From Phormidium sp. CCY1219 (GTDB lineage: Bacteria > Cyanobacteriota > Cyanobacteriia > Cyanobacteriales > Laspinemataceae): DNA of 51,572 nt. The stretch is taken from NCBI RefSeq assembly GCF_035615515.1, contig NZ_JAJENT010000802.1, forward strand, positions 1 through 51,572. The letters are read 5' to 3'. The notes below the pieces were generated by a model, which ran no database searches, was not told where the DNA came from, and worked only from the letters and a program-made list of their open reading frames with translations. Shown piece after piece: positions 1-51,572 of this stretch; within the stretch, counting starts at the first letter, position 1, and the number at the start of each line of letters is the position of its first letter. The position numbers and the translations under genes are program-made.

Positions 1-2
1 AA

Positions 3-116
3 CAAGAGCGCCAACGCGCCGAACGAGCAGAGGCGCAACTGCAAGAAGAACAGCAGCGCTATCAGGCTCTCATCGAGAGACTGCGCGCGCGAGGCATGGA
101 TCCGGAACAGTTGTAA
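3..116 (+). CDS. Uma2-family (DUF820) endonuclease, C-terminal fragment; the gene begins upstream of the window
   Basis: Frame-3 translation QERQRAERAEAQLQEEQQRYQALIERLRARGMDPEQL* closely mirrors the C-terminal tail of the complete Uma2 ORF at 30123-30797 (..AQEAEQQAQAAQQRIQQLEARLRELGIDPEPV). Confidence 0.5.
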   Translation, partial: QERQRAERAEAQLQEEQQRYQALIERLRARGMDPEQL

Positions 117-195
117 GCGCGCCAGGGGGTTCACCCACAAGACACAGTGGCGATCGCACCTCTAGGGGCGATCGCCACAAGTGACTGACTGGCAT

Positions 196-582
196 TTAAC
201 GCGACCCCTCAAAGGTTTTTGGCGAAACCTCAACCGCGTCCACCTCAATGGTTCCCGGCGGCGTCAACCGTTCGAAATGGTCTTGTGCTCCCTTCAGCGG
301 TTCCCCACAACTGGGACATTGAAACTGAGTTTGATTCAAACCGGTAATTTCATAACTGCAAACCGGACAGCGATCGATAATGATATTGCGCTTCAGCCAC
401 CAGCGCAAGCCAACAAATGCCACCACTGGCGCGATCGCTATTAATGCGAGTATAATCAAAATCGACTTAACGACCCATCCCAAACCAATCGACACCAACA
501 ACCACACGATTAACAGTGGCACCACCCATCGGCTCAATTCCGAAAGGGCAAACATAAAATTTTTAGTCGTTCCTTGATTCAC
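196..582 (-). CDS. small membrane protein with a C-terminal zinc ribbon (hypothetical)
   Basis: 128-aa ORF. Two hydrophobic helices (LLIVWLLVSIGLGWVV; ILIILALIAIAPVVAFVGL) are followed by CPVC..(14)..CPSC. Confidence 0.45.
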   Translation of the reverse strand: MNQGTTKNFMFALSELSRWVVPLLIVWLLVSIGLGWVVKSILIILALIAIAPVVAFVGLRWWLKRNIIIDRCPVCSYEITGLNQTQFQCPSCGEPLKGAQDHFERLTPPGTIEVDAVEVSPKTFEGSR

Positions 583-619
583 GATTTACTCCTGTGTCAT
601 ATTATCCAACACTTCCATA

Positions 620-1753
620 CTACTCAGAAACCGCGAGTAATTGTTGGAGGCGGTGAGTGAAGGCATCCGTACCAAATGCCGCCAACGTCTCTTGACGCAA
701 CCACTCCCCGTCACAGCGCTTGTCCTCGCCTTTGAGGATTTCGATGCAAGCTTTCGCCACCGCCTCCGGGTCGCGATGGGGCACTCGCCAACCCAACCTG
801 CCATCTTGCAGGGGATCTGCCGATCCATCCCTATCCCCAGACAGCACCGGTTTTCCCGTGGCCATCGCTTCCATGTACACGATGCCAAACCCTTCTTGAG
901 AGGGCATGATATAGGCATCGGCAACCCGATAATGTGCGCTTAATTCCTCCGCCGGCACGAACCCGGCAAAGACCACCCGATCGCTCACCCCCAACTCTCG
1001 CGCCAGTTGCTCCAATCGCGGGCGATCTTCCCCCCGTCCGATAGCCAAATACTTGACATTGGGAATCGCTTGTGCTATAATTGGCAAAGCCCGAATGGTG
1101 ACATCCACCCCTTTATAAATATCCCCGGGCCACAGACGTGCCACGGTCATCAACACCCGGGAATCCGCCAACCCATACCGTTCCACTAACTCCGGCGGTT
1201 TCGGACCGGGGGTAAATAGGGTTCCATTCACCGCGCAAGGGAGCAAGGCAAACTGTTTCCGATCCAATCCATTCTCCTCACAAGCGCGATCGCGACTGTA
1301 CCGACTGATCGTCCAAATCCGATCCGCCTTCTGCAGCGACTTTTGCGCCCTAGGGTCTAACGGTTCCCACACTTCCTTCCCGTAGGTCAACACCGTGTAG
1401 GGAATTCCGAGGGGTTTGCACAACAGTTGTACCAACGGCCCTAAATTAATATGACCGCAAAACACCCATTGAGGACGCCGCTGCACCAACAGCGCCAGTA
1501 ATGTCATCGCCAGACGCCAGCGCCCCCGCCACGGCGGTAGGGTTTTGAGATAATGAAATTCAAACGCCTCATTATCGGCAAATGGATTATCGCACTCCGG
1601 ATCGTCGCGCAATAGCAACACCTGCGCCTTCATCTGATTTTTCGAGGCAATTTGCCCGTAAGCTTGCAGAATATCTTTCACATAAGACTGAATTCCCCCT
1701 TCCCGGGAAAAAATTTCTAAAAACACGAAGATATGTTGGGTTTTACCTGCCAC
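620..1753 (-). CDS. glycosyltransferase family 1 (GT4)
   Basis: 377 aa. The C-terminal GT-B signature is present (EGFGIVYMEAMATGKPVL, E-x7-E) and the N-terminal half has a typical GT4 layout. Confidence 0.8.
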   Translation of the reverse strand: MAGKTQHIFVFLEIFSREGGIQSYVKDILQAYGQIASKNQMKAQVLLLRDDPECDNPFADNEAFEFHYLKTLPPWRGRWRLAMTLLALLVQRRPQWVFCGHINLGPLVQLLCKPLGIPYTVLTYGKEVWEPLDPRAQKSLQKADRIWTISRYSRDRACEENGLDRKQFALLPCAVNGTLFTPGPKPPELVERYGLADSRVLMTVARLWPGDIYKGVDVTIRALPIIAQAIPNVKYLAIGRGEDRPRLEQLARELGVSDRVVFAGFVPAEELSAHYRVADAYIMPSQEGFGIVYMEAMATGKPVLSGDRDGSADPLQDGRLGWRVPHRDPEAVAKACIEILKGEDKRCDGEWLRQETLAAFGTDAFTHRLQQLLAVSE

Positions 1754-1834
1754 GTTTTGCTCCCATTTTTAACCGATAATCTTGGCGATCGCCCCCTAAT
1801 TTTTTCCCAAAAAGATCATCCCCTTGCAACAGCT

Positions 1835-3124
1835 TCACCCTGCGGATTTTCCCATCGCCTGACCCGCCAACCAACTGGTGGTCCAAGCACTTTGGAAATT
1901 AAACCCTCCCGTTACCCCGTCAATATCCAGGATTTCTCCAGCAAAATAAAGACCGGGACAGCACCGACTTTCCATTGTTTTAAAATTCACTTCTTTGAGT
2001 TTGACACCGCCGCAGGTGACGAATTCTTCTTTAAACACCCCTTTCCCCGTAATTTGATAGCGTCCCCGCGTTAATTCTTCCACCAAGCGATTAAACGCTT
2101 TTTTGGAAATTTCCGCACAACGGGTTTGGGGGTCGATCGCCACCGTGGCGAGCAATCGTTCCCAAAGGCGGCGCGGAAGGGCAAAGCAGTTACACTTGGC
2201 GATCGCCGATTTTGGCGCAGCAGACTTTAACTGTAGCAACTCGGCCCGCGCGGTTTCCGGGTTATATTGCGGTACCCAATTTATTGTTAATGGGGCGCGA
2301 TACTTTTGTGCGGACAAATATCTCGCCCCCCATGCAGAAAGTTTGAGCGCTGCAGGACCGCTCAGTCCCCAATGGGTAATTAACACAGGACCAGTTTGCT
2401 GTAATTTGGCCTCGGGTAATTGCACGATCGCATTCGCCACCGAAATTCCCGCTAAATCCTTTAGGCGATCGCCCTCCAGATTAAACGTAAACAAAGACGG
2501 TACCGGCGGTTCGATTTGGTGTCCCAGGGACTTGGCAATTCGATACCCGAGGGGATGACTTCCCGTTGTTAATAATAGGCGATCGCATTCCAACTTTGCC
2601 CCAGACTTTAACAAAATTTCAAACTTTCCCCCCTCAACCCCCTCAGTTCCGGAGTTTGCAGGATGTGCGATCGCCCCCACCACCGCCACCCCCGTGCGAA
2701 GTTGCACCCCCGCTTGTTTTGCTTCCCCCATCAAACAACCCGCAATCGTTTCCGAATCATCGGTGATGGGAAACATTCGCCCATCCGACTCAGTTTTCAG
2801 CTTCACTCCCCGCGATTCAAACCACTCCACCGTATCCCGGGGTTGAAACCGCGAAAAAGCACCGCGCAACGCTTTTCCTCCTCGGGGATAATTTTGCACT
2901 AACAGCGCCGGTTCAAAACAATGATGCGTCACATTACAGCGCCCCCCACCGGAAATTCTGACCTTCTTCAGCGGATCGCGTCCCGCTTCCAATATCGTCA
3001 CCTCCGCATCGGGATGGGTTTGGGCGCAGGTAATCGCACCAAAAAATCCCGCCGCACCTCCCCCGACGACGATCGCTCGCAATTTATCTGACCTCAAGGC
3101 CGATTTACGCTTGATAATTGACAC
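1835..3124 (-). CDS. HI0933-like NAD(P)/FAD-dependent flavoprotein (BaiN/aminoacetone-oxidase family)
   Basis: 429 aa. Rossmann motif IVVGGGAAGFFGA, then RISGGGRCNVTH and GLYFAGEILDIDGVTGGFNFQ, all typical of the HI0933 family. Confidence 0.85.
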   Translation of the reverse strand: MSIIKRKSALRSDKLRAIVVGGGAAGFFGAITCAQTHPDAEVTILEAGRDPLKKVRISGGGRCNVTHHCFEPALLVQNYPRGGKALRGAFSRFQPRDTVEWFESRGVKLKTESDGRMFPITDDSETIAGCLMGEAKQAGVQLRTGVAVVGAIAHPANSGTEGVEGGKFEILLKSGAKLECDRLLLTTGSHPLGYRIAKSLGHQIEPPVPSLFTFNLEGDRLKDLAGISVANAIVQLPEAKLQQTGPVLITHWGLSGPAALKLSAWGARYLSAQKYRAPLTINWVPQYNPETARAELLQLKSAAPKSAIAKCNCFALPRRLWERLLATVAIDPQTRCAEISKKAFNRLVEELTRGRYQITGKGVFKEEFVTCGGVKLKEVNFKTMESRCCPGLYFAGEILDIDGVTGGFNFQSAWTTSWLAGQAMGKSAG

Positions 3125-3199
3125 TCCACCTGACGATAAATAAGTATGCCAAATAATTCTAACTCATTCTAACTCATTCTAACCCATTTGAATCCATTT

Positions 3200-3229
3200 A
3201 ACTCGTTCCCAGACTCCTGCCTGGGAACG
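3200..3229. repeat. palindromic hairpin element (AACTCGTTCCCAG / CTGGGAACG); putative terminator between two minus-strand genes
   Basis: A 9-bp stem (cgttcccag / ctgggaacg) encloses an 8-nt loop. The same core with a 14-bp stem recurs at 38819-38851. Confidence 0.5.
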
Positions 3230-3296
3230 CCCTATTTGAGGCTCCGCCTCCCCCCGTAACCATGCCAAATAACTCGCCCACTGTGGCTATTTACCC

Positions 3297-4178
3297 CTAC
3301 AATTGAAAGCGAAACTGCTGCAACTGTTCTCGCAAATCCGGCGGATTGTAGCCCAATGCAAACGCCTTTGAACTATCCAACGACACATCCGGTGGCCGTG
3401 GTGCCGCCATTTTTACTTCCGCTTGCCGACCTTCTTTTAGGTTAGCATCCCTCAGTTGCAGCACCTCCACCGCTATCGCCAAAAACTGATAGCGCGACAC
3501 CCGTTCTTTCCCGCCCAAATGTAGCAATTCCGGTGCTTTTTCTAGGGCTAATAACAACCCCTCTGCGCCCACTTTCCCGCTGACCGGGGTGCGGAATTCA
3601 TCCACAAACAAACTCAGTTCTTTTCCTTCCCGCAGGGTTTGCAACATCGGTTGCAAGAAACTTTTCGCCACCGGCCCGCCATAACCAAACATTAACGGCA
3701 TCCGACAAACCACCGTTTTCGGATAGCGATCGCGCATTCCCTGTTCCGCCATCACTTTATGCTCGCCATAAATGCTCACCGGACACACCGGATCTGTTTC
3801 TTTGTAAGGCGGATTTAACCCATTAAATACCAAATCAGTAGAAGTAAAAACGCAAGCAATCTCCGCATCGGCACAAAGACCCGCCAGATTGCAAGATGCC
3901 TTCACATTGATTTTATGGGATTCCTGGGGATGAACTTGACAAAAATTCGGTTGAGATTGGGCCGCCGTATGAATCACCGCATCCGGTTTAATCTCTTCAA
4001 ACAAACGCTTCATTGCCGCAAAATCCCTCAAGTCAACCTGTAACAAATTTACCCCGGGAATGCTGCTCGGTTTTAGGGAAAAATAAGTCCCATAAACCTG
4101 CCAGTTTTGTTTGGCTTTTTGACCCAGATTCCATCCTAAAAAGCCGCTAGCACCAGTAATTAACAGTTTATTAGTCAT
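3297..4178 (-). CDS. SDR-family NAD-dependent sugar-nucleotide reductase/epimerase (RmlD/dTDP-4-dehydrorhamnose-reductase-like)
   Basis: 293 aa. N-terminal Rossmann motif LLITGASGFLGWNL and catalytic YGEHK (YxxxK). It is co-directional with the GT4 and flavoprotein genes. Confidence 0.7.
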   Translation of the reverse strand: MTNKLLITGASGFLGWNLGQKAKQNWQVYGTYFSLKPSSIPGVNLLQVDLRDFAAMKRLFEEIKPDAVIHTAAQSQPNFCQVHPQESHKINVKASCNLAGLCADAEIACVFTSTDLVFNGLNPPYKETDPVCPVSIYGEHKVMAEQGMRDRYPKTVVCRMPLMFGYGGPVAKSFLQPMLQTLREGKELSLFVDEFRTPVSGKVGAEGLLLALEKAPELLHLGGKERVSRYQFLAIAVEVLQLRDANLKEGRQAEVKMAAPRPPDVSLDSSKAFALGYNPPDLREQLQQFRFQL

Positions 4179-4186
4179 TCGTCAAT

Positions 4187-4548
4187 TTTTATTAGTCAAT
4201 TGTCATTGGTCATTGGTCATATTGGTCATTGGTCATATTGGTCATATTGGTCATTGGTCATATTGGTCATATTGGTCATTGGTTTTGGGGTGTAGGGTGC
4301 GTCACCCCCGCCACCCTATCACACAAATCAACCAATCCCCGACGGGGGTGACGCACCGATTCCCGTGCGGCTCATTGGTCAATTGTCATTGGTCAAGTGT
4401 CATTGGTCATATTGGTTATATTGGTCATTGGTCATATTGGTCATTGGTCATCTGGTAACAGGTCATTGGTACTCCTTCAAAGGACAAATGACAAATGACA
4501 AATGTCCAATGACAAATGTCCAATGACAAAGGACAAATGACAAAAATC
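4187..4548. repeat. STRR2-type heptamer array (TTGGTCA / CATTGGT units), composite. Forward units lie at 4196-4285 and 4373-4470, and reverse-orientation units (TGACAAA) at 4480-4548.
   Basis: Many tandem copies of cattggt / catattggt, then the mirror-image run atgacaaatg / aaggacaaatgac. The same heptamer family and the same junction motif (GGTACTYC..CAAAGGACAAA) recur at 45528-45750. Confidence 0.85.
4296..4357. other. GC-rich perfect hairpin embedded in the STRR array (15-bp stem, 32-nt loop)
   Basis: ggtgcgtcacccccg (4296-4310) is the exact reverse complement of cgggggtgacgcacc (4343-4357). Confidence 0.6.
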
Positions 4549-4549
4549 C

Positions 4550-4708
4550 CTACTGTGGTTCAAAATCGGTTTTATCCACACCACATACCGGGCACACCCA
4601 ATCCTCGGGAATATCTTCAAAGGCGGTTCCGGGTTCGATTCCGCCGTCAGGATCTCCTTTTTCCGGGTCGTAAACGTAACCACAGACGGTACAGACATAT
4701 TTTTTCAC
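4550..4708 (-). CDS. rubredoxin (52 aa, GTG start); not on the supplied ORF track
   Basis: Minus-strand translation [52 protein letters not shown] has both CxxCG knuckles and the canonical rubredoxin length and motifs (YDPE, IPDDW-like). Confidence 0.8.
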
Positions 4709-4773
4709 GATCGCTCTCCACTTTCATCTCGGCGTGACTCTTATTTTAAGGGAAAGGCGATCGCAATCTTGCT

Positions 4774-5349
4774 TTGCTCTCCCCAAAGCAGCGATCGCCC
4801 CATCCAATCCACCGGATCTTCCGTCATAATTGGGAACGATTTACACTCACCCAATCCCTGCTGCACTCTATGACCACTCCCAGAGACCCAAACACCAACC
4901 ATCTGCGCCGCCTTCGTACCCTGTCTCGCCTCCTCGATAGCGCGATTACCATCCCCGGAACCCGCTACCGGGTCGGATTGGATCCCCTCCTGGGACTCCT
5001 CCCTGCTGGGGGCGATATCGCCGGTGCCCTAGTTTCGGCGTATATCGTCTTTGCGGCGGCGCAAATGGGCGTACCGCGCAACAGTTTATTGCAAATGGTC
5101 TACAACATTCTCTTGGAAACCTTAGTGGGTACAGTTCCCGTACTCGGCGATTTGTTTGATGTTGCTTGGAAAGCCAATCTCAAAAATATGGAGCTGTTGG
5201 AGTCTCACCTTGGTTCCCCCCGCCCCGCCAAACCCGCCGATAAATGGTTCGTCTTCTTGCTGTTGGCGGGATTAATACTGGCTGTTCTGGCGATCGTCGC
5301 CCTCGGTCTCTGGATCCTCAGCCTCATCGTCGGCGCGGTATTTCAATGA
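4774..5349 (+). CDS. DUF4112 membrane protein; the real start is probably the Met at 4870 (MTTPRDP..)
   Basis: Core GLDPLLGLLPAGGDIAGALVSAYIV..VPVLGDLFDVAWKANLKNMELL matches the DUF4112 pattern, and the protein ends in a C-terminal TM helix. Confidence 0.6.
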   Translation: MLSPKQRSPHPIHRIFRHNWERFTLTQSLLHSMTTPRDPNTNHLRRLRTLSRLLDSAITIPGTRYRVGLDPLLGLLPAGGDIAGALVSAYIVFAAAQMGVPRNSLLQMVYNILLETLVGTVPVLGDLFDVAWKANLKNMELLESHLGSPRPAKPADKWFVFLLLAGLILAVLAIVALGLWILSLIVGAVFQ

Positions 5350-5487
5350 GCAAAATAACTTTTTTCTGCAAGGTTTGAAAATCGCATAATTTCTGATTTG
5401 CTTGGCTTACAGGCTAGCAATAGCTTGCAAAAAATTAGCAATTTGTACTGACAAAGTAATAAATCTCCGCCAAGGGCGCTTTCGGGG

Positions 5488-5516
5488 TTGACAAAAAAAT
5501 CAACCTCGGTTATATT
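5488..5516 (+). promoter_or_regulatory. near-consensus sigma70-type promoter (-35 TTGACA, 17-bp spacer, -10 TATATT) upstream of the vWA gene
   Basis: ttgaca (5488-5493), a 17-nt spacer, tatatt (5511-5516), and GGAGG 7 nt before the ATG at 5687. Confidence 0.5.
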
Positions 5517-5686
5517 GATTCTAGAGCGTTGGGAGGGTAGCGGGTAGAAACCGGATGGCTATACCCACTCTTTGCCTGGGCAACGAATGAGTTATAGAAT
5601 GTTTCTTCGCCTTGTTATCTACTACTAAACCGACGCTTTAGTGGCACGCCAATTGGGTTATAAATTTATCCCCCGGAGGTATATCA

Positions 5687-6751
5687 ATGACGATGAAAAC
5701 CATTGATGTTTTGTTCAGTTTTGATACCACAGGCAGCATGTATCCTTGCCTGACGCAAGTTCGCAAAAAAATCAAAAGCACCGTCACGCGCCTTTTAGAT
5801 GAAATCCCCGGAATTCGTATTGGAATTATCGCCCACGGAGACTATTGCGATGCAGGCAAAACCTACGTCACGAAAACCTTAGATTTTTCCGGAGATCTGG
5901 ATAAAATTTGCCACTTCGTGCAAAATGTTGAGGCAACTTACGGCGGCGATGCCCCGGAATGTTATGAATTAGTCTTGCATGAAGCGCGATCCCTATCTTG
6001 GCTTCCCGATAGTACGAAAACCGTGGTAATGATTGGGGATTCGATTCCCCATGCGCCGGCCCAAACCCCTGAAAAATTGAATTGGCGCAAAGAATTAGAC
6101 AAATTAGCAGCGATGGAAATTCCCGTTTATGGGGTGCAAGCGCTGAACCGCTCTCATGCTACGCCGTTTTATCAAGAACTCGCCGATCGCTCTGGTGGCT
6201 TTCACATTAGTTTAGACCAGTTTTCCTACATCACTGACCTATTTTTTGCTGTCTGCTACCAGCAATCCTCCGACGAACAACTGCAAGCATATGAAAAAGA
6301 AGTTGCCTCCCAAGGGCGCATGAGTCGCGGATTAAACAAAATGTTTAATTCCATGATGAATCGCGAGGTAGCAGTGTATGAGGAAGCTGCCGATTTGCGT
6401 GCGGTTCCTCCGGGACGATTCCAGGTTCTCGAAGTAGATAAAACCTGTGCGATTAAAGGATTCGTCCAAGAAAATGGCCTAATTTTCAAGCGCGGACGCG
6501 GCTTTTACGAATTCACAAAAACCGAAACTATCCAAGGTAAAAAAGAAGTCATATTGATGGATCGCAAAACCGGAGATTTATTTGCCGGCGAAGCAGCGCG
6601 GGAAATGCTGGGATTGCCAAAAGGGGAAACCGTGCGGATAAAACCCGCCAACTTGGAACAGTATGCAGTGTTCGTGCAAAGTACCTCTTACAATCGCAAA
6701 TTGATGGCGGGCACGCGGTTTCTCTACGAAGTAGAAGACTGGGACAAGTAA
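5687..6751 (+). CDS. vWA-like domain protein (hypothetical)
   Basis: 354 aa. The N-terminus VLFSFDTTGSM resembles a vWA MIDAS (DxTxS), with a Rossmann-like alternation after it. Confidence 0.5.
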   Translation: MTMKTIDVLFSFDTTGSMYPCLTQVRKKIKSTVTRLLDEIPGIRIGIIAHGDYCDAGKTYVTKTLDFSGDLDKICHFVQNVEATYGGDAPECYELVLHEARSLSWLPDSTKTVVMIGDSIPHAPAQTPEKLNWRKELDKLAAMEIPVYGVQALNRSHATPFYQELADRSGGFHISLDQFSYITDLFFAVCYQQSSDEQLQAYEKEVASQGRMSRGLNKMFNSMMNREVAVYEEAADLRAVPPGRFQVLEVDKTCAIKGFVQENGLIFKRGRGFYEFTKTETIQGKKEVILMDRKTGDLFAGEAAREMLGLPKGETVRIKPANLEQYAVFVQSTSYNRKLMAGTRFLYEVEDWDK

Positions 6752-6868
6752 TTAAACAATCACAGGTTTTTTGACTTATTACCAGGATAGTGCTGGGAAC
6801 GAGAGCATAAAACTCTGATAAAATATCCGGCATTGGGGGTGGGGCAGCTCATCCCCAAACTGGGATGA

Positions 6869-8956
<2,088 letters not shown>

Positions 8957-8983
8957 TTGCAAACCCCTGGGAAACTCGGGGAT

Positions 8984-9016
8984 CCGGTTAGTAGTGGTGA
9001 GAAACCGGGTTTTTTT
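8984..9016 (+). terminator. putative intrinsic terminator of ligA
   Basis: ccggtt..(13-nt loop)..aaccgg followed by a 7-T run. Confidence 0.4.
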
Positions 9017-9143
9017 ACCGCATATTTACTGATTCGGCAAGCCCACGTCGGGTGCTTGTATCCCCTCGGTGGGAGAATTGCACAACCGAATTGGGGGGTT
9101 TATGCACCCGACGCTGGCTGATTTTAATGCCTCTTGGATTGGG

Positions 9144-9632
9144 TTACAGCTTTTCGATGGTCTTCATCGCCGAAACTTTGGGATTTTTCCGGGTCGAACC
9201 GGTTCCCACGGGTACCCGACCGATTAATTGCTGAGGGAAGTCATGGGCCGCGATCGCCCGCGCCCGCGCCCGGGCGATCGCTTGTTGGGCGCGGGTTTTT
9301 TCCGGACGACTCTGGGCGCTGTGCAAACTTTCCCGGGCAGTTTCTAAAGCACTATCCGCCATCGCACAATCGATTTCGTCTCCGCGTTCTGCGCCATTGA
9401 CCACCACCGTCACTTCGTCTGCTTCAACTTCGGCAAATCCTCCCATCACGAATATCGGAAGCCAATCTTTTTCAAACCGCACCCGTATCACCCCGACTTG
9501 GAGAAATGTTACAATCGATACATGACCCGGGAGGATGCCAATTTGACCGTTAGTGGTGGGCAAAATGATTTCGGGGGTGGGCGCATCCCAGACGACTTTT
9601 GTGGGCGTGACGACATGAAGGTTCAAAGTCAT
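9144..9632 (-). CDS. atpC: F-type ATP synthase epsilon-subunit homolog; solitary and divergent, with a ~30-aa C-terminal extension
   Basis: MTLNLHVVTPTKVVWDAPTPEIILPTTNGQIGILPGH..VRFEKDWLPIFVMGGFAEVEADEVTVVVNGAE aligns along its length with cyanobacterial AtpE/epsilon. No beta-subunit gene lies upstream. Confidence 0.75.
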   Translation of the reverse strand: MTLNLHVVTPTKVVWDAPTPEIILPTTNGQIGILPGHVSIVTFLQVGVIRVRFEKDWLPIFVMGGFAEVEADEVTVVVNGAERGDEIDCAMADSALETARESLHSAQSRPEKTRAQQAIARARARAIAAHDFPQQLIGRVPVGTGSTRKNPKVSAMKTIEKL

Positions 9633-10619
9633 AGCAATTTTAGATTTTTCGATGTTACATTCAACATGAATTCACCATGCAAATCTTAAACTGTGAAATT
9701 ATAGCACTGCTGTGGGTTCCTTTTTCTCGTGAGACTTCCCCCTCCCCCACCCGATCGCGCCTTTCCCCCCGATCGCCCGCACTGGCGTAGGCATCCCACC
9801 CGCGATCGCGCAATCGCCTCGCCATTTTTCCCTTGCTGATTGCCGATTCATCATCTAAAATCATTACCCATCATTAACTTGAGAGTTGCAGATTGCAGGG
9901 ATTGCAGAAACATCGGCGGCTGACGCCGGGGCCTTGGGAGAATAAATTGCATTGTGTTCACGAGAAAAACCGGTGGGGTCCCCCAGACATCCCTGGATCC
10001 CGACAGTGAGCCCGGGGGAGATTTGTTTAAAAATATGTTAACCGAGCCGTCAAATTTTTTACGATTCGCAATCTACACCTTTCACGTTTTATGATATTAT
10101 GGTTAGTTGCTTTTTTTTAAAACAAGTAACCGCACCACAAAAAAGCGAGCGGCAGCTTGTTAAAAAATATTAAGGGCGATCGGGATAGACCCAAAGCAAA
10201 GAAAGGCCGGAAAATTTCAGCACAAACCAGAGGTAAAATAGAAAAAGTCCACCGGGTGCATCTGGGAAAAAAATCAAGGGAAAAGCACTGGCCGATGGGG
10301 GGAATCGAGGCGGCTGAGTAGGGGCAGAAACCCTGTGTCCGTGAACGTTGCGGCCAGGGAGAGATTGCGATCGGGCAACCGAATCGAAGCGATCGCATCT
10401 CTGATACTTCGGATAGATTTTTCGCCCTGAGATTCACCATCTGTGGTTTTTGTCGTTTAGGATCGAGATGAGCTTGTCGGAAATGGCAAGTCAAGAAACC
10501 CGATCGAAAAACAGAAGTGAAACCCTGTTTTCATGGAGACCTTATGAAAAAACTAACCTTTAGAAGACAACCGATTTAACAACTGAGGATATTCGACGCA
10601 AGCAGGTGAAACAGCCGCC

Positions 10620-13382
10620 ATGAGAATTTTACTGGTGGAGGATGACGAGCCGATCGCGCAAGCGTTAGTCGCCACACTCCGAGAGCAAAACTATGTTGTA
10701 GACATCGCCACCGACGGACAAGAAGGGTTAGAACTGGTCGAAGCCTTTGGCTACGACTTGATTCTGCTCGACGTCATGCTACCCAAGCTCGATGGTATCA
10801 GTTTGTGTGGCAAGCTACGAAACTCCGGCTATCAGATGCCGATTTTATTGCTCACCGCAAAAGACACCACCGAAGACAAAGTTAAAGGACTCGATGCCGG
10901 GGCAGATGATTATCTGGTCAAACCCTTCGACATTCCCGAATTAACCGCAAGAATTCGCGCCTTATTGCGGCGAGGAAATGCCCCCTTATCCGCGATACTA
11001 GAGCGGGGACAACTGCAACTGAACCCCAACACCTGCGACGTCACCTATGCCAGCAAACCCGTCACCCTGACCCCCACCGAATATCGCTTGCTCGAACTCT
11101 TTTTGCGAAACAGCAACCGAGTTTATAGCCGCAGTGCCATCCTCGATCACCTGTGGTCTTTTGACGAACCCCCTGCAGAAGACACGATTCGGGCGCATAT
11201 CAAAGGCTTGCGACAGAAATTGAAAGCCGCAGGCGCGCCTGCGGACTTAATCGAAACCGTGTATGGGATTGGATATCGGCTCAAACCCCTCAGTTCCGAG
11301 GACAAATACCGCGAACCGCCCAAGATTCTCATGGCGGGATTGCCAGAAGAATTGGGTTTTTGGTTACAGCAGCGACTGGGGAAAGTCTCGGTGCGAGTCA
11401 CCCATACCGGAGAAGAGACCCTGCAAGAAATCAGCGCCGCGCCCCAGAGTTGGTCGCTGTTAATCGTAGACGTGCAGTTAAAAGAACCGGCAGGGGTGGA
11501 AGTGCTGCGCCAGGTAGCCAGCATGAGAAAAGGCAAACACGAACTGCCGACGATTTGGTGTGTGGAGAAAGGGGAACAGACGGGAAATGGGGAGCGCTTC
11601 AACGGAAAAGGGAAGGGAAAAACTGCCGGAAACGGAGCCAGCGATCGCGTGACTCATGCAACCTGCGTCTTAGTTCATCCCATCGATCGCGTAGAACTAG
11701 CGCGCCAAGTGGCCAAAATCCTGGAATTGCCCCTGAGTACGCGAGAAGACGGTTCCTCTGAGGAAGCCACCTTAGCCGCCGTAGGGAAAGTTTGGGAGCG
11801 GTTCAAAGACCGGATCGGCGATCGCGTCACCACCCTAGAGCAAGCCAGCAATGCCCTCAAAAGCGGCGAACTCAACTCAGACTTGCACGCCAAAGCGCAA
11901 AGAGAAGCCCACAAACTAGCCGGATCCCTAGGGACCTTCGGGTTTTCCAAAGGTTCAGAAATTGCCAAAGAAGTGGAGCAGTTATTGCGCGATCGCCCCT
12001 TGGAGTGTGAAGACGGGTTGCATTTATCGAAATTAGTAGTAGAACTTCGCAGCCAGCTCGAGCGCAGTCCCTCTCCAAAGCAGACTGCATCCGTGGGGGT
12101 TGCGGAAGACAAACCGATGCTGTTGCTGGTAGATGGAGACCCAGAGCAAGGGTCTCGCCTGACAGCAGAAACCCAGCAGTGGGGAATGCACGGAATCGTC
12201 GCCAATACAATTGCCAGGGCCAGAGCGGCGATCGGCGATCGGCGGCCCGAGGTAGTGATTTTAGACCTCGATGTCCCCGCCCCAGAAACAGACGGCAAAC
12301 GCCCCCATCAAGAAGCATTAGATTTCCTCGCCGAACTCGCCAACCGCTTCCCCCCCATTCCCGTGGTGGTTTTAACCGATCGCAGCAGCGTAGAAGAGCG
12401 CTTAGAAGTCGCCCGACTCGGCGGACGCGCCTTTTTGCAAAAACCCCTGCGCCCCGAGCGCATTATGGAGGTAGTCACTCAGGTTCTGCAACGCGCCCAC
12501 AACACCGAGGCGAAAATTATGGTGGTAGACGATGACCTGCAGGTGCTTTCCCTAGTGCGAACCTTTCTCGAGCCTTGGGGTCTCAAATCCCTCCCCCTTT
12601 CCGACCCCCATCGCTTCTGGGAAACCCTGGAACACACCATGCCCGACTTGCTGGTGCTGGATGTGGAAATGCCTCACATCAGCGGCATCGAACTATGTCA
12701 GGTAGTTCGCAACGACCCGCGCTGGAGCGGACTGCCGGTGCTATTTCTCACCGGACACCGGGATCCGAATACCGTGCATCGAGTGTTCGCCGCCGGGGCC
12801 GATGATTACGTCAGCAAACCGATCGTCGGGCCGGAATTGGTGAATCGGATTCTCAATCGCTTAGAACGAGTGCAGTTATTGCGAAATATGGCCGAAACCG
12901 ATGCCCTGACTGGCGTGGCCAACCGTCGCAAGTCTACCCAAGAGTTAGAGAAGTTTCTCAAGCAAGCTGCCACTCACGACCAACCCATGTGTTTGGCGAT
13001 TTTGGATCTCGATCGCTTCAAATGGGTGAACGATCGCTACGGTCATGCCACCGGGGATACTATGTTGCGTCATTTTGGCAAACTGTTATTACGCACCTTC
13101 CGCAGTGAAGATGTGGTCGCCCGCTGGGGCGGCGACGAGTTCGTCGTCGGGATGTACGGGATGACGAAAATCAATGGAATGAAGCGTCTGAGCGAGTTGC
13201 TCGATATCATGCACCAAGAATCGGCAATCCCGGTTCCGGAAGGAAACTGGCAAGTGACCTTCAGTGCCGGCGTAGCTGAATATCCCGAGGATGGGATAAA
13301 ATTGGAAGCCCTTTATCGCTGTGCCGATGACGCCCTGTATCGCGCCAAGGAAGAAGGCCGCGATCGGATTGTGGCTCGTTAA
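10620..13382 (+). CDS. multidomain response regulator / diguanylate cyclase: OmpR-type REC + winged helix, pseudo-REC, Hpt, REC, REC, GGDEF
   Basis: MRILLVEDDE..LILLDVMLP (REC); LTPTEYRLLELF..YGIGYRL (winged HTH); AHKLAGSLGTFGF (Hpt); MLLLVDGD..VVILDLDVP; KIMVVDDD..LLVLDVEMP; RWGGDEFVV (intact GGDEF). Confidence 0.85.
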   Translation: MRILLVEDDEPIAQALVATLREQNYVVDIATDGQEGLELVEAFGYDLILLDVMLPKLDGISLCGKLRNSGYQMPILLLTAKDTTEDKVKGLDAGADDYLVKPFDIPELTARIRALLRRGNAPLSAILERGQLQLNPNTCDVTYASKPVTLTPTEYRLLELFLRNSNRVYSRSAILDHLWSFDEPPAEDTIRAHIKGLRQKLKAAGAPADLIETVYGIGYRLKPLSSEDKYREPPKILMAGLPEELGFWLQQRLGKVSVRVTHTGEETLQEISAAPQSWSLLIVDVQLKEPAGVEVLRQVASMRKGKHELPTIWCVEKGEQTGNGERFNGKGKGKTAGNGASDRVTHATCVLVHPIDRVELARQVAKILELPLSTREDGSSEEATLAAVGKVWERFKDRIGDRVTTLEQASNALKSGELNSDLHAKAQREAHKLAGSLGTFGFSKGSEIAKEVEQLLRDRPLECEDGLHLSKLVVELRSQLERSPSPKQTASVGVAEDKPMLLLVDGDPEQGSRLTAETQQWGMHGIVANTIARARAAIGDRRPEVVILDLDVPAPETDGKRPHQEALDFLAELANRFPPIPVVVLTDRSSVEERLEVARLGGRAFLQKPLRPERIMEVVTQVLQRAHNTEAKIMVVDDDLQVLSLVRTFLEPWGLKSLPLSDPHRFWETLEHTMPDLLVLDVEMPHISGIELCQVVRNDPRWSGLPVLFLTGHRDPNTVHRVFAAGADDYVSKPIVGPELVNRILNRLERVQLLRNMAETDALTGVANRRKSTQELEKFLKQAATHDQPMCLAILDLDRFKWVNDRYGHATGDTMLRHFGKLLLRTFRSEDVVARWGGDEFVVGMYGMTKINGMKRLSELLDIMHQESAIPVPEGNWQVTFSAGVAEYPEDGIKLEALYRCADDALYRAKEEGRDRIVAR

Positions 13383-13848
13383 GTGAGAATCGCGGCAGGG
13401 CATTGCCCACCCTCGGTTTCTCACTTAACTCGGTCCCCCCTGGGAGGAACGTCCCTCCAGAGCTACCGCCTCTCCCCCCAATAAATGCGACTGCGAAGGT
13501 TTGTACCCTTGCTTATCATCCCACAGCTTGCGATCGCCGATAAAGGCTTGCAAATCCGCGAATCGCGAAGTGCTTCATTGCTTTCCCCCGGGCTAAAAGT
13601 ACCGCCTCAATTCAGTGGCAATTGTCTCGCGCTTATCCACCCTTTTTTGCACCCCATATTCCCCGATTCCCCACTTCTGAAACTCCGCTTTTCCGGGTGG
13701 ATAATTCTCGGCTTTTCAAACCACCGCATTCAACCCCTCCGGGTTTCCTACCCCGGCGATCGCGCGCCTCTATCCCCAACCCAGAGAATGCATTGTTTAT
13801 AGTAGAAGTATTCCACCTAAATTATCCTCTCAAGAGCGGGTATTTTCC

Positions 13849-15039
13849 ATGACCAAAGCAGATAAAAACCTCGACAATCCGACAGCGAGTTCGGAACTCG
13901 CCAGTGGCGTCATTCGCCTCAAACCGCAACATTACATTCATGTTTTAGACAACAACACGGGGATTACCCGGTTGGAAGTCGGACCGCAAACCGTTACCCT
14001 GCGCGATGGAGAACGACTGCTATAGCAGGTCTAAATCAGTTGTACAATTCTTAACGGGAGTGGGAGCGTCTCGCTCCCTACACTGACAAGCGAGCTGGAA
14101 GCTCGCACTGCCATATCAATTGCATGAATCATTTAGACTAGCTATATTAAAACCGCAACCGGCAATTGTGGATGCGCGATGAAAACGGGGAACCGATCGC
14201 CGATTCTCCACGATTACAAAGAACGCACCGCGCGCACGGTATTCAAACCGGATTTAGTCATGTTAGGTCCGGATGAAGCGTTTACGATTTTAAGTTTATC
14301 CGGAGATAAGCCCAAACGTCCCAATGCGATTAAAGCCCTCGCTTTATTTTTAGGGCCGGATTTTATGACGGATATCTTCACCGTGGAAACTTCGGACCAC
14401 GCGCGGCTGCAATTGCAGTTATCTTATAATTGGCATTTTGATGTCGATCGCACCAACGAAGAACAAGCCGGCAAATTGTTTCAAGTGCCGGATTTTGTCG
14501 GGGCCGCCGGGGTGCAATTTGACGAATTTCACCGCAATTCAGCCCGCATCATTCGTTAAGCAGTGTTTGGGTTAGATGAACAGGGACGGATTCGCGAAGC
14601 GTTCCGGTTTCCGGCGAATAATTTGGTGATGACCAACATCGACATCCAATCCGTGGAACCGGTGGATGAAGAAACTCTAAAAAGCCTGCAAAAGTCGGTA
14701 CAATTGGCTATTCAAATTACCACCGATGCCCAAGAAGCCGCCGCCCGCCACGATGCCGAACGCATCGCCCAAGAAGCCCAAGCGCGACTGGAACGACAGG
14801 CAATTGTAGACAAAGGAGCTGCGGAAGCAAAACGGCGCAATCTGTTAGCATTAGAAGCAGAAAATGTGGCGATCGCCTCTGCGGGACAAGCTACCGCTGA
14901 AGCCCGCGCCAAAGCCCAAGCCGCACAAATTCAAGGGCAATTGCAAGTGGATTTGGCCACCCAAGAAGCTGAAGCTAAGGCGATCGCTTCAGCAGTGGCG
15001 ATCGCCACCACTCTTCCAACGCCGATTCTATGTCAGTAA
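13849..15039 (+). pseudogene. major vault protein (MVP) homolog, decayed. It has an N-terminal repeat-1 fragment, an internal deletion of the central repeat domains, and an in-frame TAA inside the shoulder/cap-helix part.
   Basis: 13849-14025 encodes ..KPQHYIHVLDNNTGITRLEVGPQTVTLRDGERLL* (MVP N-terminus). 14200-14556 encodes ..[42 protein letters not shown], then TAA (14557-14559), then AVFGLDEQ..VDIQSVEPVDEETLKSLQKSVQLAIQITTDAQEAAARHDAERIAQEAQARLERQ.. (MVP shoulder and cap helix). Confidence 0.7.
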
Positions 15040-15497
15040 TAAAACCCCGGCTCTTTCCCTCCCGAAGACTCTACAACAGTTTTGAGGGAGGATGCCGGTT
15101 CGACCAATAAAACGATATTGTAGCGTCCCACCACATACAGGATTTCCCCGGGAAGCAAGGTAATATTTTGCTGACACAAGGCGGGCCACCAAGAGTTGTG
15201 AAATCGTACCCGCCCACCGAAATGCGGTACAATGGCTTCGTCTACGATCGCTCGGTTTTCTAACGCCTCTCGATTGACCCCCGAGGCGGGGGGAACACCT
15301 GTGTTATCCCTAACTTTTTCCCCTTTTGAGAAAAGTCCGCCAAAAATTATCTGGAATGGATTTGACTTCATCTGATGCTGTCCTCCCCAGTAGCACTCCG
15401 ATGCGAGCGAGGGTCCTGTGTTTGTGCTTTCTCTTGGGAGAAATCCGCCAGTGTTCTTGACCAGGGTGTTGGTCGTATTTTTTGTACGATCTGGCAC
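15033..15497 (-). CDS. NfeD-like OB-fold domain protein; the likely start is the Met at 15371
   Basis: C-terminal GGRVRFHNSWWPALCQQNITLLPGEILYVVGRYNIVLLVEP fits the NfeD beta-barrel pattern (G.V.f.g..W.A.s...i..G..V.Vv...G..L.V.P). Confidence 0.4.
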   Translation of the reverse strand: MPDRTKNTTNTLVKNTGGFLPRESTNTGPSLASECYWGGQHQMKSNPFQIIFGGLFSKGEKVRDNTGVPPASGVNREALENRAIVDEAIVPHFGGRVRFHNSWWPALCQQNITLLPGEILYVVGRYNIVLLVEPASSLKTVVESSGGKEPGFYY

Positions 15498-15775
15498 AGA
15501 AGCACAGGCGATCGCCCGACTATAGCGTTAGTGGCATTGCCCTCCCGCAAATATGCAGCGCCAGAGCGATTTTTCCTCAAACTAGGACAACAGATTAACA
15601 ATCACTAACAAAAAAGGGGGAATGACCCCCGTAGCGATCGCGGGGGGAGTCTGGTAGAGTCAAAAAAAATCAGCAGCACCCTTGCATAATTGGCGACGGA
15701 GTGTCCTACTAAAGTCATAGGCTCCTGAAAAAGCGCTTTCCAGCGGCTCACTTTGTTGTCTAAAGGAGAACGAGA

Positions 15776-17659
15776 ATGTTCAATCCTTTTCACCGCGATC
15801 GCATCCCAACGCCACCCAAGCGTTTGAATAACGCCGAGCGATTTTCCACCTGTCTGATGGTGGATACGCAGCAGGGGCGTGTAGTGTTGCAATGGATTAC
15901 CCAACCGCGTTTGAGGCGCAACTTTCAGTTATATGCGGCGCGGGATCCGAACTTCGCGCGCTTGGGCGATCGGCGAGAAAGCGCCTTAGAAGCGTTTTGG
16001 ATCGACCTCGCCCTGAATCCGCCACCCCCCCAACCCTGGGAACCCACCAATCGCGAGCAACTCGCGTTGCAACATTTAGCCAGTTACTACGAACTCATTT
16101 GTGACAAAGCTGCCAAATGGATCGTCAACAAACATGGCCAACTTTTATGGCAAGATGCGTTCGATATTGCCAGAATCCTAGTCCATGACGAGGAAAAATT
16201 GGCAAGTATTTTAAGTCAATATCAAGCCAAAGGAGACGCTAAATTATCCACCTATTTGCAAGAAGTTTTAATCAGAACGATTAAAAGCGAAGCCTCAGTG
16301 GGTCGGTATTCTTACTGGCGGTTAGTCTGTCAAACGCCGCAGTATAAATTAATCGATGCCTTAGGGAGATTCGGATGTCAAGAGCCGGAAATTTCGCAGA
16401 TTATTTTTGCGCGAAAGTATTTCCACCAAGTGTATTTATTTAACCGGGTGAAAAGTCCACACAGAAAGCCGGGAGAAATTTGGCCCGTGCCCCAACCGGA
16501 AGACTTTGGCGAAACGGCAAATTGCTACAATGCGGAAAGACTACTGCCTTCCGCACCCCCTGAAGTAGCCGCCAATCCCAATCCCGTCACTGGCGAGCAG
16601 ATGAAAGCCTGGATGGAAACCTGTTTTGAAGCCTTAAAAACCACCAAAAAGTTAACAAAAGAATGTTGGTCTCTTGACGTGCTTCGAGAAAAAGGCAGAG
16701 AATTTGCAGCTCCGGAAACGGAAAGCGAAGACTATTTTATTAACATAGTGGGAGAGGGTCAATTTAAGGGAGGTTACTTGAATGAAGCGAAAGGAATTAG
16801 CGAACGGTTGGAAACCGAGCTGAGAAACTGTAAAAATGTTATCGAACTGCAAGTGGAAAATGGTCGGTGGTTCATCGATGAAACGAACCTGCTTCCCCTC
16901 ACCTACGGATTCGGCTTGACCCAAACGCAGATTGCTGCTTTATGCAACCTAAAACAATATCAAGTCAGTCGAAAGCTGAGTTACTATAAAACTCAATTGC
17001 TGAACGCTTTAACCGAGATTAGTCAGCCCGAGGAATGGGTTTTGCCCTATGTTAGGGAGTGGTTGCAGAAATATTTTCCAGCTCCCAACCGTGCGGATAT
17101 CATTCAAGCGGCTTTAGTCGAAGCGCTCAAAGAGATTACAGCCTCAGAACGAGAGTTATTGTCCCTGTGCTACGGAGAGCAACTCGATGTCAGGGCGGTA
17201 GGCGATCGCCTGGGAATCTCGCCAGAGGAAGTCGAAGCGAAATTAAACCGCATTGAAACCCAGTTGCATAATGCGTTATTGAAGCACCTAGATAAATGGA
17301 TGAAAGAGTATATCAAGCAATGGCTGTATGAGGTTTACCAACTGTCCATTCAACAAGTCTTAATCCATCATGTCCAGGAGCTGCCATTGCCAATTCAGAA
17401 CAGCTTGCAAATTCATTATCAAAATTATGCCAAACCGGAACAATTAGCGCGGGAGGTGAGACTTAGCGAATCAGAGGATAGCCAGCTTTTTTGGAAAGGA
17501 AGGTGCCAGGTAGAAGAGGATTTAGTTCGGTGGATTTTGGAGGAACTAAACATTAACCTGACTGGAAATAAAGAACGGGAAAGAATTAATAAAATCGTCG
17601 AGCGAAACTTGATAGCCATCTATAAACAAGGTAAAGGAGGACAAGACAATGAGAGCTAG
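15776..17659 (+). CDS. hypothetical protein with duplicated sigma-70-like modules (region-2-like segment plus two region-4-like HTHs)
   Basis: LLWQDAFDIARILVHD..YLQEVLIRTIKSE (sigma region-2-like); LTQTQIAALCNLKQYQVSRKL (region-4-like); SERELLSLCYGEQLDVRAVGDRLGISPEEVEAKLNRIETQL (canonical region-4-like). Confidence 0.55.
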   Translation: MFNPFHRDRIPTPPKRLNNAERFSTCLMVDTQQGRVVLQWITQPRLRRNFQLYAARDPNFARLGDRRESALEAFWIDLALNPPPPQPWEPTNREQLALQHLASYYELICDKAAKWIVNKHGQLLWQDAFDIARILVHDEEKLASILSQYQAKGDAKLSTYLQEVLIRTIKSEASVGRYSYWRLVCQTPQYKLIDALGRFGCQEPEISQIIFARKYFHQVYLFNRVKSPHRKPGEIWPVPQPEDFGETANCYNAERLLPSAPPEVAANPNPVTGEQMKAWMETCFEALKTTKKLTKECWSLDVLREKGREFAAPETESEDYFINIVGEGQFKGGYLNEAKGISERLETELRNCKNVIELQVENGRWFIDETNLLPLTYGFGLTQTQIAALCNLKQYQVSRKLSYYKTQLLNALTEISQPEEWVLPYVREWLQKYFPAPNRADIIQAALVEALKEITASERELLSLCYGEQLDVRAVGDRLGISPEEVEAKLNRIETQLHNALLKHLDKWMKEYIKQWLYEVYQLSIQQVLIHHVQELPLPIQNSLQIHYQNYAKPEQLAREVRLSESEDSQLFWKGRCQVEEDLVRWILEELNINLTGNKERERINKIVERNLIAIYKQGKGGQDNES

Positions 17660-19109
17660 AAACCATCGCAGAATTAACCCGATTGATGACTCGTTAATGT
17701 TGAAAATCGCACCGGAAGACCAAGAACGAGGGTGGCAGCTTGCTCAGAGCCATTCCAATGCGATCGCCCGCTATCATGGATATCTCAACTGGCTGAGTGT
17801 TAAAACAGTCTTACCTTGGCTGGAGGAATGGGCAGCGGAAGAAAATTTACCCAGACCCGCAATTTGGCCCGGGGAAGAAAGAGTGCCGAGCGTTTTAGAA
17901 CTCGTCCATAATGGCACTGCCATTCAAGTGGGTAACAGGCGATTAATCCTGATTCCATCAGATGAAATGGAACCCGAATTGTTTACCGTACCCCAGGAAT
18001 GGGTAGACAATCCGAGCTGGATGGGAGATTATTATTTAGCAGTGACAGTTAGTGTGGAAGGAGAAGAGGATGACTGTTGGATGAAAGTATGGGGATTCGC
18101 CACCCACCGACAGGTGAAAAATCGAGGAAATTATGATGCAAACCATCGCAGTTATTCCCTAGCGCTTGCAGAGTTAACCCGTGACTTAACGGTAATGGAA
18201 ATTGCGTTAGGACTTCAGGTGCGCGAGGTAGTGAAACCTTTACCACAGTTATCGGAAACCGAAGTAAAACAATGGTTAGAGCAGTTGGGAGATGCGTCAG
18301 TATATTCGCCGCGCTTGCAATTGCAGGTGCCTTTTGAGAAATGGGCCGCCCTGTTGAGTGACGATCGCCTCAGACAACACCTGTGCGATCGACGCATGGG
18401 AAAATTAGCGGCGGAGGTGGAAAATACCTCGCCGGTAAAGTTGCGAGAATGGTTAGAGAATGTGCTTGACTCGGGAAAGAATGCGTTAGAAGATGGATGG
18501 CAACAGTTTGAGTGGCTGGTATCTCCAGCAGAACCCAGTGCGGTGCGCGGGAAAAGCGAAGTGGTAGACGCCATTGCACCAGTCATTCGCTTGCTGCAAC
18601 CCAAGGAATTAGAACAGACTCGTCGCCATGCGGCGGGGGTATTGGGAGAACTAGGGGTGGGCAATCCAGAGGCGATCGATGCGTTAACCCAATTGTTGCA
18701 TACCGCTCGCGAGGAGGAAACCCGTTGGCAAGCGGCGCTGAGTTTGGGTAAAATCAGTCCGGGGCATCCGCAAGCTGGAATTAGAAAAGCCAGGTATCTG
18801 GATTTTGGATTGCAGTTGGAGGGTCACTCGATTGCGTTAATTGTTGCCATTATGCCCAGAAATGATAACCGACTCGGCGTGTTTTTGCAAGTGCAACCAA
18901 TCGCGGGAAGGAAATTGCCACCCTATCTAAAATTGAGCCTACTTTCGGAATCTGGAGAAACGAAAAAAGAAGTGGAAAGTCGAAGTGATGAGGAAGGAAA
19001 AGGAAAGGATAACTTAATTCAATTGCGGTTTAGTCCGCCTTCGGGCACTCGATTTAAGGTGCGAGTTTCAGTGAATGAAGTTAGCGCTACCGAGGAGTTT
19101 ATCGCATAA
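17649..19109 (+). CDS. hypothetical protein with C-terminal HEAT/PBS-lyase-type repeats (possibly DUF1822-like); overlaps the upstream gene by 11 nt
   Basis: HAAGVLGELGVGNPEAIDALTQLLHTAREEETRWQAALSLGKI is an E-Z/HEAT repeat. The ATGAGAGCTAG overlap implies translational coupling. Confidence 0.55.
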   Translation: MRARNHRRINPIDDSLMLKIAPEDQERGWQLAQSHSNAIARYHGYLNWLSVKTVLPWLEEWAAEENLPRPAIWPGEERVPSVLELVHNGTAIQVGNRRLILIPSDEMEPELFTVPQEWVDNPSWMGDYYLAVTVSVEGEEDDCWMKVWGFATHRQVKNRGNYDANHRSYSLALAELTRDLTVMEIALGLQVREVVKPLPQLSETEVKQWLEQLGDASVYSPRLQLQVPFEKWAALLSDDRLRQHLCDRRMGKLAAEVENTSPVKLREWLENVLDSGKNALEDGWQQFEWLVSPAEPSAVRGKSEVVDAIAPVIRLLQPKELEQTRRHAAGVLGELGVGNPEAIDALTQLLHTAREEETRWQAALSLGKISPGHPQAGIRKARYLDFGLQLEGHSIALIVAIMPRNDNRLGVFLQVQPIAGRKLPPYLKLSLLSESGETKKEVESRSDEEGKGKDNLIQLRFSPPSGTRFKVRVSVNEVSATEEFIA

Positions 19110-19149
19110 CATATGCCGCAGTTAAGCGAATTAGCAGGGAACTACAGTT

Positions 19150-21636
19150 ATGGGAAAGGCGATCGTTTTAAAAATAGTGGCGGGTGACTTTGACAGCGGA
19201 TTTCCCGTTGTGTTACAAGTCTTGGACGAGCGCGGCGGTCTTCCTTTGGCAGAACGCTCGGGTTATCTTCCACCGCATCCGCATTTGGAAGGATATTATT
19301 TCAATTGGCAAACTAGCTTTCGCAGTCTGACAAGTCAGAGAGGGAGGGATTGGGGAATCGATCCAGATTTACCCTCTAATGTTTCTAATGAATACGATAT
19401 AGAAGCTTGTCGCGAATATGCCAAATTGCTAGAAAAAAATATGAAAGAGTGGCTGCGGCAGACAGTTGATGCAGGATGTCTAAACATTAGAGAGAGATTG
19501 ATTGAGGATTTGGCGGAAAATAGGGGTAACGTTCGCATAACGATCCAAGCCAATCCCAAATTATGGAAGATGCCTTGGTTGGAGTGGGATATATTGTCAA
19601 AGTATGCCGATTTGGGGATTGGGTTTAGTCTGCTGGAGTATCAGAAACCCGACGCGATCGCTCGCAGTGGAAAGCAAGGTGCTGCCGTGCGAATTTTGGC
19701 GGTGTTTGGCAACAACGAGAATATTGATTTGACACCGGATAAACAGGCGATCGCGCAACTGCCGAATGTCGAGTTAGAACCGTTGGAGCAACCCTCGGCA
19801 GCAGAAGTGATTCAGAAGTTACGAGATAAGAGAGGATGGGATATTTTCTTTTTTGCCGGTCACAGTCAAACCAAAGGCGATGAGGGAATCATTTATATCA
19901 ACGAACGGGAAAGTTTAGAAATCGGACAGTTTAAGGAGGCGTTAAAGGAAGCGATTCGCCAGGGATTGCAATTAGCGATTTTTAATTCTTGCGACGGATT
20001 GGGGTTAGCGGAAAAGCTGGCGGGATTGCACCTGCCGATCGCGATCGTGATGAAAGAACCCGTGCCCGATCGGGTAGCGCAGCGCTTTTTAACAGAGTTT
20101 TTGAAGGAATATGCATCGGGAGCGTATTTATATACGGCGGTGAGGCAAGGGCAAAAATGTTTAGAAGAATTTATCGATTTACCGGGATGTACCGGGTTGC
20201 CGATCGTCTGTCAGAATCCGGCTGAAGTGCCGCCGACATGGGAGGAGTTGCGGGGTAGGGAAAGGGGAAGTGTATTGATTCCCGAATCGATAGAGATAAG
20301 CGATGCCGGAACTATTTTCCGCGATCGCGAAAAGCAAGTGCCGGATGAACTCACTGGTTCCTCAGTTCGCGATCGTAAAATTGTATGGAGAAAACTGGGT
20401 CGCTCATTAGCTGTGAGTTTTGCGATCGGGCTGTTTGTCCTCAGCGCACAATGGCAAGGAAAACTTGAAACCTGGGAACTGCAAGCCTTTGACCATTTAA
20501 TGAGGCAGCTTCCCGTGGAAGACATAGATCGCAGGCTTTTAATTGTGGGAGCCGATGAAACGGATTTGAGCTTGTATGGACACCCTTTACCGGATGCTAT
20601 TTTAGCAGAAGTTTTAGAAAAAATCAATGAGTATCAACCTGCGGCAATTGGGTTAAATATTATTCGCGATCGTCCAGTGGAAAACAGAAATTATCCCGGC
20701 GAACATAACGCTTTCCTGACTCAGATAAATACTTCATCAAAAAATGTGATTTTAGTCTGTTCTATCGGAAATGACTTAGACAGTAGCACAGAGCCTTTAC
20801 CAGGACTGGTGGATAGCGAGCGACAAGTGGGATTTATTGATGTGTTTGACGATCGTGATTTAGCCCTGGACAATCGCTTACGTCGCTATCTCTTATATCG
20901 CAGTGATAATCCAGTTCCCGAGCCTACGAAATGTCATACTCCTTATTCTTTAGTTTGGCATGTAGTGGAGCGTTATTTCCAACATCATCACTCTATTGAC
21001 GTGACCCTATCCCATAGCCACTCAAAATTTGGCTCAGTTGGGATTCAACGGATCGCAAATCGCAGTGGGGGATACCAGAATTTGGGGGAATATGCTAAAG
21101 GCAATCAAATACTGATTCGTTATCGCCATACTCCGGATCCGAATCAGATCGCTCACCAAATTACCGTGCGAGATGTGTTGGAACAACGCCATTCGTTTAA
21201 ACGATCTCGAATCGAAGGAAATGTTGTTTTGATTGGCATGACCGCTCCAACGTTACAGAAGTCGTTTTCTACCCCTTATGGGAAAATTAGCGGGTTAAAC
21301 ATTCATGCCCATGTAGTGAGCCAGATCCTTAGTACCGTTGAGGGGGAATTGAAGGGCAAAAATAAGCGACCCTCGATTTGGTGGTGGCCTCAATGGGTTA
21401 ATGCACTTTGGGTATTATTATGGTCATCTATTGGTGGAACGATCGTCTGGCGTTTTCAACAACCTTTACAGCGATGGGTAGCCATTAGTGGTGCTATTCT
21501 GATATTATATGGAGTCTGTTTGTTTGCCTTAACTCAAGGAGGCTGGATTCCACTAATACCAACCATTTTAACCCTCCTGACCCCCACCTTTTGCTTGAGT
21601 TTATATACCCTATTCAAGCTGAAGTCGTTTGATTAA
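19150..21636 (+). CDS. CHAT (caspase-like protease) domain fused to a CHASE2 sensor domain: N-terminal cytoplasmic CHAT, TM, periplasmic CHASE2, three C-terminal TMs
   Basis: CHAT His/Cys dyad context DIFFFAGHSQ .. LAIFNSCDGLGLA. TM helix LAVSFAIGLFVLSA. CHASE2 motifs LLIVGADETDLSLYG, VGFIDVFDDRDLALDNRLRRYLLY, VVLIGMTAPTLQKSFSTPYGKISGLNIHAHVVSQIL. A hydrophobic C-terminus gives three helices. Confidence 0.8.
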   Translation: MGKAIVLKIVAGDFDSGFPVVLQVLDERGGLPLAERSGYLPPHPHLEGYYFNWQTSFRSLTSQRGRDWGIDPDLPSNVSNEYDIEACREYAKLLEKNMKEWLRQTVDAGCLNIRERLIEDLAENRGNVRITIQANPKLWKMPWLEWDILSKYADLGIGFSLLEYQKPDAIARSGKQGAAVRILAVFGNNENIDLTPDKQAIAQLPNVELEPLEQPSAAEVIQKLRDKRGWDIFFFAGHSQTKGDEGIIYINERESLEIGQFKEALKEAIRQGLQLAIFNSCDGLGLAEKLAGLHLPIAIVMKEPVPDRVAQRFLTEFLKEYASGAYLYTAVRQGQKCLEEFIDLPGCTGLPIVCQNPAEVPPTWEELRGRERGSVLIPESIEISDAGTIFRDREKQVPDELTGSSVRDRKIVWRKLGRSLAVSFAIGLFVLSAQWQGKLETWELQAFDHLMRQLPVEDIDRRLLIVGADETDLSLYGHPLPDAILAEVLEKINEYQPAAIGLNIIRDRPVENRNYPGEHNAFLTQINTSSKNVILVCSIGNDLDSSTEPLPGLVDSERQVGFIDVFDDRDLALDNRLRRYLLYRSDNPVPEPTKCHTPYSLVWHVVERYFQHHHSIDVTLSHSHSKFGSVGIQRIANRSGGYQNLGEYAKGNQILIRYRHTPDPNQIAHQITVRDVLEQRHSFKRSRIEGNVVLIGMTAPTLQKSFSTPYGKISGLNIHAHVVSQILSTVEGELKGKNKRPSIWWWPQWVNALWVLLWSSIGGTIVWRFQQPLQRWVAISGAILILYGVCLFALTQGGWIPLIPTILTLLTPTFCLSLYTLFKLKSFD

Positions 21637-21652
21637 ACTAATGCACTGATTT

Positions 21653-22432
21653 GTGTTTCTATTTTCTATGATGAAACTGCTGATTCACTTGTTATTTGCG
21701 AGCGTCATTGCTCTTGCCAGTATGCTGAGGCTCCCTGCTTCCATGAGTACGGAAATGGGGGGACAACAAGTAGCCCAAGAGACAGAACCAACAGATCCAG
21801 GAACACCAAAAGGAACATCTGAACCAGCGGGAACCCGACCCGAATCAACTTGTCCGCCAACGGAAACACCTCTAACAGCCATTAATCATGGAAACGAGAG
21901 TGATTTTACCCTAGCGGAATATCCGATTTTTTTCTTTTATAATCCTTATTCCCGCGAAAATCTGGATGCCATTGAATTTTCCCTCTATGACAGAGCCGAA
22001 CGCCGCACTATTTATAGAACTGAGATAGAACCCCGTGAAAATCCAGGAATTATCCAACTGAGGATTCCCGAACAGGCTGATTATGGCTTAGAGGTTAATC
22101 AAACCTATCGGTGGTATCTTACCGCCTATTGTTCCGAACGCCGTACTGATGGCCCGGATGTGGAAATTAACGGCTGGATTCATCGCAAACCGATGACGGA
22201 ACAACTGGAGGCTGAGCTAGAAAATCCCTCGATTCCCCAATACATCACCTATATGAATGAGGGAATTTGGTACGATGCCGTTAGCCTTCTCGCCCAAAGT
22301 TATGCATCTAATCCACAGAACCAAACATTTAAAGAAGCGTGGGAGAATTTGTTGCAAGCGTTAGGTAGAGAACACTTGAGTCAAGAGCCATTGATTAACC
22401 CGGTGGTGAGTGGAGGAGAGGCAGACGAGTAA
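21653..22432 (+). CDS. secreted protein, DUF928-like (tentative)
   Basis: Signal peptide MMKLLIHLLFASVIALASM. About 230 aa remain in the mature part. It lies 16 nt after the CHAT-CHASE2 gene. Confidence 0.45.
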   Translation: MFLFSMMKLLIHLLFASVIALASMLRLPASMSTEMGGQQVAQETEPTDPGTPKGTSEPAGTRPESTCPPTETPLTAINHGNESDFTLAEYPIFFFYNPYSRENLDAIEFSLYDRAERRTIYRTEIEPRENPGIIQLRIPEQADYGLEVNQTYRWYLTAYCSERRTDGPDVEINGWIHRKPMTEQLEAELENPSIPQYITYMNEGIWYDAVSLLAQSYASNPQNQTFKEAWENLLQALGREHLSQEPLINPVVSGGEADE

Positions 22433-22542
22433 TACCTTGTTGGTAGCAAATCTCTCAATCTAAGATTTTCTGGTGTAGGGGCAATTCATCAATTAAACCT
22501 ACACTATTAATTGAGGCGCTATCCTCCTGGGGATTTGGACGT

Positions 22543-25359
22543 TTATCGCCAATTTCCGACTAAAATGTAAGGTGCCCAAGATTTGGGGTTTTGATACTTG
22601 AGAGTTTTTAAAAGAGCTTTTTGAGCGCGATGAAGTGCCTCAGCTTTCGTGACTCCCCTTTCGATGAATTCCAAATAAAACTGTTTCATCAGTTGATTGG
22701 TTGAGTCATCCTGAACTCGCCAAAGGGTAGCAAGGGTACTGCGAGTTCCGGCTCGGACTGCTAACCCGGCTAATCCTAAAGTAGCGCGGTTATCCCCATC
22801 GGCGGTTTTACAGGCACTCAAAACGAGTAATTCAATCGTGCTAGAGGGAGTGCGATCGCGAAGCAGTCTATCAAATTCGTTAGGTCGGATTAATTGACCA
22901 GTGGAGTTTGCTGAACCATAAACCAAGATATAAGTATTCTGTGGATTTGAACTAAATTGTCCATGAGTTGCCATGTGGACGATAGAAAACGATCCGATAT
23001 TTAACTTTTGTTTGAGTCGGGGCTGGGTAAACTCTGAGTTTAACAAAATTTGAGTCGAAACTAGATTGCTAATACTTTCTAGTTCAGTGCGGACATCTAG
23101 GGGTTGAAAGTTTTTATCTTCTACTGTTAGAGCTTCAGTAACTCCGGTTGCCAATACGCTGAGTTGGGCTGACTCTTGTTCTAAATCGAAAGTTTGTAAA
23201 TTTGGCAATAGAGCAATCGCATAATCCTTTTCCACTAAATATTTTTCGGTTTGGCGATCGTATAATGCTGCGATGGGAATATTTTTTAACTCCCCATCCA
23301 AGACAAAAACTAGGGTTTTGAGTTCAGCGCTAGTTTCTAAGGCGGGTTCTAGGGGTTGGATTAACCAGCGATAAAGATTATCAGAGTTCTCTAACAGATC
23401 TTCCAATGATGAAGGGTTGGCTAGTTTACGTCGGAGTGTTGCGACATTCTCTTGCACTTCTGCCCGAGGAATGGGAATCATCCGACGTTCTAATGATTGT
23501 TGGGGTAATTTAAACAAAACTTCTATCCGATTTGGCAAGAGAATCGGATAAATGAGGGCAGCATCTCGGGTAATCTCATTGAGCGATCGCTCAATTCGAG
23601 CCGATGAATCCAGCGATCGCCCGGCGTTAGAAACGGCTAGATTGCATTGCAGGAAGTTTTCGAGTTCAGCGAGTTGCAGCGCATCAATAAACTGAATTGC
23701 ATTTTGCAGGCGATCGCGATTTTGGTCAGCGGTTTGTAACAGCAGATCGACAAATTGCCGATACATGGGTTCAACATTATCTCTCAACGAAAACTGCACA
23801 TCGGCATTAACGGCCAATAAATCATTTCGCAGCGAATCTAGGATTTCAACGGCAGCGGTATAGTTACCGATCGCATCTTCTACATTCCCTTCACCCGCTA
23901 ACAACCGTCCCATCTGCCACTGCCACTGATATCTCAACTCTGGCGCATTACTTTGTACCGCTAACTCTAACGCTTCCTGAGTTAACGTTTTCGCTTTCTG
24001 TCTGTTTGGGTTATCTCCCTGCTTTTGCGCTTGTGGTGGCAAGAAAGATTCATAGCGTTTCCCTTGAGTCCCGATCGCATACGATTTTAGTCGCGCATCC
24101 CGTAATGTCTCCGCTTCTGTTACCGCCTGCTGCAATAATCCATCAATTTCTTCCCTCGAGACAAGCGCCAATTCTGCTGTCTCTCCCTGCCCTAATTTTT
24201 CGCACTGCATCAAACTACAGGCTAACTTAATTCGCGCTTCTACCAGTGGTTTACTCAGTTTCATCTCGCTCATCTGAGATTGAATCGCCGCCAATAAGGA
24301 TTGTAATTCTGTGCCTTGAGTTTCCGATTGACGCAGCAAACTGAAGAGATTTAATTGCGCTAGAAGTTTGATGGTAGGTGAAGGCGCGATCGCCAGCGCC
24401 TGGTGGTAATAATTTATTGCGGCTTTTCGATACTCCTCAGCCTCTTGTATCTCTCCATAGTCTTCTTTTTGTTTGGCTAAAGATTGTTGAGTATTAGCTA
24501 GGAAAAATAAGGTCAAGCTTTTTTCTCTCGGCGAATCGATTTGACTGATTAAAACCCAAGTATTCTGTAAAATTTGCTCCGATGCATCAAGCTGCCCGAT
24601 CGCTCGCAAAACATTTCCCAAACTCCGCAATGCGATCGCTTTGAGTTCCGGATTATATTCTCCCGCGAAATGCCGTTGCACCAATTCAATCTCTGACTCG
24701 GTTTCTATTGCATCACAAGACAAATTCTCTTCTGCGCCAACCACTTCCAATAACAGATTACAGGAGCGCCGATAATAGCCCATTTGTTCCAATGCCTGAG
24801 CTTGATTCACCAGTGCCCCGAGTTGTCCTTCTTCATCATTAAGGTGCTGGTATTCTGCTGCGGCATTTTCCCAACTGTCAAACGCGGTTTCTGCGTTTCC
24901 CAAAGCCAATAATAAATGACCTCGAGTATTCAATGCCACTGCACGAGCAATGCGATCGCCTCTTGTTTTTCCCATCCGTGCTAATTGCAGACTGGCCGAG
25001 CTGGCTTTTTCGGCATTGTCCCATTGTTTCAATTTTTGATAAGTTAAGGACAAATAACTCAATGCCAAAGACTGATTTAAGCGGTTGCCGTGTGCCGCAT
25101 AAAAATCCGCCGCTTGTTGGAGTGTTTCTGCTGCTTCAGAATAGAGATTGCGACGATAGAGTTCCCTCCCCCTTTCCATCAGTTGTTGGGGCGTAGCGGA
25201 TTGCGAGATAAGCTGGGACACTTCCCATGAGTGCCCTATCTGCAATCCGGGGATGCCGAGGGCGAATATTACCCCCAACATCCCTAACAGGAAGAATCTC
25301 AACCCCCGTTTCAGAACGGATTCCACCTGACGGAAAAATACACCCCATTTTCTTGCCAC
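22543..25359 (-). CDS. TPR-repeat CHAT-domain protease with an N-terminal signal anchor
   Basis: N-terminal TM (FFLLGMLGVIFALGIPGL). Several TPR units (YSEAAETLQQAADFYAAHGN..). C-terminal CHAT (SIVHMATHGQF .. LLVLSACKTADG). Confidence 0.85.
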   Translation of the reverse strand: MARKWGVFFRQVESVLKRGLRFFLLGMLGVIFALGIPGLQIGHSWEVSQLISQSATPQQLMERGRELYRRNLYSEAAETLQQAADFYAAHGNRLNQSLALSYLSLTYQKLKQWDNAEKASSASLQLARMGKTRGDRIARAVALNTRGHLLLALGNAETAFDSWENAAAEYQHLNDEEGQLGALVNQAQALEQMGYYRRSCNLLLEVVGAEENLSCDAIETESEIELVQRHFAGEYNPELKAIALRSLGNVLRAIGQLDASEQILQNTWVLISQIDSPREKSLTLFFLANTQQSLAKQKEDYGEIQEAEEYRKAAINYYHQALAIAPSPTIKLLAQLNLFSLLRQSETQGTELQSLLAAIQSQMSEMKLSKPLVEARIKLACSLMQCEKLGQGETAELALVSREEIDGLLQQAVTEAETLRDARLKSYAIGTQGKRYESFLPPQAQKQGDNPNRQKAKTLTQEALELAVQSNAPELRYQWQWQMGRLLAGEGNVEDAIGNYTAAVEILDSLRNDLLAVNADVQFSLRDNVEPMYRQFVDLLLQTADQNRDRLQNAIQFIDALQLAELENFLQCNLAVSNAGRSLDSSARIERSLNEITRDAALIYPILLPNRIEVLFKLPQQSLERRMIPIPRAEVQENVATLRRKLANPSSLEDLLENSDNLYRWLIQPLEPALETSAELKTLVFVLDGELKNIPIAALYDRQTEKYLVEKDYAIALLPNLQTFDLEQESAQLSVLATGVTEALTVEDKNFQPLDVRTELESISNLVSTQILLNSEFTQPRLKQKLNIGSFSIVHMATHGQFSSNPQNTYILVYGSANSTGQLIRPNEFDRLLRDRTPSSTIELLVLSACKTADGDNRATLGLAGLAVRAGTRSTLATLWRVQDDSTNQLMKQFYLEFIERGVTKAEALHRAQKALLKTLKYQNPKSWAPYILVGNWR

Positions 25360-28300
25360 GTTCTGTCCCTCGAATCAATCTCAACTAAAGGTAGACCCCA
25401 GTCTAACCGAGCAGAGAAGTCATTCCCCAGTTGCAATTGTAAACCCAATCCGGTGGAAAGTAACGTATTTTTATCCGGGTTGGCGCGATCGCCTTCATCC
25501 CAGTTCCACCCCACCCCCAAATCCACAAAGGGAATCACCTGCAAACTGCCTTGCAACTGGGGAAACTGGACAATCGGATATTGTAACTCTACCGAAGCAA
25601 AGGCCCCATTATCCACCAGTAATGCATCTTGGCGATAGCCCCGCACGCTATTGAATCCACCGACGCTAAACTGTTCTAATGGCAGTAGGGAATTCGTCGC
25701 TAACTGGATATCTCCGCGCAGGATGAGTAACGGATCTGTGCCCCCTGTTACGCCTAAACCGTCTAACCGACGCACCCACTGTCCCTGTCCCCGCCACGCC
25801 AAAAATCGGCTATCGGGTTCGTTGTCATTTACGGTGGCATCAAACCATCCGACACCCAAACTGAATTCGGACCGGGCGGCAAAGATTTGTTGACTGTCTT
25901 GCCATAAGGCATCTTGAAAGAATCGAATGGCAGAAACGCGGGTTTCACCGTTGTTGTTTGCGCCGGGGGAAAGGGGGAAATCTACGCCTAATAAAGAGGT
26001 TTCGCTTTCCCGACGCGAGGCGGTGATTCCTAATGCCAATTCGGTTCGAATTAAGTTGCTGGCATCTTGCAGGGATTGGTTGGGAGATTTGGGAATAATC
26101 CGTTGAATAATGGGTTGACGATAGCTGAGTTCGTAGGTGCGAGAATTCGCTTCGATATCCACTTCATCGAAAGGGGGTTCGACGATTTTGCTGTCGCCTG
26201 TGCTGTAGCGGAAAGTGAGGGTGCCATTGTTAGGGGTGAGGGGGAGGGCATACCCGAAATCTAAGTTGTTACTGCCATCGGTATTGGCATAGTTGAAGGT
26301 GGCAATGTCACCGAGTCCTAACAAATTGTATTGTGTGAGTTGCGCTTGACGACGCAAACTGCCAACCGAGGGCGATCGCCCGTTATCAATTGCCAATTGA
26401 GGGCTAAAAAATCGCGCTTTTTCGACGCTGACGGCGAGGAAACTGGTATCGGGTTCGATGCCTGCAGCAAGTTCGGCGGAGATGGTTTCCAGGCGGGGGT
26501 CGAATTGCAGGAGGTAGAGGGATTCTAGGAGGGTGTCGGTATTGACGATATCGCCGGGGTTTAATCCCAGACGGTTTCGCACGTAGGTGGCATATTGGTT
26601 GGTGAGGCGGGAGTTGCCGATGACGCGGATATCTTCGAGACGGTTTTCGATCGCTTGGATGGTGACGACGCGATCGCGCACGATTTGCGGCGGGAGAAAG
26701 GCCCCTGAACCGATATATCCTTGTTGTTCGTAAAAGGTGGCGATCGCTTCTGCTGCTTCCTGAAGTTCGGTAAACGTGAGATTGCGGTTGGTGTAAGGTT
26801 CGGTGATGGCGGCGAGTTGTTCGGGAGAAAGGGCGCTGCTGTCGCGCAGTTCAAATCGCGCTACGGTAAGGGTTTCGGGGACGGAAGCCACGGGAGTGGT
26901 GACAAGGGTTTTCGGTTGTTGTGCCGAGAGACAACCGGGGGAGAGTGAGGATTGATTGGTGAGGGGAGTGGCGGCGTCGGGTGCAATCAGTTCGAGTTCG
27001 CCGCGATCGTTGATTCTCATGCCGGTTGCTTCGATTTTGAGGATGCGGCGAGGTGGTACCGGTGAGGGAGTGTTGGGGAGGGGTTCTTCGGTGGCGGGTG
27101 TTTCCTCCAGTTGCAAGACGCGCCAATCTTCCCATCCCTCCCGAGGGGTGAGGGGATCGGTGGGACTGGCGGGGATGCCCCCTTTGCCGGTTTGGACAAA
27201 TTCGCTGTTTTGGACGATGCGACAGGGATCGCGATCGACGAGGGATGCTACATCTACGATTTCGTCTTCTAATTCGACAACGCCGCGACTGGGGTCGATG
27301 TCGGGAGTGTTGAGGGCAATTTGTCCGCTTAAGGTGGGATCGGTGCGCGAAATGGCGGTAATATCGCTGGTATCGGGGAGGTCTATAGTGGGGTCGAATT
27401 GACTCAAGTCAGCATCTAAAACGTTTTCCAATTCCTCTCGCGATCGCGGTTCTAATCCAAAGATTCCTTCAGCAGTAATATTAATAACGCCACCGCTGCC
27501 ATCAAAGGCATTGGCAGAAATATCGCTATTTTCTAAAGCAGCAATAATCTCGGTATTGATGTTAATATTACCGCCATTTCCAGGTAAATTTGCGGTTCCA
27601 GCAGTAGTGGAAATTTCGCTTTGGCGACGCAGGAACATATTATCGGATTCTACGATAACATTTCCTCCTTCACCGGAGGCAGTTTCTGCGGTGAGTCTTC
27701 CGGTCTCGAGACGGAATTCAGGACTGATAATTTGAAGATTGCCTGCTGCACCTCCGCCTAATGCGGCATCGACGGCTACTTTTGCTCGATCTTCGATATT
27801 TAATTGTTCGGTGGTAATGCTCAAGCTTCCCGCATTCCCCGTTCCGGTGGTGATAACGGTGATGCGACTGGGTAATAAACCGTCTGGATCTCGCGAGGGT
27901 AAGGGTTCAGTTGGGGGGATTGCCGATCGCCCAGTCACTTCAACAGAATCGGCATTAATAATCACAGAACCGCCTTGTCCATTGCCAAAAGTATCGGAGG
28001 AAATTGCTGCACCATCACCGACGATAACGCGATCGGCGGAAACCGTTATATCTCCTGCATCTCCCAGTTGAGCGACGGGGACTCGGGGATCCGGTCGAGA
28101 TTGACTAACTGCACCACTAGGCAATCCATCTGCATCGGTTCCGAGTAATTCTAGGGTTTCTGAAGCGTTTAAATTTAAAATGCCACCGCGTCCGGATCCT
28201 ACGGTGAGGACAGAAATTTGTCCGCCTTCTAACACCGTTAAATTGCGGGTATTGATGTTAATATTGCCGCCGGTAGATGTTCCAGTAGTTAAGGCAGTGA

Positions 28301-29843
28301 TTTCAGCGCGATCGCTAACGATTAACCCTCCCGTGTTGATGGTAATGTTACCTGCTTCTCCGGTTGCATTTGGCGCAACAAAAGCGGCTATTCTGCTCCG
28401 ATTTAATTCTCCACGGGGATTGGTAATGCCGCCACTGATTTCCAGCAATCCTGTATTTTCAATAGTCAAATTTCCGGCATTTCCACTGGCTGATGTGGAG
28501 GTAGAAATCACAGCGCCGTTCAGAATGGTTAAGCGATCGCTGCGAATGGTGATATCTCCCGCAGTTCCCGTTGCTGGAATGGGATCGATCCGCCGGAGTG
28601 CAACAATACTTAACAAGCTGCTCGGGCCGACTGGAGAAGCTCCGCTTAATTCTATTTCGCCAGCGTTAATCTCTAAATTTCCACCCCGTCCTCCAGCATA
28701 GGTACTGGTCGAAATTTGTGCGCCATTTCGGACTGTTAAGCGATCGGCTTCAATTGTTAAATTGCCAGCATCACCCGCTCCTTCCGTTTGATTGAATAAA
28801 CCGGCTGCCAGTGGAGGTGGAGGTTCTGCACCCGCTGGAATATTGGGAGGAATTGGTCGTGGTAAAAAACCACTCACTTCGATTTCTCTTCCTTGAATGG
28901 TTACATCTTGTCCCGGTGCGAAACCATAGGTGCTACTGGTAATTCCTGAATTTTCCACAATCAGGCGATCGCCGCGCACTTGAATCGCACCCCCTCCCCC
29001 GCGTGCATTGGGAAACATTGGCGGCAAACTGCTGGCATCTACCACAGAATTATTGATAACTTGAATGTTACCAAACTGTTCTATTTCCTGATAAGACAAT
29101 GAAAATCCTGTCTCTGCGGGGGCTAAATTGACGGTGCCATTCACCACACCACCCAGTTCGATTCGTCCTTCTAATGCGGCGAGGTTCCCATTATTTAAAC
29201 TAACCTCTCCCCCCACCAAACCCAACGTTTGTCCCGGCGCAACAGCCAACCCTAACGGCGCACCAATGCTATTGACGGGAAATTGTTCGGGAGTTGCTTG
29301 GGATTGATTGATGATTCTGCCGGTATTGCTCTCAAATTGTAATTCTGTAGGAATGCTAATGGTTAAAATGGGTGTAGTTGTGGCAAGGTCGGTGCTAAAC
29401 AAGCTACCATCGGCAAACCCAATCCGATTGGCGGTAGTTGCTAAAAACGATCCACCGATTCGTAATTGAGCGTTGGGTCCAAAAATAATCCCATTGGAAT
29501 TGATTAAAAATAAGTTTGCAAACCCATTGGCACTCAAAATTCCATCTATATTTGAGATTGAATCTCCGGTGATGCGAGAAAAGATATTTTGGATGGCGGG
29601 AGAATTGTTAAAAAAAGCGCTGCCATTAGTGGGGATAGAAAATTCCTGGAAGCTATGGAAGAGATTGCCGCCTCGGATGGTTCCCCCGTTAATCTCGAAG
29701 CGGTTCCCGTCAGAATTGATGAGGGAATTGTCGGGAAGGGTGGTATCGGGGACAATTTGAGGAAATGCTGGAGTAGCGATCGCTACAATCGCTAGAGAAA
29801 AACCGCTCAAAAACCAGCACCCTGAAAACGCATTGGGTTTCAT
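25311..29843 (-). CDS. two-partner-secretion protein carrying both a TpsA-type TPS (haemagglutination-activity) domain with beta-helix passenger and a C-terminal TpsB (ShlB/FhaC-type POTRA + beta-barrel)
   Basis: Signal peptide. TPS domain NGGTIRGGNLFHSFQEFSI..NIFSRITGDSISNIDGILSANGFANLFLINSNGIIFGPNAQL. Long Gly/Asn-rich beta-helix repeats. POTRA (LTFTELQEAAEAIATFYEQQGYI..), then a beta-barrel ending ..YFSVRWNPF. Confidence 0.8.
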   Translation of the reverse strand: MKPNAFSGCWFLSGFSLAIVAIATPAFPQIVPDTTLPDNSLINSDGNRFEINGGTIRGGNLFHSFQEFSIPTNGSAFFNNSPAIQNIFSRITGDSISNIDGILSANGFANLFLINSNGIIFGPNAQLRIGGSFLATTANRIGFADGSLFSTDLATTTPILTISIPTELQFESNTGRIINQSQATPEQFPVNSIGAPLGLAVAPGQTLGLVGGEVSLNNGNLAALEGRIELGGVVNGTVNLAPAETGFSLSYQEIEQFGNIQVINNSVVDASSLPPMFPNARGGGGAIQVRGDRLIVENSGITSSTYGFAPGQDVTIQGREIEVSGFLPRPIPPNIPAGAEPPPPLAAGLFNQTEGAGDAGNLTIEADRLTVRNGAQISTSTYAGGRGGNLEINAGEIELSGASPVGPSSLLSIVALRRIDPIPATGTAGDITIRSDRLTILNGAVISTSTSASGNAGNLTIENTGLLEISGGITNPRGELNRSRIAAFVAPNATGEAGNITINTGGLIVSDRAEITALTTGTSTGGNININTRNLTVLEGGQISVLTVGSGRGGILNLNASETLELLGTDADGLPSGAVSQSRPDPRVPVAQLGDAGDITVSADRVIVGDGAAISSDTFGNGQGGSVIINADSVEVTGRSAIPPTEPLPSRDPDGLLPSRITVITTGTGNAGSLSITTEQLNIEDRAKVAVDAALGGGAAGNLQIISPEFRLETGRLTAETASGEGGNVIVESDNMFLRRQSEISTTAGTANLPGNGGNININTEIIAALENSDISANAFDGSGGVINITAEGIFGLEPRSREELENVLDADLSQFDPTIDLPDTSDITAISRTDPTLSGQIALNTPDIDPSRGVVELEDEIVDVASLVDRDPCRIVQNSEFVQTGKGGIPASPTDPLTPREGWEDWRVLQLEETPATEEPLPNTPSPVPPRRILKIEATGMRINDRGELELIAPDAATPLTNQSSLSPGCLSAQQPKTLVTTPVASVPETLTVARFELRDSSALSPEQLAAITEPYTNRNLTFTELQEAAEAIATFYEQQGYIGSGAFLPPQIVRDRVVTIQAIENRLEDIRVIGNSRLTNQYATYVRNRLGLNPGDIVNTDTLLESLYLLQFDPRLETISAELAAGIEPDTSFLAVSVEKARFFSPQLAIDNGRSPSVGSLRRQAQLTQYNLLGLGDIATFNYANTDGSNNLDFGYALPLTPNNGTLTFRYSTGDSKIVEPPFDEVDIEANSRTYELSYRQPIIQRIIPKSPNQSLQDASNLIRTELALGITASRRESETSLLGVDFPLSPGANNNGETRVSAIRFFQDALWQDSQQIFAARSEFSLGVGWFDATVNDNEPDSRFLAWRGQGQWVRRLDGLGVTGGTDPLLILRGDIQLATNSLLPLEQFSVGGFNSVRGYRQDALLVDNGAFASVELQYPIVQFPQLQGSLQVIPFVDLGVGWNWDEGDRANPDKNTLLSTGLGLQLQLGNDFSARLDWGLPLVEIDSRDRTWQENGVYFSVRWNPF

Positions 29844-29949
29844 GTCGAATCGAATTAAAAAACTGTTCTAATTTTAGGATATTTTAATTGAAACGTACAA
29901 CAGACAATAGAAGATCGATTCCCCATGATTCAGGAGCGGATCCCCCCAA

Positions 29950-29998
29950 CCCCCCTTTTTAAGGGGGGCTTAGGTGTTTCCCCCCTTAAAAAGGGGGG
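29950..29998. terminator. twin C6/G6 hairpins (cccccc-tttttaa-gggggg and cccccc-ttaaaaa-gggggg) downstream of the Uma2 gene and upstream of the TPS gene
   Basis: 29950-29968 and 29980-29998 each form a 6-bp G:C stem with a 7-nt A/T loop. Confidence 0.4.
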
Positions 29999-30122
29999 AC
30001 GAAGGGGGGATCTTAACTGTTTCGTCGTTAAAGAAAAATGGGATCGGGACATTTTGGCAACAAAAAAGCGATCGCCTGTGACATATTTTCCTCCAAAAGT
30101 TTCTTGGCGATCGCTGACAAAG

Positions 30123-30797
30123 TTACACCGGTTCCGGGTCAATCCCTAATTCCCGCAGTCGCGCCTCCAACTGTTGGATGCGCTGTTGCGCTGCTTGCGC
30201 TTGTTGTTCTGCCTCTTGCGCTCGGCGATCGAGTTCGATGGGAGTTAAAAATCGTCGTCCATCGGGACGATAAATTTCCAATCCGCTTTCGGTCATTTCA
30301 AAGCGAATTCCCAGACGCGGTGACACCCACCCATTCATCTCTTCAATAACCGTTAATTTATTGTCAGAACGCTGCCAGCCGTTTAAATCGATGCGTTCTG
30401 GATCGTAGAGATAATACTCTTCTACCCCATAGCGATCGTAAAATTGCAATTTTTTCGCCATTTCCTTCAAAGTGTTGCCGGGGGATAAGACTTCAAACAC
30501 CACTTGCGGGGGGATATCCTCCTCTTCCCATTGTTTGTAAGAGCCTCTTTTGCCTTTAGGACGGCCAAACACCACCAAGGCATCGGGAGCTTGACAAAGT
30601 TTATTCTTTCCCTCCACAGGATACCATAGCAAATCCCCGGCTACAAAAACATCGGCATTGTCAGCAAACAGGATTTCTAAATTTTCTTTAATGACGACAA
30701 TCCAAGTAAACTGCTCGGTGTTTTCTGCCATTGGTTTGCCGTCACTTTCGGGATAGATAATCTCTGACTTTGGGGAAGCTTCAAGTTTTTGGCTCAT
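30123..30797 (-). CDS. Uma2-family (DUF820) putative endonuclease
   Basis: 224 aa. ..YPESDGKPMAEN..DLLWYPVEG..PDALVVFG..QVVFEVLSP.. is typical Uma2 (PD-(D/E)xK-like), and it ends in a coiled-coil tail. Confidence 0.85.
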   Translation of the reverse strand: MSQKLEASPKSEIIYPESDGKPMAENTEQFTWIVVIKENLEILFADNADVFVAGDLLWYPVEGKNKLCQAPDALVVFGRPKGKRGSYKQWEEEDIPPQVVFEVLSPGNTLKEMAKKLQFYDRYGVEEYYLYDPERIDLNGWQRSDNKLTVIEEMNGWVSPRLGIRFEMTESGLEIYRPDGRRFLTPIELDRRAQEAEQQAQAAQQRIQQLEARLRELGIDPEPV

Positions 30798-30951
30798 ACC
30801 GCGTTATGCCTCCAGCGCTTTCCATTCCGATTTTAGTGTATCATAGGCGGCCTTCAAGTATGGTAGGGTGGGCAGTAACCTGCCCACCCTACATTTAGAG
30901 TTTATGTGTAACTCCCGAAAAAGCGATCGCTCGTTTTACCCCCCTTTGATT

Positions 30952-33900
30952 TTAAGGTAAAGCTTCTACAGTAACCTCTACGAATCCAGCACTTCCTCCC
31001 GAACCGGAACCGGAATTCAATACTGTCGGTTCTCCATCAATAATCGCAGCAGAAATCCAGTCATTCGTTCCCGCTATCCGATACCACAAGGAGCTAGACT
31101 GTCCTAACTCTGCGGAATAATCCACAAAGTCACCTTCCGTCCATTTGTCAAAGGTTAAGTTCGTTCCGTAGGGATATTCATTAACTTTTGGAAAACTGGT
31201 TCCTGGGCCAGAACGGACATTCGCCCCAATGGTTGATAGGGTACTTCCGGTAAAGTTAACTGTTTCCCATGATAGATCGAACTCTGCACCACCCCGTTCT
31301 TCATAAAAGTCCGCATAGACTTCATAAACTCCATCTTCAGGAACGGTAAAATCAACGACTTTAGCCCCGCCATATTGTTGTTGCCATTGATTTTGTGGCG
31401 TCATGTAAACCCATTCATTCGTGGTCTTATTTTTCGCGAGTAGCTGGAATCCATCATCCCCGCGTACAAATGCGCGATAGTGGCGACCCGCTTCTAGATT
31501 TTCTTCCGTATAGGCGCGAATGGCAAAGTTATTATCGGGCAAGCGCACATCATTTAACGCCGCAGATTCTCCCCAATTAAAGCTAATCCCTTTTTTACCA
31601 TCAGTGCGAGTATCCGATCCTAAATTAACCACACCGATCGCATTGGTCGGATCTCCACCATTGGCAAAGTAATCTCCCGCCGGTTGATTTCCCAGTTTGC
31701 GATCCCACCAGTAGAATGTGGAGTGCCATTCTGGGGATGGGTTCACTGCATCTTGGAAAAATTGAGCTTCTTCTACTGTAAAGTCAACCACACTATCAAT
31801 CCCTAGCTCGTAATAATCCACATAGAAATCATACTCGCCAGTTTCCGGTACTTTAAAGAAAATGGTTCGAGAAGGCATAGTTGTCTCGCGAGGACGCCAA
31901 TCGGCACCATCTCCTCCTAAGACGACACTATCATCAATCCATTCCCCTGTTTCAACGTTCTTAACCCGGAACCAGACGCCATCATCAGATTGCGTGGTAA
32001 TTTTATACAATTGGCCGGCTTCAAACGTAGTGCGCGTCCAAGCTTCCATTGCAAAATCATCATTTTGCACAGCACTATCGGGACTACCAGTATCCCAATC
32101 TTTGAACAAACTTAGCTTGCCATTTTGAGATTGATTTCCTAGATCGAGAATGGCTGCGGGATTGGTGAAATCGTAGGTACTGCGATCGCTGACATTTTCA
32201 GGAGTGCGATTAATAAACCGGGCATTCCAGTGGGTTGTGGGGATGGCATAGTTGGCAATTTCCACCGTTCCACTCTCATCGGTTCCGATCGTATAAGCAT
32301 CGTCTGCGGTAAGCGTCAGTTCTACTGTTTCATCTTCTTCGTCGAAGAGGGTATCGTAAATCGGATTAATATTAATCGGTGCCGAGTTTTGTCCTGCGCC
32401 AATCGTGACTGTACCTGTTAGCGGTTGATAGTCTTCTCCATTGGTAGCACTACCAGCGATCGCATAATTCACCGTCAGCGGATTTTTGGTATTCCCGGTG
32501 CGCGTTACGGTAAATTGACCTGGAGTGCCATCTTCTGACGCATTGGGTTGCGTCGCAGCAATGGTAACGGTGGGAGGAGTACCGTACAAATTCAGTTGCC
32601 ATGACAACCATTCCCCTTCGATTTGATTGCCTTTTTCGTCGTACACCTCTAACGTCCATTCTCCCAGAGAAGATTCACCCCAATGATGAATTGAGGTAAA
32701 TGTCCAGTGATTCGATCCGGGGTGAACTTCGTAGGTTTTGCCAATCCCATAAGGATCGTCGGGAATCGAGTTCATCAAGCGGGATTCGGTGCCATCGGGG
32801 GACTTGAGAACGATGGTTAAGTCTTTCCAGTCTGCATGGTCGATATCAACCAAAACCTCTGCATGTTCCACGGTGATATCTTTGGCGATGGAGATGGAAT
32901 CCGCCAGTGCTTCGTTATCTCGGATTTCACTGAGGACATTTTTCAGTTTATTCTTGCCGCTGACTTTGATTTCTTCTCCCACTGTGGTCCAATCTTTCGC
33001 CGCCGTCACCGCCGCTACCGGATCTACTGCACCAAATCCATAGTGCTCATTGATGTGATATCCTCCGCCATTCTGCTGCCAATCGGGATGAGTGTTATCG
33101 GTTTTATAGGCGGTTTTGGCGAGGATATGCTGCACGTCTCGTGAGGTTAAATTGGGATTGGCTTCTAACATTAAGGCAATCACACCGGAAACAAACGGTG
33201 CCGCCGCCGATGTGCCGCCAAAGTCAGTCACCCTGCGCTGATTGAGTGCGATCGCAGTGGTGGTAATTCCCTCTCCATCCCCAGTTCCACTATCAGAGTA
33301 TGCTACCACAAATGGTGCTTGGGTGCTATATTCCGAAAGAATGCCTTCGCGAGAAATGGCACCGACAGGAATTACGGCGCGAGAATTGGCTAAATTATTG
33401 TAGTTGACATGACCAATTTCTGCGCCATCATTTCCCACGGAGAATACATAATTATTCCCTAGTCCATTTCGACCGAATTTAAACCCAGAGTCTAAGGCAG
33501 CGATCGCCAGGGGAAGTTGCCGCATATATTGCGGCCCCCAGCTATTATTAAACACATCAATTTCCTGGTTGCGATTTAGGCGTTCTTCGGACTGTTTTGC
33601 ATCAAACAAGGCATCGGCGATCGTATAACCTTGAGAATCATAGCTATAGTTCACGGGGTCGATACTTCCAATCAGCCTAAGCGCGGCAAATTCCGCTTCT
33701 GGCGCAACTCCAAACACTCTATTTCCGCCTGCTTTACCCACTCCTGTCACTAAAGTGCCATGAGGATTTGCAACTTCCAGTTCCACCGACCAAGACTTTA
33801 TTTGATTGGTAATCTGTTGGAGGAATTTTGGTGGATTTTTGTGGTAAGCATCCACGGAAATTTCTAAGTACCACAATCCCGCAGCATAAGTGCCTTCAAA

Positions 33901-36696
33901 CCAATTATCTAACGATAAGTTTACCGATTGGCTGCCTTCCTGAACCCCTAACTTTTTGAATTGGGTTGCGCGAGAGTCCTCCCACCCCGGAAAACTCCAC
34001 CAATAACCTGCAAAAGATTGCCAGTCAAATGGGTCTTTTTCGGTGTGAGTGGGACTGTACAACCGAAACTCTGCCTCGTCAAGAGATAATGGTTTTTTGC
34101 CCTTGAACTCTAAGTTAAAATTCGTATCCATTACCAGTCCAGTTAAATTAACCGGAACGGGTAACAACACCCGATTGCCATCGATAACGGGTTTGCCAAC
34201 ATCTCCCTCAAATCGCTGTTGCGATCGCGGGGATGGATCGGCATCGAGATCGGTAAAATCCCAACTTATATTGGGGTTATACCGAGGAAGCAATTCGGGA
34301 TGTCCATAATAGACCCCATCGTCCACAATCCCGATCGTTGCATTTCTACCTCTGATGGGTAAATTCGTCACTGGATCGATGATTTCCCAGGCATCAGTAA
34401 CACTAGAAGAAGCGCTGGAATTGATATCTGACCACAAGTTCCAGTGATCCTTAAACCAATCCTCCGATAGGGTACTCATCAATTTCATGGGAACCGGCAC
34501 CTCTGGATAGGCAAATTCCACTCCGTCGAGTTCGGCGAGGAGATTGGCGATATATTCCGGAGTGGTTTTCGGTTTTGACCCTTCGGCAAATTCCCATATA
34601 TAAGTATTGGGAATCTGGCCCGTTTCTCCCAAATTCACCGCACCCACTGATGCGGCTAGTTCCTCCGCCGATTCCCCCGGCGTGACCCACACTACCCATT
34701 CCCGAGTGTCGGCTAATTCTTCAGCGGTGTAGCGATTCAAATTGGCGGCACCAGCAATATCTAATTTCAGTTCTTCTGATAATCCTTCTCTACCAGGATC
34801 GGTAATGACGGCAAAGTTTTCAGTGGCAATATTGCTTTCCGCACCTTGTTTATCCCAAGCAATGGCTCGCAGTTCGTAGCTACCCGGTTCTAAACTGCTC
34901 AATTCGTAACTAAAGGCAAACCGACTCGTTCCACTACTGCCCGGAGTGAACTCCGTCACTTCCCCGACATCCAACCACGCCCCGCCGATTTTACGCATGG
35001 AAAATTCGATGCGATCGAGATCGCTGATGCCATCGGCATCGAAAACTTTACCGCCTTCAAAACTCAGGGTTTCGCCGTTCGTATAAAGGGGGAAAATACT
35101 AAAGCGCAACTCTCCCGGAACCGAGTTGGGTAACTCGCCGCCTAAGCTGGGTGTCATTGGTGGCACTACGGGCAGAATGACTTCGGGTCTTTTCTCCGTC
35201 GGTGGGGAAACCGGTGGTTTATCTTCCGGTGACCCCTGGGGTGCGGGTTTTTCTGGAGTCTGTGGTGGCGCATCCACAATGGTAACTTTTTCGATCGCTA
35301 CGTTACTGGATTTGCCTGCCAAATCGTAGGCGATCGCTCTTACTTTGTACTCACCCGCCCCTAACTCCTCGTTCCACTGATAGCTAAAGTTAGCAACAGT
35401 ATCGTCTGAAGCTTTCGCCGCGAAGTTCGTCACCGAATCGATTTCCCTCCATCCTTCCCCTGGAGTTTGCAAGAACAATTCCACGCGCTGAATATCCTCA
35501 AACCCATTGCGATCTCTCACACTTCCGGCGATCGCTGTCGGTGCCCCTAACGAATCTGTTTCAACAATCCCAAACTCTAATTTTTTCGGCGGAATATTGT
35601 TATTTCCCGGTGTAGCGCTCTCCGGAACCTGGATTTCTGGCGTCGGAGTTGGTTGCGGCTGATTGTTTTCCTCGGTTTCCGATGTGGGTTCCTCGGTTTC
35701 CGATGTGGGTTCCTCGGTTTCTGGTGTCGGTTCCTCGGTTTCTGGTGTCGGTTCCTCGGTTTCCGATGTGGGTTCCTCGGTTTCTGGTGTCGGTTCCTCT
35801 ATTGCGGGTTGAGGGGCGATCGCATCTTCTGGATCTTTCTCTACATAAATAACGATATCTTTTGTATTGCCATCGTTATCCTGCTTTCCTCCTTCTCGTT
35901 CCAGGGTGAAAAGCGTCCCTTCTTCAGTTTCCTGTTGCCGAAAATGGAAACCGCCACCAGAATTCGTATCTAGGGAAAACACCGGACGATTGTTGCCATT
36001 CAGTTTATTCGGATTGTCGAATACCTCCTGAATCGTTCCTTTCGGAACCATCATCAATCCAAACTTATCCCCGGCTTCCATCGAGAAAGTCTGGCTGGTG
36101 CGATATTTTACCCCGTCTAACTCTTCATTTAACTGATTTTCCCAAGGGAAACTGCCGCTGACAGAGGAGGGTTGACTTGACTGAGAAATTAACTGTTGTC
36201 CCAAATGGGAATTACTCAATACTCGTCGGGCTACTTCTTGAGAGTAAGCGGCTGAATCCGGGGCGAATTGTTCCATCCCCTTCAGACTAAACAAGCCAAT
36301 TTCGCGATCGTGCTTATCCGCGTAGGCAATCTCGACTTTTACTTCTGTATCCTTCGTTACCACAGAACCGGGTTTTAGGGGCGATCCCGTAATCGGATCG
36401 ATGTTCAGGGTATAAGCCGTATCGCCATCGCGTCGCAGAATTTCCAGGGAATAGTCTCCGGGCAATAAATCGTTGAGGGTAATGACACCCGCTGCATCGG
36501 TGAGTGTTGATGTCCGCAGAATTGTCCCCGCCGCATTGCGAAGCACCATTTCCACATCGCTTTCCAATCCAGTTACACCCAATCTCCAACTCCCCACTTC
36601 TCCCACTTGAAACAGGTAATTATCCTCGGGGTAGAGAGCGAGTACCGAGTCGCTGTAGTTGTAGTTATTTGTCAGTAAACCCAAGTCGATTGACAT
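30952..36696 (-). CDS. giant multidomain subtilisin/kexin-like S8 protease: N-terminal PPC-like and DUF4114-like domains, PT-rich linker, S8 domain, P-domain, Calx-beta, two PA14-like domains, SH3b
   Basis: S8 Ser motif GGTSAAAPFVSGVIALM. P-domain DITVEHAEVLVDIDHADWKDLTIVLKSPDGTESRLM. Calx-beta TVTIAATQPNASEDG..VELTLT. PA14-like GQLYKITTQSDDGVWFRV / RHYRAFVRGDDGFQLL. SH3b ANVRSGPGTSFPKVNEYPYGTNLTF. There is no obvious signal peptide. Confidence 0.85.
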   Translation of the reverse strand: MSIDLGLLTNNYNYSDSVLALYPEDNYLFQVGEVGSWRLGVTGLESDVEMVLRNAAGTILRTSTLTDAAGVITLNDLLPGDYSLEILRRDGDTAYTLNIDPITGSPLKPGSVVTKDTEVKVEIAYADKHDREIGLFSLKGMEQFAPDSAAYSQEVARRVLSNSHLGQQLISQSSQPSSVSGSFPWENQLNEELDGVKYRTSQTFSMEAGDKFGLMMVPKGTIQEVFDNPNKLNGNNRPVFSLDTNSGGGFHFRQQETEEGTLFTLEREGGKQDNDGNTKDIVIYVEKDPEDAIAPQPAIEEPTPETEEPTSETEEPTPETEEPTPETEEPTSETEEPTSETEENNQPQPTPTPEIQVPESATPGNNNIPPKKLEFGIVETDSLGAPTAIAGSVRDRNGFEDIQRVELFLQTPGEGWREIDSVTNFAAKASDDTVANFSYQWNEELGAGEYKVRAIAYDLAGKSSNVAIEKVTIVDAPPQTPEKPAPQGSPEDKPPVSPPTEKRPEVILPVVPPMTPSLGGELPNSVPGELRFSIFPLYTNGETLSFEGGKVFDADGISDLDRIEFSMRKIGGAWLDVGEVTEFTPGSSGTSRFAFSYELSSLEPGSYELRAIAWDKQGAESNIATENFAVITDPGREGLSEELKLDIAGAANLNRYTAEELADTREWVVWVTPGESAEELAASVGAVNLGETGQIPNTYIWEFAEGSKPKTTPEYIANLLAELDGVEFAYPEVPVPMKLMSTLSEDWFKDHWNLWSDINSSASSSVTDAWEIIDPVTNLPIRGRNATIGIVDDGVYYGHPELLPRYNPNISWDFTDLDADPSPRSQQRFEGDVGKPVIDGNRVLLPVPVNLTGLVMDTNFNLEFKGKKPLSLDEAEFRLYSPTHTEKDPFDWQSFAGYWWSFPGWEDSRATQFKKLGVQEGSQSVNLSLDNWFEGTYAAGLWYLEISVDAYHKNPPKFLQQITNQIKSWSVELEVANPHGTLVTGVGKAGGNRVFGVAPEAEFAALRLIGSIDPVNYSYDSQGYTIADALFDAKQSEERLNRNQEIDVFNNSWGPQYMRQLPLAIAALDSGFKFGRNGLGNNYVFSVGNDGAEIGHVNYNNLANSRAVIPVGAISREGILSEYSTQAPFVVAYSDSGTGDGEGITTTAIALNQRRVTDFGGTSAAAPFVSGVIALMLEANPNLTSRDVQHILAKTAYKTDNTHPDWQQNGGGYHINEHYGFGAVDPVAAVTAAKDWTTVGEEIKVSGKNKLKNVLSEIRDNEALADSISIAKDITVEHAEVLVDIDHADWKDLTIVLKSPDGTESRLMNSIPDDPYGIGKTYEVHPGSNHWTFTSIHHWGESSLGEWTLEVYDEKGNQIEGEWLSWQLNLYGTPPTVTIAATQPNASEDGTPGQFTVTRTGNTKNPLTVNYAIAGSATNGEDYQPLTGTVTIGAGQNSAPININPIYDTLFDEEDETVELTLTADDAYTIGTDESGTVEIANYAIPTTHWNARFINRTPENVSDRSTYDFTNPAAILDLGNQSQNGKLSLFKDWDTGSPDSAVQNDDFAMEAWTRTTFEAGQLYKITTQSDDGVWFRVKNVETGEWIDDSVVLGGDGADWRPRETTMPSRTIFFKVPETGEYDFYVDYYELGIDSVVDFTVEEAQFFQDAVNPSPEWHSTFYWWDRKLGNQPAGDYFANGGDPTNAIGVVNLGSDTRTDGKKGISFNWGESAALNDVRLPDNNFAIRAYTEENLEAGRHYRAFVRGDDGFQLLAKNKTTNEWVYMTPQNQWQQQYGGAKVVDFTVPEDGVYEVYADFYEERGGAEFDLSWETVNFTGSTLSTIGANVRSGPGTSFPKVNEYPYGTNLTFDKWTEGDFVDYSAELGQSSSLWYRIAGTNDWISAAIIDGEPTVLNSGSGSGGSAGFVEVTVEALP
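35647..35810. repeat. 21-bp tandem repeat encoding the EEPT(S/P)ET heptad linker
   Basis: ggtttccgatgtgggttcctc and ggtttctggtgtcggttcctc units repeat about 7 times. Confidence 0.8.
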
Positions 36697-36920
36697 TTCT
36701 TTACTCCTGCGGTTCTATTCTCGGCTCCTCGATCGCGCAATGGATTTGCTGGCTTGGCTGTTCCACTGCTGCGAGGGCATTTCAGCGGTTGGGGCAACGA
36801 TTGTGATTCCGGAGTTGTGTTTGGGAGATTTGAGCTAATAGGTTTGACTGTTCGATTATTTTCCGATTGGAGCATAAAATAGATCTCTCAATCTGTTCTG
36901 CCGTTACCGTTGTGCATTAT

Positions 36921-36968
36921 TTCATCAAAACTTTACAAGGCAGCCTATGTTTGTAAAGTTTTGATGAA
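36921..36968. promoter_or_regulatory. 18-bp perfect inverted repeat (12-nt spacer) in the divergent promoter region between the S8 protease and the CAP protein
   Basis: ttcatcaaaactttacaa (36921-36938) is the reverse complement of ttgtaaagttttgatgaa (36951-36968). Confidence 0.5.
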
Positions 36969-37395
36969 GAAGTGGCGCAGCGAGTCCCCCGGGGTTCGCG
37001 AATCGGGCGATCGCGTCTGCTGGGGGACAAGCGGAATCTGGCTTGGTAACGTTTTCATCGGCAACCTCCCTGTCGGTTTAACTCCCTTAACCCTTTAGTG
37101 GGAAAGGCACGAACCGATTATGCAAGGCAGTTCGCCCGCCGTTTTCCGGTTCGCTATTTGCTTAGTGGGAGAGGGGATGGAAAATTATGCACGGCTGGAA
37201 AAAAATTCCTGCTGCAATCTCGAGATGTCTGCCACCCTGGGGGGCGATCGCCAATTGTGTAGCTTCGCAAACGCCTTCGCTTGGATCCATCGCCACAGTG
37301 GCTCCCAAAAATTGCGGTGGGATGGAAACCGACTGCTGCATAATTTGCCAATGTTTTCCCCAATAAATAGATAGAAGATTGCGAGGTCATTAAAT

Positions 37396-38526
37396 ATGGC
37401 GATCGATATCTATGTTCCATCGGAGTTCGACAATTTCGAACCCGAAGAGGTTAAACTTTATAATCTCGTCAACGAATATCGTGCTGAAAATGGCTTGCCT
37501 ACCATTCCGGCATCCAAAGCTCTGTCTCTGGTTGCCAATCGGCACGTTCTGGATTTAGCCGAAAATATTGGAGAAGTGACCCACGACTGGAGCGATGTTT
37601 CTTTTTCCAACAATCCAGAGGCGATGTGGAACGCTCCTGAGCGATTTAATACCGGTTATCCCGGTATTGGCTACGAAAACGTTACCGGATTTGAGGGATT
37701 TAATGGACCGACGATAACCGCAGAACAAGCAATCAGTTCTTGGAAAAACAGCAATACAGGTCATCGGGAAACAATCCTGAATCAACTCGGCCCCAATGGC
37801 GACTGGCGAGACAACCAGTGGAATGCTTTGGGCGTTGGAATGCATGAGGGATATGCCGTTTTGTGGTTTGGCGAAGAGGTCGATCCCACGGGAGAACCAA
37901 CACGAGATCCAGTCTCGGAGGAGACGCCTCCACTTCCAGAGCCACCACCGCCGCCAACGCTACCAACACCGCCACCGCCACCGCCACCACCCGCACCAAC
38001 ACCTCCGCCCGATCCTCCAGAGCCGGTACCGCCTCCAGAGCCGGTACCGCCGCCGATTCCAGAGCCACCACCGCAGCAGAAGGCAATTTACCGTTTTTTC
38101 GATACGGTAACGGGAACTCACTTTTACACGGCTTCGGCAGAGGAACGGGATAACGTGAGGAATACGTTGCCGCGATATGATTACGAAGGACCCACTTTTG
38201 CGGCTCCTGCTGTACCCTCGGCTGAAACGGCGTCGATTCACCGCTTGTTCAATACGGAAACGGGAACGCATTTTTTCACGATTTCTCAAGAGGAAGTGAA
38301 CCAAATTCGCGCGAATTTGCCGCAGTATGTTTACGAAGGGATTGCTTACGAGGCGTATCCGGAAGCCGTCGCCGGTACTGCGCCACTGCATCGGTTTTTT
38401 AATACGGAAACCGGGACGCATTTTTTCACGCCATCGGCACAGGAACGGGACGCGGTAATGGCGAATTTACCGATTTACGACTATGAAGGGATTGCCTATT
38501 ATGTCAATGAGATCGGTTTGTTTTAA
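37396..38526 (+). CDS. CAP (SCP/PR-1-like) domain protein with a Pro-rich linker and three C-terminal DUF5648-type repeats
   Basis: CAP motifs HVLDLAEN .. SSWKNSNTGHRETILN .. ALGVGM. PPPPP linker. Three repeats of the type YRFFDTVTGTHFYTASAEERD..YDYEG. Confidence 0.7.
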   Translation: MAIDIYVPSEFDNFEPEEVKLYNLVNEYRAENGLPTIPASKALSLVANRHVLDLAENIGEVTHDWSDVSFSNNPEAMWNAPERFNTGYPGIGYENVTGFEGFNGPTITAEQAISSWKNSNTGHRETILNQLGPNGDWRDNQWNALGVGMHEGYAVLWFGEEVDPTGEPTRDPVSEETPPLPEPPPPPTLPTPPPPPPPPAPTPPPDPPEPVPPPEPVPPPIPEPPPQQKAIYRFFDTVTGTHFYTASAEERDNVRNTLPRYDYEGPTFAAPAVPSAETASIHRLFNTETGTHFFTISQEEVNQIRANLPQYVYEGIAYEAYPEAVAGTAPLHRFFNTETGTHFFTPSAQERDAVMANLPIYDYEGIAYYVNEIGLF

Positions 38527-38818
38527 ATTGTTGGCGATCGCAGTGACACCGTGCGTGCGCCTGTGATGGTTGAATGTTAACGCAGGCTCAAACATAGGGA
38601 ATTTTTTCCCATTCTCAAAATGCTTTGAGTCAGAATGCGATCGGGGTGCGTCTATTTTACCCGATTCCGGTTCAATACCTCATTCCTCTGTTTTGCCCCT
38701 TTCGAGGGTTATATCGCCACTGAAGGTTTGTGCCAATCCGTGGGCACCGAAATCAATATAAAAAACCCAATTTTAAAAGAGTTTTTTGCCAGGTTTTTTG
38801 TAGATAATATAACTCGTG

Positions 38819-38851
38819 AACTCGTTCCCAGGTTGTGCCTGGGAACGAGTT
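38819..38851. repeat. palindromic hairpin element (14-bp stem aactcgttcccagg / cctgggaacgagtt); putative bidirectional terminator between the convergent CAP and NACHT genes
   Basis: Perfect 14-bp stem with a 5-nt loop. The core is shared with 3200-3229. Confidence 0.5.
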
Positions 38852-38983
38852 AAACCCTTCCCCTAGTCCTTGTCATGCGGACTATAGCCCGCTTCGGGCA
38901 TGGCTACGCTAACGCCTGCACAGGCGCGATTTCAATCCCCCGAGTGATGTTTGCACGCGCCGCATGTTTGCACGATCGCGATT

Positions 38984-41900
38984 TCAATCTTCTGCCTCAT
39001 GTTCCACCGCACCCAACGCCTTCAGGGTGGATTTTTGCGCCTCAGTCAGCCCGATCGCGCCAGTGATATTCATTCCGGCATAGGGCTGATTCACGATCGC
39101 CTGTACGCAGTCTCCGGAGGGCACCTCCCACAGTTTCATCCATTCATCTTCACTGCCCGACACCAGGCGATTTCCCTGGGGATGAAATGCCAGGGAGAGC
39201 ACTGCACTGGGATGCGCTTGCCAACTGGCGACAGATTCGCCGCGCTGGATATCCCACAGATATATCCGACCCTCCTCGGTTCCCGAGGCGAGGGTATTGC
39301 CATCCGGGCCGATCGCGATCGCCACCACGGACTCGCAACGCTGTATGGTTTTCACACATTGTCCACTGGCGACCTCCCAGACATTTATCGTGCCATCATC
39401 AGTTCCGGAAACCACCCGTTTGCTATCCCACGCAACGCCTACGGATATCACTTTACTGGTATGTCCGGGGAAATTCGCCACACAGACACCGGTGTCGATG
39501 TTCCACAGTTTCACGGCGCGATCGGCACCGCCAGACGCCAGGGTGTTGCCATCGGGGGCGATCGCCACTGCGCCGACTGCACTGGCATATCCGGATCGGG
39601 TGGCGATACACTGGCCGGTTGTCCGGTGCCAACGTTTTACGGTGCCCTCGGCGCAGAGACTGACCAGGGTTTCTTCCCCGGGGGCGATCGCCACTGCCAT
39701 CACTTTACTGTGGTGTCCGGCGAAGGTTTTGGCGCACTGGCCTGTTCTCACATTCCACAGTTTCACCAAGCGATCGGCACTTCCCGAGGCGAGGTACTCC
39801 CCGTCGGGGGCGATCGCCACGGCTGTCACCGCACTGGCATATCCGTGAATCGTCCGCAGGCACTCGCCGGTGCGAATGTGCCACAGTTTCACGGTTTCAT
39901 CCGCACTAGCGGAGGCCAGGGTTTGCCCGTCGGGGGCGATCGCTACCGACCCCACGCGGTTGCTATGCCCGGTCCAGGTTTGCAAACACTCGCCGGTTTC
40001 GAGGTCCCACAGTTTCACGGCGCGATCGGCACCGCCAGACGCCAGGGTTTTCCCATCCCGGGCCACATCCACGGACCACACGGAGCTACTATGTTCTGCC
40101 AAGGTTTGGCTACAAGTGCCGCTCTGGATATCCCACAGTTTCACGGTTTCATCCGCACTGGCACTCACAACGGTTTTCCCATCTGGGGTGACGCCCACGG
40201 AGAGCACCCAATCAATATGTCCCTGCAAGGTTTTCAAGCAATCTCCGGTGGGGATATCCCACAGTTTCACGGTTTGGTCTCCACTGCCACTCACCAGGGT
40301 CTTGCCATCGGGGCTGATGGCTACGGACCACACCACACTCGCATGTCCGTACAGGGTATGCAGGCATTCCCCAGTCTGCAAATCCCACAGTTTCACCGTG
40401 CGATCGGCGCTACCGGTGGCGAGGGTTTTGCCATCTGGGGAGATGCGGGCGCAGAGGACGCGACTGGTATGCCCTGTCAAGGTTTTGATACAATTCCCGC
40501 TCTGCACTTGCCACAGTTTCACCGTGGTGTCATCGCTGGCGGACACCAGGGTGTTCCCATCCGGGGCAACGGCGAGGGACCACACTGCCCCCGCATGTCC
40601 GCTATAGCGCCAGATGGGCTTGCCATCGGCTACCTGCCACAAGTATATATCTCCCGGCTGGTCTCCTGTAGCACAATATTGACCGTCTGGGGTAAAGGCC
40701 ACGCTCAGTACCATGCCGAACAAGTTGGCGAATATACATTGTGATACCGTGGCCTCGGCAAAATTGGTATTTCGCAAACTGGCATGGCTGAAATCCCCCC
40801 CGACCACCACGGTTTGACGCAAATCGCGATCGTCCAAGGCATTGGGGTTGAGTTGCAACAGCAAGGCGATCGCATTCGCCCCGAGATACCCCACTTCGGT
40901 TTCGGTTTGACCTTTGGTTCCCTCCACGAGCTGCAATAACCGCGCTTCCGTGGCGGATCCGGGGGCGATCGCGGGCAATAATAAATCTAGCACTGCTTTC
41001 GTCAGGGGCGATCGCCCGAAGGTTTCGCGCAAGGGTTGGGAAAATGGATAATTCTGAATATCCCCCAGTTCGGCAAAATCCGGCGCTAATACCCCCAATT
41101 GCGCCGCCAACTTATACGCCACAAAAAACTCCAATAAGGAGCGATGGGCTGGGGCATAATCTCCATCCGCATTGCGAATTAACATGGTTTGCCCCATCAT
41201 ATCATAATGCCAGTGGTCTAAATCTTTTTGCTGCTGCACCACCGGGCCGAATAACTGACGAATGCGATCGGGAAATTCGCGATAGTTCAAACTCATGCGA
41301 TCGCCGGCGAGCATTTCCCACGACAACTCGCACAGGAAAAATAACTTATCCGCCATCGACGTAAACGTGCGCTCGGTTTTGATATCCCGCTCCATCTTTC
41401 GGCGCACTGCATACCAATAGATTCGCGCCAAATCAATCGGCTTGCCCGACTCGATTTCCGGTAAGGCTTCTAAAATTAATTCAATCATCACCGGGCGACG
41501 GGCTAAATCCACCAATTGCGGATGACTCATCACCTTCTCCACAATCTCCGGGCTAGCGCGTTTCCCCAACACTTCCCCCACCCGTTCTGACTGAAATTTT
41601 TCTAATTCCAGCACCTCAAATTGGGGGGTTTCCCCCGTTAAATTCGATGTAGATGCCTTTAACTCGGCATTGAGCAAATCTCGCCCTTCCCGCGCTTCTG
41701 GGAAATGCTCCGTGCGACAGGTTAAAATCACTTTCGAGCCGGGAACCACCACTTTGGCCAATTGCCAAAAATTATTAATCATTTCTTGGCGATCGACTTT
41801 GGCTGCCATTTCGTCGAACCCATCAAAAATTAGCAGCAATTTGCCCATCCGGTTGAGGCGATCGAAGGCAGAATATCCGGGCAAACCGATTTCGTGCTTG

Positions 41901-43231
41901 CGGAAGAAAAACTCGGAAAATAACGATTCTACGCTTACGGCTTTGGCATAGTCGCGTAGGGGAATCACCAAGGGAAGCCGGGGCCGGATGCTTCCTTCTT
42001 CCTTGGCGACGCGATATTTTTGTAAGGTTTGCCAAGCATAATGGAGGGCAAACCAGGTTTTCCCGGTGCCGAATTCGCCTAAAATGGAAATATGTTCTTT
42101 GGCCGGGTCGTCTAACCAGCGATTGATATAGCGATCGATCCACCCGTTGCGACCATCGTAGCGGCTTTTTGCAAGTCGTTTTTTGCTTATCGGATCGAGT
42201 TCTTCTTTGGTGCAGGCGAGGGGGACGTAGAGTTCTTCGATGTGACGTTTTTTCACTTCGGCTTCTAACCACTGGAAGTAACCGCTAAAGTCGGCGGATT
42301 CGTCAATCAGTTCGTCGAGGGTGTAGCAGAAGAGTTGGGGGTCGTTTTCTACGGCATCGACTGCGGCTTGACTGATTCGCCGGGGGGCAACTAACCATCC
42401 TTCATCGACTTTTTGTCGGTCTACTACTTGGCCTAAATCGTAAACGTCGCGGATGGTGACTTCGCCTTCGATACCGCGCACTAAAATGCGATCGAATCCG
42501 CGTCGGGCGCGGATGTTAATTATCCATTCAAAATACTTTTCGGTGATGACTTGGTAGGTCTCAAAGTCGTACAATGATTCGAGCCAGTCTCGCACTTGGT
42601 GGGCAAATGCGGAGGGAAGGCGTTTCTCGGCAGGATCCGGATTGGCTAATAAGGGGTTCGGATCGCTTTGGGTGAGTTTGGCGAGGTCTTGGCGAATGTC
42701 TTCGAGGGCGTTAAGATTGTTGAGTTGGTCTAAAATTTGGGAGGTTCTTTGGTTTAAGTCTTCGATTTTGCGAAATTGCAGGACTTCGGCGGGGGTGCGG
42801 GTGCGGTTGGTAATGTCCATAAAAATGGCGCTAAATTTTGCCAATTCGCGCTGATGTTCGATGCCTTGTTCGCGGATTTTGTCTCCTAAGGCGTAGCTGT
42901 AGATGTAGTCTTCGGCTTCTTGGAGCAAGCGACTGGGGTCGTTGCGATCGAAGGCGTTGCGAAAGGCTTGTTGAATTTCGATTTGGCGAAACAGTTCTAA
43001 AATCAATCGCAGTTTTTCGACGCCTACATGTTCGAGTTTTTCTAGTCCGTATTCCACTAAGGTATAGCGATAAACGCCGGTAAAATCCGCTGGGGGATGA
43101 TCGGGATCGAATTGAAAGCGTTTGAGTAGTTTGATGACTAATTCGTTGCGTTGCGCGGTGTTGATGATGACGGGGGTTGCGGTGCGCGCGATCGCCAATA
43201 TTGCTCGAATGATTTCGTCAGTTCCGACCAT
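38984..43231 (-). CDS. STAND NTPase: unassigned ~360-aa N-terminal domain, NACHT, short pentapeptide-like linker, ~14 WD40 repeats
   Basis: Walker A ILGEFGTGKTWFAL and Walker B LLLIFDGFDEM. The C-terminal half consists of ..GH...V.SV.FSPDG..LASGS.D.T.KLWD.. units. Confidence 0.85.
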   Translation of the reverse strand: MVGTDEIIRAILAIARTATPVIINTAQRNELVIKLLKRFQFDPDHPPADFTGVYRYTLVEYGLEKLEHVGVEKLRLILELFRQIEIQQAFRNAFDRNDPSRLLQEAEDYIYSYALGDKIREQGIEHQRELAKFSAIFMDITNRTRTPAEVLQFRKIEDLNQRTSQILDQLNNLNALEDIRQDLAKLTQSDPNPLLANPDPAEKRLPSAFAHQVRDWLESLYDFETYQVITEKYFEWIINIRARRGFDRILVRGIEGEVTIRDVYDLGQVVDRQKVDEGWLVAPRRISQAAVDAVENDPQLFCYTLDELIDESADFSGYFQWLEAEVKKRHIEELYVPLACTKEELDPISKKRLAKSRYDGRNGWIDRYINRWLDDPAKEHISILGEFGTGKTWFALHYAWQTLQKYRVAKEEGSIRPRLPLVIPLRDYAKAVSVESLFSEFFFRKHEIGLPGYSAFDRLNRMGKLLLIFDGFDEMAAKVDRQEMINNFWQLAKVVVPGSKVILTCRTEHFPEAREGRDLLNAELKASTSNLTGETPQFEVLELEKFQSERVGEVLGKRASPEIVEKVMSHPQLVDLARRPVMIELILEALPEIESGKPIDLARIYWYAVRRKMERDIKTERTFTSMADKLFFLCELSWEMLAGDRMSLNYREFPDRIRQLFGPVVQQQKDLDHWHYDMMGQTMLIRNADGDYAPAHRSLLEFFVAYKLAAQLGVLAPDFAELGDIQNYPFSQPLRETFGRSPLTKAVLDLLLPAIAPGSATEARLLQLVEGTKGQTETEVGYLGANAIALLLQLNPNALDDRDLRQTVVVGGDFSHASLRNTNFAEATVSQCIFANLFGMVLSVAFTPDGQYCATGDQPGDIYLWQVADGKPIWRYSGHAGAVWSLAVAPDGNTLVSASDDTTVKLWQVQSGNCIKTLTGHTSRVLCARISPDGKTLATGSADRTVKLWDLQTGECLHTLYGHASVVWSVAISPDGKTLVSGSGDQTVKLWDIPTGDCLKTLQGHIDWVLSVGVTPDGKTVVSASADETVKLWDIQSGTCSQTLAEHSSSVWSVDVARDGKTLASGGADRAVKLWDLETGECLQTWTGHSNRVGSVAIAPDGQTLASASADETVKLWHIRTGECLRTIHGYASAVTAVAIAPDGEYLASGSADRLVKLWNVRTGQCAKTFAGHHSKVMAVAIAPGEETLVSLCAEGTVKRWHRTTGQCIATRSGYASAVGAVAIAPDGNTLASGGADRAVKLWNIDTGVCVANFPGHTSKVISVGVAWDSKRVVSGTDDGTINVWEVASGQCVKTIQRCESVVAIAIGPDGNTLASGTEEGRIYLWDIQRGESVASWQAHPSAVLSLAFHPQGNRLVSGSEDEWMKLWEVPSGDCVQAIVNQPYAGMNITGAIGLTEAQKSTLKALGAVEHEAED

Positions 43232-43636
43232 AATACCCTTCTTTTTTGTTCGCCAAAGCGATCGCCTCTCTGCGCGCTACAGTGCAGTGGTCTGTTCGGT
43301 TTCTCGGATATCCCGAACCGATTTCGAGGCCGGTGCCCCTGCGCCCCCCCCTTTCTGCCGGAAATTACAGGTTGCCATTTTGGAATATGGAGCAATGGCA
43401 AGCGGATACTTCCGAGTGGGGAATCATCACTTCGGACGTTTGGCGGGGGTCAAACCTCGACGGCAATCTCGAGACTATTTTATTATCCCACAACCGCCAT
43501 GTGCGAGGATGCCCCGGGAAAATGGCGGATCCCCACCGGGATGTGGCGCTAGAATGCGCCATCGGCGAAGGGGGGAATCTCTGCACCGGAGCGATCGCGA
43601 TTTACTATAGAATAAACCACCAGATCGAGAAAGCCG

Positions 43637-45517
43637 ATGAGTTACTGTCTCAATCCCGCTTGTCCGAATCCCCAAAACCCAGACCCCACAACGTTTTGCC
43701 AAAGTTGCGGCACGAAACTCATCTTGGCACAACGATATCGACCCCTAAAACTCATCGGTGCGGGGGGGTTTGGTCGGACGCTGTTGGCTATCGACGAGTT
43801 TAAACCCTCAAAACCGCGCTGCGCCATCAAGCAATTTTACCTGCAATGGCAACAGAATGCGGCGAAAGCATCACAATTATTCCACCAAGAAGCGGTGCGT
43901 TTGGAACAGTTGGGCAAACACCCTCATATTCCCGAACTGTTCGCCCATTTGGAACAAGACGATCGCCAATACATCGTTCAAGAATTTATCGAGGGGCAAA
44001 ATTTAGCGGATGAATTGGCAGAAAATGGTCGCTTCTGTGAGTCCAAAATTATCAGCTTGCTGCAAGATTTATTGCCGGTTTTGCACTTCATTCACCAGGG
44101 ACATGTGATCCATCGCGATATCAAACCAGAAAATATTATCCGGCGTCGCAGTGATGGCAAATTGGTGTTGGTGGATTTTGGGGCGGCAAAATATGCTACG
44201 GGTACGGTTCTGGGCAAAACCGGCACCACGATTGGCACCAAAGGCTATGCCGCACCGGAACAAACTTTTGGTAAGGCGGTATTTTCTAGCGATATTTACA
44301 GTTTGGGGGTGACTTGCATTACCCTGCTGAGCGATCGCGAACCGTTTGAGTTGTATGACGCGATGGAAAGTACCTTCGTTTGGCGGGAATATTTGGGCAC
44401 CAATTCCGTCAGCGATCGCCTCGGGCAAATCCTGGATAAGGCGATCGAAAGTAGCGTCAAGCGCCGCTTTCATTCGGCGCAAGCGGTGATGCAAGCGTTA
44501 AGTTCCCCCGCGCCGGTCAGACAGGGTAGACCCCCGCGACCGGTGGCGCGGGCGCAACCCCCTACCCGCACGCGATCGCAACCGCCAATCCCTACACCGC
44601 GCCCGCGCACTCCCCCGGTGACGATTTCGGAGTTGGGCTGTTTTGGCGGTCATCCCTCGGCGGCGATCGCCCTGGCGATCGGCCCGGACGGACGATTGCT
44701 GGTCACGGCAAGCAAAGGGGGCATCAAATGGTGGCAATTAAAAACCGGCCAAGAATTACCCACTCTTCGCACGGAGTTGTTCTCCCACTCGGCGGGCGTC
44801 CATTCGGTGACGTTTTCCCCCGATGGTCGTCTGCTGGCGGCAGGAGGTGCCAATGGAACCATCTCTGTATGGGAAGTGGCCTTTCGTCGCCAAATTCGCA
44901 CCCTCTCCGGGGGTCGCGGACCGGTCCGCTGTGTGGCGTTTTCTCGGAATGGTCGTCTGTTGGCGGCGGGGTTTGATGAGGGGGCGATCTCTCTGTGGGA
45001 TGTGGCTACATGGCGCGTTCTTCGCACCCTGGAGGGCCATTCGGGGGCGGTGAATTCGGTGGCGTTTTCCCCGGATGGTCTATTGTTGGTTTCTGGAAGT
45101 GCGGATACTTCGATCGCTCTGTGGGATGTTCGCACCGGTGAGGATAAGCAGGTGGGGTGGGGGCGATCGCGAGCAGTGAATTCGGTGGCTATTTCCCCCT
45201 GCGGTCAGTTCCTCGCCTGCGGTTGCGCTAACCGCACGATTCTCCTCTGGGATTTCCGCGCTTGGCAACAACTGATCCCCCTCACGGGCCACTCCGCTTC
45301 GGTGAATTCGGTGGCGTTTTCCCCCGATGGTCTGACCCTCGCCTCCGCTAGCGACGATACCTCGATCGTCCTGTGGGATGTGAAAACTGGTGACGAAAAA
45401 CGCACCTGCTGGGGTCGATCCGGTGCCGCCTATGCCGTGGCATTTACCCCCGATGGCGAAATCTTTGCCGGCGGTTTTGAAGATAAAACGGCGAAAATTT
45501 GGCAAGTTAAGAGGTGA
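43637..45517 (+). CDS. Hanks-type Ser/Thr protein kinase with an N-terminal zinc ribbon and C-terminal WD40 repeats
   Basis: CLNPACPNPQNP..CQSCG. Kinase motifs AIKQF, HRDIKPENII, DFG, GTKGYAAPE. Seven WD40 units. Confidence 0.9.
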   Translation: MSYCLNPACPNPQNPDPTTFCQSCGTKLILAQRYRPLKLIGAGGFGRTLLAIDEFKPSKPRCAIKQFYLQWQQNAAKASQLFHQEAVRLEQLGKHPHIPELFAHLEQDDRQYIVQEFIEGQNLADELAENGRFCESKIISLLQDLLPVLHFIHQGHVIHRDIKPENIIRRRSDGKLVLVDFGAAKYATGTVLGKTGTTIGTKGYAAPEQTFGKAVFSSDIYSLGVTCITLLSDREPFELYDAMESTFVWREYLGTNSVSDRLGQILDKAIESSVKRRFHSAQAVMQALSSPAPVRQGRPPRPVARAQPPTRTRSQPPIPTPRPRTPPVTISELGCFGGHPSAAIALAIGPDGRLLVTASKGGIKWWQLKTGQELPTLRTELFSHSAGVHSVTFSPDGRLLAAGGANGTISVWEVAFRRQIRTLSGGRGPVRCVAFSRNGRLLAAGFDEGAISLWDVATWRVLRTLEGHSGAVNSVAFSPDGLLLVSGSADTSIALWDVRTGEDKQVGWGRSRAVNSVAISPCGQFLACGCANRTILLWDFRAWQQLIPLTGHSASVNSVAFSPDGLTLASASDDTSIVLWDVKTGDEKRTCWGRSGAAYAVAFTPDGEIFAGGFEDKTAKIWQVKR

Positions 45518-45527
45518 ATTGGGTGTT

Positions 45528-45750
45528 GGTCATTGGTCAATTGTCATTGGTCATTGGTCAATTGTCATTGGTCAATTGTCATTGGTTATTGGTACTTCCA
45601 CAAAGGACAAACCACATTGGACAAACCACATTAGTCATTGGTCATTGGTAATTCCACAAAGGACAAATGACTAAGGACAAATGACTAAGGACAAATGACT
45701 AAGAACAAATGACTAAGGACAAATGACTAAGGACAAATGACTAAGGACAT
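45528..45750. repeat. second STRR2-type composite array (forward CATTGGT units, junction GGTACTTCCACAAAGGACAAA, then reverse AAGGACAAATGACT 9-mers), filling the whole convergent intergenic gap
   Basis: Same unit family and same junction motif as 4187-4548. Confidence 0.85.
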
Positions 45751-45753
45751 TTT

Positions 45754-47133
45754 TTATTCTTCATTCTTGGCTACGGGTAACATAATTTCAAATTCCGTTC
45801 CGATACCGACTTGGGAGTTTAAATTAAGTTTGCCTTTGTGCTTGTCTTTGATAATTTCGTTGCTAATGGCCAAACCGAGTCCGGTGCCTTTGCCGACGGG
45901 TTTGGTGGTAAAAAATGTCTCGAAAATCCGCTTTTGAATGTCTTTGGGGATGCCCGGCCCGTTATCGCGAATGCGAATAACGGCCCAATCGGAATTGTCT
46001 GAGATTTGTAACAGTTCGGTGGCGATTTCGATGCGCGGTTTCCAATCGGCATCGGCCTTGGGATTGGCTTTTTCTGCTTCCAAGCGCTCCATCAGGGCAT
46101 CTACGGCGTTGCTTAGCAGATTCATAAAGACTTGGCTGAGTTGTCCGGAATAGCACTCTACGGGAGGCAGTTTGCCATAGTTTTTATTCAGTTCAATATC
46201 GTATTTAATCCGGTTATGGAGAATCAACAGGGTACTATCAATGCATTCATGCAAGTCGGCGGGTTTGCGGGCGGTTTCGTCCATGTGGGAAAAGTTTTGC
46301 ATGCCGCCAACGATTTTGGTTAAGCGGTGGGCACTGACTTCGATCGCTTGGACGATTTTGGGGAAATCTTCGCGCAAAAATTCTAAATCGATGTCGGATT
46401 CGAGTTCCCTGAGTCTGTCGGATTTTTCGGTCATTTCTTCTTCGTAAACCGAGAGCAAATCGAGGACGTCTTGGACGTAGTTGGTTAAAAATCCCATGTT
46501 GCCGCTAATACAGTTGACGGGATTTTTGATTTCGTGGGCGACGCCGGCCACCATGCGCCCCAAACTGGCCATTTTTTCGGTTTGAATCATGTGGGAGCGG
46601 GTTTGCTCCTGTAGCATTTTGGTGGTCAGTTCGTGAATTTTGGACTGGGCGACGAGGAGTTGATGGACGTCGAGGAGGCGGTAAACATCGGGTTCGAGTT
46701 CGACGACGATCGGTTCGTAGAGAAGTTGGGGCGATCGCTGTAGCGATCGGCGGGCGGCGAGGACGATTAAGGTGTTGCTCGGAATAATTAAATGTTGAGT
46801 TTTGGTAAAGTTATGGAGGGTTCTCAGGGGTCGTTTGGAAAATAGTTCTAATCCGTAGGGACGACTCAGATGCTCTAAAAATCGACGTCTGGAAATCATG
46901 CCTACGAATTTCTCGCCTTCGACTAAAATCGCTCCGGGCATTAGCGGATTTTGGGCAAAGGCTCTGGCTAGTGCTTCCCCGGGTTCGGATGCTTCGATCG
47001 CAAAGTCATAGAGTGTCAGTTCTTCCAGTGTAGATTCTAAATTCAGTTCCGGCGTCCATTGCCGTTCTTCTGGTTCTTGCAGGAATAATTCGGGATACTT
47101 GTCTTTTACGGCTAGCATTCTCTGTTCCCTCAC
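45754..47133 (-). CDS. sensor histidine kinase with an N-terminal CBS-pair-like sensor domain
   Basis: H-box VAGVAHEIKNPVN. HATPase N and G boxes (LLSNAVDAL; IRDNGPGIP; GTGLGLAIS). The N-terminal 170 aa are paralogous to the N-terminus of the 47680-48783 gene. Confidence 0.85.
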   Translation of the reverse strand: MREQRMLAVKDKYPELFLQEPEERQWTPELNLESTLEELTLYDFAIEASEPGEALARAFAQNPLMPGAILVEGEKFVGMISRRRFLEHLSRPYGLELFSKRPLRTLHNFTKTQHLIIPSNTLIVLAARRSLQRSPQLLYEPIVVELEPDVYRLLDVHQLLVAQSKIHELTTKMLQEQTRSHMIQTEKMASLGRMVAGVAHEIKNPVNCISGNMGFLTNYVQDVLDLLSVYEEEMTEKSDRLRELESDIDLEFLREDFPKIVQAIEVSAHRLTKIVGGMQNFSHMDETARKPADLHECIDSTLLILHNRIKYDIELNKNYGKLPPVECYSGQLSQVFMNLLSNAVDALMERLEAEKANPKADADWKPRIEIATELLQISDNSDWAVIRIRDNGPGIPKDIQKRIFETFFTTKPVGKGTGLGLAISNEIIKDKHKGKLNLNSQVGIGTEFEIMLPVAKNEE

Positions 47134-47679
47134 TTGCTTTGTGTTTTGCAGGGTGTTAAAACTCTGGTATTCTTTTTACAATTTTATAAAATTTTTGGAG
47201 CTATAGTGTTAACTCTAGTAAATTTTTTAGCAAATTTAACGGGGTCTTAACCTTGAATTAACCTAGAAAAAAAGTGGTGGTGGCTTACAGTTTTTTTTGA
47301 GAAAGAAATAATCGGATTCGGTGGCCGATTTTTCCGCAACTTGGGGAGATAAACGGGAAAATCCGGTGGCGATCGCCGATTGGTTTGCGGAGATTTCCCG
47401 GCTGAATGCCCTTTGGCGGGTGAAAATGGCCAGAATGTTTGGCATTGGATGTTTGTCGGCCATCATCCCCGAGGGGGTATGTTAACTGTACCGCAATCGG
47501 CCAAAAATCGGCAGTATTTTCCCGCCGATCGCCGTTAGTGCAATGAAATGTTACATCAATCGAAGTCATCATTTTGGATTGAGTGAATTTTGATTGCCAA
47601 TCCGGGGCGATCGCCAGGGGACAACCCCCACTGGAGGGTTTGCAATCCGGGCAATGACTGACCACGGATTTGAGAAACC

Positions 47680-48783
47680 TTAGCTGCAATGGGCCACGCA
47701 GCGATCGCGTCCCAGTTCTTTTGCCCGATAAAGGGCTTCGTCTGCTGCCCCCACGAGGGTTTCGGGAGTATGTTTGCAAGTCGGAATCATTGTCGCTACC
47801 CCTACACTCAGGGTGACGGTAGAACAAACCCGGGACTGGCGATGGGCAATATTTAACCCTTTGACCTGTTTGCGGATCTGTTCGGCGACGGTGAGGGCAC
47901 CGGCAGGGGGGGTATGGGGCAAAATCACGGCAAATTCTTCGCCGCCATAGCGGGCCACTAAATCTGCGGAACGCCGAACCGCCTCGCGCAAACGCTGGGC
48001 CACCTGTTGTAAGCAGCGATCGCCGGCTAAATGCCCGTAGGAGTCGTTATAAAGCTTAAAAAAGTCGATATCGCATAAAATCATGGATAACGGCGCATTT
48101 TCTCGCATCATTCTGCTCCATTCTTGCTTTAAGTAACTGTCAAATCTTCTGCGATTGGCGACTTGAGTTAACCCATCTAAACTGGCTTGCCGTTCTAATT
48201 GTTGGTTGGCGAGTGCTAAATCGCGATAGAGTTTTTGCAATAATTCCGTGGCTAATTCGTGAATTTTTGACTGGGCTAAGAGTAACTGGTGAACGTCGAG
48301 CAATCGATACCTACCCAACCCCATGTCTACGATAATGGGTTCGTAAAGTAAGTCCGGCGATCGATGCAAGGCTCCTTGGGCGGCGGCGACAATGGTGGCG
48401 GAACTGGAAAAAATCAAAGAGTCTGTACGGGCAAACCGATACAAAGTTTTGATGGGTCGTTTGAGAAATAACTCCAACCCGTAGGGGCGACTCATATGCT
48501 CGAAAAATCGCCGCCTAGATATCATCCCCAATAGTTCGCCGGATTCGATGAGGATGACTCCCGGTAACAGGGGATTTGCATTAAACGCTTCGGCAATTTC
48601 GCGCCCGCCTAATGACGATTCTACTTGAAAGTCATAAAGCGATAGTTCTTTCAGGCTGGATTCTAAATGTAAGGGTTGACTTTGCACTCGCGAGGAAAGT
48701 AAAAAGGAATTTTCAGTAGGGGAAGCACTCGACATTGTAGACTCTCCAGAAGTTATCGCCAGAAATTGATGAGCGCTCATCAT
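47680..48783 (-). CDS. diguanylate cyclase (GGDEF, GGEEF active site) with the same CBS-pair-like N-terminal sensor domain
   Basis: LDGLTQVANRRRFD..RYGGEEFAVILP. The N-terminus LESSLKELSLYDF..PLLPGVILIESGELLGMISRRRFFEHMSRPYGLELF aligns with the histidine-kinase N-terminus. Confidence 0.85.
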   Translation of the reverse strand: MMSAHQFLAITSGESTMSSASPTENSFLLSSRVQSQPLHLESSLKELSLYDFQVESSLGGREIAEAFNANPLLPGVILIESGELLGMISRRRFFEHMSRPYGLELFLKRPIKTLYRFARTDSLIFSSSATIVAAAQGALHRSPDLLYEPIIVDMGLGRYRLLDVHQLLLAQSKIHELATELLQKLYRDLALANQQLERQASLDGLTQVANRRRFDSYLKQEWSRMMRENAPLSMILCDIDFFKLYNDSYGHLAGDRCLQQVAQRLREAVRRSADLVARYGGEEFAVILPHTPPAGALTVAEQIRKQVKGLNIAHRQSRVCSTVTLSVGVATMIPTCKHTPETLVGAADEALYRAKELGRDRCVAHCS

Positions 48784-49116
48784 TCATCATTCGGTGGAAG
48801 TAGAAGCATTTGCTCGCGATCGCGTCTAGCCGGGAGGCGATCGCGATCGCCAGGGAATCTATGGCCGTTTTTCGACTGCGATCGCGCAGAGAAGCTGCAA
48901 CCGTTCCGTCTGCGTGGCTCCCTCGAGGGAGCGAGAGAATTTAGATACTAATATGTTAAACATTCCCCCGCTAATTGCAACATTTAATAAATATTTTTTA
49001 ATCATTAGCAACATTTTTCCTCAATTCTGTCATTTTTTTTAGCATTTCTGATAGTGCGTTGCCCCCTGAATATTACTATTTATTAATACAAATTTAACCT
49101 TTTCTTAAGTCTTGAC

Positions 49117-49160
49117 CCTGGATTGTCCGGAAAGGGCGATCGCGTGGCGGACAATCCAGG
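49117..49160. promoter_or_regulatory. 13-bp perfect inverted repeat with an 18-bp spacer (operator-like), upstream of the permease pair and partly overlapping a TTGACC -35-like hexamer
   Basis: cctggattgtccg (49117-49129) is the reverse complement of cggacaatccagg (49148-49160). Confidence 0.45.
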
Positions 49161-49345
49161 CAACGGCGGACGTACCACTTGAGCTTGTATATTGTTATGA
49201 TGTGGTCTGCCTAACATCCGAATGCCGCTTTGCGATGCGGGGGGTGTTTGGATCCAGGGTGCTGGCGCTAGCTCCCCTTGGAGGGATCGGAGCGCTGATG
49301 GTTCGGATCCCTCAAACCAGTTCCTCACTGCGAAACATAGGCCGT

Positions 49346-50404
49346 ATGAATCAACTACACAACGCCTTTACGCTCTTTATGAGTCTGCTCGTCGAAGCAA
49401 TGCCCTTTCTGCTGCTCGGAGTCCTGTTCTCGAGTTTGCTGCTGCTGTTTGTAGACGAGCGCCAATTGCTTGCGAAGTTACCGCGCCATCCCCTCCTGGG
49501 AGCCTTTATCGGCAGCTCGATCGGCTTTCTGTTTCCCGTCTGCGAGTGCGGAAACGTTCCGGTGGCGCGTCGCTTGCTGATGCAGGGGGTGCCTTCTTCG
49601 GTGGCGATCGGGTTTCTCCTGGCGGCCCCGACGGTGAACCCGATCGTGATTTGGTCTACCTGGAGTGCCTTTCGCGATCGCCCGGAAATGGTGGTGCTGC
49701 GAGTGGTCTTTTCCCTGGCAATTGCCACGATTATCGGCTGGGTCTTCAGCGCCCAAGAGGATTTAAAACCCATTTTACAACCCAGTGTGGTGCGCGCGAT
49801 TCCTAAAGCTGCGCCGAAACGGGAAAAAGCGGCGATCGCTTCCGACTCCCCCCTGTTGCAGTCGGGGACTTTCTTATTGGGAGAACCGGGCAAACCCATG
49901 CGCCTGGATACCGCTACCCTGCCCCCGGTGGAATCCGCTACCGCCGCACCGCCCAAGGGCTGGATGGGCAAATTACCCCTAAAATATCCGATCGACGCTC
50001 GCCGATGGCGGTTGTTTGTGGATAATACAATGGCGGAATTGCGCGAACTCGGCGGGGTGCTGGTCCTGGGAAGCGCGATCGCGGCGATCGTGCAAGTGGC
50101 TGTCCCGCGCGAAATTATCCTCAGCTTGGGTCAAGGTCCGGTTACTTCAATTCTGGCAATGCTCGTCCTGGCAACGGTGGTCTCGATTTGTTCCACGGTG
50201 GATGCCTTTTTTGCCCTGTCTTTCGCCTCTACCTTTACCACCGGCTCTTTGCTGGCATTTCTGGTGTTCGGTCCGATGATCGACCTGAAGGCGATCGGTC
50301 TGATGTTGTGGATTTTCAAACCCAAACCTATCGCTTATATCCTAATTCTCGCAGCACAATTAACCTTCTTCTTAACCTTGGCTTATAATCTAAAAATCGC
50401 CTAA
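49346..50404 (+). CDS. permease, DUF318/ArsP_1 (COG0701) family. Start revised to ATG 49346, because the track ORF starting at 49112 runs through the inverted repeat and promoter.
   Basis: MNQLHNAFTLFMSLLVEAMPFLLLGVLF.. gives multiple TM helices, with a conserved PVCECG motif in the third helix. Confidence 0.7.
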   Translation: MNQLHNAFTLFMSLLVEAMPFLLLGVLFSSLLLLFVDERQLLAKLPRHPLLGAFIGSSIGFLFPVCECGNVPVARRLLMQGVPSSVAIGFLLAAPTVNPIVIWSTWSAFRDRPEMVVLRVVFSLAIATIIGWVFSAQEDLKPILQPSVVRAIPKAAPKREKAAIASDSPLLQSGTFLLGEPGKPMRLDTATLPPVESATAAPPKGWMGKLPLKYPIDARRWRLFVDNTMAELRELGGVLVLGSAIAAIVQVAVPREIILSLGQGPVTSILAMLVLATVVSICSTVDAFFALSFASTFTTGSLLAFLVFGPMIDLKAIGLMLWIFKPKPIAYILILAAQLTFFLTLAYNLKIA

Positions 50405-50477
50405 TTCCTTCCGCCTGCTGACTTCCCCACTGCCTTTTCCGGGCATAAATTCAGCGGTAACTCTCTGCAAAAACTCT

Positions 50478-51371
50478 GTGCAACACTCCAGGATTTCGGC
50501 TGTGTTTCCCAGCAATTTATCCTCAATTCTGCACTGGCACCTCTACCCGCAAAACTGCACAATGGTTGTTCGTCGTTCTAATTCTTCTCGGTTCTCTCGG
50601 TTTGTCCCTTGGATTGATGTTCTGGCAATTTTGGCTTGGGGTATTTTGCTGCTCAAATATCGGGTAACGGGAGAATTAAATATCCTCATTCACCCCAACT
50701 ATTTTGCCCTAACGGTTCTCGGTGGGATTGCGCTGCTAATTGTAGGCAGTATTAAAGCAAAAGATTTACTCGATCGCCAGGGGATGTTCCCGGGAGGGGG
50801 AAACAATTCCGCGCGGGAGACGTTTCAAAGTAACGAACAGCATATTACTCTCTTTGCCCCGGGATGGAGTTCCGGATTGCTGTTGTTTGCGGCAATTTTG
50901 GGCTTTATTATCAGTCCCAGTGTATTTGCCAGCGAAAAAGCCCTGCAGCGCAGCGTGAATGACTTTTTGCCTGTCACCCGCGTGCAACCCCAGGCGTTTA
51001 CCGCTTCTGTCAAACCGGAGGAGCGATCGCTCATCGATTGGGTTCGTACCTTAGCCGTTTATCCGGAACCGGATGCATATGCGGGTCAAAAAGTCAAGGT
51101 GCAAGGCTTTGTCATTCATCTGCCCGAACCGGAACTCCCAGAGCAATATCTCCTGGTGGCGCGGTTTATCATCACCTGTTGTGCCGCCGATGCCTATCCG
51201 GTTGGTTTGCCGGTGAAACTGTCCCAAAGTCGCGACGCCTATCCTCCAGACACTTGGATCGAGGTGGAAGGTCAGATGATGACGGAAACCTTGGCGGACC
51301 GTCGTCAGTTGGTGATTCTCCCGAGTTCGATTCGCGAAATTCCCAAACCGAAAAATCCCTACGAGTATTAA
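50478..51371 (+). CDS. TIGR03943/DUF1980 (COG3689) membrane protein; the usual partner of COG0701 permeases
   Basis: N-terminal TM helices (VLAILAWGILLLKY; ALTVLGGIALLIVG) and a C-terminal domain with the CCAAD motif (FIITCCAADAYPVGLPV). Confidence 0.65.
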   Translation: MQHSRISAVFPSNLSSILHWHLYPQNCTMVVRRSNSSRFSRFVPWIDVLAILAWGILLLKYRVTGELNILIHPNYFALTVLGGIALLIVGSIKAKDLLDRQGMFPGGGNNSARETFQSNEQHITLFAPGWSSGLLLFAAILGFIISPSVFASEKALQRSVNDFLPVTRVQPQAFTASVKPEERSLIDWVRTLAVYPEPDAYAGQKVKVQGFVIHLPEPELPEQYLLVARFIITCCAADAYPVGLPVKLSQSRDAYPPDTWIEVEGQMMTETLADRRQLVILPSSIREIPKPKNPYEY

Positions 51372-51439
51372 ACCCTTAAATTGCATCCCCCCACCCCCGG
51401 GGGCGATCGGGTGGAACCCACCCTCACCTGCTTGCTGGA

Positions 51440-51572
51440 GGCTTACGCAATTAAAGCATTGCACATACGCCCTGCCTGCGCCTACGGCTTCATTATACCC
51501 CATGCTACTCTTGTTTGTCAAGGGTGAATCTGGATAAATGCTGGGTTTGGCTTACGCAATTAAAGCATTGCA
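51440..51572. repeat. direct repeat (GCTTACGCAATTAAAGCATTGCA, 2 copies 110 bp apart) at the window edge
   Basis: Exact 23-nt copies at 51440-51462 and 51550-51572 with related 5' flanks (tgctgg..gg). The window ends inside the second copy. Confidence 0.5.

What the first reader, a model, noticed from the sequence alone, without database searches (positions are those of the whole stretch)
9633..13382. Seven-module response regulator (REC-wHTH-pseudoREC-Hpt-REC-REC-GGDEF) behind a ~1-kb non-coding leader
One polypeptide combines an OmpR-type DNA-binding response regulator, an Hpt phosphotransfer domain with the histidine in AHKLAGSLG, two further receivers and an intact GGDEF. It is an entire phosphorelay with both transcriptional and c-di-GMP outputs. 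The ~990 bp between it and the divergent atpC-like gene contains no credible ORF and is AT-richer than its surroundings, which would suit a long 5' UTR or a small regulatory RNA.
Basis: partly seen in the sequence, partly recalled or inferred. Interest (0 to 1): 0.5.

Follow-up and report, generated by a model that had tools for sequence, protein, structure and literature searches.

The report
RcaC-type response regulator with diguanylate cyclase
This cyanobacterial gene encodes a large signalling protein that resembles the known light-colour regulator RcaC but carries an added enzyme domain for the messenger c-di-GMP, and most of the long DNA gap in front of it looks like ordinary spacer rather than a regulatory RNA.

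Summary
The 920-aa ORF (10620-13382, +) and its seven modules are real. Pfam finds REC, wHTH, Hpt, REC, REC and GGDEF, and a structure model confirms the weak third module as a receiver fold lacking its catalytic residues. It is not an assembly artefact: more than 100 cyanobacterial protein clusters share the architecture.

The protein aligns end to end with RcaC, the chromatic-acclimation regulator of Fremyella diplosiphon. RcaC's D51, H316 and D576 fall on D51, H431 and D681. So it is an RcaC-type core with a lineage-specific pseudo-receiver insert and a C-terminal GGDEF. It has no kinase, so it is a relay hub with two probable outputs, not an entire phosphorelay. Relatives have a PAS/GAF histidine kinase gene directly downstream; this one is an orphan.

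The 987-bp gap has no ORF, Rfam hit, tRNA, unusual folding or unusual composition. A gap of 1.0-1.4 kb persists in 10 syntenic loci, but only two parts are conserved: the atpC promoter region, and a 21-bp box (10401-10421) followed 36 bp later by a -10-like hexamer. This suggests a 5' UTR of about 150 nt.

Verdict: an uncharacterised variant of a known kind, of modest interest.

The parts
9144..9632 (-). atpC (ATP synthase epsilon subunit), monocistronic and divergent from the regulator gene
   Evidence: Pfam ATP-synt_DE_N 82.8 bits and ATP-synt_DE 25.9 bits. The neighbour order ligA> <atpC [gap] RR> is conserved in 10 loci.
9633..9720 (-). Conserved atpC-proximal region: probable atpC promoter and 5' UTR, with a minus-strand TATAAT at 9698-9703
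   Evidence: First 15 nt are identical in L031. Identity within the Laspinema group is 0.75-0.94. The TATAAT is present at the same place in all 10 loci.
9721..10397 (.). Unconserved spacer of about 680 bp: a pyrimidine-rich stretch with HIP1 sites, an AT-rich stretch and a purine-rich stretch
   Evidence: No significant blastn or tblastx match to orthologous gaps. The equivalent part is indel-rich and near-neutral in the Laspinema group. No Rfam, Pfam or tRNA hit. Only one fold outlier, on the minus strand at 10081-10240 (z about -3 to -3.5; a re-fold of 10085-10215 gave -2.6), and it has no detectable sequence match in the orthologous gaps.
10401..10421 (+). Conserved 21-bp box CTGATACTTCGGATAGATTTT: candidate transcription-factor site or upstream promoter element
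   Evidence: Near-identical in the Laspinema-group loci and more diverged in L031 (GTGAACCTTTAGATAGATTTT), although four-fold sites in the gene are saturated at 0.32-0.44 identity. Unique in the window. Absent from the more distant family loci.
10458..10463 (+). -10-like hexamer TAGGAT, 36 bp after the box; inferred TSS near 10470
   Evidence: A TAnnAT hexamer sits at exactly +57 from the box start in all 11 loci, and is the only promoter-like element conserved in position. This is inferred, not mapped.
10470..10619 (+). Inferred 5' UTR of about 150 nt
   Evidence: Conservation resumes at the box and runs to the ATG in the orthologues. Folding z-score -0.15. No convincing covariation in the orthologous UTRs.
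10620..13382 (+). Gene for the 920-aa RcaC-type complex response regulator with a GGDEF output
10626..10958 (+). REC1, canonical receiver (D8 D9 D51 T79 K101 invariant)
   Evidence: Pfam 113 bits; invariants; aligns with RcaC 1-118 including D51.
11055..11282 (+). OmpR/PhoB-type winged-helix DNA-binding domain
   Evidence: Trans_reg_C 88 bits. Residues 1-228 are 55% identical to the RcaC-cluster protein P0283.
11322..11735 (+). Pseudo-receiver insertion (residues 235-372), found only in the long (about 920-1000 aa) class
   Evidence: Absent from short-class homologues. D284 is at least 90% conserved, but the acidic pair is replaced by G-L-P and the Lys by His. AlphaFold2 gives a receiver fold with a Gly/Lys-rich loop in place of helix alpha4. 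Foldseek top hits are almost all receiver domains.
11790..12053 (+). Hpt domain, His431 (codon 11910-11912)
   Evidence: Pfam 48 bits. H431 is invariant and aligns with RcaC H316.
12120..12476 (+). REC3, a divergent receiver (D549, T586 and K608 kept; acidic pocket variable)
   Evidence: Pfam 43 bits; residue table; aligns with RcaC residues of about 382-520.
12516..12851 (+). REC4, canonical receiver (D637 D638 D681 T711 K733 invariant)
   Evidence: Pfam 89 bits; D681 aligns with RcaC D576; among the best-conserved domains.
12891..13367 (+). GGDEF diguanylate cyclase domain (motif at 13128-13142; RSED I-site-like motif upstream)
   Evidence: Pfam 145 bits. GG[DE]EF in 11 of 12 aligned homologues, with D798, N804, D813 and K910 invariant.

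Best explanation
The gene encodes an orphan, RcaC-type 'complex' response regulator of Phormidium sp. CCY1219. Its core is REC-wHTH-Hpt-REC-REC, as in the chromatic-acclimation regulator RcaC. Two additions distinguish it: a C-terminal GGDEF diguanylate cyclase, and a lineage-specific pseudo-receiver inserted between the DNA-binding domain and the Hpt.

The most likely mechanism is as follows. A sensor histidine kinase encoded elsewhere delivers phosphate. This happens either through a receiver (an RcaF-like protein or the kinase's own receiver) onto Hpt His431, or directly onto one of the protein's own receivers. The Hpt then passes phosphate on to REC1 Asp51, which switches on DNA binding by the winged helix, and to REC4 Asp681, which activates the adjacent GGDEF as in REC-GGDEF cyclases. 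One input would therefore drive both transcription and c-di-GMP synthesis. The pseudo-receiver cannot be phosphorylated in the canonical way and probably acts as a spacer or docking module.

Shown here: the architecture, the homology to RcaC, residue conservation and kinase linkage in relatives. Inferred: the direction of phosphate flow and the activity of both outputs.

The 987-bp upstream gap is not one long leader. It consists of the atpC promoter region (about 90 bp), about 680 bp of unconstrained spacer, and the regulator's own promoter region (conserved box 10401-10421, then a -10-like hexamer at 10458-10463) with a 5' UTR of about 150 nt.
For: Architecture. Pseudo-receiver fold.

Homology to RcaC: BLASTP against P0283 aligns residues 1-228 (55% identity, E 3e-76) and 380-756 with RcaC-cluster residues 265-651 (37%, E 6e-68). 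H316 falls on H431 and D576 on D681. P0283's 90%-identity cluster contains UniRef100_Q01473, 'Protein RcaC'.

Literature: RcaE phosphorylates RcaC via RcaF, and RcaC is an OmpR-class factor with three receiver domains and a winged helix (PMC8256508, PMC5737509, PMC4390838).

Family landscape: of the 150 nearest 50%-identity representatives, 65 are REC-wHTH-Hpt-REC-REC and 28 add a GGDEF.

Conservation: the catalytic residues of REC1, Hpt, REC4 and GGDEF are conserved, and REC1, wHTH and REC4 are the most conserved modules.

Kinase partner: PAS/GAF HisKA-HATPase genes lie directly downstream on the same strand in five related loci. None has an Hpt, and one metagenomic protein fuses such a kinase to the regulator.

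Leader.
Against: There are no biochemical or transcript data. The route of phosphate is not fixed by the comparisons: four of the five linked kinases in relatives are not hybrid, which favours direct phosphorylation of an internal receiver, whereas the RcaC precedent and the hybrid or fused kinases favour entry at the Hpt.

No kinase or RcaF-like gene lies next to this gene. The nearest HisKA-HATPase gene (45754-47133, -) is about 32 kb away and only weakly similar.

The I-site arginine is not invariant in the family.

The TSS is inferred from conservation only. The consensus scan found a non-conserved sigma-70-like site at 10072-10100 that would give a leader of about 510 nt. Why the gap stays at 1.0-1.4 kb in 10 loci, although most of its sequence is free to change, is unexplained.
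Confidence: 0.6

Rival explanations
1. The whole gap of about 1 kb is transcribed as a long 5' UTR of the regulator gene, or holds a small regulatory RNA or riboswitch (for example a c-di-GMP-sensing one) that controls it.
For: The gap is long and ORF-free. Its length of 1.0-1.4 kb is kept in 10 syntenic loci. A sigma-70-like site with an extended -10 lies at 10072-10100 (+). One minus-strand segment, 10081-10240, folds better than shuffles, with z about -3 to -3.5.
Against: There is no Rfam match even at E up to 10 in the window, and none at gathering score in L001, L002 and L031. About 680 bp has no sequence conservation, while a 21-bp box nearby is strongly conserved over the same evolutionary distance. 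Plus-strand fold z-scores are unremarkable. Covariation in the orthologous UTRs is unconvincing. Composition equals that of other intergenic DNA. The fold outlier is on the strand opposite to the regulator gene and has no detectable sequence match in the orthologous gaps.
Confidence: 0.1
2. The architecture is the same, but the relay runs wholly inside the protein. A conventional kinase phosphorylates one internal receiver (REC1, REC3 or REC4), that receiver passes phosphate to Hpt His431, and the Hpt passes it to another internal receiver. This would be a self-contained Asp-His-Asp relay, close to the first reader's idea but without the kinase.
For: Four of the five kinase genes linked to family members are plain HisKA-HATPase proteins with no receiver and no Hpt. 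They must therefore phosphorylate a receiver directly. The protein carries three receivers with intact acceptor Asp residues.
Against: In RcaC, the only studied relative, phosphate reaches the protein through the separate receiver protein RcaF (PMC8256508, PMC5737509). One linked kinase (L019) and the fused one (P0081) are hybrids with two receivers and no Hpt, an arrangement that needs an external Hpt. An unlinked RcaF-like gene cannot be excluded in any of these genomes.
Confidence: 0.25
3. The GGDEF domain, the wHTH domain or both are vestigial, so the protein has only one real output, or acts mainly as a phosphate sink or scaffold.
For: The PleD equivalog model scores 295 bits, below its 474 cutoff. 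The I-site arginine varies and one homologue has GGAEF. Most RcaC-type relatives function without a GGDEF.
Against: GG[DE]EF and the metal- and substrate-binding residues are conserved in 11 of 12 homologues, and the GGDEF domain is 48-77% identical across the aligned homologues. REC1 and wHTH are the most conserved parts at 64-91% identity, which argues for selection on DNA binding.
Confidence: 0.1
4. The long ORF is an assembly or sequencing artefact that joins separate genes.
For: None was found. The architecture is merely unusually long.
Against: Full-length collinear homologues at 50-72% identity occur in more than 100 clusters from independent isolates and metagenomes, and in syntenic loci of Laspinema, Oscillatoria and related genomes.
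Confidence: 0.01

Closest known systems
RcaC of Fremyella (Microchaete) diplosiphon, UniProt Q01473: the complex OmpR-class regulator of type III chromatic acclimation, fed by RcaE via RcaF
   Same: Collinear sequence homology over all of RcaC: residues 1-228 at 55% identity and 380-756 at 37%. The module order REC-wHTH-Hpt-REC-REC is the same. D51, H316 and D576 align with D51, H431 and D681. RcaC is described as having three receiver domains plus a winged helix (PMC4390838).
   Different: The window protein carries a C-terminal GGDEF domain exactly where RcaC ends, and a 138-residue pseudo-receiver between the wHTH and the Hpt. It is a paralogue rather than an orthologue, with no rcaE- or rcaF-like neighbours. 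Its target DNA sites and input signal are unknown. The functional roles of D51, H316 and D576 are from my memory of Li & Kehoe 2005 and 2008, which were not held in the library.
PleD / WspR / CdgS-type REC-GGDEF diguanylate cyclases
   Same: A canonical receiver (REC4) sits directly upstream of an intact GGDEF with an RxxD motif five residues before it. Anabaena CdgS is a REC-GGDEF enzyme whose activity rises on phosphorylation through a kinase, receiver and Hpt relay (PMC9927289).
   Different: Here the Hpt is part of the same polypeptide, and so is a complete OmpR-type transcription factor. The PleD equivalog model is not reached (295 against 474 bits). In PleD, from my own knowledge, the first receiver is phosphorylated and the second is the adaptor. 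Here the GGDEF-proximal receiver is the canonical one.
Leptolyngbya boryana Dgc4, Dgc8 and Dgc9 (REC + Trans_reg_C + Hpt + GGDEF)
   Same: The same domain combination is noted in the Fig. S1 legend of bioRxiv 10.1101/2022.01.10.475764. That shows the architecture is recurrent and multi-copy in filamentous cyanobacteria.
   Different: Those proteins were only listed, not studied. Their sequences were not compared here, and nothing is known about their function or about a pseudo-receiver insert.
RfpB, the far-red photoacclimation regulator (two receivers flanking a DNA-binding domain, fed by RfpA via RfpC)
   Same: It is another cyanobacterial multi-receiver DNA-binding regulator that is fed through a small receiver protein (PMC4390838).
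   Different: No Hpt or GGDEF is reported for it. It was not compared by sequence here.

Membership tests
RcaC-type complex response regulators (REC-wHTH-Hpt-REC-REC) | Collinear sequence homology to RcaC (Q01473 cluster) over its full length | tested here: met
   BLASTP against P0283, which is at least 90% identical to Q01473: E 3e-76 for 1-228 and E 6e-68 for 380-756 against 265-651.
RcaC-type complex response regulators (REC-wHTH-Hpt-REC-REC) | N-terminal receiver with the acceptor Asp (RcaC D51) followed by an OmpR-class winged helix | tested here: met
   Pfam Response_reg 113 bits and Trans_reg_C 88 bits. D51 is invariant and aligned.
RcaC-type complex response regulators (REC-wHTH-Hpt-REC-REC) | Internal Hpt with the phospho-accepting His (RcaC H316) | tested here: met
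   Pfam Hpt 48 bits. H431 in AHKLAGSLG aligns with H316 in AHKLAGTLG.
RcaC-type complex response regulators (REC-wHTH-Hpt-REC-REC) | Two C-terminal receivers, the last carrying the acceptor Asp (RcaC D576) | tested here: met
   REC3 at 43 bits and REC4 at 89 bits. D681 aligns with D576. Three receivers are stated for RcaC in PMC4390838.
RcaC-type complex response regulators (REC-wHTH-Hpt-REC-REC) | The protein ends after the last receiver, with no enzymatic output | tested here: not met
   A GGDEF domain follows (758-916). Of the 150 nearest representatives, 65 end after REC-REC and 28 add a GGDEF.
RcaC orthologue (chromatic acclimation function) | Input from the RcaE photoreceptor via RcaF, and L-box binding at phycobiliprotein promoters | not testable with these tools
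   There are no rcaE- or rcaF-like genes near the gene. Identity to RcaC is 37-55%, while many closer RcaC-like proteins exist in other genomes. The L-box sequence is not given in the papers held.
REC-GGDEF diguanylate cyclases (PleD/WspR type) | GGDEF domain with an intact GG[DE]EF active site and conserved metal- and GTP-binding residues | tested here: met
   Pfam GGDEF 145 bits. The GGDEF motif is at 837-841; D798, N804, D813 and K910 are invariant.
REC-GGDEF diguanylate cyclases (PleD/WspR type) | Canonical receiver directly upstream of the GGDEF | tested here: met
   REC4 residues D637, D638, D681, T711 and K733 are invariant.
REC-GGDEF diguanylate cyclases (PleD/WspR type) | Reaches the curated PleD equivalog score | tested here: not met
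   NF007135 scores 294.9 bits against a cutoff of 474.
REC-GGDEF diguanylate cyclases (PleD/WspR type) | Phosphorylation-stimulated c-di-GMP synthesis | not testable with these tools
   This needs an enzyme assay.
Pseudo-receiver domains | CheY-like fold that lacks the acidic Mg2+ pocket and the conserved Lys | tested here: met
   AlphaFold2 core pLDDT above 90 with beta-alpha topology. Foldseek hits include ArlR, BfmR, YycF, PmrA and FrzS receivers at TM 0.7-0.8. G-L-P replaces E-D-D and His353 replaces Lys, while D284 is kept.
Known cis-regulatory RNAs or sRNAs (Rfam), including c-di-GMP riboswitches | Match to a curated covariance model in the leader | tested here: not met
   The best hit in 9400-10800 has E 0.54 at 17.9 bits, to an unrelated eukaryotic lncRNA model. 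There are no gathering-score hits in L001, L002 or L031.
PhoB / RppA equivalogs (NCBIfam) | Score above the equivalog cutoff that reflects true one-to-one orthology | tested here: inconclusive
   TIGR02154 scores 304.5 against 296.2 and NF041734 scores 291.2 against 250. Both whole-protein scores sum two or three matched stretches, probably because the protein has several receivers. The 920-aa multi-domain architecture is not that of PhoB or RppA.

The most novel reading that the evidence does not exclude
The protein may be a single-polypeptide branch point. Hpt His431 would partition one phosphoryl input between REC1 (transcription) and REC4 (c-di-GMP synthesis). The lineage-specific pseudo-receiver would dock an unlinked kinase or bias that partition. 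The strongly conserved box at 10401-10421, about 50-70 bp upstream of the inferred TSS, would be the protein's own binding site, giving positive or negative autoregulation. Together this would be a self-tuning circuit that couples gene expression and second-messenger output in gliding filamentous cyanobacteria.
Probability: 0.2. Interest if true: 0.55.

Novelty: new variant of a known kind. Interest (0 to 1): 0.3.

Why it matters
RcaC is the textbook 'complex' response regulator of cyanobacteria. This analysis shows that it is one member of a large family with the core REC-wHTH-Hpt-REC-REC. A sizeable branch of that family, including this gene, has added a diguanylate cyclase, so one phosphorelay could set both a transcriptional programme and c-di-GMP levels.

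No member of the GGDEF branch appears to have been studied. The domain combination is only listed for Leptolyngbya boryana. Filamentous gliding cyanobacteria use c-di-GMP for motility and biofilm decisions, so these proteins are reasonable candidates for linking environmental sensing to both outputs.

The practical value is a clear, testable set of residues (D51, H431, D549, D681, GGDEF), a candidate cis-element and a candidate kinase family. The leader, the other half of the finding, turns out to be mostly ordinary spacer.

Tried and rejected
1. Slr1588 of Synechocystis as a characterised relative. My recollection was wrong: it is CheY-EAL (PMC10124867).
2. CdgS/CdgK of Anabaena. CdgS is only REC-GGDEF, so it serves as an analogy and not as family membership. 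The paper on Anabaena's 16 c-di-GMP enzymes (PMC13075795) does not mention Hpt or HTH.
3. Rfam scans of the leader and of three orthologous loci found nothing. ARAGORN found nothing.
4. An upstream ORF suggested by the conserved TTTAGGATCGAGATG (31 codons, 10468-10563). In L031 the same ATG opens only three codons, and the ATG is absent in the Laspinema group, so it was rejected.
5. A two-copy motif: 9641-9667 resembles 10414-10440 at 78% identity. The atpC-side copy exists only in the window, and partly in L031, so it is not a conserved feature.
6. A metagenome scan for the 21-bp box returned 14 AT-rich contigs without the regulator gene and with almost no HIP1 sites. That matches chance expectation and is uninformative.
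7. The box, the atpC neighbour and the long gap are absent from the more distant family loci.
8. Structured-RNA tests. The putative UTR gives z -0.15. A sliding scan found only a minus-strand outlier at 10081-10240. RNAalifold on eight orthologous UTRs gave an unfavourable covariation term of +3.17.
9. Hidden genes in the gap. There was no Pfam hit for five ORFs, no tblastx signal and no copy of the leader elsewhere in the window.
10. Comparison of the box with the RcaC L-box. The L-box sequence is not given in any paper held, so this could not be done.
11. Kehoe & Grossman 1997 and Li & Kehoe 2008 are not held in the library.

Full report
**Observation**

The window is a contig of the cyanobacterium Phormidium sp. 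CCY1219. The encoded protein is 100% identical to an NCBI entry from that strain on a 51,572-bp contig, and the window holds 95 HIP1 octamers.

ORF 10620-13382 (+) encodes 920 residues. An in-frame stop 36 nt upstream fixes the start codon. Pfam scans of the whole protein and of seven segments give these modules:

| Module | Residues | Score |
|---|---|---|
| REC1 | 3-113 | 113 bits |
| Trans_reg_C (wHTH) | 146-221 | 88 bits |
| weak REC | 252-319 | 19 bits, below the 30.2 cutoff |
| Hpt | 391-478 | 48 bits |
| REC3 | 501-619 | 43 bits |
| REC4 | 633-744 | 89 bits |
| GGDEF | 758-916 | 145 bits |

The divergent upstream gene 9144-9632 (-) is atpC. The gap between the two genes is 987 bp.

**The weak third module is a pseudo-receiver**

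An alignment of 30 long-class homologues shows an Asp at the acceptor position (D284) in at least 90% of them. The acidic pair is replaced by Gly-Leu-Pro, and the conserved Lys by His353. AlphaFold2 models residues 225-385 with core pLDDT above 90. The topology is beta-alpha-beta-alpha-beta-alpha-beta, then a disordered Gly/Lys-rich loop, then beta-alpha. That is a CheY fold without helix alpha4. The top Foldseek hits in the PDB are almost all receiver domains: ArlR, BfmR, YycF, PmrA, Spo0F and the FrzS pseudo-receiver, with target-normalised TM 0.7-0.8.

The module is a lineage-specific insertion. Homologues of about 770-800 aa (Microseira, Chroococcidiopsis, Aetokthonos, Microcoleus) lack it entirely and join the wHTH to the Hpt by a short linker.

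**Not an artefact**

The 120 best homologues all carry the same four Pfam families. Many are full-length collinear matches from independent isolates and metagenomes. Ten loci share the gene order ligA> <atpC [gap] RR>.

**What the protein is**

An exhaustive HMMER search with residues 1-630 found 9,473 representatives at E of 1e-30 or better. I classified the top 150 with domain HMMs built from my own alignment:
- 65 are REC-wHTH-Hpt-REC-REC with nothing further, typically about 600-680 aa.
- 28 add a GGDEF.
- 13 are REC-wHTH-Hpt-REC.
- Others carry extra receivers or unassigned C-terminal tails.
- Only five have the pseudo-receiver insert.

A search seeded with one no-GGDEF representative (P0246) returned P0283 from Tolypothrix tenuis PCC 7101. 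Its 90%-identity cluster contains UniRef100_Q01473, 'Protein RcaC' of Microchaete (Fremyella) diplosiphon, 651 aa.

BLASTP of the window protein against P0283 aligns residues 1-228 with 1-228 (55% identity, E 3e-76) and residues 380-756 with 265-651 (37%, E 6e-68). Counting along the alignment, RcaC H316 (AHKLAGTLG) falls on H431, and RcaC D576 (LVLDVNMP) falls on D681 of REC4. D51 corresponds to D51. RcaC ends where the GGDEF linker of the window protein begins.

The papers held here describe RcaC as an OmpR-class factor with three CheY-like receiver domains and a winged helix. It is phosphorylated by the photoreceptor kinase RcaE through the small receiver RcaF (PMC4390838, PMC8256508, PMC5737509, PMC13079394). 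The functional importance of D51, H316 and D576 is my recollection of Li & Kehoe 2005 and 2008, which are not held. That these positions are Asp, His and Asp in RcaC is confirmed directly by the alignment.

The window protein is therefore an RcaC-type core plus a pseudo-receiver insert plus a GGDEF output.

**Conservation by module**

REC1, wHTH and REC4 are the most conserved modules, at 64-91% identity to eleven homologues. GGDEF is at 48-77%, Hpt and REC3 at 40-68%, and the pseudo-receiver at 39-53%.
- REC1 (D8, D9, D51, T79, K101) and REC4 (D637, D638, D681, T711, K733) are fully canonical and invariant.
- REC3 keeps D549, T/S586 and K608 but has a variable acidic pocket.
- H431 is invariant.
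- GG[DE]EF is present in 11 of 12 homologues, and D798, N804, D813 and K910 are invariant.
- The RxxD motif is present here (RSED), but its Arg varies within the family.

**The kinase question**

The protein has no HisKA or HATPase module, so it is not 'an entire phosphorelay'. One metagenomic protein, P0081 (1551 aa), fuses the short-class architecture to a C-terminal PAS-HisKA-HATPase-REC-REC module that has no second Hpt.

Homologues of that kinase core (47-56% identity) lie directly downstream, on the same strand, of family regulator genes in loci L011, L013, L018, L019 and L020. Pfam shows multi-PAS/GAF sensor kinases. Four are plain HisKA-HATPase proteins and one (L019) is a hybrid with two receivers. 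None has an Hpt. The family is thus normally partnered with a sensor kinase that relies on the regulator's Hpt, on its receivers, or on both.

In the window and its ten closest orthologous loci no such kinase is adjacent. The nearest HisKA-HATPase gene in the window (45754-47133, -) is about 32 kb away and only weakly similar. The gene is an orphan.

**Mechanism**

Following the RcaC precedent and the hybrid or fused kinases, the most likely route is kinase, then a receiver, then Hpt H431, then REC1 D51 and REC4 D681. REC1 would activate DNA binding. REC4 would activate the adjacent cyclase, as in REC-GGDEF enzymes such as CdgS (PMC9927289).

The non-hybrid linked kinases leave room for a rival route: the kinase phosphorylates one internal receiver directly, and the Hpt shuttles phosphate to another. 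Both versions make the protein a dual-output relay hub. The direction of flow is inferred, not shown.

**The leader**

Nothing supports a structured or coding element:
- Rfam with permissive thresholds gives only noise (best E 0.54, to a eukaryotic lncRNA model).
- L001, L002 and L031 give no gathering-score hit.
- There are no tRNA or tmRNA genes.
- Five ORFs of 31-125 aa have no Pfam match.
- There is no tblastx signal against the orthologous gaps, and no copy of the leader elsewhere in the window.
- GC is 0.471, the same as the window's other intergenic regions (mean 0.463).
- Fold z-scores on the plus strand range from -2.05 to +1.76. The putative UTR gives -0.15.
- The only outlier is on the minus strand at 10081-10240 (z about -3 to -3.5; a re-fold of 10085-10215 gave -2.6). 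It has no detectable sequence match in the orthologous gaps.

**What is conserved in the gap**

The gap is 987-1435 bp in all ten syntenic loci. Four-fold degenerate sites in the regulator gene are saturated between the window and its relatives, at 0.32-0.44 identity. Any conserved non-coding stretch is therefore under constraint. Only two stretches qualify.

1. The atpC-proximal region of about 90 bp. It carries a minus-strand TATAAT (9698-9703) at the same position in all ten loci. This is a plausible atpC promoter, giving a 5' UTR of roughly 60 nt.

2. A block at 10398-10470. It contains a 21-bp box, CTGATACTTCGGATAGATTTT (10401-10421), that is near-identical in the Laspinema-group loci and more diverged in L031. 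The box is unique in the window. Exactly 36 bp downstream, at +57 from the box start in every locus, lies a TAnnAT hexamer: TAGGAT here, and TACAAT, TACCAT, TACTAT or TATAAT elsewhere. It is the only promoter-like element conserved in position.

Within the Laspinema group the middle 600-900 bp is indel-rich and near-neutral. Conservation resumes exactly at the box and continues to the ATG.

The simplest reading is a promoter with a TSS near 10470, an upstream factor-binding box at about -70 to -50, and a 5' UTR of about 150 nt (about 300 nt in Laspinema). This is inference only. A non-conserved sigma-70-like site at 10072-10100 would give a leader of about 510 nt and cannot be excluded. Why the spacer stays long while its sequence drifts is unexplained.

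**Comparison with what is known, and novelty**

The closest characterised relative is RcaC. The GGDEF-terminated branch appears in the literature held only as a list: Leptolyngbya boryana Dgc4, 8 and 9 are noted in a supplementary figure legend as having REC, Trans_reg_C, Hpt and GGDEF (bioRxiv 10.1101/2022.01.10.475764). I found no functional study. Searches for the domain combination returned none.

I rate the protein a new variant of a known kind: an RcaC-type regulator with a cyclase output and a pseudo-receiver insert. Interest is modest, because the architecture is common in filamentous cyanobacteria and is made of well-understood modules. The leader, the more speculative half of the finding, looks ordinary.

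Noticed in passing
window 13849-15039 (+): A major-vault-protein-like gene is broken into three ORFs (13849-14025, 14179-14559, 14563-15039). Pfam Vault_3 and MVP_shoulder are split between fragments: profile positions 1-52 in one and 85-118 in the next. It looks like a frameshifted or decaying gene directly downstream of the regulator.
   Followed up: partly
window 9144-9720 (-): atpC stands alone with its own conserved TATAAT (9698-9703). It is not preceded by atpB (beta subunit), although from my own knowledge atpB-atpC operons are usual in cyanobacteria. At 162 aa it also has a longer C-terminal tail than typical epsilon subunits. The arrangement is conserved in 10 loci.
   Followed up: partly
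window 45754-47133 (-) and 47680-48783 (-): A small HisKA-HATPase kinase (459 aa) lies next to a second GGDEF protein (367 aa with an unassigned 200-aa N-terminus). It is another c-di-GMP signalling pair, about 32 kb from the regulator.
   Followed up: no
window 15776-29843: A cluster of a sigma-70 region-4 protein, DUF1822, a CHAT+CHASE2 protein and DUF928 on the plus strand. It is followed on the minus strand by a TPR-CHAT protein and a 1510-aa protein that combines a TPS secretion domain with POTRA and ShlB/Omp85 domains, which looks like an exoprotein and its transporter fused in one ORF.
   Followed up: no
window 38984-45517: A 1415-aa protein with an NNH5 (NACHT N-terminal helical) domain and WD40 repeats on the minus strand, divergent from a Ser/Thr protein kinase with WD40 repeats. 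These are eukaryote-like signalling architectures typical of filamentous cyanobacteria.
   Followed up: no
window 10081-10240 (-): This is the only segment of the gap that folds better than shuffled sequence (sliding-window z -3.0 to -3.5; a re-fold of 10085-10215 gave -2.6). It centres on a GC-rich hairpin (GCCGCUCGC...GUGGUGCGG) inside an AU-rich stem. No sequence match to it was found in the orthologous gaps.
   Followed up: partly
window 9641-9667 and 10414-10440 (+): A 27-nt direct repeat at 78% identity links the atpC start region with the 3' half of the conserved box (TAGATTTTTCG...ATTCA(A/C)CAT). It is present only in this genome, and partly in L031.
   Followed up: yes
L032 4001-8656 (protein P0081): A natural fusion of a short-class REC-wHTH-Hpt-REC-REC-GGDEF regulator with a PAS-HisKA-HATPase-REC-REC hybrid kinase, 1551 aa, on one metagenomic contig seen in two samples. 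It could be a true Rosetta-stone fusion or a lost stop codon.
   Followed up: partly
Alignment A3 columns 121-141 (L001-L009, about 230 nt upstream of the RR start): A small hairpin (CCCCAGG...UCUGGG) in the Laspinema-group 5' UTR shows two or three compensatory pair changes. It lies in a roughly 100-150-nt segment that the window, L031 and L006 lack.
   Followed up: partly
window 10620-13382 (annotation pitfall): The NCBIfam equivalog models for PhoB (304.5 against cutoff 296.2 bits) and RppA (291.2 against 250) are formally exceeded, apparently because several receivers add to the whole-protein score. Automated naming could mislabel proteins of this family.
   Followed up: no

What the first reader, a model, noticed from the sequence alone, without database searches (positions are those of the whole stretch)
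15776..29843. Six-gene CHAT / CHASE2 / TPS / sigma-like cluster: candidate envelope-sensing protease signalling system
Five co-directional genes have overlapping or near-abutting ends. They encode a double sigma-70-like HTH protein, a HEAT-repeat protein, a CHAT-CHASE2 sensor and a secreted DUF928-like protein. Convergent on them is a pair encoding a TPR-CHAT protease with a signal anchor and a self-contained TpsA+TpsB secretion protein. Caspase-like CHAT domains are therefore predicted on both sides of the membrane, alongside an outer-membrane secretion module and sigma-like DNA-binding modules. This is the gene content expected for a regulated-proteolysis cascade, analogous to anti-sigma cleavage, that could link a periplasmic or surface cue to transcription. 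None of these proteins has an assigned function.
Basis: inference. Interest (0 to 1): 0.75.

Follow-up and report, generated by a model that had tools for sequence, protein, structure and literature searches.

The report
Caspase-gated sigma signalling cluster, cyanobacteria
This cyanobacterial gene cluster appears to couple a membrane sensor carrying a caspase-like protease to a sigma-like transcription factor and to an operon of exported proteases and a self-secreting surface protein; it is widespread, has never been tested experimentally, and only its core was previously noted by computation.

Summary
The six ORFs exist at the stated coordinates and have the stated domains. Corrections: four genes, not five, are co-directional, and the "HEAT protein" is a DUF1822 protein with a HEAT insert.

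Synteny is conserved but modular. In 79 cyanobacterial loci, DUF1822 sits directly upstream of the CHAT-CHASE2 gene in 67/71 and DUF928 directly downstream in 58/72. A sigma-like gene, long or short, precedes DUF1822 in about 69%. TPR-CHAT and/or a TPS gene lies within 10 kb in 26/36. Both CHAT domains keep invariant His/Cys dyads.

New findings:
- A 30-nt promoter-like motif, TGCATAAT-N14-CCYAMTAA, occurs five times in the window (0.11 expected). All five copies lie in the two intergenic regions that bracket the cluster. In related genomes the motif is conserved upstream of both the sigma operon and a giant S8 subtilase gene, which heads the TpsAB/TPR-CHAT operon.
- The TpsA-TpsB fusion is common in Oscillatoriales. 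Two reviews of type V secretion do not mention it.

The core (caspase sensor, sigma, DUF1822) was described in silico by Kaur et al. 2021. DdvA-DdvS and Craspase-Csx30-RpoE are the closest mechanistic precedents. The proteolytic cascade is still an inference.

Verdict: a real system, a new variant of a known kind. Interest 0.6.

The parts
15528..15557 (-). Weaker copy of the promoter-like motif (2 mismatches): TGCATATT-N14-GCCACTAA. It ends 30 nt upstream of the NfeD start at 15497.
   Evidence: An equivalent copy lies upstream of NfeD in L082.
15683..15712 (+). Promoter-like motif TGCATAATTGGCGACGGAGTGTCCTACTAA, 64 nt upstream of the g1 ATG.
   Evidence: Invariant block in the alignment of g1-ortholog upstream regions. 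Motif scans.
15776..17659 (+). g1: 627-aa sigma-70-like protein with two or three sigma4-type HTH repeats and a divergent sigma2-like N-terminal region. No TM segment.
   Evidence: Pfam Sigma70_r4 and r4_2 and NCBIfam TIGR02937. 20 of 24 family members hit Sigma70_r4. The family profile hits SigF and FliA sigma4 in the PDB at E 9e-8. The sigma2-like block hits a sigma2 domain only at E 0.013.
17649..19109 (+). g2: DUF1822 protein with a HEAT insert. Cytoplasmic. Candidate sigma-holding partner or protease substrate.
   Evidence: Pfam 2e-81. AF2 model with pLDDT 83.9. Adjacent to the g3 homolog in 67/71 loci. Its form co-varies with the sigma form, p=4e-12.
19150..21636 (+). g3: inner-membrane sensor protease. 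From the N-terminus: an alpha+beta domain (EACC2-like), a CHAT caspase domain (H238, C281), a disordered linker at 371-410, TM1, a periplasmic CHASE2, and three TM helices.
   Evidence: Foldseek matches to separase, SAVED-CHAT, DdvA and caspases.
21653..22432 (+). g4: exported DUF928 protein with a signal peptide, two conserved Cys residues and a conserved P-G-R-rich N-terminal motif. Candidate periplasmic partner of CHASE2.
   Evidence: Adjacent downstream of g3 homologs in 58/72 loci.
22543..25359 (-). g5: exported or membrane-anchored TPR-CHAT protease (H795/H799, C850). The true start may be the TTG near 25302.
   Evidence: Dyad invariant in 26/26 and an N-terminal hydrophobic segment in 24/25 homologs.
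25311..29843 (-). g6: a fused TpsA-TpsB. From the N-terminus: signal peptide, TPS domain (NSNGIIF motif), beta-helix repeats, Pro-rich linker, POTRA, and a ShlB/Omp85 barrel (VRGY motif).
   Evidence: The fusion is conserved in about 60 protein clusters of Oscillatoriales.
30952..36696 (-). Probable seventh member: a 1914-aa protein with DUF4114, S8 subtilase, P-domain, Calx-beta and SH3 domains. It is the first gene of the S8-TpsAB-TPR-CHAT operon in related genomes.
   Evidence: Pfam. Same position in L081, L082, L083 and L084. Motif upstream in the window, L081 and L082.
37095..37124 (-). Promoter-like motif TGCATAATCGGTTCGTGCCTTTCCCACTAA, about 400 nt upstream of the S8 start.
37162..37191 (-). 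Second, tandem copy of the motif, TGCATAATTTTCCATCCCCTCTCCCACTAA, 67 nt upstream of the first.
37337..37366 (+). Motif copy TGCATAATTTGCCAATGTTTTCCCCAATAA, 30 nt upstream of the CAP/DUF5648 gene.
37396..38526 (+). CAP (cysteine-rich secretory protein family) plus DUF5648 protein. Candidate member of the same regulon, on the evidence of the motif only.
   Evidence: Pfam. Motif.
15033..15497 (-). NfeD-like membrane protein, divergent from g1. Candidate regulon member on weak evidence: a 2-mismatch motif copy. The neighbour is conserved in L082 and L083.

Best explanation
The cluster is a trans-envelope signalling circuit built from a conserved cyanobacterial cassette.

SHOWN
- The cassette is a sigma-like gene, DUF1822, a gene encoding [alpha+beta domain]-CHAT-TM-CHASE2-3TM, and DUF928. 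It is conserved in gene order across cyanobacteria.
- Both CHAT domains keep their catalytic His/Cys residues.
- Predicted topology places one caspase in the cytoplasm (g3) and one outside the inner membrane (g5).
- The sigma-like form and the DUF1822 form co-vary.
- A two-block motif, TGCATAAT-N14-CCYAMTAA, lies upstream of the g1-g4 operon, of the S8-(Uma2)-TpsAB-TPR-CHAT operon, and of two flanking genes. In related genomes it is conserved at the first two positions.

INFERRED
1. g1 acts as an alternative sigma factor. Its sigma4 is closest to SigF and FliA, and the motif has sigma28-like geometry. g1 would read these promoters, auto-amplifying its own operon and switching on the exported module.
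2. DUF1822 holds g1 inactive. It would be translationally coupled to g1 and would play an anti-sigma-like role, as Csx30 does.
3. A periplasmic cue is sensed by CHASE2 together with DUF928. This activates the cytoplasmic CHAT domain. The CHAT domain then cleaves DUF1822 and/or its own disordered linker (residues 371-410), which frees g1.
4. The induced operon delivers three things: a surface beta-helix protein that secretes itself through its own fused TpsB barrel, a periplasmic TPR-CHAT protease, and a giant subtilase. These remodel or arm the cell surface. Their proteolytic products may feed back on DUF928/CHASE2.
For: - Domains and topology.
- Invariant dyads: H238/C281 in 16/16 g3 homologs; H795/H799/C850 in 26/26 g5 homologs.
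- The g3 model matches separase (E 5e-9), SAVED-CHAT, the transmembrane anti-sigma factor DdvA (E 8.5e-6) and caspases.
- Synteny: DUF1822 adjacent in 67/71 loci and DUF928 in 58/72. TPR-CHAT or TPS lies within 10 kb in 26/36. g5 and g6 are adjacent in 12/16.
- Unbiased clustering ranks exactly these families highest.
- Long sigma pairs with long DUF1822 in 25/25 cases and short with short in 25/28.
- The same 7-gene order occurs in L081, L082, O. acuminata PCC 6304 and Baaleninema simplex, with different outer flanks in Baaleninema.
- Motif: 4 exact sites plus one 2-mismatch site in the window against 0.00 and 0.11 expected. It is conserved upstream of sigma in L001, L081 and L082 and upstream of S8 in L081 and L082. 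It is absent from 1.4 Mb of other loci, from L083 (short sigma) and from L084 (no sigma).
- Precedents: CHAT cleavage of the sigma-binding protein Csx30 (PMC9825189); a periplasmic TPR-CHAT anti-sigma factor paired with an ECF sigma (PMC11506125); and the proposal of Kaur et al. for this very neighbourhood (PMC8195603).
Against: - There is no experimental datum for any member.
- The sigma2 region of g1 is detected only marginally (E 0.013; 1 of 24 members in Pfam). g1 could therefore be an ordinary multi-HTH regulator, and the motif could be its operator.
- About 30% of cassettes lack a recognisable sigma-like gene directly upstream, including L084.
- The exported module varies among TPS/TPR-CHAT, C39-ABC exporters plus RTX proteins, and giant Calx-beta proteins. 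About 28% of fully flanked loci have neither TPS nor TPR-CHAT.
- The motif is confirmed only in four closely related genomes plus one metagenome fragment. The pattern was refined on the window's own sites.
- The S8 copies lie about 400 nt from the start codon.
Confidence: 0.45

Rival explanations
1. Conflict or immunity (apoptosis-like) system. The CHASE2-caspase protein senses an envelope-level sign of attack by phage or a competitor. Its caspase acts as a suicide or immune effector, and the sigma factor switches on defence genes. This is the framing of Kaur et al. and resembles DdvA-DdvS control of a CBASS/CRISPR island.
For: - The core neighbourhood is catalogued among prokaryotic apoptosis and immunity systems (PMC8195603).
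- g3 resembles SAVED-CHAT and DdvA in structure.
- Paralogous expansion and tandem duplicates occur (L027 and L048), as do plasmid copies.
- A NACHT-WD40 STAND gene lies nearby in the window.
Against: - PADLOC has no hit for g1-g4 or g6.
- The recurrent neighbours are exported proteins and secretion machinery, not nucleases, CBASS, CRISPR or toxins.
- The locus is syntenic and chromosomal between housekeeping genes. It keeps its position among Laspinema-like genomes and O. acuminata.
- The motif-linked output is a surface and protease operon.
Confidence: 0.2
2. g1 is not a sigma factor. It is a conventional multi-HTH transcription regulator, and TGCATAAT-N14-CCYAMTAA is its operator. The g3 caspase would still control it, but through an activator or repressor mechanism rather than through release of a sigma factor.
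For: - Only sigma4-type HTHs are robustly detected.
- The sigma2 signal is marginal.
- g1 is 627 aa with repeated HTHs, unlike any canonical sigma.
- The family is narrow, with 137 representatives.
Against: - The N-terminal block aligns in register with sigma region 2.1-2.3, including the K-L-x-T-Y motif. The top PDB hits for that block are sigma2 domains.
- In other loci the short-form proteins occupying the same slot have the size and layout of an ECF sigma, with weak r2 and r4 hits.
- NCBI names the PCC 7120 homolog a sigma-70 family factor.
- The motif has fixed two-block spacing at promoter distance from g1 and from the CAP gene.
Confidence: 0.2
3. Two unrelated systems lie side by side. 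One is a sigma/DUF1822/CHAT-CHASE2/DUF928 signalling cassette. The other is an independent secretion locus for a TPS adhesin or exoprotease, with TPR-CHAT as its own maturation protease. There is no functional link between them.
For: - The position and orientation of the TPS/TPR-CHAT module relative to the cassette vary.
- 10 of 36 fully flanked loci lack both genes.
- Other loci carry T1SS and RTX genes instead.
Against: - 72% co-occurrence within 10 kb is far above what a rough estimate of my own (not computed here) of about 7% would give, assuming some tens of such genes scattered through an 8-Mb genome.
- The same order persists in Baaleninema despite different outer flanks.
- The shared motif lies upstream of both operons in three genomes.
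- A metagenome fragment carries two motif copies next to a DUF928 gene.
Confidence: 0.1

Closest known systems
EACC2-caspase / ECF sigma / DUF1822 neighbourhoods (Kaur, Iyer, Burroughs & Aravind, eLife 2021; PMC8195603). Computational description only.
   Same: [quoted passage not shown] CHASE2 with TM helices is named explicitly.
- Adjacent sigma and DUF1822 genes.
- A proposed sequence of stimulus, caspase activation and sigma-driven transcription.
   Different: - That paper, as far as I searched it, does not link DUF928, TPR-CHAT, TPS/TpsB or a giant S8 protein to the system. It gives no promoter motif.
- It calls DUF1822 a TPR protein. The model here shows an alpha/beta domain, a helical/HEAT region and a beta-sandwich instead.
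- Here the sigma-like partner is a 627-aa protein with several sigma4 repeats, not a typical ECF sigma.
[quoted passage not shown]
   Same: - A CHAT protease fold with a His-Cys dyad coupled to an alternative sigma across the inner membrane.
- A flexible linker next to the TM helix, proposed there as the self-cleavage site.
- The signal is unknown.
- The g3 model matches the DdvA structures 8rw5 and 8rot.
   Different: - DdvA is one polypeptide, with a zinc-binding anti-sigma domain in the cytoplasm and TPR-CHAT in the periplasm.
- Here the membrane protein has the CHAT domain in the cytoplasm and CHASE2 in the periplasm. No anti-sigma domain is detected, and the periplasmic TPR-CHAT is a separate exported protein.
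- The output there is a CBASS/CRISPR island. Here it is an exported-protein operon.
Type III-E CRISPR Craspase: the Csx29 TPR-CHAT protease cleaves Csx30, which binds the sigma factor RpoE (PMC9825189).
   Same: A signal-activated CHAT protease, a non-canonical sigma-binding protein encoded next to it, and an alternative sigma factor as the downstream effector.
   Different: - The activator there is target RNA bound by Cas7-11. No CRISPR components are seen in the window.
- DUF1822 shows no detectable similarity to Csx30.
- The Craspase system is wholly cytoplasmic.
Two-partner secretion (type Vb) and PlpD-type type Vd secretion (PMC5422565, PMC4104836).
   Same: - g6 has a bona fide TPS domain, POTRA and a ShlB/Omp85 barrel with the VRGY loop-6 motif.
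- The passenger-POTRA-barrel order in one chain matches type Vd.
   Different: - Type Vb is defined by separate TpsA and TpsB proteins, whereas g6 is fused.
- The type Vd passenger is a patatin lipase, not a TPS/beta-helix protein.
- Neither review mentions TPS-TpsB fusions.
Cell-surface signalling (FecA-FecR-FecI type) and RseA/sigmaE regulated intramembrane proteolysis. This comparison rests on my own knowledge of these systems.
   Same: The logic is shared: outer-membrane protein, periplasmic step, inner-membrane transducer, alternative sigma, and proteolysis as the switch.
   Different: None of the component families is shared. There is no TonB-dependent transducer, no FecR or RseA anti-sigma domain, and no DegS or RseP in the cluster.

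Membership tests
EACC2-caspase / sigma / DUF1822 system (Kaur et al. 2021) | Caspase-fold domain with a His-Cys dyad, preceded by a constant N-terminal alpha+beta domain | tested here: met
   H238 and C281 are invariant. The AF2 model shows an alpha+beta domain at 1-160 and a CHAT domain at 180-355. Foldseek matches separase, SAVED-CHAT and caspases. No EACC2 profile was available, so identity of the N-terminal domain rests on position and fold class.
EACC2-caspase / sigma / DUF1822 system (Kaur et al. 2021) | Variable C-terminal sensor, for example CHASE2 with TM helices | tested here: met
   Pfam CHASE2 at 6e-56 over residues 426-763, flanked by TM helices.
EACC2-caspase / sigma / DUF1822 system (Kaur et al. 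2021) | Neighbouring DUF1822 gene and sigma-factor gene | tested here: met
   In the window, g1 and g2 lie directly upstream. Across loci, DUF1822 is adjacent in 67/71, and a sigma-like gene lies upstream of DUF1822 in 53 of 77.
ECF sigma / transmembrane anti-sigma pair (DdvS-DdvA, RseA type) | Two-domain (sigma2 plus sigma4) ECF sigma of about 200 aa | tested here: not met
   g1 is 627 aa with two or three sigma4-like repeats. The sigma2 signal is only marginal. Other loci do carry short, ECF-sized proteins in this slot.
ECF sigma / transmembrane anti-sigma pair (DdvS-DdvA, RseA type) | Membrane protein with a cytoplasmic anti-sigma (ASD/ZAS) domain | tested here: not met
   Neither Pfam nor NCBIfam reports an anti-sigma domain in g2 or g3. 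Structure searches of the g2 model find no anti-sigma fold.
Sigma-70 family | Sigma4 HTH that recognises the -35 element | tested here: met
   Sigma70_r4 and r4_2 score above the Pfam cut-offs. 20 of 24 family members match. The family profile hits SigF and FliA in the PDB at E 9e-8.
Sigma-70 family | Sigma2 domain (core binding and -10 recognition) | tested here: inconclusive
   The best PDB hit of the N-terminal block is a sigma2 domain, at E 0.013 and in the correct register. Pfam Sigma70_r2 matches only 1 of 24 members.
Sigma-70 family | Binds RNA polymerase core and directs initiation at cognate promoters | not testable with these tools
   Only a candidate promoter motif was found.
Two-partner secretion (type Vb) | TpsA with an N-terminal TPS domain, and a TpsB with POTRA plus a 16-strand barrel | tested here: met
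   TPS 8e-63, POTRA_2 2e-14, ShlB 9e-24, Omp85 2e-12. The NSNGIIF and VRGY motifs are visible in the translation.
Two-partner secretion (type Vb) | Passenger and transporter are separate polypeptides | tested here: not met
   g6 is a single 1510-aa ORF. The fusion is conserved in Laspinema, O. acuminata, Baaleninema, Trichodesmium and others.
Type Vd secretion (PlpD) | Patatin-like passenger fused to POTRA and a barrel | tested here: not met
   The fused order is the same, but the passenger is a TPS/beta-helix protein and there is no patatin hit.
CHASE2 sensor proteins | TM helix, extracytoplasmic CHASE2 and three TM helices, followed by a C-terminal cytoplasmic output domain | tested here: not met
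   The sensor core is present. The output (CHAT) is N-terminal, and nothing follows the last TM helix. Some relatives add a C-terminal cyclase domain (P0048 and P0050).
Known anti-phage defence systems (PADLOC) | Match to a defence-system protein model | tested here: not met
   No hits for g1-g4 or g6. Only generic TPR and subtilase hits were found, for g5 and the S8 giant.

The most novel reading that the evidence does not exclude
A closed envelope-to-genome feedback circuit that is specific to cyanobacteria.
- A CHASE2-gated cytoplasmic caspase frees a new class of sigma28-like factor with several sigma4 repeats from a DUF1822 holder.
- That factor reads TGCATAAT-N14-CCYAMTAA promoters.
- These promoters deploy a previously unclassified type V secretion subclass (a TPS passenger fused to its own TpsB barrel), together with a periplasmic caspase and a giant subtilase.
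- The proteolytic products of these exported enzymes are the ligand that DUF928 and CHASE2 sense.
Probability: 0.2. Interest if true: 0.8.

Novelty: new variant of a known kind. Interest (0 to 1): 0.6.

Why it matters
- CHASE2 is a common bacterial sensor domain, and this work turned up no ligand or signalling mechanism for it. CHAT and caspase proteases are only now being recognised as switches for bacterial sigma factors, in Craspase and DdvA.
- This cassette occurs in hundreds of cyanobacterial species, often in several copies, and none has been studied. More than 1780 CHAT-CHASE2 proteins and 587 species-level loci were found.
- The locus offers a compact, testable case. It has a predicted sensor, protease, holder and sigma, a concrete promoter motif, and a defined output operon.
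- If the model holds, it gives a new route for envelope-to-transcription signalling in the phylum that includes bloom-forming and mat-forming cyanobacteria.
- It also documents a fused TpsA-TpsB architecture that blurs the type Vb/Vd classification of secretion systems.

Tried and rejected
1. Consensus sigma70-promoter and terminator scans of 15000-31500 gave counts at shuffle level. They are not used.
2. The first iterative-HMM run timed out. The iterated model for the C-terminal half of g6 was contaminated by full-length ORFs, giving hit sets identical to the N-terminal half, and was discarded. A plain phmmer search replaced it.
3. hhalign of the short sigma-like family (A2) against g1 or its family (A3) found only a weak HTH match, E 0.02-0.28. 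The two forms are treated as positional equivalents, not as proven homologues.
4. The A2 profile against the PDB hit ECF SigK and RpoE only at E 0.05-0.17. This is suggestive only.
7. PADLOC and Rfam found nothing relevant.
8. Look-ups of P0182, P0153 and P0161 found no record.
9. A tblastn search of plasmids with DUF928 found cyanobacteria only, so there is no evidence for the system outside the phylum.
10. Footprinting of upstream regions of Nostoc-type long sigma genes (A7) showed no shared block. The motif cannot be generalised beyond the Laspinema-like clade.
Only L168 was informative.
12. The S8 giant could not be tested in the 80 genome loci, because it lies at the edge of the 10-kb flank.

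Full report
**Observation**

The window is the 51,572-bp contig of Phormidium sp. CCY1219. The g2 product is 100% identical to a protein of that organism whose longest contig has exactly this length. Pfam and NCBIfam confirm the domain calls.

- g1 (15776-17659, +): a sigma-70-like protein with Sigma70_r4 and r4_2 above cut-off and a second HTH upstream.
- g2 (17649-19109, +): DUF1822 (2e-81) with an inserted HEAT_2 unit.
- g3 (19150-21636, +): CHAT plus CHASE2.
- g4 (21653-22432, +): DUF928.
- g5 (22543-25359, -): TPR plus CHAT.
- g6 (25311-29843, -): TPS, POTRA_2 and ShlB/Omp85 in one frame.

Only four genes are co-directional, so 'five' is a slip. Spacing is operon-like. g1 and g2 overlap by 11 nt, and the gaps to g3 and g4 are 40 and 16 nt. 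g6 and g5 overlap by 49 nt, or abut if g5 starts at a TTG near 25302. That start would give g5 a classical signal peptide.

Hydropathy analysis and an AF2 model of g3 (pLDDT 79.9) support the predicted topology. g1 and g2 are soluble. In g3 the N-terminal alpha+beta domain and the CHAT domain lie in the cytoplasm. They are followed by a disordered linker (371-410), a TM helix, a periplasmic CHASE2 and three C-terminal TM helices. g4 and g6 have signal peptides, and g5 has an N-terminal hydrophobic segment.

**Catalytic competence**

In an alignment of 16 g3 homologues at 38-79% identity, H238 (FFAGHSQT) and C281 (FNSCDG) are invariant. In 26 g5-type proteins, H795, H799 and C850 are invariant, and 24 of 25 homologues have the N-terminal hydrophobic segment. 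The g3 model matches separase over about 470 columns (E 5e-9). It also matches SAVED-CHAT, the transmembrane anti-sigma factor DdvA (E 8.5e-6) and procaspases.

**Synteny**

CHAT-CHASE2 proteins are abundant: at least 1780 were found, all cyanobacterial among those that carry a name. A scan of one genome per species found 587 confirmed loci, of which I analysed the best 80. I used phmmer and HMM searches with the window's proteins. I also ran an unbiased all-against-all clustering of every ORF of at least 150 aa.

The clustering ranks the families by the number of loci that contain them:

| Family | Loci |
|---|---|
| CHAT-CHASE2 | 80 |
| DUF1822 | 74 |
| DUF928 | 66 |
| TPR-CHAT | 36 |
| short sigma-like protein (~230 aa) | 33 |
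| long g1-type protein | 26 |
| TPS | 25 |
| C39-peptidase ABC exporters | 17 |
| RTX proteins | 16 |

DUF1822 is directly upstream of the CHAT-CHASE2 gene in 67/71 loci, and DUF928 is directly downstream in 58/72. Among 36 loci with full 10-kb flanks, 26 contain TPR-CHAT or TPS and 12 contain both. Where both are present they are adjacent in 12/16.

The sextet is therefore a conserved 3-4 gene cassette joined to a variable module of exported proteins.

The sigma slot comes in two forms that track the form of DUF1822. Long sigma pairs with long DUF1822 in 25/25 cases, and short with short in 25/28. Fisher's test gives p = 4e-12, uncorrected for phylogeny. This co-variation argues for a physical partnership between the sigma-like protein and DUF1822.

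**The sigma-like protein**

The g1 family is narrow, with 137 representatives among 1.84 billion proteins. Its HTH repeats are genuine sigma4. 20 of 24 members hit Sigma70_r4, and the family profile hits SigF and FliA sigma4 domains in the PDB at about 1e-7.

A block in the N-terminal half aligns in register with sigma regions 2.1-2.3. Its best PDB hit is a sigma2 domain, but only at E 0.013, so I call sigma2 inconclusive. The short form has ECF size and layout and gives weak r2 and r4 hits. NCBI annotates the PCC 7120 homologue as a sigma-70 family factor.

**DUF1822**

**The exported module and a seventh gene**

The TPS-POTRA-ShlB fusion is not peculiar to this genome. About 60 protein clusters from Laspinema, Oscillatoria acuminata, Baaleninema, Sodalinema, Okeania, Trichodesmium and others share it. 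Nostocales and other orders instead carry unfused TpsA proteins of 900-1300 aa, with no ShlB detectable within 10 kb.

Two reviews of Omp85/TpsB and of two-partner secretion define type Vb by separate partners and do not mention such fusions.

Gene tables for four other contigs show the same order: giant S8 subtilase, TpsAB, TPR-CHAT, then on the opposite strand DUF928, CHAT-CHASE2, DUF1822 and (where present) sigma. The contigs are L081, L082, O. acuminata PCC 6304 and Baaleninema simplex. The outer flanks differ in Baaleninema.

The 1914-aa S8/P-domain/Calx-beta protein at 30952-36696 therefore belongs to the system. The Uma2 gene at 30123-30797 is an insertion that the other genomes lack. 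One metagenome ORF (P0132) fuses g6 and g5, which is either real or the result of an indel.

In PCC 7120 plasmid alpha, the cassette lies next to a TpsA gene, a C39-ABC/HlyD exporter and a giant Calx-beta protein.

**A shared promoter-like motif**

Aligning the regions upstream of g1 orthologues from four genomes revealed an invariant TGCATAATT followed by a conserved ...TAAA. The exact 9-mer occurs three times in the window. One copy is upstream of g1 and two lie in the S8/CAP intergenic region. From 4^9 and the window length I estimate about 0.4 exact copies by chance.

All sites share the extended form TGCATAAT-N14-CCYAMTAA. There are four sites with at most 1 mismatch (0.00 expected in shuffles) and five with at most 2 mismatches (0.11 expected). 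The five sites all lie in the two divergent intergenic regions that bracket the cluster:

- 64 nt upstream of g1;
- 30 nt upstream of NfeD (the weaker, 2-mismatch copy);
- two tandem copies about 400-470 nt upstream of S8;
- 30 nt upstream of a CAP/DUF5648 gene.

In related genomes the motif recurs upstream of the sigma gene (L001, L081, L082) and upstream of S8 (L081, L082). It is absent from O. acuminata (short sigma), from Baaleninema (no sigma) and from 1.4 Mb of other loci. A 1.6-kb metagenome fragment with two tandem copies carries a DUF928 gene.

The geometry resembles the sigma28 consensus TAAAGTTT-n11-GCCGATAA (PMC2859248), which fits the SigF/FliA-like sigma4 of g1. The pattern was refined on the window's own sites. 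The independent support is its cross-genome conservation at two different operons.

**Mechanism**

I propose a circuit in which DUF928 and CHASE2 sense a periplasmic cue. The cytoplasmic CHAT domain of g3 is then activated and cleaves DUF1822 and/or its own linker. g1 is released and transcribes its own operon, the S8-TpsAB-TPR-CHAT operon and flanking genes. The exported proteases and the self-secreted beta-helix protein act at the surface and may feed back on the sensor. Every step after the domain, topology, synteny and motif evidence is inference.

There are three precedents:

- Kaur et al. 2021 described the caspase/sigma/DUF1822 core in silico and proposed caspase activation upstream of the sigma factor.
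- DdvA-DdvS pairs a periplasmic TPR-CHAT anti-sigma factor with an ECF sigma.
- In Craspase, Csx29 cleaves the RpoE-binding protein Csx30.

The rival explanations are a defence or apoptosis-like role, g1 acting as an ordinary regulator, and chance adjacency of two systems. The last is weakened by the motif and by the 72% co-occurrence.

**Comparison and novelty**

The core is a member of the computationally described EACC2-caspase neighbourhood, and all of its listed features are met. The system works like DdvA-DdvS, Craspase and cell-surface signalling but is not a member of any of them: there is no anti-sigma domain, no canonical ECF sigma and no Cas components. g6 has every part of a two-partner system but violates the defining separation of partners.

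As far as the searched literature shows, the following are new:

- the link of the cassette to DUF928, TPR-CHAT, TPS and the S8 giant;
- the pairing of sigma and DUF1822 forms;
- the candidate promoter and regulon;
- the recognition of the fused TpsA-TpsB as a widespread architecture.

I rate the finding a new variant of a known kind, with interest 0.6.

Noticed in passing
window 14179-15039 (+): Two ORFs (126 and 158 aa), in the same frame and separated by a single in-frame TAA at 14557-14559, together encode a Major-Vault-Protein repeat/shoulder (SPFH-like) protein. It is either a pseudogene or a stop-codon interruption. It lies convergent with an NfeD gene (15033-15497), the usual partner of SPFH proteins.
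   Followed up: partly
window 30123-30797 (-): A Uma2-family putative endonuclease gene sits between the S8 giant and g6. It is absent at this position in L081, L082, L083 and L084, so it looks like a recent insertion into the operon.
   Followed up: partly
window 30952-36696 (-) and 37396-38526 (+): Neither the giant S8/Calx-beta protein nor the CAP/DUF5648 protein has a recognisable signal peptide, although both have 'extracellular' domains. They begin similarly (MSIDLG... and MAIDIY...). Their export route is unknown.
   Followed up: no
window 36697-37095; L081 163-566; L082 3694-4091: The motif copies upstream of the S8 gene lie about 400 nt from the start codon in all three genomes. This implies a long conserved leader or a mis-set start. 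Rfam finds nothing there.
   Followed up: partly
window 38984-43231 (-) and 43637-45517 (+): A 1415-aa NACHT (NNH5 N-terminal domain)-WD40 STAND protein and a Ser/Thr kinase-WD40 protein lie next to the cluster. L082 also has a kinase-WD40 gene nearby.
   Followed up: no
window 10620-13382 (+): A 920-aa hybrid protein with three receiver domains, an OmpR-type DNA-binding domain, an Hpt domain and a GGDEF domain, which is an unusual combination. A further GGDEF protein (47680-48783) and a histidine kinase (45754-47133) lie downstream.
   Followed up: no
L081 6793-13854: In one ENA metagenome contig the TpsAB and TPR-CHAT genes are called as a single 2353-aa ORF (P0132). It is either a true fusion or an indel in the 49-nt overlap region.
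   Followed up: partly
L027 2451-13336; L048 3647-13665: Two Nostoc genomes carry two divergently arranged copies of DUF1822/CHAT-CHASE2/DUF928 side by side. This indicates paralogous expansion of the cassette.
   Followed up: no
L085 (Nostoc sp. PCC 7120 plasmid alpha, NC_003276 323697-348479): The model strain PCC 7120 has a copy of the cassette on plasmid alpha, with sigma and DUF1822 divergent from CHASE2 and DUF928. It lies beside a TpsA gene, a C39-ABC/HlyD exporter and a giant Calx-beta protein of more than 5000 aa. This gives a genetically tractable place to test the system.
   Followed up: partly
L074 4564-9249 (-): A 1562-aa protein shares only the N-terminal 369 residues of g3 (the alpha+beta and CHAT domains) and has a different C-terminal region. 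It illustrates the variable-sensor architecture described by Kaur et al.
   Followed up: no
L168 1168-1266 (+): A 1651-bp metagenome fragment has two identical copies of the motif, 69 nt apart, downstream of a DUF928 gene. This mirrors the 67-nt tandem upstream of S8 in the window.
   Followed up: partly

What the first reader, a model, noticed from the sequence alone, without database searches (positions are those of the whole stretch)
15776..19109. Protein with tandem sigma-70 region-4-like HTHs, translationally coupled to a HEAT-repeat protein
The 627-aa protein contains a sigma region-2-like segment and two region-4-like helix-turn-helix segments (LTQTQIAALCNLKQYQVSRKL; LSLCYGEQLDVRAVGDRLGISPEEVEAKLNRIETQL). 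It is far longer than an ECF sigma factor. Its stop codon overlaps the start of a HEAT/PBS-lyase-repeat protein by 11 nt. It could be a non-canonical sigma factor with a co-translated partner that acts as an anti-sigma factor or scaffold.
Basis: partly seen in the sequence, partly recalled or inferred. Interest (0 to 1): 0.55.

Follow-up and report, generated by a model that had tools for sequence, protein, structure and literature searches.

The report
Sigma factor with three tandem region-4 modules
This cyanobacterial gene encodes an unusually long sigma-70-family protein: a normal sigma core followed by two extra, acidic copies of its promoter-binding domain. It is the first gene of a conserved cluster with a DUF1822/HEAT partner and caspase-like (CHAT) sensor proteases, a cluster already noted by computation but never tested experimentally.

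Summary
ORF 15776-17659 (627 aa) and ORF 17649-19109 (486 aa) overlap by 11 nt, and a strong Shine-Dalgarno sequence for the second gene lies inside the first. The window comes from Phormidium sp. CCY1219, where NCBI calls the 627-aa protein "hypothetical".

It is a sigma-70-family protein. It has a sigma-2 fold, a sigma-3-like stretch, a canonical sigma-4 (H1) and two more sigma-4-like units (H2, H3), so three modules rather than the two reported. Relatives carry 1, 2, 3 or 4 such units. Only unit 1 is basic; the extra units are acidic.

The downstream protein is a DUF1822 family member with two HEAT repeats and no recognisable anti-sigma fold.

The pair heads a cluster conserved across 80 cyanobacterial loci: sigma, DUF1822, CHAT-CHASE2 membrane protease, DUF928, TPR-CHAT and TPS-POTRA-ShlB.

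A bipartite motif, TGCATAAtT-N12-TcCCAATAAg, lies upstream of the sigma genes. It occurs four times in this window against 0.01 expected. I read it as the cognate, autoregulated promoter.

Kaur et al. 2021 already noted that a sigma factor and DUF1822 accompany these caspase genes. I did not find the tandem sigma-4 units or the promoter motif described anywhere. The proposed mechanism, release of sigma by CHAT proteolysis, is inference.

The parts
15683..15713 (+). Candidate cognate promoter of the sigma operon: TGCATAATT (15683-15691), a spacer, then CCTACTAAA (15705-13). It starts 92 nt upstream of the sigma ATG.
   Evidence: The pattern GCATAA-N16-CYANTWA occurs 4 times in the window against 0.01 expected. 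It occurs 56 times in 1.57 Mb of related loci against about 1.5 expected, with 34 copies within 500 nt upstream of sigma genes. The consensus comes from 45 unique instances.
15763..15768 (+). Shine-Dalgarno AAGGAG, 7 nt before the sigma ATG
   Evidence: Read directly from the sequence.
15776..17659 (+). Gene for the 627-aa sigma-70-family protein (WP_324634090.1, annotated 'hypothetical protein')
15776..16045 (+). N-terminal extension (residues 1-90), conserved in the family, with no match to any known domain
   Evidence: No Pfam or NCBIfam hit. Conserved in alignments A1 and A3. Low to medium pLDDT.
16052..16471 (+). Sigma-2-like domain (residues 93-232). The region 2.2/2.3-like motif is LASILSQYQAKGDAKLSTYLQEVLIRTIKSE (residues 142-172).
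16496..16780 (+). Sigma-3-like helices (residues 241-293) followed by an acidic, low-confidence linker (residues 294-335) in the position of region 3.2
   Evidence: Family profile positions 260-383 align to cyanobacterial SigA 252-370, that is region 3.0 through 4.2. pLDDT is below 50 for residues 293-335.
16793..17095 (+). Unit 1: canonical sigma-4 (H1, residues 340-416, HTH LTQTQIAALCNLKQYQVSRKL) plus a trailing helix EEWVLPYVREWLQKYF. Net charge of the HTH is +4.
   Evidence: TIGR02937 sigma-4 part E 2.7e-5. SigF sigma-4 8jzt E 7e-4, improving to 1.9e-7 with the deep profile. Relatives of about 400 aa end after this unit. Charge.
17096..17362 (+). Unit 2: extra sigma-4-like module (H2, residues 441-503) plus a trailing helix KWMKEYIKQWLYEVY. 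Net charge is -5.
   Evidence: Pfam Sigma70_r4 E 7.6e-7. hhalign U1-U2 97.6%, E 2.8e-12. Charge.
17363..17638 (+). Unit 3: extra sigma-4-like module (H3, residues 530-592) plus a C-terminal helix (residues 598-621). Net charge is -5.
   Evidence: hhalign U2-U3 96.8%, E 2.4e-10. The same segment of homologue P0005 hits Sigma70_r4 at E 2.1e-5 and of P0013 hits r4_2 at E 1.4e-5.
17634..17641 (+). Shine-Dalgarno AAGGAGGA for the DUF1822 gene, inside the 3' end of the sigma gene and 7 nt before ATG 17649
   Evidence: Read directly from the sequence.
17649..19109 (+). Gene for the 486-aa DUF1822 protein. It has an N-terminal alpha/beta domain (residues 16-190), helices, a disordered linker, two HEAT repeats (residues 303-369) and a C-terminal beta-sandwich (residues 378-485).
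   Evidence: Pfam DUF1822 E 2.4e-81, HEAT_2 E 3.5e-9, HEAT_PBS E 4e-4. AlphaFold model pLDDT 81. No significant PDB fold match.
18543..18551 (+). Conserved VRG (residues 299-301) in the low-confidence linker of DUF1822, within the motif P.EP..VRG. This is a speculative protease-cleavage site.
   Evidence: Conserved in about 21 of 26 aligned DUF1822 proteins and flanked by insertions of variable length. pLDDT is below 50 for residues 274-303. The cleavage role is inference only.
19150..21636 (+). 828-aa membrane sensor-protease: a cytoplasmic N-terminal domain, CHAT (His238, Cys281), a transmembrane segment, CHASE2, and C-terminal transmembrane segments
   Evidence: Pfam CHAT E 2.6e-9 and CHASE2 E 6.1e-56. 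Catalytic dyad motifs AGH and NSC, and hydropathy. The architecture matches the 'EACC2 + caspase + CHASE2' proteins of PMC8195603.
21653..22432 (+). 259-aa DUF928 protein with an N-terminal signal-like hydrophobic segment
   Evidence: Pfam DUF928 E 3.8e-46. Hydropathy. Present in 65 of 80 loci.
22543..25359 (-). 938-aa TPR-CHAT protein with an N-terminal membrane anchor or signal and an intact His/Cys dyad
   Evidence: Pfam CHAT E 6.3e-56 plus TPR. Motifs THG and SAC. Present in at least 47 of 80 loci.
25311..29843 (-). 1510-aa fused two-partner-secretion protein (TPS domain + POTRA + ShlB/Omp85 barrel), upstream of TPR-CHAT in the same minus-strand operon
   Evidence: Pfam TPS E 8e-63, POTRA_2 and ShlB. 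Present in at least 43 of 80 loci.
37334..37370 (+). Second copy of the promoter motif, 29 nt upstream of the CAP/DUF5648 gene (37396-38526)
   Evidence: PWM score 33.3, the highest in the window.
37091..37194 (-). Two more copies of the motif (37158-37194 and 37091-37127), about 400-465 nt upstream of the 1914-aa S8 subtilase gene (30952-36696, minus strand)
   Evidence: A homologous subtilase in locus L003 carries the motif 94 nt upstream of its start. There is no convincing small ORF in the leader.
15524..15560 (-). Weaker, one-mismatch copy of the motif, divergent from the sigma promoter and 31 nt upstream of the NfeD-like ORF (15033-15497, minus strand)
   Evidence: PWM score 13.0.

Best explanation
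The 627-aa protein is a genuine but atypical sigma-70-family factor. It has a family-specific 90-residue N-terminal extension, a sigma-2 domain, a sigma-3-like segment with an acidic linker, and a basic canonical sigma-4 (H1). After these come two further copies of an 88-residue unit, each a sigma-4-like HTH plus a 'W..YVxxWL' helix. These extra copies (H2, H3) are acidic and probably do not bind DNA.

The protein is the cytoplasmic output of a conserved cyanobacterial envelope-signalling cluster, made of sigma, DUF1822, a CHAT-CHASE2 membrane protease, periplasmic DUF928, TPR-CHAT, and an outer-membrane TPS-POTRA-ShlB protein.

Proposed mechanism:
1. Sigma and the DUF1822/HEAT protein are made together from one tightly coupled mRNA and form a complex that keeps sigma inactive or tethered. 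(Inferred.)
2. A signal sensed outside the cytoplasm by CHASE2 activates the cytoplasmic caspase-like CHAT domain (His238/Cys281). CHAT then cleaves the partner, possibly at the conserved VRG in its disordered linker, or cleaves sigma's own extensions. (Inferred.)
3. Freed sigma, using sigma-2 and H1, directs RNA polymerase to promoters of the form TGCATAAtT-N12-TcCCAATAAg. These lie in front of its own operon and in front of nearby genes for large exported proteins, here the S8 subtilase and the CAP/DUF5648 protein. (The motif and its positions are shown; its recognition by this sigma is inferred.)

Shown here: the domain architecture, the repeat structure, the charge asymmetry between units, the synteny and the motif enrichment.
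For: Sigma identity:
- A 143-sequence family profile matches FliA at E 5e-12 and SigA at E 2e-9, covering regions 2.2/2.3 and 3.0-4.2.
- Pfam r4 hits.

Repeats:
- hhalign U1-U2 97.6% and U2-U3 96.8%.
- Family size classes carry 1, 2, 3 or 4 units.
- A one-unit form exists in Gloeobacter.

Charge:
- Unit 1 has mean net charge +3.4 and is positive in 90% of 156 sequences.
- Unit 2 has mean -0.95 and is positive in 27%.
- Unit 3 has mean -2.7 and is positive in 13%.

Synteny over 80 loci: DUF1822 in 78, CHAT/CHASE2 in 73, DUF928 in 65, TPR-CHAT in at least 47, TPS/ShlB in at least 43. The same core, with a caspase-STAND-WD40 protein in place of CHAT-CHASE2, is present in Gloeobacter.

Coupling: the SD for the partner lies inside the sigma gene with an 11-nt overlap, and junctions are short in relatives.

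Promoter:
- 4 copies against 0.01 expected in the window.
- 56 against about 1.5 expected in the loci, 34 of them upstream of sigma genes.
- All copies in the window are intergenic and point towards a gene.
- The centre-to-centre spacing of about 23.5 bp equals the canonical -35/-10 geometry.
- The simple consensus scan found no promoter-like site in the 15498-15775 intergenic region.

Precedents:
- Kaur et al. 2021 propose caspase activation with a sigma output for these neighbourhoods.
- In Craspase, a TPR-CHAT protease cleaves Csx30, which holds the sigma factor RpoE (PMC9729208).

Both CHAT proteins retain the His/Cys dyad.
Against: - No single-sequence model detects region 2. The above-cutoff TIGR02937 score is the sum of two sigma-4 hits, so it does not test sigma-2.
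- The region 2.3 'WW' of primary sigmas is replaced by 'EV'.
- The DUF1822 model resembles no known anti-sigma factor and has no transmembrane segment. Its role is inferred from gene linkage alone.
- No sigma-DUF1822 or sigma-RNAP interaction could be modelled.
- DUF1822 length does not track the number of sigma-4 units: 384, about 444, about 497 and 403 aa for 1, 2, 3 and 4 units. There is therefore no co-variation signal for binding to the extra units.
- The motif is absent or diverged upstream of 24 of the 58 dereplicated sigma genes, and in the Gloeobacter and four-unit loci. Another factor could recognise it.
- No motif lies upstream of the TPS-ShlB/TPR-CHAT operon.
- Nothing here shows proteolysis.
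Confidence: 0.5

Rival explanations
1. Pro-sigma model. Sigma itself is the CHAT substrate. Its 90-residue N-terminal extension and/or the acidic sigma-4-like units H2 and H3 are built-in inhibitors, for example decoys that occupy sigma-2, H1 or the beta-flap site. The membrane CHAT-CHASE2 protease removes them, as SpoIIGA and SpoIVFB process pro-sigmaE and pro-sigmaK in Bacillus. DUF1822 is then an adaptor or chaperone rather than an anti-sigma factor.
For: - Both extensions are conserved in the family.
- The extra units are acidic and unlikely to bind DNA.
- The number of units varies from 1 to 4 without a matching change in DUF1822.
- The low-confidence linkers at 293-335 and 552-565 would be accessible to a protease.
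- Kaur et al. speak of 'autopeptidase activation' followed by a step that involves the sigma factor.
- That membrane proteases process pro-sigma factors is established knowledge for B. subtilis sigmaE and sigmaK.
Against: - One-unit relatives such as the Gloeobacter protein lack the extra units yet keep the same DUF1822-caspase-DUF928 neighbours. The extra units therefore cannot be the essential regulatory element.
- No conserved cleavage motif was identified in sigma.
- The near-obligate, tightly coupled DUF1822 gene fits a stoichiometric regulator better.
Confidence: 0.2
2. Not a sigma factor but a multi-HTH transcription regulator. The tandem sigma-4-type HTHs bind the two ATAA-containing halves of the conserved motif as a direct repeat, and activate or repress a promoter used by another holoenzyme. 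The sigma-2-like domain is a relic used for protein contacts.
For: - The two motif halves share ATAA (cATAAt and aATAAg) about 23 bp apart.
- Several HTHs are present in one chain.
- Region 2 is too diverged for Pfam and NCBIfam.
Against: - Units 2 and 3 are net acidic across the family.
- The same motif occurs with two-unit and three-unit proteins.
- One-unit relatives exist.
- The spacing equals the -35/-10 geometry.
Confidence: 0.1
3. Sigma-mimic or partner-switching component. The protein, or its extra sigma-4-like units, does not drive transcription itself. Instead it titrates a regulator, for example DUF1822 acting as an anti-sigma for a different sigma, in the way the sigma-like domain of PhyR sequesters NepR.
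For: - Degenerate, acidic sigma-4-like units exist.
- Sigma-like domains used as decoys are established for PhyR.
Against: - No receiver or other switch domain is present.
- H1 is basic and conserved (Q394 in at least 90% of 143 sequences).
- A dedicated promoter-like motif sits upstream of the family's own genes.
- No second sigma gene is conserved in the cluster.
Confidence: 0.08

Closest known systems
[quoted passage not shown]
   Same: [quoted passage not shown] It is likewise restricted to cyanobacteria, mostly filamentous ones. My proposed logic, a sensor activating a caspase that leads to a sigma output, is the same as theirs.
   Different: Their text gives the association one passage. 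In the parts I read it does not mention tandem sigma-4 units or a promoter motif, and the words DUF928 and TPS do not appear in its main text. It calls the sigma 'ECF', whereas the family profile matches group 3 and group 1 sigmas best and has a sigma-3-like insert. They frame the systems as conflict or apoptosis systems. Here the candidate regulon consists of large exported proteins, and PADLOC finds nothing. I did not test the EACC2 domain itself.
Type III-E CRISPR Craspase: TPR-CHAT (Csx29) cleaves Csx30, which is bound to the sigma factor RpoE
   Same: A CHAT-family protease is encoded next to a sigma factor and a sigma-binding partner, and cleavage of the partner is linked to sigma activity (PMC9729208).
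   Different: No CRISPR effector is present here, and the trigger would be a CHASE2 membrane sensor rather than target RNA. DUF1822 is unrelated to Csx30 or Csx31 by the searches run. RpoE of Craspase is a short ECF sigma without extra sigma-4 units. Cleavage is demonstrated there and only inferred here.
Sigma/anti-sigma pairs controlled by regulated proteolysis or cell-surface signalling (RseA-sigmaE, FecA-FecR-FecI)
   Same: The sigma gene is co-transcribed with, and tightly coupled to, a partner gene. Envelope components from the outer membrane, periplasm and inner membrane are encoded alongside. A conserved promoter precedes the operon, which suggests autoregulation. These comparisons draw on established knowledge of those systems together.
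   Different: DUF1822 has no transmembrane segment and no known anti-sigma domain. The protease is caspase-like rather than a site-1/site-2 protease. The sigma is three times the length of an ECF sigma.
Group 3 sigma factors (FliA/WhiG, SigB/SigF/SigG)
   Different: All scores are far below the subfamily cut-offs. This protein also has an extra N-terminal domain, an insert between sigma-2 and sigma-3, and one to three additional sigma-4-like units that no group 3 sigma has.
ECF sigma factors with regulatory C-terminal extensions (for example groups ECF41 and ECF42; from my own knowledge, not checked here)
   Same: A C-terminal extension fused to the sigma is proposed to modulate its activity in place of, or alongside, an anti-sigma factor.
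   Different: Those extensions are SnoaL-like or TPR domains, not duplicated sigma-4 units. Those sigmas have no sigma-3-like part and no DUF1822 or CHAT partners.

Membership tests
Sigma-70 family | Sigma-2 domain (regions 2.1-2.4) | tested here: met
Sigma-70 family | Sigma-4 domain (regions 4.1-4.2 HTH) | tested here: met
Sigma-70 family | Binds RNA polymerase core and directs promoter-specific initiation | not testable with these tools
   The only evidence is indirect: a conserved bipartite motif with -35/-10 geometry upstream of the family's genes.
ECF (group 4) sigma factors | Only sigma-2 and sigma-4, joined by a short linker, about 170-250 aa, no sigma-3 | tested here: not met
   The protein is 627 aa. 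About 130 residues separate sigma-2 from H1, and they include a stretch that aligns to regions 3.0-3.2 of SigA and FliA. The best profile matches are group 3 and group 1 sigmas. Every ECF subfamily model scores far below its cutoff. The TIGR02937 superfamily score passes only because two sigma-4 units are summed.
DUF1822 (PF08852), for the 486-aa partner | Full-length match to the family model | tested here: met
   E 2.4e-81, model positions 1-370 of 370. NCBI names it a DUF1822 family protein.
HEAT / PBS-lyase HEAT-like repeat proteins, for the partner | HEAT repeat helical hairpins | tested here: met
   HEAT_2 E 3.5e-9 (residues 311-375) and HEAT_PBS at 21.1 bits against a cutoff of 20.9. 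Four helices span residues 303-369 in the model. The HEAT repeats are only a sub-domain of a DUF1822 protein.
Known anti-sigma factor families, for the partner | A recognisable anti-sigma domain or fold (ZAS/RsrA-type, RskA, FlgM, NepR and so on) | tested here: not met
   No Pfam or NCBIfam hit apart from DUF1822 and HEAT. Foldseek against PDB returns only generic beta-sandwich matches at E of 4e-3 or worse. This lowers the claim 'it is a known anti-sigma', not the claim 'it acts as one'.
EACC2-caspase systems (Kaur et al. 2021) | [quoted passage not shown] | tested here: met
   CHAT plus CHASE2 in the 828-aa protein, with an intact His238/Cys281 dyad. Sigma and DUF1822 lie immediately upstream. 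The arrangement is conserved in 73 of 80 loci.
EACC2-caspase systems (Kaur et al. 2021) | Identity of the N-terminal domain as EACC2 | not tested
   No EACC2 model or reference sequence was available. Residues 1-200 of the 828-aa protein have no Pfam hit.
LuxR/GerE-type HTH regulators | GerE-type HTH as the best match, with no sigma-2 domain | tested here: not met
   No Pfam GerE hit; the best HTH models are Sigma70_r4 and r4_2. A sigma-2 fold is present.
PhyR-like sigma mimics | A sigma-like domain fused to a receiver domain | tested here: not met
   No receiver domain was found. The only sign is a weak NF006623 hit at E 0.06 on the sigma-4 part.

The most novel reading that the evidence does not exclude
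A caspase-gated sigma factor pathway specific to cyanobacteria. An outer-membrane TPS/ShlB protein, periplasmic DUF928 and TPR-CHAT relay a signal to a CHASE2 sensor. The sensor's cytoplasmic CHAT protease then cleaves the DUF1822/HEAT partner, or sigma's own decoy units, to release a sigma factor. That sigma has evolved one to four tandem sigma-4-like units, the extra ones acting as acidic built-in mimics or docking modules. It switches on a dedicated regulon, marked by TGCATAAtT-N12-TcCCAATAAg, of giant exported proteases and adhesin-like proteins. This would be a new mode of sigma control, with proteolysis by a caspase-like enzyme outside CRISPR systems, and a new sigma architecture.
Probability: 0.3. 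Interest if true: 0.75.

Novelty: new variant of a known kind. Interest (0 to 1): 0.58.

Why it matters
Filamentous cyanobacteria carry several copies of this cluster per genome. At least four sigma paralogues were found in Calothrix sp. NIES-4105, and this Phormidium strain has a second, four-unit sigma paralogue. None of the components has been studied experimentally, as far as my searches show.

If the reading is right, three things follow:
- The sigma-70 family gains an architecture with a variable number of sigma-4-like units, which raises the question of what a non-DNA-binding sigma-4 copy does.
- The large DUF1822 and DUF928 families gain a testable role.
- It would be a second case, independent of CRISPR Craspase, of a CHAT protease wired to a sigma factor.

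The predicted promoter makes the idea directly testable, because it names candidate target genes in this very window.

Tried and rejected
1. Co-variation between the number of sigma-4 units and DUF1822 size. In the 80 loci, three-unit sigmas pair with longer DUF1822 proteins (median ORF 497 against 444). But the three-unit loci are the window's closest relatives in the scan, a four-unit sigma pairs with a 403-aa DUF1822, and a one-unit sigma pairs with a 384-aa one. Rejected as evidence for binding.

2. TIGR02937 above its cutoff as proof of a complete sigma. Its two matched stretches are both sigma-4, namely H1 and H2. Rejected as a test of region 2.

3. Pfam and NCBIfam on isolated segments. 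Nothing was found for the N-terminal extension, the sigma-2 region, or H3 of the window protein itself.

5. PADLOC defence models. No hits except a weak TPR match.

6. Rfam on the whole window. No hits, so no known riboswitch in the 400-nt subtilase leader. No convincing small ORF lies there either.

7. The motif upstream of the TPS-ShlB/TPR-CHAT operon, and in the Gloeobacter and four-unit loci. It was not found, or was found only in diverged form with spacing 2 nt longer.

8. Canonical sigma-70 promoter and terminator scan of 15400-22700. Promoter-like sites were no more frequent than chance, none lies in the sigma upstream region, and there is no convincing terminator between the four plus-strand genes.

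9. Literature searches for tandem or duplicated sigma-4 domains, and for DUF928 together with CHASE2 and CHAT. Nothing relevant turned up. The library does not cover subscription journals.

10. Look-up of the four-unit paralogue from the same genome (P0291). It is not on record.

Full report
**Source and observation**

The window is a whole contig of Phormidium sp. CCY1219, order Oscillatoriales. The 486-aa protein is 100% identical to an NCBI 'DUF1822 family protein' on a contig of exactly 51,572 bases. The 627-aa protein is WP_324634090.1, annotated 'hypothetical protein'.

The two ORFs are as described:
- The first is 15776-17659 (+), 627 aa, with AAGGAG 7 nt before its ATG.
- The second is 17649-19109 (+), 486 aa. 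AAGGAGGA at 17634-17641 lies 7 nt before its ATG and inside the first gene, giving an 11-nt overlap.

The N-terminus of the first protein is conserved from residue 1 in homologues, so both starts are sound.

**What the 627-aa protein is**

Single-sequence models see only helix-turn-helix segments:
- Pfam Sigma70_r4 and r4_2 match residues 446-494 above threshold.
- NCBIfam TIGR02937 scores 54.3 bits against a cutoff of 42.9. Scanning the pieces separately shows that this score is the sum of two matches to the sigma-4 end of the model, one for residues about 368-412 and one for 439-501. Neither Pfam nor NCBIfam detects region 2.

Region 2 becomes visible only with more depth:
- A profile of 143 family members against PDB sequences matches FliA at E 5e-12 and cyanobacterial SigA at E 2e-9.
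- One stretch aligns the family motif around residues 142-176 (…ILSQYQAKGDAKLSTYLQEVLIRTIKSE…) to regions 2.2/2.3 (…kYD..kGasF.tYa…).
- A second stretch runs from region 3.0 to region 4.2 and ends on the first HTH.

The core is therefore sigma-2, a sigma-3-like segment, an acidic linker and sigma-4. The first HTH (H1, residues about 340-416) is the canonical region 4. This is the domain order of group 3 and group 1 sigmas, not of ECF sigmas.

**Three tandem units, not two**

Profile-profile comparison of sub-alignments shows that H1, H2 (441-503) and a third segment H3 (530-592) are homologous. H1-H2 scores 96.7% (E 3e-10) and H2-H3 scores 95.8% (E 8e-9).

The repeat is actually an 88-residue unit, made of the HTH plus a trailing helix with a 'W..YVxxWLxxxY' signature. 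On these units, U1-U2 scores 97.6% (E 2.8e-12) and U2-U3 scores 96.8% (E 2.4e-10). In homologues the H3 segment alone hits Pfam Sigma70_r4 (E 2e-5) and r4_2 (E 1.4e-5).

An exhaustive profile search finds 561 cluster representatives at E of 1e-3 or better. Their lengths fall into classes of about 400, 480-580, 600-630 and 705 aa, carrying one, two, three and four units respectively.

The one-unit form occurs in Gloeobacter kilaueensis, where NCBI annotates it as a sigma-70 family factor. The Phormidium strain of this window also has a four-unit paralogue.

Across the family the units differ in charge:

| Unit | Mean net charge | Share with positive charge |
|---|---|---|
| 1 | +3.4 | 90% (n = 156) |
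| 2 | -0.95 | 27% (n = 88) |
| 3 | -2.7 | 13% (n = 23) |

In the window protein the H1 HTH is +4, and H2 and H3 are -5 each. I infer that only H1 binds the -35 element and that the extra units serve protein-protein contacts or auto-inhibition.

**The partner**

The 486-aa protein is a full-length DUF1822 member (E 2.4e-81), with HEAT_2 and HEAT_PBS hits at residues 311-375. Its model (pLDDT 81) contains, in order:
- an N-terminal alpha/beta domain;
- helices;
- a disordered linker (residues 256-303);
- two HEAT repeats;
- a C-terminal beta-sandwich.

Foldseek against PDB finds only generic beta-sandwich similarity, and no anti-sigma fold. The protein has no transmembrane segment.

The linker carries a conserved P.EP..VRG motif (VRG at residues 299-301), flanked by insertions of variable length. 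I flag it as a possible protease site, but this is speculation.

**Surroundings**

The genes downstream on the plus strand are:
- an 828-aa protein with a cytoplasmic N-terminal region, a CHAT domain with His238/Cys281, a transmembrane segment, a CHASE2 domain and C-terminal transmembrane segments;
- a 259-aa DUF928 protein with a signal-like N-terminus.

Convergent on the minus strand are:
- a 1510-aa fused TPS-POTRA-ShlB protein;
- a 938-aa TPR-CHAT protein with an N-terminal anchor.

A scan of one genome per species returned 80 loci, all but one labelled as cyanobacteria or left unclassified. The exception is a MAG labelled Acetobacteraceae, probably mis-binned. Most loci come from filamentous genera, and several genomes contribute more than one paralogue.

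The conservation of each neighbour across those 80 loci is as follows. The last two counts are minima, because many contigs end early.

| Neighbour | Loci with it |
|---|---|
| DUF1822 directly after sigma | 78 |
| CHAT/CHASE2-type protein | 73 |
| DUF928 | 65 |
| TPR-CHAT | at least 47 |
| TPS/ShlB | at least 43 |

In Gloeobacter the same order holds, but the caspase protein carries STAND-WD40 instead of CHASE2. The sigma-DUF1822 junction is always short, but the 11-nt overlap is specific to this clade.

**A candidate promoter and regulon**

Upstream regions of the sigma genes share a bipartite motif. In this window it reads TTGCATAATTGGCGACGGAGTGTCCTACTAAA and starts 92 nt before the ATG.

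- The pattern GCATAA-N16-CYANTWA occurs 56 times in 1.57 Mb of loci plus window, against about 1.5 expected. Of these, 34 lie within 500 nt upstream of sigma genes.
- In the window there are 4 exact copies against 0.01 expected from dinucleotide shuffles.
- From 45 unique instances the consensus is TGCATAAtT-N12-TcCCAATAAg. Positions outside the search pattern are also conserved, and the centre-to-centre distance of about 23.5 bp equals the canonical -35/-10 geometry.

The other window copies are all intergenic and correctly oriented:
- one lies 29 nt before the CAP/DUF5648 gene;
- two lie 400-465 nt before the 1914-aa S8 subtilase gene;
- a one-mismatch copy lies 31 nt before the divergent NfeD-like ORF.

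In other genomes the motif precedes a homologous subtilase, a 502-aa protein that reads as a HlyD-type secretion protein and a 983-aa protein that reads as an ABC transporter (both judged from the sequence, not scanned), and a DUF928 gene. The consensus scan found no promoter-like site in the 15498-15775 intergenic region.

This pattern is what an autoregulated alternative sigma factor would produce. That this particular sigma recognises the motif is inference.

**Comparison with what is known**

Kaur et al. (eLife 2021, PMC8195603) describe genes for a constant N-terminal domain (EACC2), a caspase domain and a variable C-terminal domain, with CHASE2 named as one option. [quoted passage not shown] The neighbourhood is therefore already known at the computational level.

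I found no description of the tandem sigma-4 units, the promoter motif or the wider six-gene set. No experimental work turned up in the searches I ran.

The nearest experimentally studied analogue is Craspase, in which a TPR-CHAT protease cleaves Csx30, a protein that binds the sigma factor RpoE (PMC9729208). Classical sigma/anti-sigma proteolytic cascades and pro-sigma processing in Bacillus are functional analogues only.

**Verdict**

'Non-canonical sigma factor' is well supported. 'Anti-sigma or scaffold partner' is plausible, but it rests on gene linkage and on analogy.

I rate this a new variant of a known kind. It is of moderate to good interest because it pairs an undescribed sigma architecture with concrete, testable predictions.

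Noticed in passing
window 25311-29843 (-): A single 1510-aa ORF fuses a TPS secretion domain (normally on the secreted TpsA partner) to POTRA and a ShlB/Omp85 barrel (the TpsB transporter). It overlaps the start of the TPR-CHAT gene by 49 nt. It is conserved next to the sigma cluster in at least 43 of 80 loci.
   Followed up: partly
window 30952-36696 (-) and 36697-37194: A 1914-aa S8 subtilase carries a P-domain, Calx-beta, DUF4114 and SH3. Its leader is about 400 nt long, holds two tandem copies of the sigma-associated promoter motif, and has no convincing small ORF and no Rfam match.
   Followed up: partly
window 14179-14559 and 14563-15039 (+): Two adjacent ORFs, separated by a single stop codon, carry major-vault-protein repeat and shoulder domains (Vault_3, MVP_shoulder). 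This looks like a split or truncated bacterial MVP-like gene. An NfeD-like ORF lies on the opposite strand at 15033-15497.
   Followed up: no
window 38984-43231 (-): A 1415-aa protein has an NNH5 (NACHT N-terminal helical) domain and a long run of WD40 repeats, an architecture typical of the STAND-type signalling proteins common in filamentous cyanobacteria.
   Followed up: no
window 10620-13382 (+): A 920-aa multi-domain response regulator. Judged from the sequence only, it has an OmpR-type receiver plus winged helix, further receiver-like domains, an Hpt-like segment and a C-terminal GGDEF domain. It lies about 2.4 kb upstream of the sigma operon.
   Followed up: no
Phormidium sp. CCY1219, another contig (WP_324635383.1, 707 aa; P0291): The same genome encodes a paralogue of the sigma-like protein with four sigma-4-like units. 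Its close relative in Oscillatoria sp. HE19RPO (locus L083) sits in the same type of cluster, with a DUF1822 of only 403 aa.
   Followed up: partly
L081 8001-16140 (Gloeobacter kilaueensis): The basal cyanobacterium Gloeobacter has the ancestral-looking version of the cluster. It consists of a one-unit sigma (410 aa), a DUF1822 (384 aa, with a 1-nt overlap), a 1659-aa Peptidase_C14-nSTAND1-WD40 protein and a DUF928. The conserved promoter motif is absent.
   Followed up: partly
L060 (MAG labelled 'uncultured Acetobacteraceae bacterium'): One of the 80 loci is attributed to an alphaproteobacterial MAG, yet it carries the complete cyanobacterial-type cluster. This is probably a mis-binned cyanobacterial contig.
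   Followed up: no

What the first reader, a model, noticed from the sequence alone, without database searches (positions are those of the whole stretch)
25311..29843. Single-polypeptide two-partner secretion system (TpsA passenger fused to TpsB transporter)
The N-terminus has a signal peptide and a canonical TPS/haemagglutination-activity domain, followed by roughly 800 aa of Gly/Asn-rich beta-helix repeats. The C-terminal ~550 aa form a POTRA plus ShlB/FhaC-type 16-strand barrel that ends in the aromatic terminal residue typical of outer-membrane proteins. Classical TPS systems use two separate proteins. Here the TPS domain may be an intramolecular substrate, or the protein may recruit the DUF928-like and TPR-CHAT proteins encoded next to it. 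The gene's stop also overlaps the annotated start of the TPR-CHAT gene by 49 nt.
Basis: partly seen in the sequence, partly recalled or inferred. Interest (0 to 1): 0.55.

Follow-up and report, generated by a model that had tools for sequence, protein, structure and literature searches.

The report
Fused TpsA–TpsB secretion protein, cyanobacterial

Summary
Window 25311..29843 (-) is one uninterrupted 1510-aa ORF. It has a signal peptide, a TPS domain (aa 29-274, Pfam E 8e-63) and a beta-helix to about aa 848. A 140-aa module bounded by two cysteines follows, then two POTRA domains and a 16-strand TpsB barrel with the VRGY loop and a terminal Phe. AlphaFold models of both halves are confident and match solved TpsA proteins (EtpA, HxuA, HMW1) and TpsB proteins (CdiB, FhaC).

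It is not an artefact. The same single ORF occurs in at least 16 species-level genomes of filamentous cyanobacteria, including Laspinema, Oscillatoria, Trichodesmium, Okeania, Phormidium and Lyngbya.

It is not new. Arnold, Zeth and Linke (2010) and Leo et al. (2012) described Trichodesmium Tery_3487 as exactly this gene fusion.

This analysis adds three points. The fusion arose from adjacent tpsA->tpsB genes inside a conserved module, and a signal-peptide-bearing TPR-CHAT caspase-like protease gene overlaps the transporter's 3' end. The cysteine pair resembles the periplasmic anchor of HMW1 and HxuA. In close relatives the passenger is swapped while the anchor and transporter stay conserved.

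The likely function is self-contained type V surface display with a covalent tether. This is inferred, not shown. Verdict: new member of a known, uncharacterised kind.

The parts
29760..29843 (-). Sec-type signal peptide (aa 1-28) of the fused protein
   Evidence: Sequence inspection: basic n-region, hydrophobic core, AFP|Q. AF2 pLDDT is below 50 for aa 1-26. No signal-peptide predictor was available.
29022..29759 (-). TPS (two-partner secretion) domain, aa 29-274, with NLFHSF (aa 60-65) and the NPNGI-type motif INSNGI (aa 114-119)
   Evidence: Pfam PF05860 E 8.1e-63. TIGR01901 E 1.6e-24. Motif positions. Foldseek matches to the HMW1, EtpA, HxuA, FHA and HpmA secretion domains.
27300..29021 (-). 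Beta-helical passenger shaft, aa 275-848, Gly-rich and without cysteine
   Evidence: AF2 gives confident all-beta structure, mostly pLDDT above 90. Foldseek top hits are EtpA and HxuA. There is no Cys here in 50 of 52 relatives. This is the most variable segment among close relatives, 32-39% identity against 89-91% for the barrel.
26877..27299 (-). C-terminal module of the TpsA part, aa 849-989: NTPDIDP, TGKGGIP, a Pro-rich stretch and the hairpin ILKIEATGMRINDRGELELIA, bounded by C874 and C971; proposed anchor and tether
   Evidence: Exactly two Cys, 75-114 aa apart, occur in 50 of 52 fused and stand-alone relatives. Stand-alone TpsAs end at or just after the second Cys. The module is conserved together with the transporter in mosaic relatives. 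AF2 confidence is low except for the hairpin.
26409..26876 (-). Two POTRA domains, about aa 990-1066 and 1067-1145
   Evidence: Pfam POTRA_2 E 1.8e-14. AF2 shows two beta-alpha-alpha-beta-beta units with pLDDT above 90. PDB sequence hits to CdiB, the TpsB4 POTRA and Tlr1789.
25314..26408 (-). 16-strand TpsB/Omp85 barrel, aa 1146-1510, with L6 loop VRGY (aa 1400-1403), FVDLG (aa 1439-1443), RTWQENG and terminal WNPF
   Evidence: Pfam ShlB E 8.9e-24 and Omp85 E 2.1e-12. AF2 gives 16 strands. Foldseek matches CdiB 6wim (E 9.7e-29, TM 0.71) and FhaC (TM 0.68-0.73). Motif positions.
22543..25359 (-). TPR-CHAT caspase-like protease gene overlapping the 3' end of the fused gene; signal-peptide-like N-terminus; catalytic His (ATHG) and Cys (LSAC) present
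   Evidence: Pfam CHAT E 6.3e-56 plus TPR. Sequence. Directly downstream in 18 of 19 fused loci and 16 of 48 split TpsB loci, and all orthologue N-termini are hydrophobic and signal-like.
21653..22432 (+). DUF928 protein with signal peptide, convergent with the fusion gene; recurrent module member
   Evidence: Pfam DUF928 E 3.8e-46. Sequence. Syntenic in L001, L002, L003, L004, L005, L007-L012, L015 and L019-L022.
19150..21636 (+). CHAT-CHASE2 membrane sensor-protease
   Evidence: Pfam CHASE2 E 6.1e-56 and CHAT E 2.6e-09. Sequence with C-terminal hydrophobic segments. Synteny. This type of gene, with an ECF sigma and DUF1822, was described by Kaur et al. 2021.
17649..19109 (+). DUF1822/HEAT protein, module member
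   Evidence: Pfam DUF1822 E 2.4e-81. Synteny.
15776..17659 (+). 627-aa protein with an ECF-type sigma-70 region 4, module member
   Evidence: Pfam Sigma70_r4. TIGR02937 E 1.2e-14. Syntenic in L003, L007, L008, L011, L012, L021 and L022.
30952..36696 (-). Giant subtilase (DUF4114, Peptidase_S8, P-domain, Calx-beta) upstream on the same strand; a frequent neighbour
   Evidence: Pfam. Syntenic in L001-L005, L008, L009, L011, L015 and L019. Absent from the Trichodesmium and Okeania-type loci.

Best explanation
The gene encodes a genuine, evolutionarily stable fusion of a complete TpsA exoprotein to its cognate TpsB transporter. It is a member of the cyanobacterial 'fused TPSS' class first noted as Tery_3487.

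Shown:
- The domain order is signal peptide, TPS domain, about 575 aa of beta-helix, a 140-aa Cys-bounded C-terminal module, two POTRA domains, and a 16-strand barrel with the L6 VRGY motif and a terminal Phe.
- The fusion joins the natural C-terminus of a TpsA to the mature N-terminus of a TpsB.
- It arose from adjacent tpsA->tpsB genes within a conserved operon that continues into an overlapping gene for an exported TPR-CHAT protease.

Inferred mechanism:
1. After Sec export, BAM inserts the C-terminal barrel into the outer membrane.
2. The POTRA domains bind the TPS domain of the same chain, and the cysteine-free passenger is threaded through the protein's own pore.
3. The passenger folds outside into a beta-helical fibre.
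4. The Cys-bounded module, probably disulfide-bonded, stays in the periplasm or the pore, like the anchor domain of HMW1 and HxuA. It is covalently continuous with POTRA1.
5. The result is a one-to-one, permanently tethered surface fibre, functionally an autotransporter built from type Vb parts.

More speculative: the co-translated periplasmic TPR-CHAT cysteine protease cleaves the periplasmic anchor or linker. This would release or remodel the fibre, as LapG does for CdrA. It may be controlled by the neighbouring CHAT-CHASE2, DUF928, DUF1822 and ECF-sigma genes.
For: Architecture and fold:
-.

Not an artefact:
- About 50 of the top 67 database homologues carry TPS+POTRA_2+ShlB in one protein.
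- Single ORFs spanning TPS, helix, C-module and TpsB occur in L001, L002, L007-L016 and L019-L022, from at least 16 species-level genomes. T. erythraeum IMS101 has two copies.

Clean end-to-start junction:
- Stand-alone relatives of 950-990 aa end at the second conserved Cys. In fused forms POTRA1 begins about 20 aa later.

Origin from adjacent genes:
- Plectonema L074 has DUF1822 > CHAT-CHASE2 > DUF928 > TpsA (985 aa) > TpsB (592 aa) > TPR-CHAT.
- Tolypothrix L069 has tpsA overlapping tpsB by 92 nt, followed by TPR-CHAT.

Evidence that the passenger is exported:
- It has a bona fide TPS domain.
- TPS+helix contain no Cys in 50 of 52 relatives, while exactly two Cys bound the C-module. This is the pattern the Guerin et al. 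2017 review describes for type V passengers and for the disulfide-bonded periplasmic anchors of HMW1 and HxuA.
- In the mosaic relatives P0009, P0010 and P0011 the passenger is only 32-54% identical, while C-module, POTRA and barrel are 74-91% identical. This is expected if the helix is surface-exposed and diversifying and the C-module works with the transporter.

CHAT partner:
- It lies directly downstream in 18 of 19 fused loci. All orthologues have signal-peptide-like N-termini, and the catalytic His and Cys are present.
- Precedents exist for protease-mediated TpsA release: LapG on CdrA and SphB1 on FHA.
Against: - No experiment exists for any member of this class. Topology, cis versus trans export, disulfide formation and cleavage are all inferred.
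- The model coordinates could not be inspected, so whether the linker threads the barrel was not tested.
- The linker and C-module are low-confidence in both models.
- No H1-like plug helix was predicted.
- The only experimentally studied 'fused TPS-like' protein, PlpD (type Vd), keeps its passenger in the periplasm (Hanson et al. 2024). Fusion therefore does not guarantee export.
- The CHAT partner also accompanies unfused TpsA/TpsB pairs, and modules that lack a local TpsB (L004, L005). Its role is therefore not specific to the fusion.
- No conserved cleavage motif was seen in the linker.
Confidence: 0.6

Rival explanations
1. Precursor or trans model. The fused chain is a polyprotein cut soon after export, for example by the periplasmic TPR-CHAT protease. 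This yields an ordinary free TpsB that then exports passengers from other chains over many rounds. Alternatively, passengers are exported through the barrels of neighbouring molecules. In either case the fusion only ensures co-expression and stoichiometry.
For: - The junction is an exact TpsA-end to mature-TpsB-start join.
- An exported cysteine protease gene is translationally coupled to the transporter in 18 of 19 fused loci.
- Split versions of the same module work with separate proteins.
- Modules L004 and L005 have the TpsA and CHAT but no local TpsB, which implies trans-acting transporters exist.
- In a strictly cis model the passenger would have to wait unfolded until its own barrel, the last part to be made, is assembled.
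Against: - No conserved cleavage motif was found between C971 and POTRA1.
- CHAT also accompanies unfused pairs that need no un-fusing.
- Classical autotransporters tolerate the same passenger-first order.
- The fusion has been kept across lineages whose proteins are only 35-45% identical. That suggests the covalent link itself is useful.
Confidence: 0.22
2. PlpD-like model. The passenger is not exported. The beta-helix stays in the periplasm attached to an Omp85-type barrel that has another role, such as scaffolding or signalling with the periplasmic TPR-CHAT and DUF928 proteins.
For: - The type Vd prototype PlpD, long taken to be a 'fused TPS', keeps its passenger in the periplasm.
- All conserved partners (TPR-CHAT, DUF928, the CHASE2 domain) appear to face the periplasm.
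Against: - Unlike PlpD, this protein has a high-scoring TPS domain, whose only known role is POTRA-dependent export, and a typical cysteine-free TpsA beta-helix.
- The barrel keeps the TpsB hallmarks: two POTRA domains, VRGY, and structural similarity to FhaC and CdiB.
- Rapid passenger diversification beside a conserved transporter fits surface exposure.
Confidence: 0.1
3. Artefact. A sequencing or assembly frameshift merged separate tpsA and tpsB genes in this window.
For: - Adjacent or overlapping tpsA->tpsB genes exist in relatives such as L069, so one indel could fuse them.
- A clear indel artefact of this kind does occur at the next junction in one metagenome contig, the 2353-aa TPS-TpsB-CHAT ORF in L003.
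Against: - The same in-frame junction, lacking a TpsB signal peptide, is conserved in dozens of independent isolates and MAGs at 35-87% identity, including complete genomes.
- The junction region aligns without gaps to those homologues.
Confidence: 0.02

Closest known systems
[quoted passage not shown] Tery_3487), described by Arnold, Zeth & Linke 2010 (PMC2878562) and cited by Leo, Grin & Linke 2012 (PMC3297439)
   Same: - Same architecture: N-terminal haemagglutinin-like TPS/beta-helix, two POTRA domains and a TpsB barrel in one polypeptide.
- Homologous throughout: T. erythraeum P0062 is 37% identical by BLASTP, with 24-43% identity across segments.
- Same conserved Cys pair.
- A TPR-CHAT gene lies downstream in the T. 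erythraeum locus L014.
   Different: - This window comes from a Laspinema-like organism, with the best hit at 83% identity to Laspinema sp. D1.
- Its locus carries the extended module of DUF928, CHAT-CHASE2, DUF1822, sigma and S8 subtilase. That module is absent from the 20-kb stretch retrieved for Trichodesmium.
- I could not verify which of the two tandem fused ORFs in L014 is Tery_3487.
Classical two-partner secretion (type Vb): FhaB/FhaC, CdiA/CdiB, HMW1/HMW1B, HxuA/HxuB
   Same: - TPS domain, beta-helical cysteine-free passenger, two POTRA domains, a 16-strand barrel with the L6 VRGY motif, and a terminal aromatic residue.
- The C-terminal Cys-bounded module resembles the disulfide-bonded periplasmic anchor of HMW1 and HxuA.
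   Different: - Passenger and transporter are one polypeptide.
- Gene order is A before B.
- No H1 plug helix was predicted. Cyanobacterial TpsBs have a Pro-rich N-terminal region instead.
- The Cys loop is about 97 aa. From my own recollection the HMW1 anchor loop is much shorter; this was not checked here.
Type Vd, PlpD (patatin-POTRA-barrel)
   Same: An N-terminal 'passenger' fused through a POTRA domain to a 16-strand Omp85/TpsB-like barrel. The literature calls it a 'fused two-partner secretion system'.
   Different: - PlpD has a patatin lipase, no TPS domain and usually one POTRA domain.
- Its passenger is now reported to stay in the periplasm, and the protein forms dimers.
- Here the passenger is a true TpsA.
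CdrA/CdrB with the LapG periplasmic cysteine protease (Pseudomonas aeruginosa)
   Same: A TpsA adhesin held at the surface by a periplasmic C-terminal tail that a periplasmic cysteine protease cuts to release it. This gives a working analogy for the exported TPR-CHAT protease encoded with the transporter.
   Different: - LapG is a transglutaminase-like protease controlled by LapD and c-di-GMP. It is not a CHAT/caspase-fold enzyme and is not encoded in the tps operon.
- No cleavage has been shown here.
EACC2-caspase (CHAT)-CHASE2 + ECF sigma + DUF1822 neighbourhoods (Kaur, Iyer, Burroughs, Aravind 2021, PMC8195603)
   Same: The + strand genes at 15776-21636 (sigma-like, DUF1822, CHAT-CHASE2) match that described neighbourhood.
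   Different: In the passages found by term search, that paper does not mention DUF928, TPS proteins or the TPR-CHAT partner. The link between that neighbourhood and a TpsA/TpsB/TPR-CHAT operon rests on the synteny found here.

Membership tests
TpsA exoprotein (type Vb passenger) | N-terminal Sec signal peptide | tested here: met
   By inspection: MKPNAFSGCWFLSGFSLAIVAIATPAFP|Q. No dedicated predictor was available.
TpsA exoprotein (type Vb passenger) | TPS secretion domain with an NPNGI-type motif | tested here: met
   PF05860 E 8.1e-63 and 213 bits against a cutoff of 33.5. TIGR01901 E 1.6e-24. INSNGI at aa 114-119, where the family consensus is INPNGI.
TpsA exoprotein (type Vb passenger) | Right-handed beta-helical, Cys-poor shaft | tested here: met
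   AF2 pLDDT 82.6 with aa 27-848 all-beta. Foldseek matches EtpA, HxuA, HMW1, FHA and HpmA. No Cys in aa 29-848.
Two-partner secretion system (type Vb) as defined | Passenger and transporter are separate polypeptides | tested here: not met
   A single ORF with no stop or frameshift, conserved as a single ORF in at least 16 species.
TpsB transporter (Omp85 superfamily) | Two periplasmic POTRA domains followed by a 16-strand barrel | tested here: met
   AF2 secondary structure gives 2 x beta-alpha-alpha-beta-beta plus 16 strands, mostly pLDDT above 85. Foldseek matches CdiB at E 9.7e-29 and FhaC at TM 0.68-0.73.
TpsB transporter (Omp85 superfamily) | Conserved L6 loop (V/I)RG(Y/F) motif and (F/G)xDxG motif; C-terminal aromatic residue | tested here: met
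   VRGY at aa 1400-1403 lies in the loop between predicted strands 11 and 12. FVDLG at aa 1439-1443. Terminal WNPF.
TpsB transporter (Omp85 superfamily) | N-terminal H1 helix that plugs the pore (as in FhaC and CdiB) | tested here: inconclusive
   No confident helix precedes POTRA1 in either model, and aa 841-987 are mostly below pLDDT 50. Stand-alone cyanobacterial TpsBs show a Pro-rich N-terminal consensus instead.
Fused TPSS, Tery_3487 type (Arnold et al. 2010) | Haemagglutinin-like N-terminal part + two POTRA domains + barrel in one gene product | tested here: met
   Published definition.
Fused TPSS, Tery_3487 type (Arnold et al. 2010) | Sequence homology to the T. erythraeum fused proteins over both halves | tested here: met
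   P0062 (T. erythraeum, 1333 aa) has E 3.3e-227. Per-segment identity is 24-43%, including POTRA and barrel. L014 has two fused ORFs. Identity of either with locus tag Tery_3487 was not verified.
Type Vd (PlpD family) | Patatin-like lipase passenger | tested here: not met
   No patatin hit; the passenger is TPS plus beta-helix.
Classical autotransporter (type Va) | 12-strand C-terminal barrel with an alpha-helical linker and no POTRA domain | tested here: not met
   A 16-strand Omp85-type barrel with two POTRA domains.
Anchored TpsA subgroup (HMW1/HxuA type) | C-terminal domain with a conserved Cys pair | tested here: met
   C874 and C971 are the only Cys in the mature protein. Exactly two Cys in this module in 50 of 52 relatives. 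Feature as described.
Anchored TpsA subgroup (HMW1/HxuA type) | The Cys pair forms a disulfide, and the domain stays in the periplasm or pore and tethers the passenger | not testable with these tools
   Needs biochemistry. Only indirect support is available: the module co-varies with the transporter rather than with the helix.

The most novel reading that the evidence does not exclude
The fused protein may be the outer-membrane end of an undescribed envelope-spanning system that is widespread in filamentous cyanobacteria. In this reading, a variable surface beta-helix (TpsA) is tethered through its transporter (TpsB) by a disulfide-bonded periplasmic anchor. An exported TPR-CHAT caspase-like protease, translationally coupled to the transporter, cuts that anchor. 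The process is wired to an inner-membrane CHAT-CHASE2 sensor-protease, DUF928, DUF1822 and an ECF-type sigma factor. This would be a LapG/LapD-like release or cell-surface-signalling circuit built from caspase-fold proteases. The gene fusion would be one evolutionary solution for fixing the tether. It would also be the first bona fide 'fused type Vb' secretion system, now that PlpD is reported not to export its passenger.
Probability: 0.25. Interest if true: 0.65.

Novelty: new member of a known kind. Interest (0 to 1): 0.4.

Why it matters
The fusion itself is not a discovery. It has been in the type V literature since 2010 and is routinely annotated. It matters for three reasons.

1. No member of this class has been studied. 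Since PlpD's passenger was reported in 2024 to stay in the periplasm, these cyanobacterial proteins are the only candidates for a true single-chain version of two-partner secretion. They are a natural test of cis versus trans recognition between a TPS domain and its POTRA domains.

2. The conserved Cys-bounded module gives a concrete, mutable hypothesis for how TpsA proteins are tethered. The sharp identity break between a variable passenger and a conserved anchor plus transporter adds to it.

3. The near-obligate pairing with an exported caspase-like TPR-CHAT protease was not mentioned in any paper I could find. It suggests regulated proteolysis of surface fibres in multicellular cyanobacteria. 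The frequent linkage to CHAT-CHASE2, DUF928, DUF1822 and a sigma factor points the same way.

Tried and rejected
- **Threading of the linker through the barrel.** Structure prediction returns only confidence and secondary structure, and the coordinates are not exposed in /data.
- **The 2353-aa 'TPS-TpsB-TPR-CHAT' protein P0012.** I considered it as a triple fusion and rejected it. In L003 the reading frame switches inside the normal overlap and deletes the last barrel strand and the terminal Phe. It is an indel, an assembly error or a pseudogene.
- **Conservation of the -49 start of TPR-CHAT as evidence for that start.** Rejected as independent evidence. The (A/G)TG is made by the Thr-Trp codons of the conserved TpsB motif RTWQENG.
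- **Number of fusion events.** The NJ tree of TpsB moieties puts most fused forms apart from stand-alone TpsBs, with one fused clade nested among them. It is midpoint-rooted, distance-based and has no support values, so the question stays open.
- **Failed look-ups.** The look-up of encoding contigs had no record for P0062, P0033, P0041 or P0170.
- **Literature.** Searches for DUF928+CHAT, for the DUF928/DUF1822/CHASE2/CHAT/haemagglutinin terms and for CHAT plus TPS/ShlB terms returned nothing on this module. One search was flooded by genus names and was useless.
- **PADLOC defence models.** No hit for the fused protein or its partners.
- **Internal repeats.** BLASTP self-comparison of the helix found none at E below 1e-3.
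- **Other TPS or TpsB genes.** None in the window, so there is no separate local substrate.
- **DUF928 and TPR-CHAT as TpsB substrates.** Rejected, because neither has a TPS domain.

Full report
**1. Observation**

The window holds a single 4533-nt ORF on the minus strand, 25311..29843, with an ATG start and 1510 codons.

Pfam places these domains:
- a TPS secretion domain at aa 29-274 (E 8.1e-63),
- POTRA_2 at aa 993-1066,
- ShlB at aa 1133-1469,
- Omp85 at aa 1382-1504.

NCBIfam adds the filamentous-haemagglutinin NPXG domain at aa 62-139. The N-terminus looks like a Sec signal peptide and the protein ends in WNPF. No other TPS or TpsB coding sequence occurs in the 51.6-kb window.

**2. Structure**

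I predicted the two halves separately because of the 1200-aa limit.

*Passenger half, aa 1-990 (52-sequence alignment).*
- Mean pLDDT is 82.6 and pTM 0.80, with aa 27-848 confidently all-beta.
- The best PDB matches are TpsA proteins: EtpA, HxuA, and the secretion domains of HMW1, FHA and HpmA.

*Transporter half, aa 841-1510 (76-sequence alignment).*
- Mean pLDDT is 79.8 and pTM 0.73.
- The model shows two beta-alpha-alpha-beta-beta POTRA units and 16 barrel strands.
- The best PDB matches are the TpsB transporters CdiB (E 9.7e-29, TM 0.71) and FhaC (TM 0.68-0.73), ahead of BamA and TamA.
- The Omp85 hallmark VRGY (aa 1400-1403) sits in the predicted L6 loop, and FVDLG follows at aa 1439-1443.

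*The region between the halves, aa 849-989.*
- Confidence is low in both models, except for a short hairpin around aa 935-960.
- No H1-type plug helix is predicted.
- Coordinates are not exposed, so whether the linker threads the barrel could not be examined.

**3. Not an artefact**

- Among the best database homologues, about 50 of the top 67 carry TPS+POTRA_2+ShlB in one protein. Identity ranges from 83% (Laspinema sp. D1) down to about 31%.
- I scanned GTDB species genomes with an alignment of the junction region. It returned 79 loci; all named ones are cyanobacterial, and a few are labelled only 'uncultured bacterium'.
- Single ORFs spanning TPS, helix, C-module and TpsB occur in L007-L016 and L019-L022. 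These come from Laspinema spp., Oscillatoria, Dapis, Okeania, Phormidium willei, P. pseudopriestleyi, Lyngbya CCY1209 and Trichodesmium erythraeum IMS101. The last has two copies in one locus.
- O. acuminata PCC 6304 and Baaleninema simplex carry it too.
- The window organism is Laspinema-like.

**4. Already described**

- Arnold, Zeth and Linke (2010) wrote that the T. erythraeum TPSS proteins, 'e.g. [quoted passage not shown] They described a large N-terminal haemagglutinin-like domain followed by two POTRA domains and the barrel.
[quoted passage not shown]'.
- Heinz and Lithgow (2014) did not list the architecture.
- I found no paper that characterises any member.
- The window protein is homologous to the T. 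erythraeum proteins over both halves.

**5. Anatomy of the junction**

The mature protein has only two cysteines, C874 and C971.

Across 52 fused and stand-alone relatives:
- 50 have exactly two Cys in this module, 75-114 residues apart.
- 50 have none in the TPS domain plus helix.
- None of the fused ones has any in the TpsB part.

Stand-alone relatives of 950-990 aa end at or just after the second Cys. In fused forms POTRA1 starts about 20 residues later, with no TpsB signal peptide in between. The fusion is therefore a clean join of a complete TpsA to a mature TpsB.

The review by Guerin et al. (2017) describes a C-terminal disulfide-bonded globular anchor in HMW1 and HxuA. It stays in the periplasm and locks the TpsA in its TpsB. 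The Cys-bounded module is the obvious counterpart, although it is a much longer loop.

**6. Genomic context and origin**

The gene lies in a conserved module. Gene order in the window is:
- S8 giant subtilase (30952-36696, -)
- Uma2 (30123-30797, -)
- the fusion gene (-)
- TPR-CHAT (22543-25359, -)

Converging on these from the + strand are:
- an ECF-sigma-like protein (15776-17659)
- DUF1822 (17649-19109)
- CHAT-CHASE2 (19150-21636)
- DUF928 (21653-22432)

. The same arrangement recurs in O. acuminata, Baaleninema, several Laspinema genomes and several metagenome contigs.

TPR-CHAT lies directly downstream of the transporter in 18 of 19 fused loci that have enough flank, and in 16 of 48 loci with a stand-alone TpsB.

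Split versions show the ancestry:
- Plectonema L074 has DUF1822 > CHAT-CHASE2 > DUF928 > TpsA (985 aa) > TpsB (592 aa) > TPR-CHAT on one strand.
- Tolypothrix L069 has tpsA overlapping tpsB by 92 nt, followed by an overlapping TPR-CHAT gene.
- Two metagenome loci (L004, L005) keep the module with a 956- or 961-aa TpsA but no local TpsB.

By contrast, a classical cyanobacterial operon in O. acuminata has one TpsB followed by several TpsAs and no CHAT.

The + strand trio matches the EACC2-caspase-CHASE2, ECF sigma and DUF1822 neighbourhood of Kaur et al. 2021. The passages of that paper found by term search do not mention TPS proteins or DUF928.

**7. The TPR-CHAT partner**

- It has the catalytic His (ATHG) and Cys (LSAC).
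- In every orthologue examined it has a signal-peptide-like N-terminus, for example MKIIKLLTIALLSFFLILGINILSPVFA|ESS. It is therefore probably periplasmic or secreted.
However, the start codon at -49 is created by the Thr-Trp codons of the conserved TpsB motif RTWQENG, so its recurrence is not independent evidence.
- A GTG at 25326 (16-nt overlap) is an alternative start. With either start the genes overlap.
- The 2353-aa 'triple fusion' P0012 is a frame switch inside this overlap. It removes the last barrel strand, so I treat it as an error or pseudogene.

**8. Passenger variability**

Three close relatives (P0009, P0010, P0011) compare with the window protein as follows:

| Segment | Identity |
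|---|---|
| Barrel | 89-91% |
| POTRA domains | 83-85% |
| Cys-bounded module | 74-80% |
| TPS domain | 52-54% |
| Helix | 32-39% |

The break falls near aa 848. The passenger has therefore been exchanged or has diverged quickly, while the C-module travels with the transporter. This fits a surface-exposed variable fibre and a C-module that works with the transporter.

**9. Mechanism**

*Shown:* the architecture, the folds, the conservation, the junction and the synteny.

*Inferred from established knowledge of type V secretion:*
1. The protein is exported by Sec.
2. BAM inserts the barrel into the outer membrane.
3. The POTRA domains recognise the TPS domain.
4. The cysteine-free passenger passes through the pore and folds outside.
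5. The Cys-bounded module is retained on the periplasmic side. In the fused form it continues directly into POTRA1.

The product would be a fibre covalently tethered to its own transporter.

*Speculative:* the exported CHAT protease cuts the periplasmic anchor. This is by analogy with LapG acting on CdrA, and the neighbouring subtilase recalls SphB1 acting on FHA.

*Rivals:* early cleavage or trans export, a PlpD-like periplasmic passenger, and artefact. The last is effectively excluded.

**10. Verdict**

The architecture was published in 2010, so this is a new member of a known but uncharacterised kind.

Three points go beyond the cited literature:
- the conserved Cys-bounded anchor-like module,
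- the origin of the fusion within a TpsA>TpsB>TPR-CHAT module,
- the mosaic passenger.

These make the class a tractable model for cis versus trans TPS recognition and for protease-controlled surface fibres.

Interest 0.4.

Noticed in passing
window 25311-25359 (overlap of the fused gene and TPR-CHAT); loci L002, L007-L011, L015, L019, L021, L022, L034, L049, L050, L071, L072: The -49 nt overlap between the TpsB stop and the longest TPR-CHAT ORF recurs in both fused and split systems. Its (A/G)TG start is generated by the Thr-Trp codons (ACR TGG) of the near-invariant TpsB C-terminal motif RTWQENG. The true start, -49 or the GTG at 25326, remains open.
   Followed up: partly
L003 6793-13854 (protein P0012, 2353 aa): An apparent TPS-TpsB-TPR-CHAT single ORF in a metagenome contig. 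It is a frame switch inside the normal overlap that deletes the last barrel strand and the terminal Phe. It is probably an indel, an assembly error or a pseudogene.
   Followed up: yes
Proteins P0009, P0010, P0011 versus window aa 1-1510; locus L007 (Laspinema olomoucense D3b) and L009: Mosaic relatives. The passenger (TPS 52-54%, helix 32-39% identity) is far more diverged than the C-module, POTRA domains and barrel (74-91%) and the flanking TPR-CHAT and DUF928 genes (81-87% in L007). This suggests passenger replacement by recombination with a breakpoint near aa 848.
   Followed up: partly
L004 10001-12871 and L005 10001-12886 (metagenome contigs): The same module (S8 subtilase, two Uma2 genes, TpsA, TPR-CHAT, DUF928, CHAT-CHASE2, DUF1822) with a stand-alone 956- or 961-aa TpsA and no TpsB anywhere in the 20-kb locus. 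The transporter must be encoded elsewhere, or the TpsA is not exported there.
   Followed up: no
L014 (Trichodesmium erythraeum IMS101, NC_008312.1 5360144-5381025), ORFs about 7181-11926 and 15113-19297: Two fused TpsA-TpsB ORFs lie about 3 kb apart on the same strand, with a TPR-CHAT gene between them. Which one is the published Tery_3487 was not determined.
   Followed up: no
window 30952-36696 (-): A 1914-aa protein with DUF4114, Peptidase_S8, proprotein-convertase P-domain, Calx-beta and SH3_3. It is conserved upstream of the TPS gene in many Laspinema, Oscillatoria and Baaleninema-type loci. It is a possible surface maturation protease, by analogy with SphB1 and FHA, but this is untested.
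   Followed up: partly
window 30123-30797 (-): A Uma2-family putative endonuclease lies between the subtilase and the TPS gene. It is also syntenic in L004, L005 and L008, and it hits the PADLOC candidate defence family PDC-S03 (E 1e-9).
   Followed up: no
window 38984-43231 (-) and 43637-45517 (+): A 1415-aa protein with a NACHT N-terminal helical domain (NNH5) and many WD40 repeats, next to a 626-aa Ser/Thr kinase-WD40 protein. These are typical STAND-type conflict or signalling proteins of multicellular cyanobacteria.
   Followed up: no
window 10620-13382 (+): A 920-aa multi-domain regulator with three receiver domains, Trans_reg_C, Hpt and a C-terminal GGDEF diguanylate cyclase.
   Followed up: no
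window 14563-15039 (+): A short ORF (158 aa) with a partial match to the major vault protein shoulder domain (PF11978, E 9e-8, last 34 profile positions only). Possibly a gene fragment.
   Followed up: no
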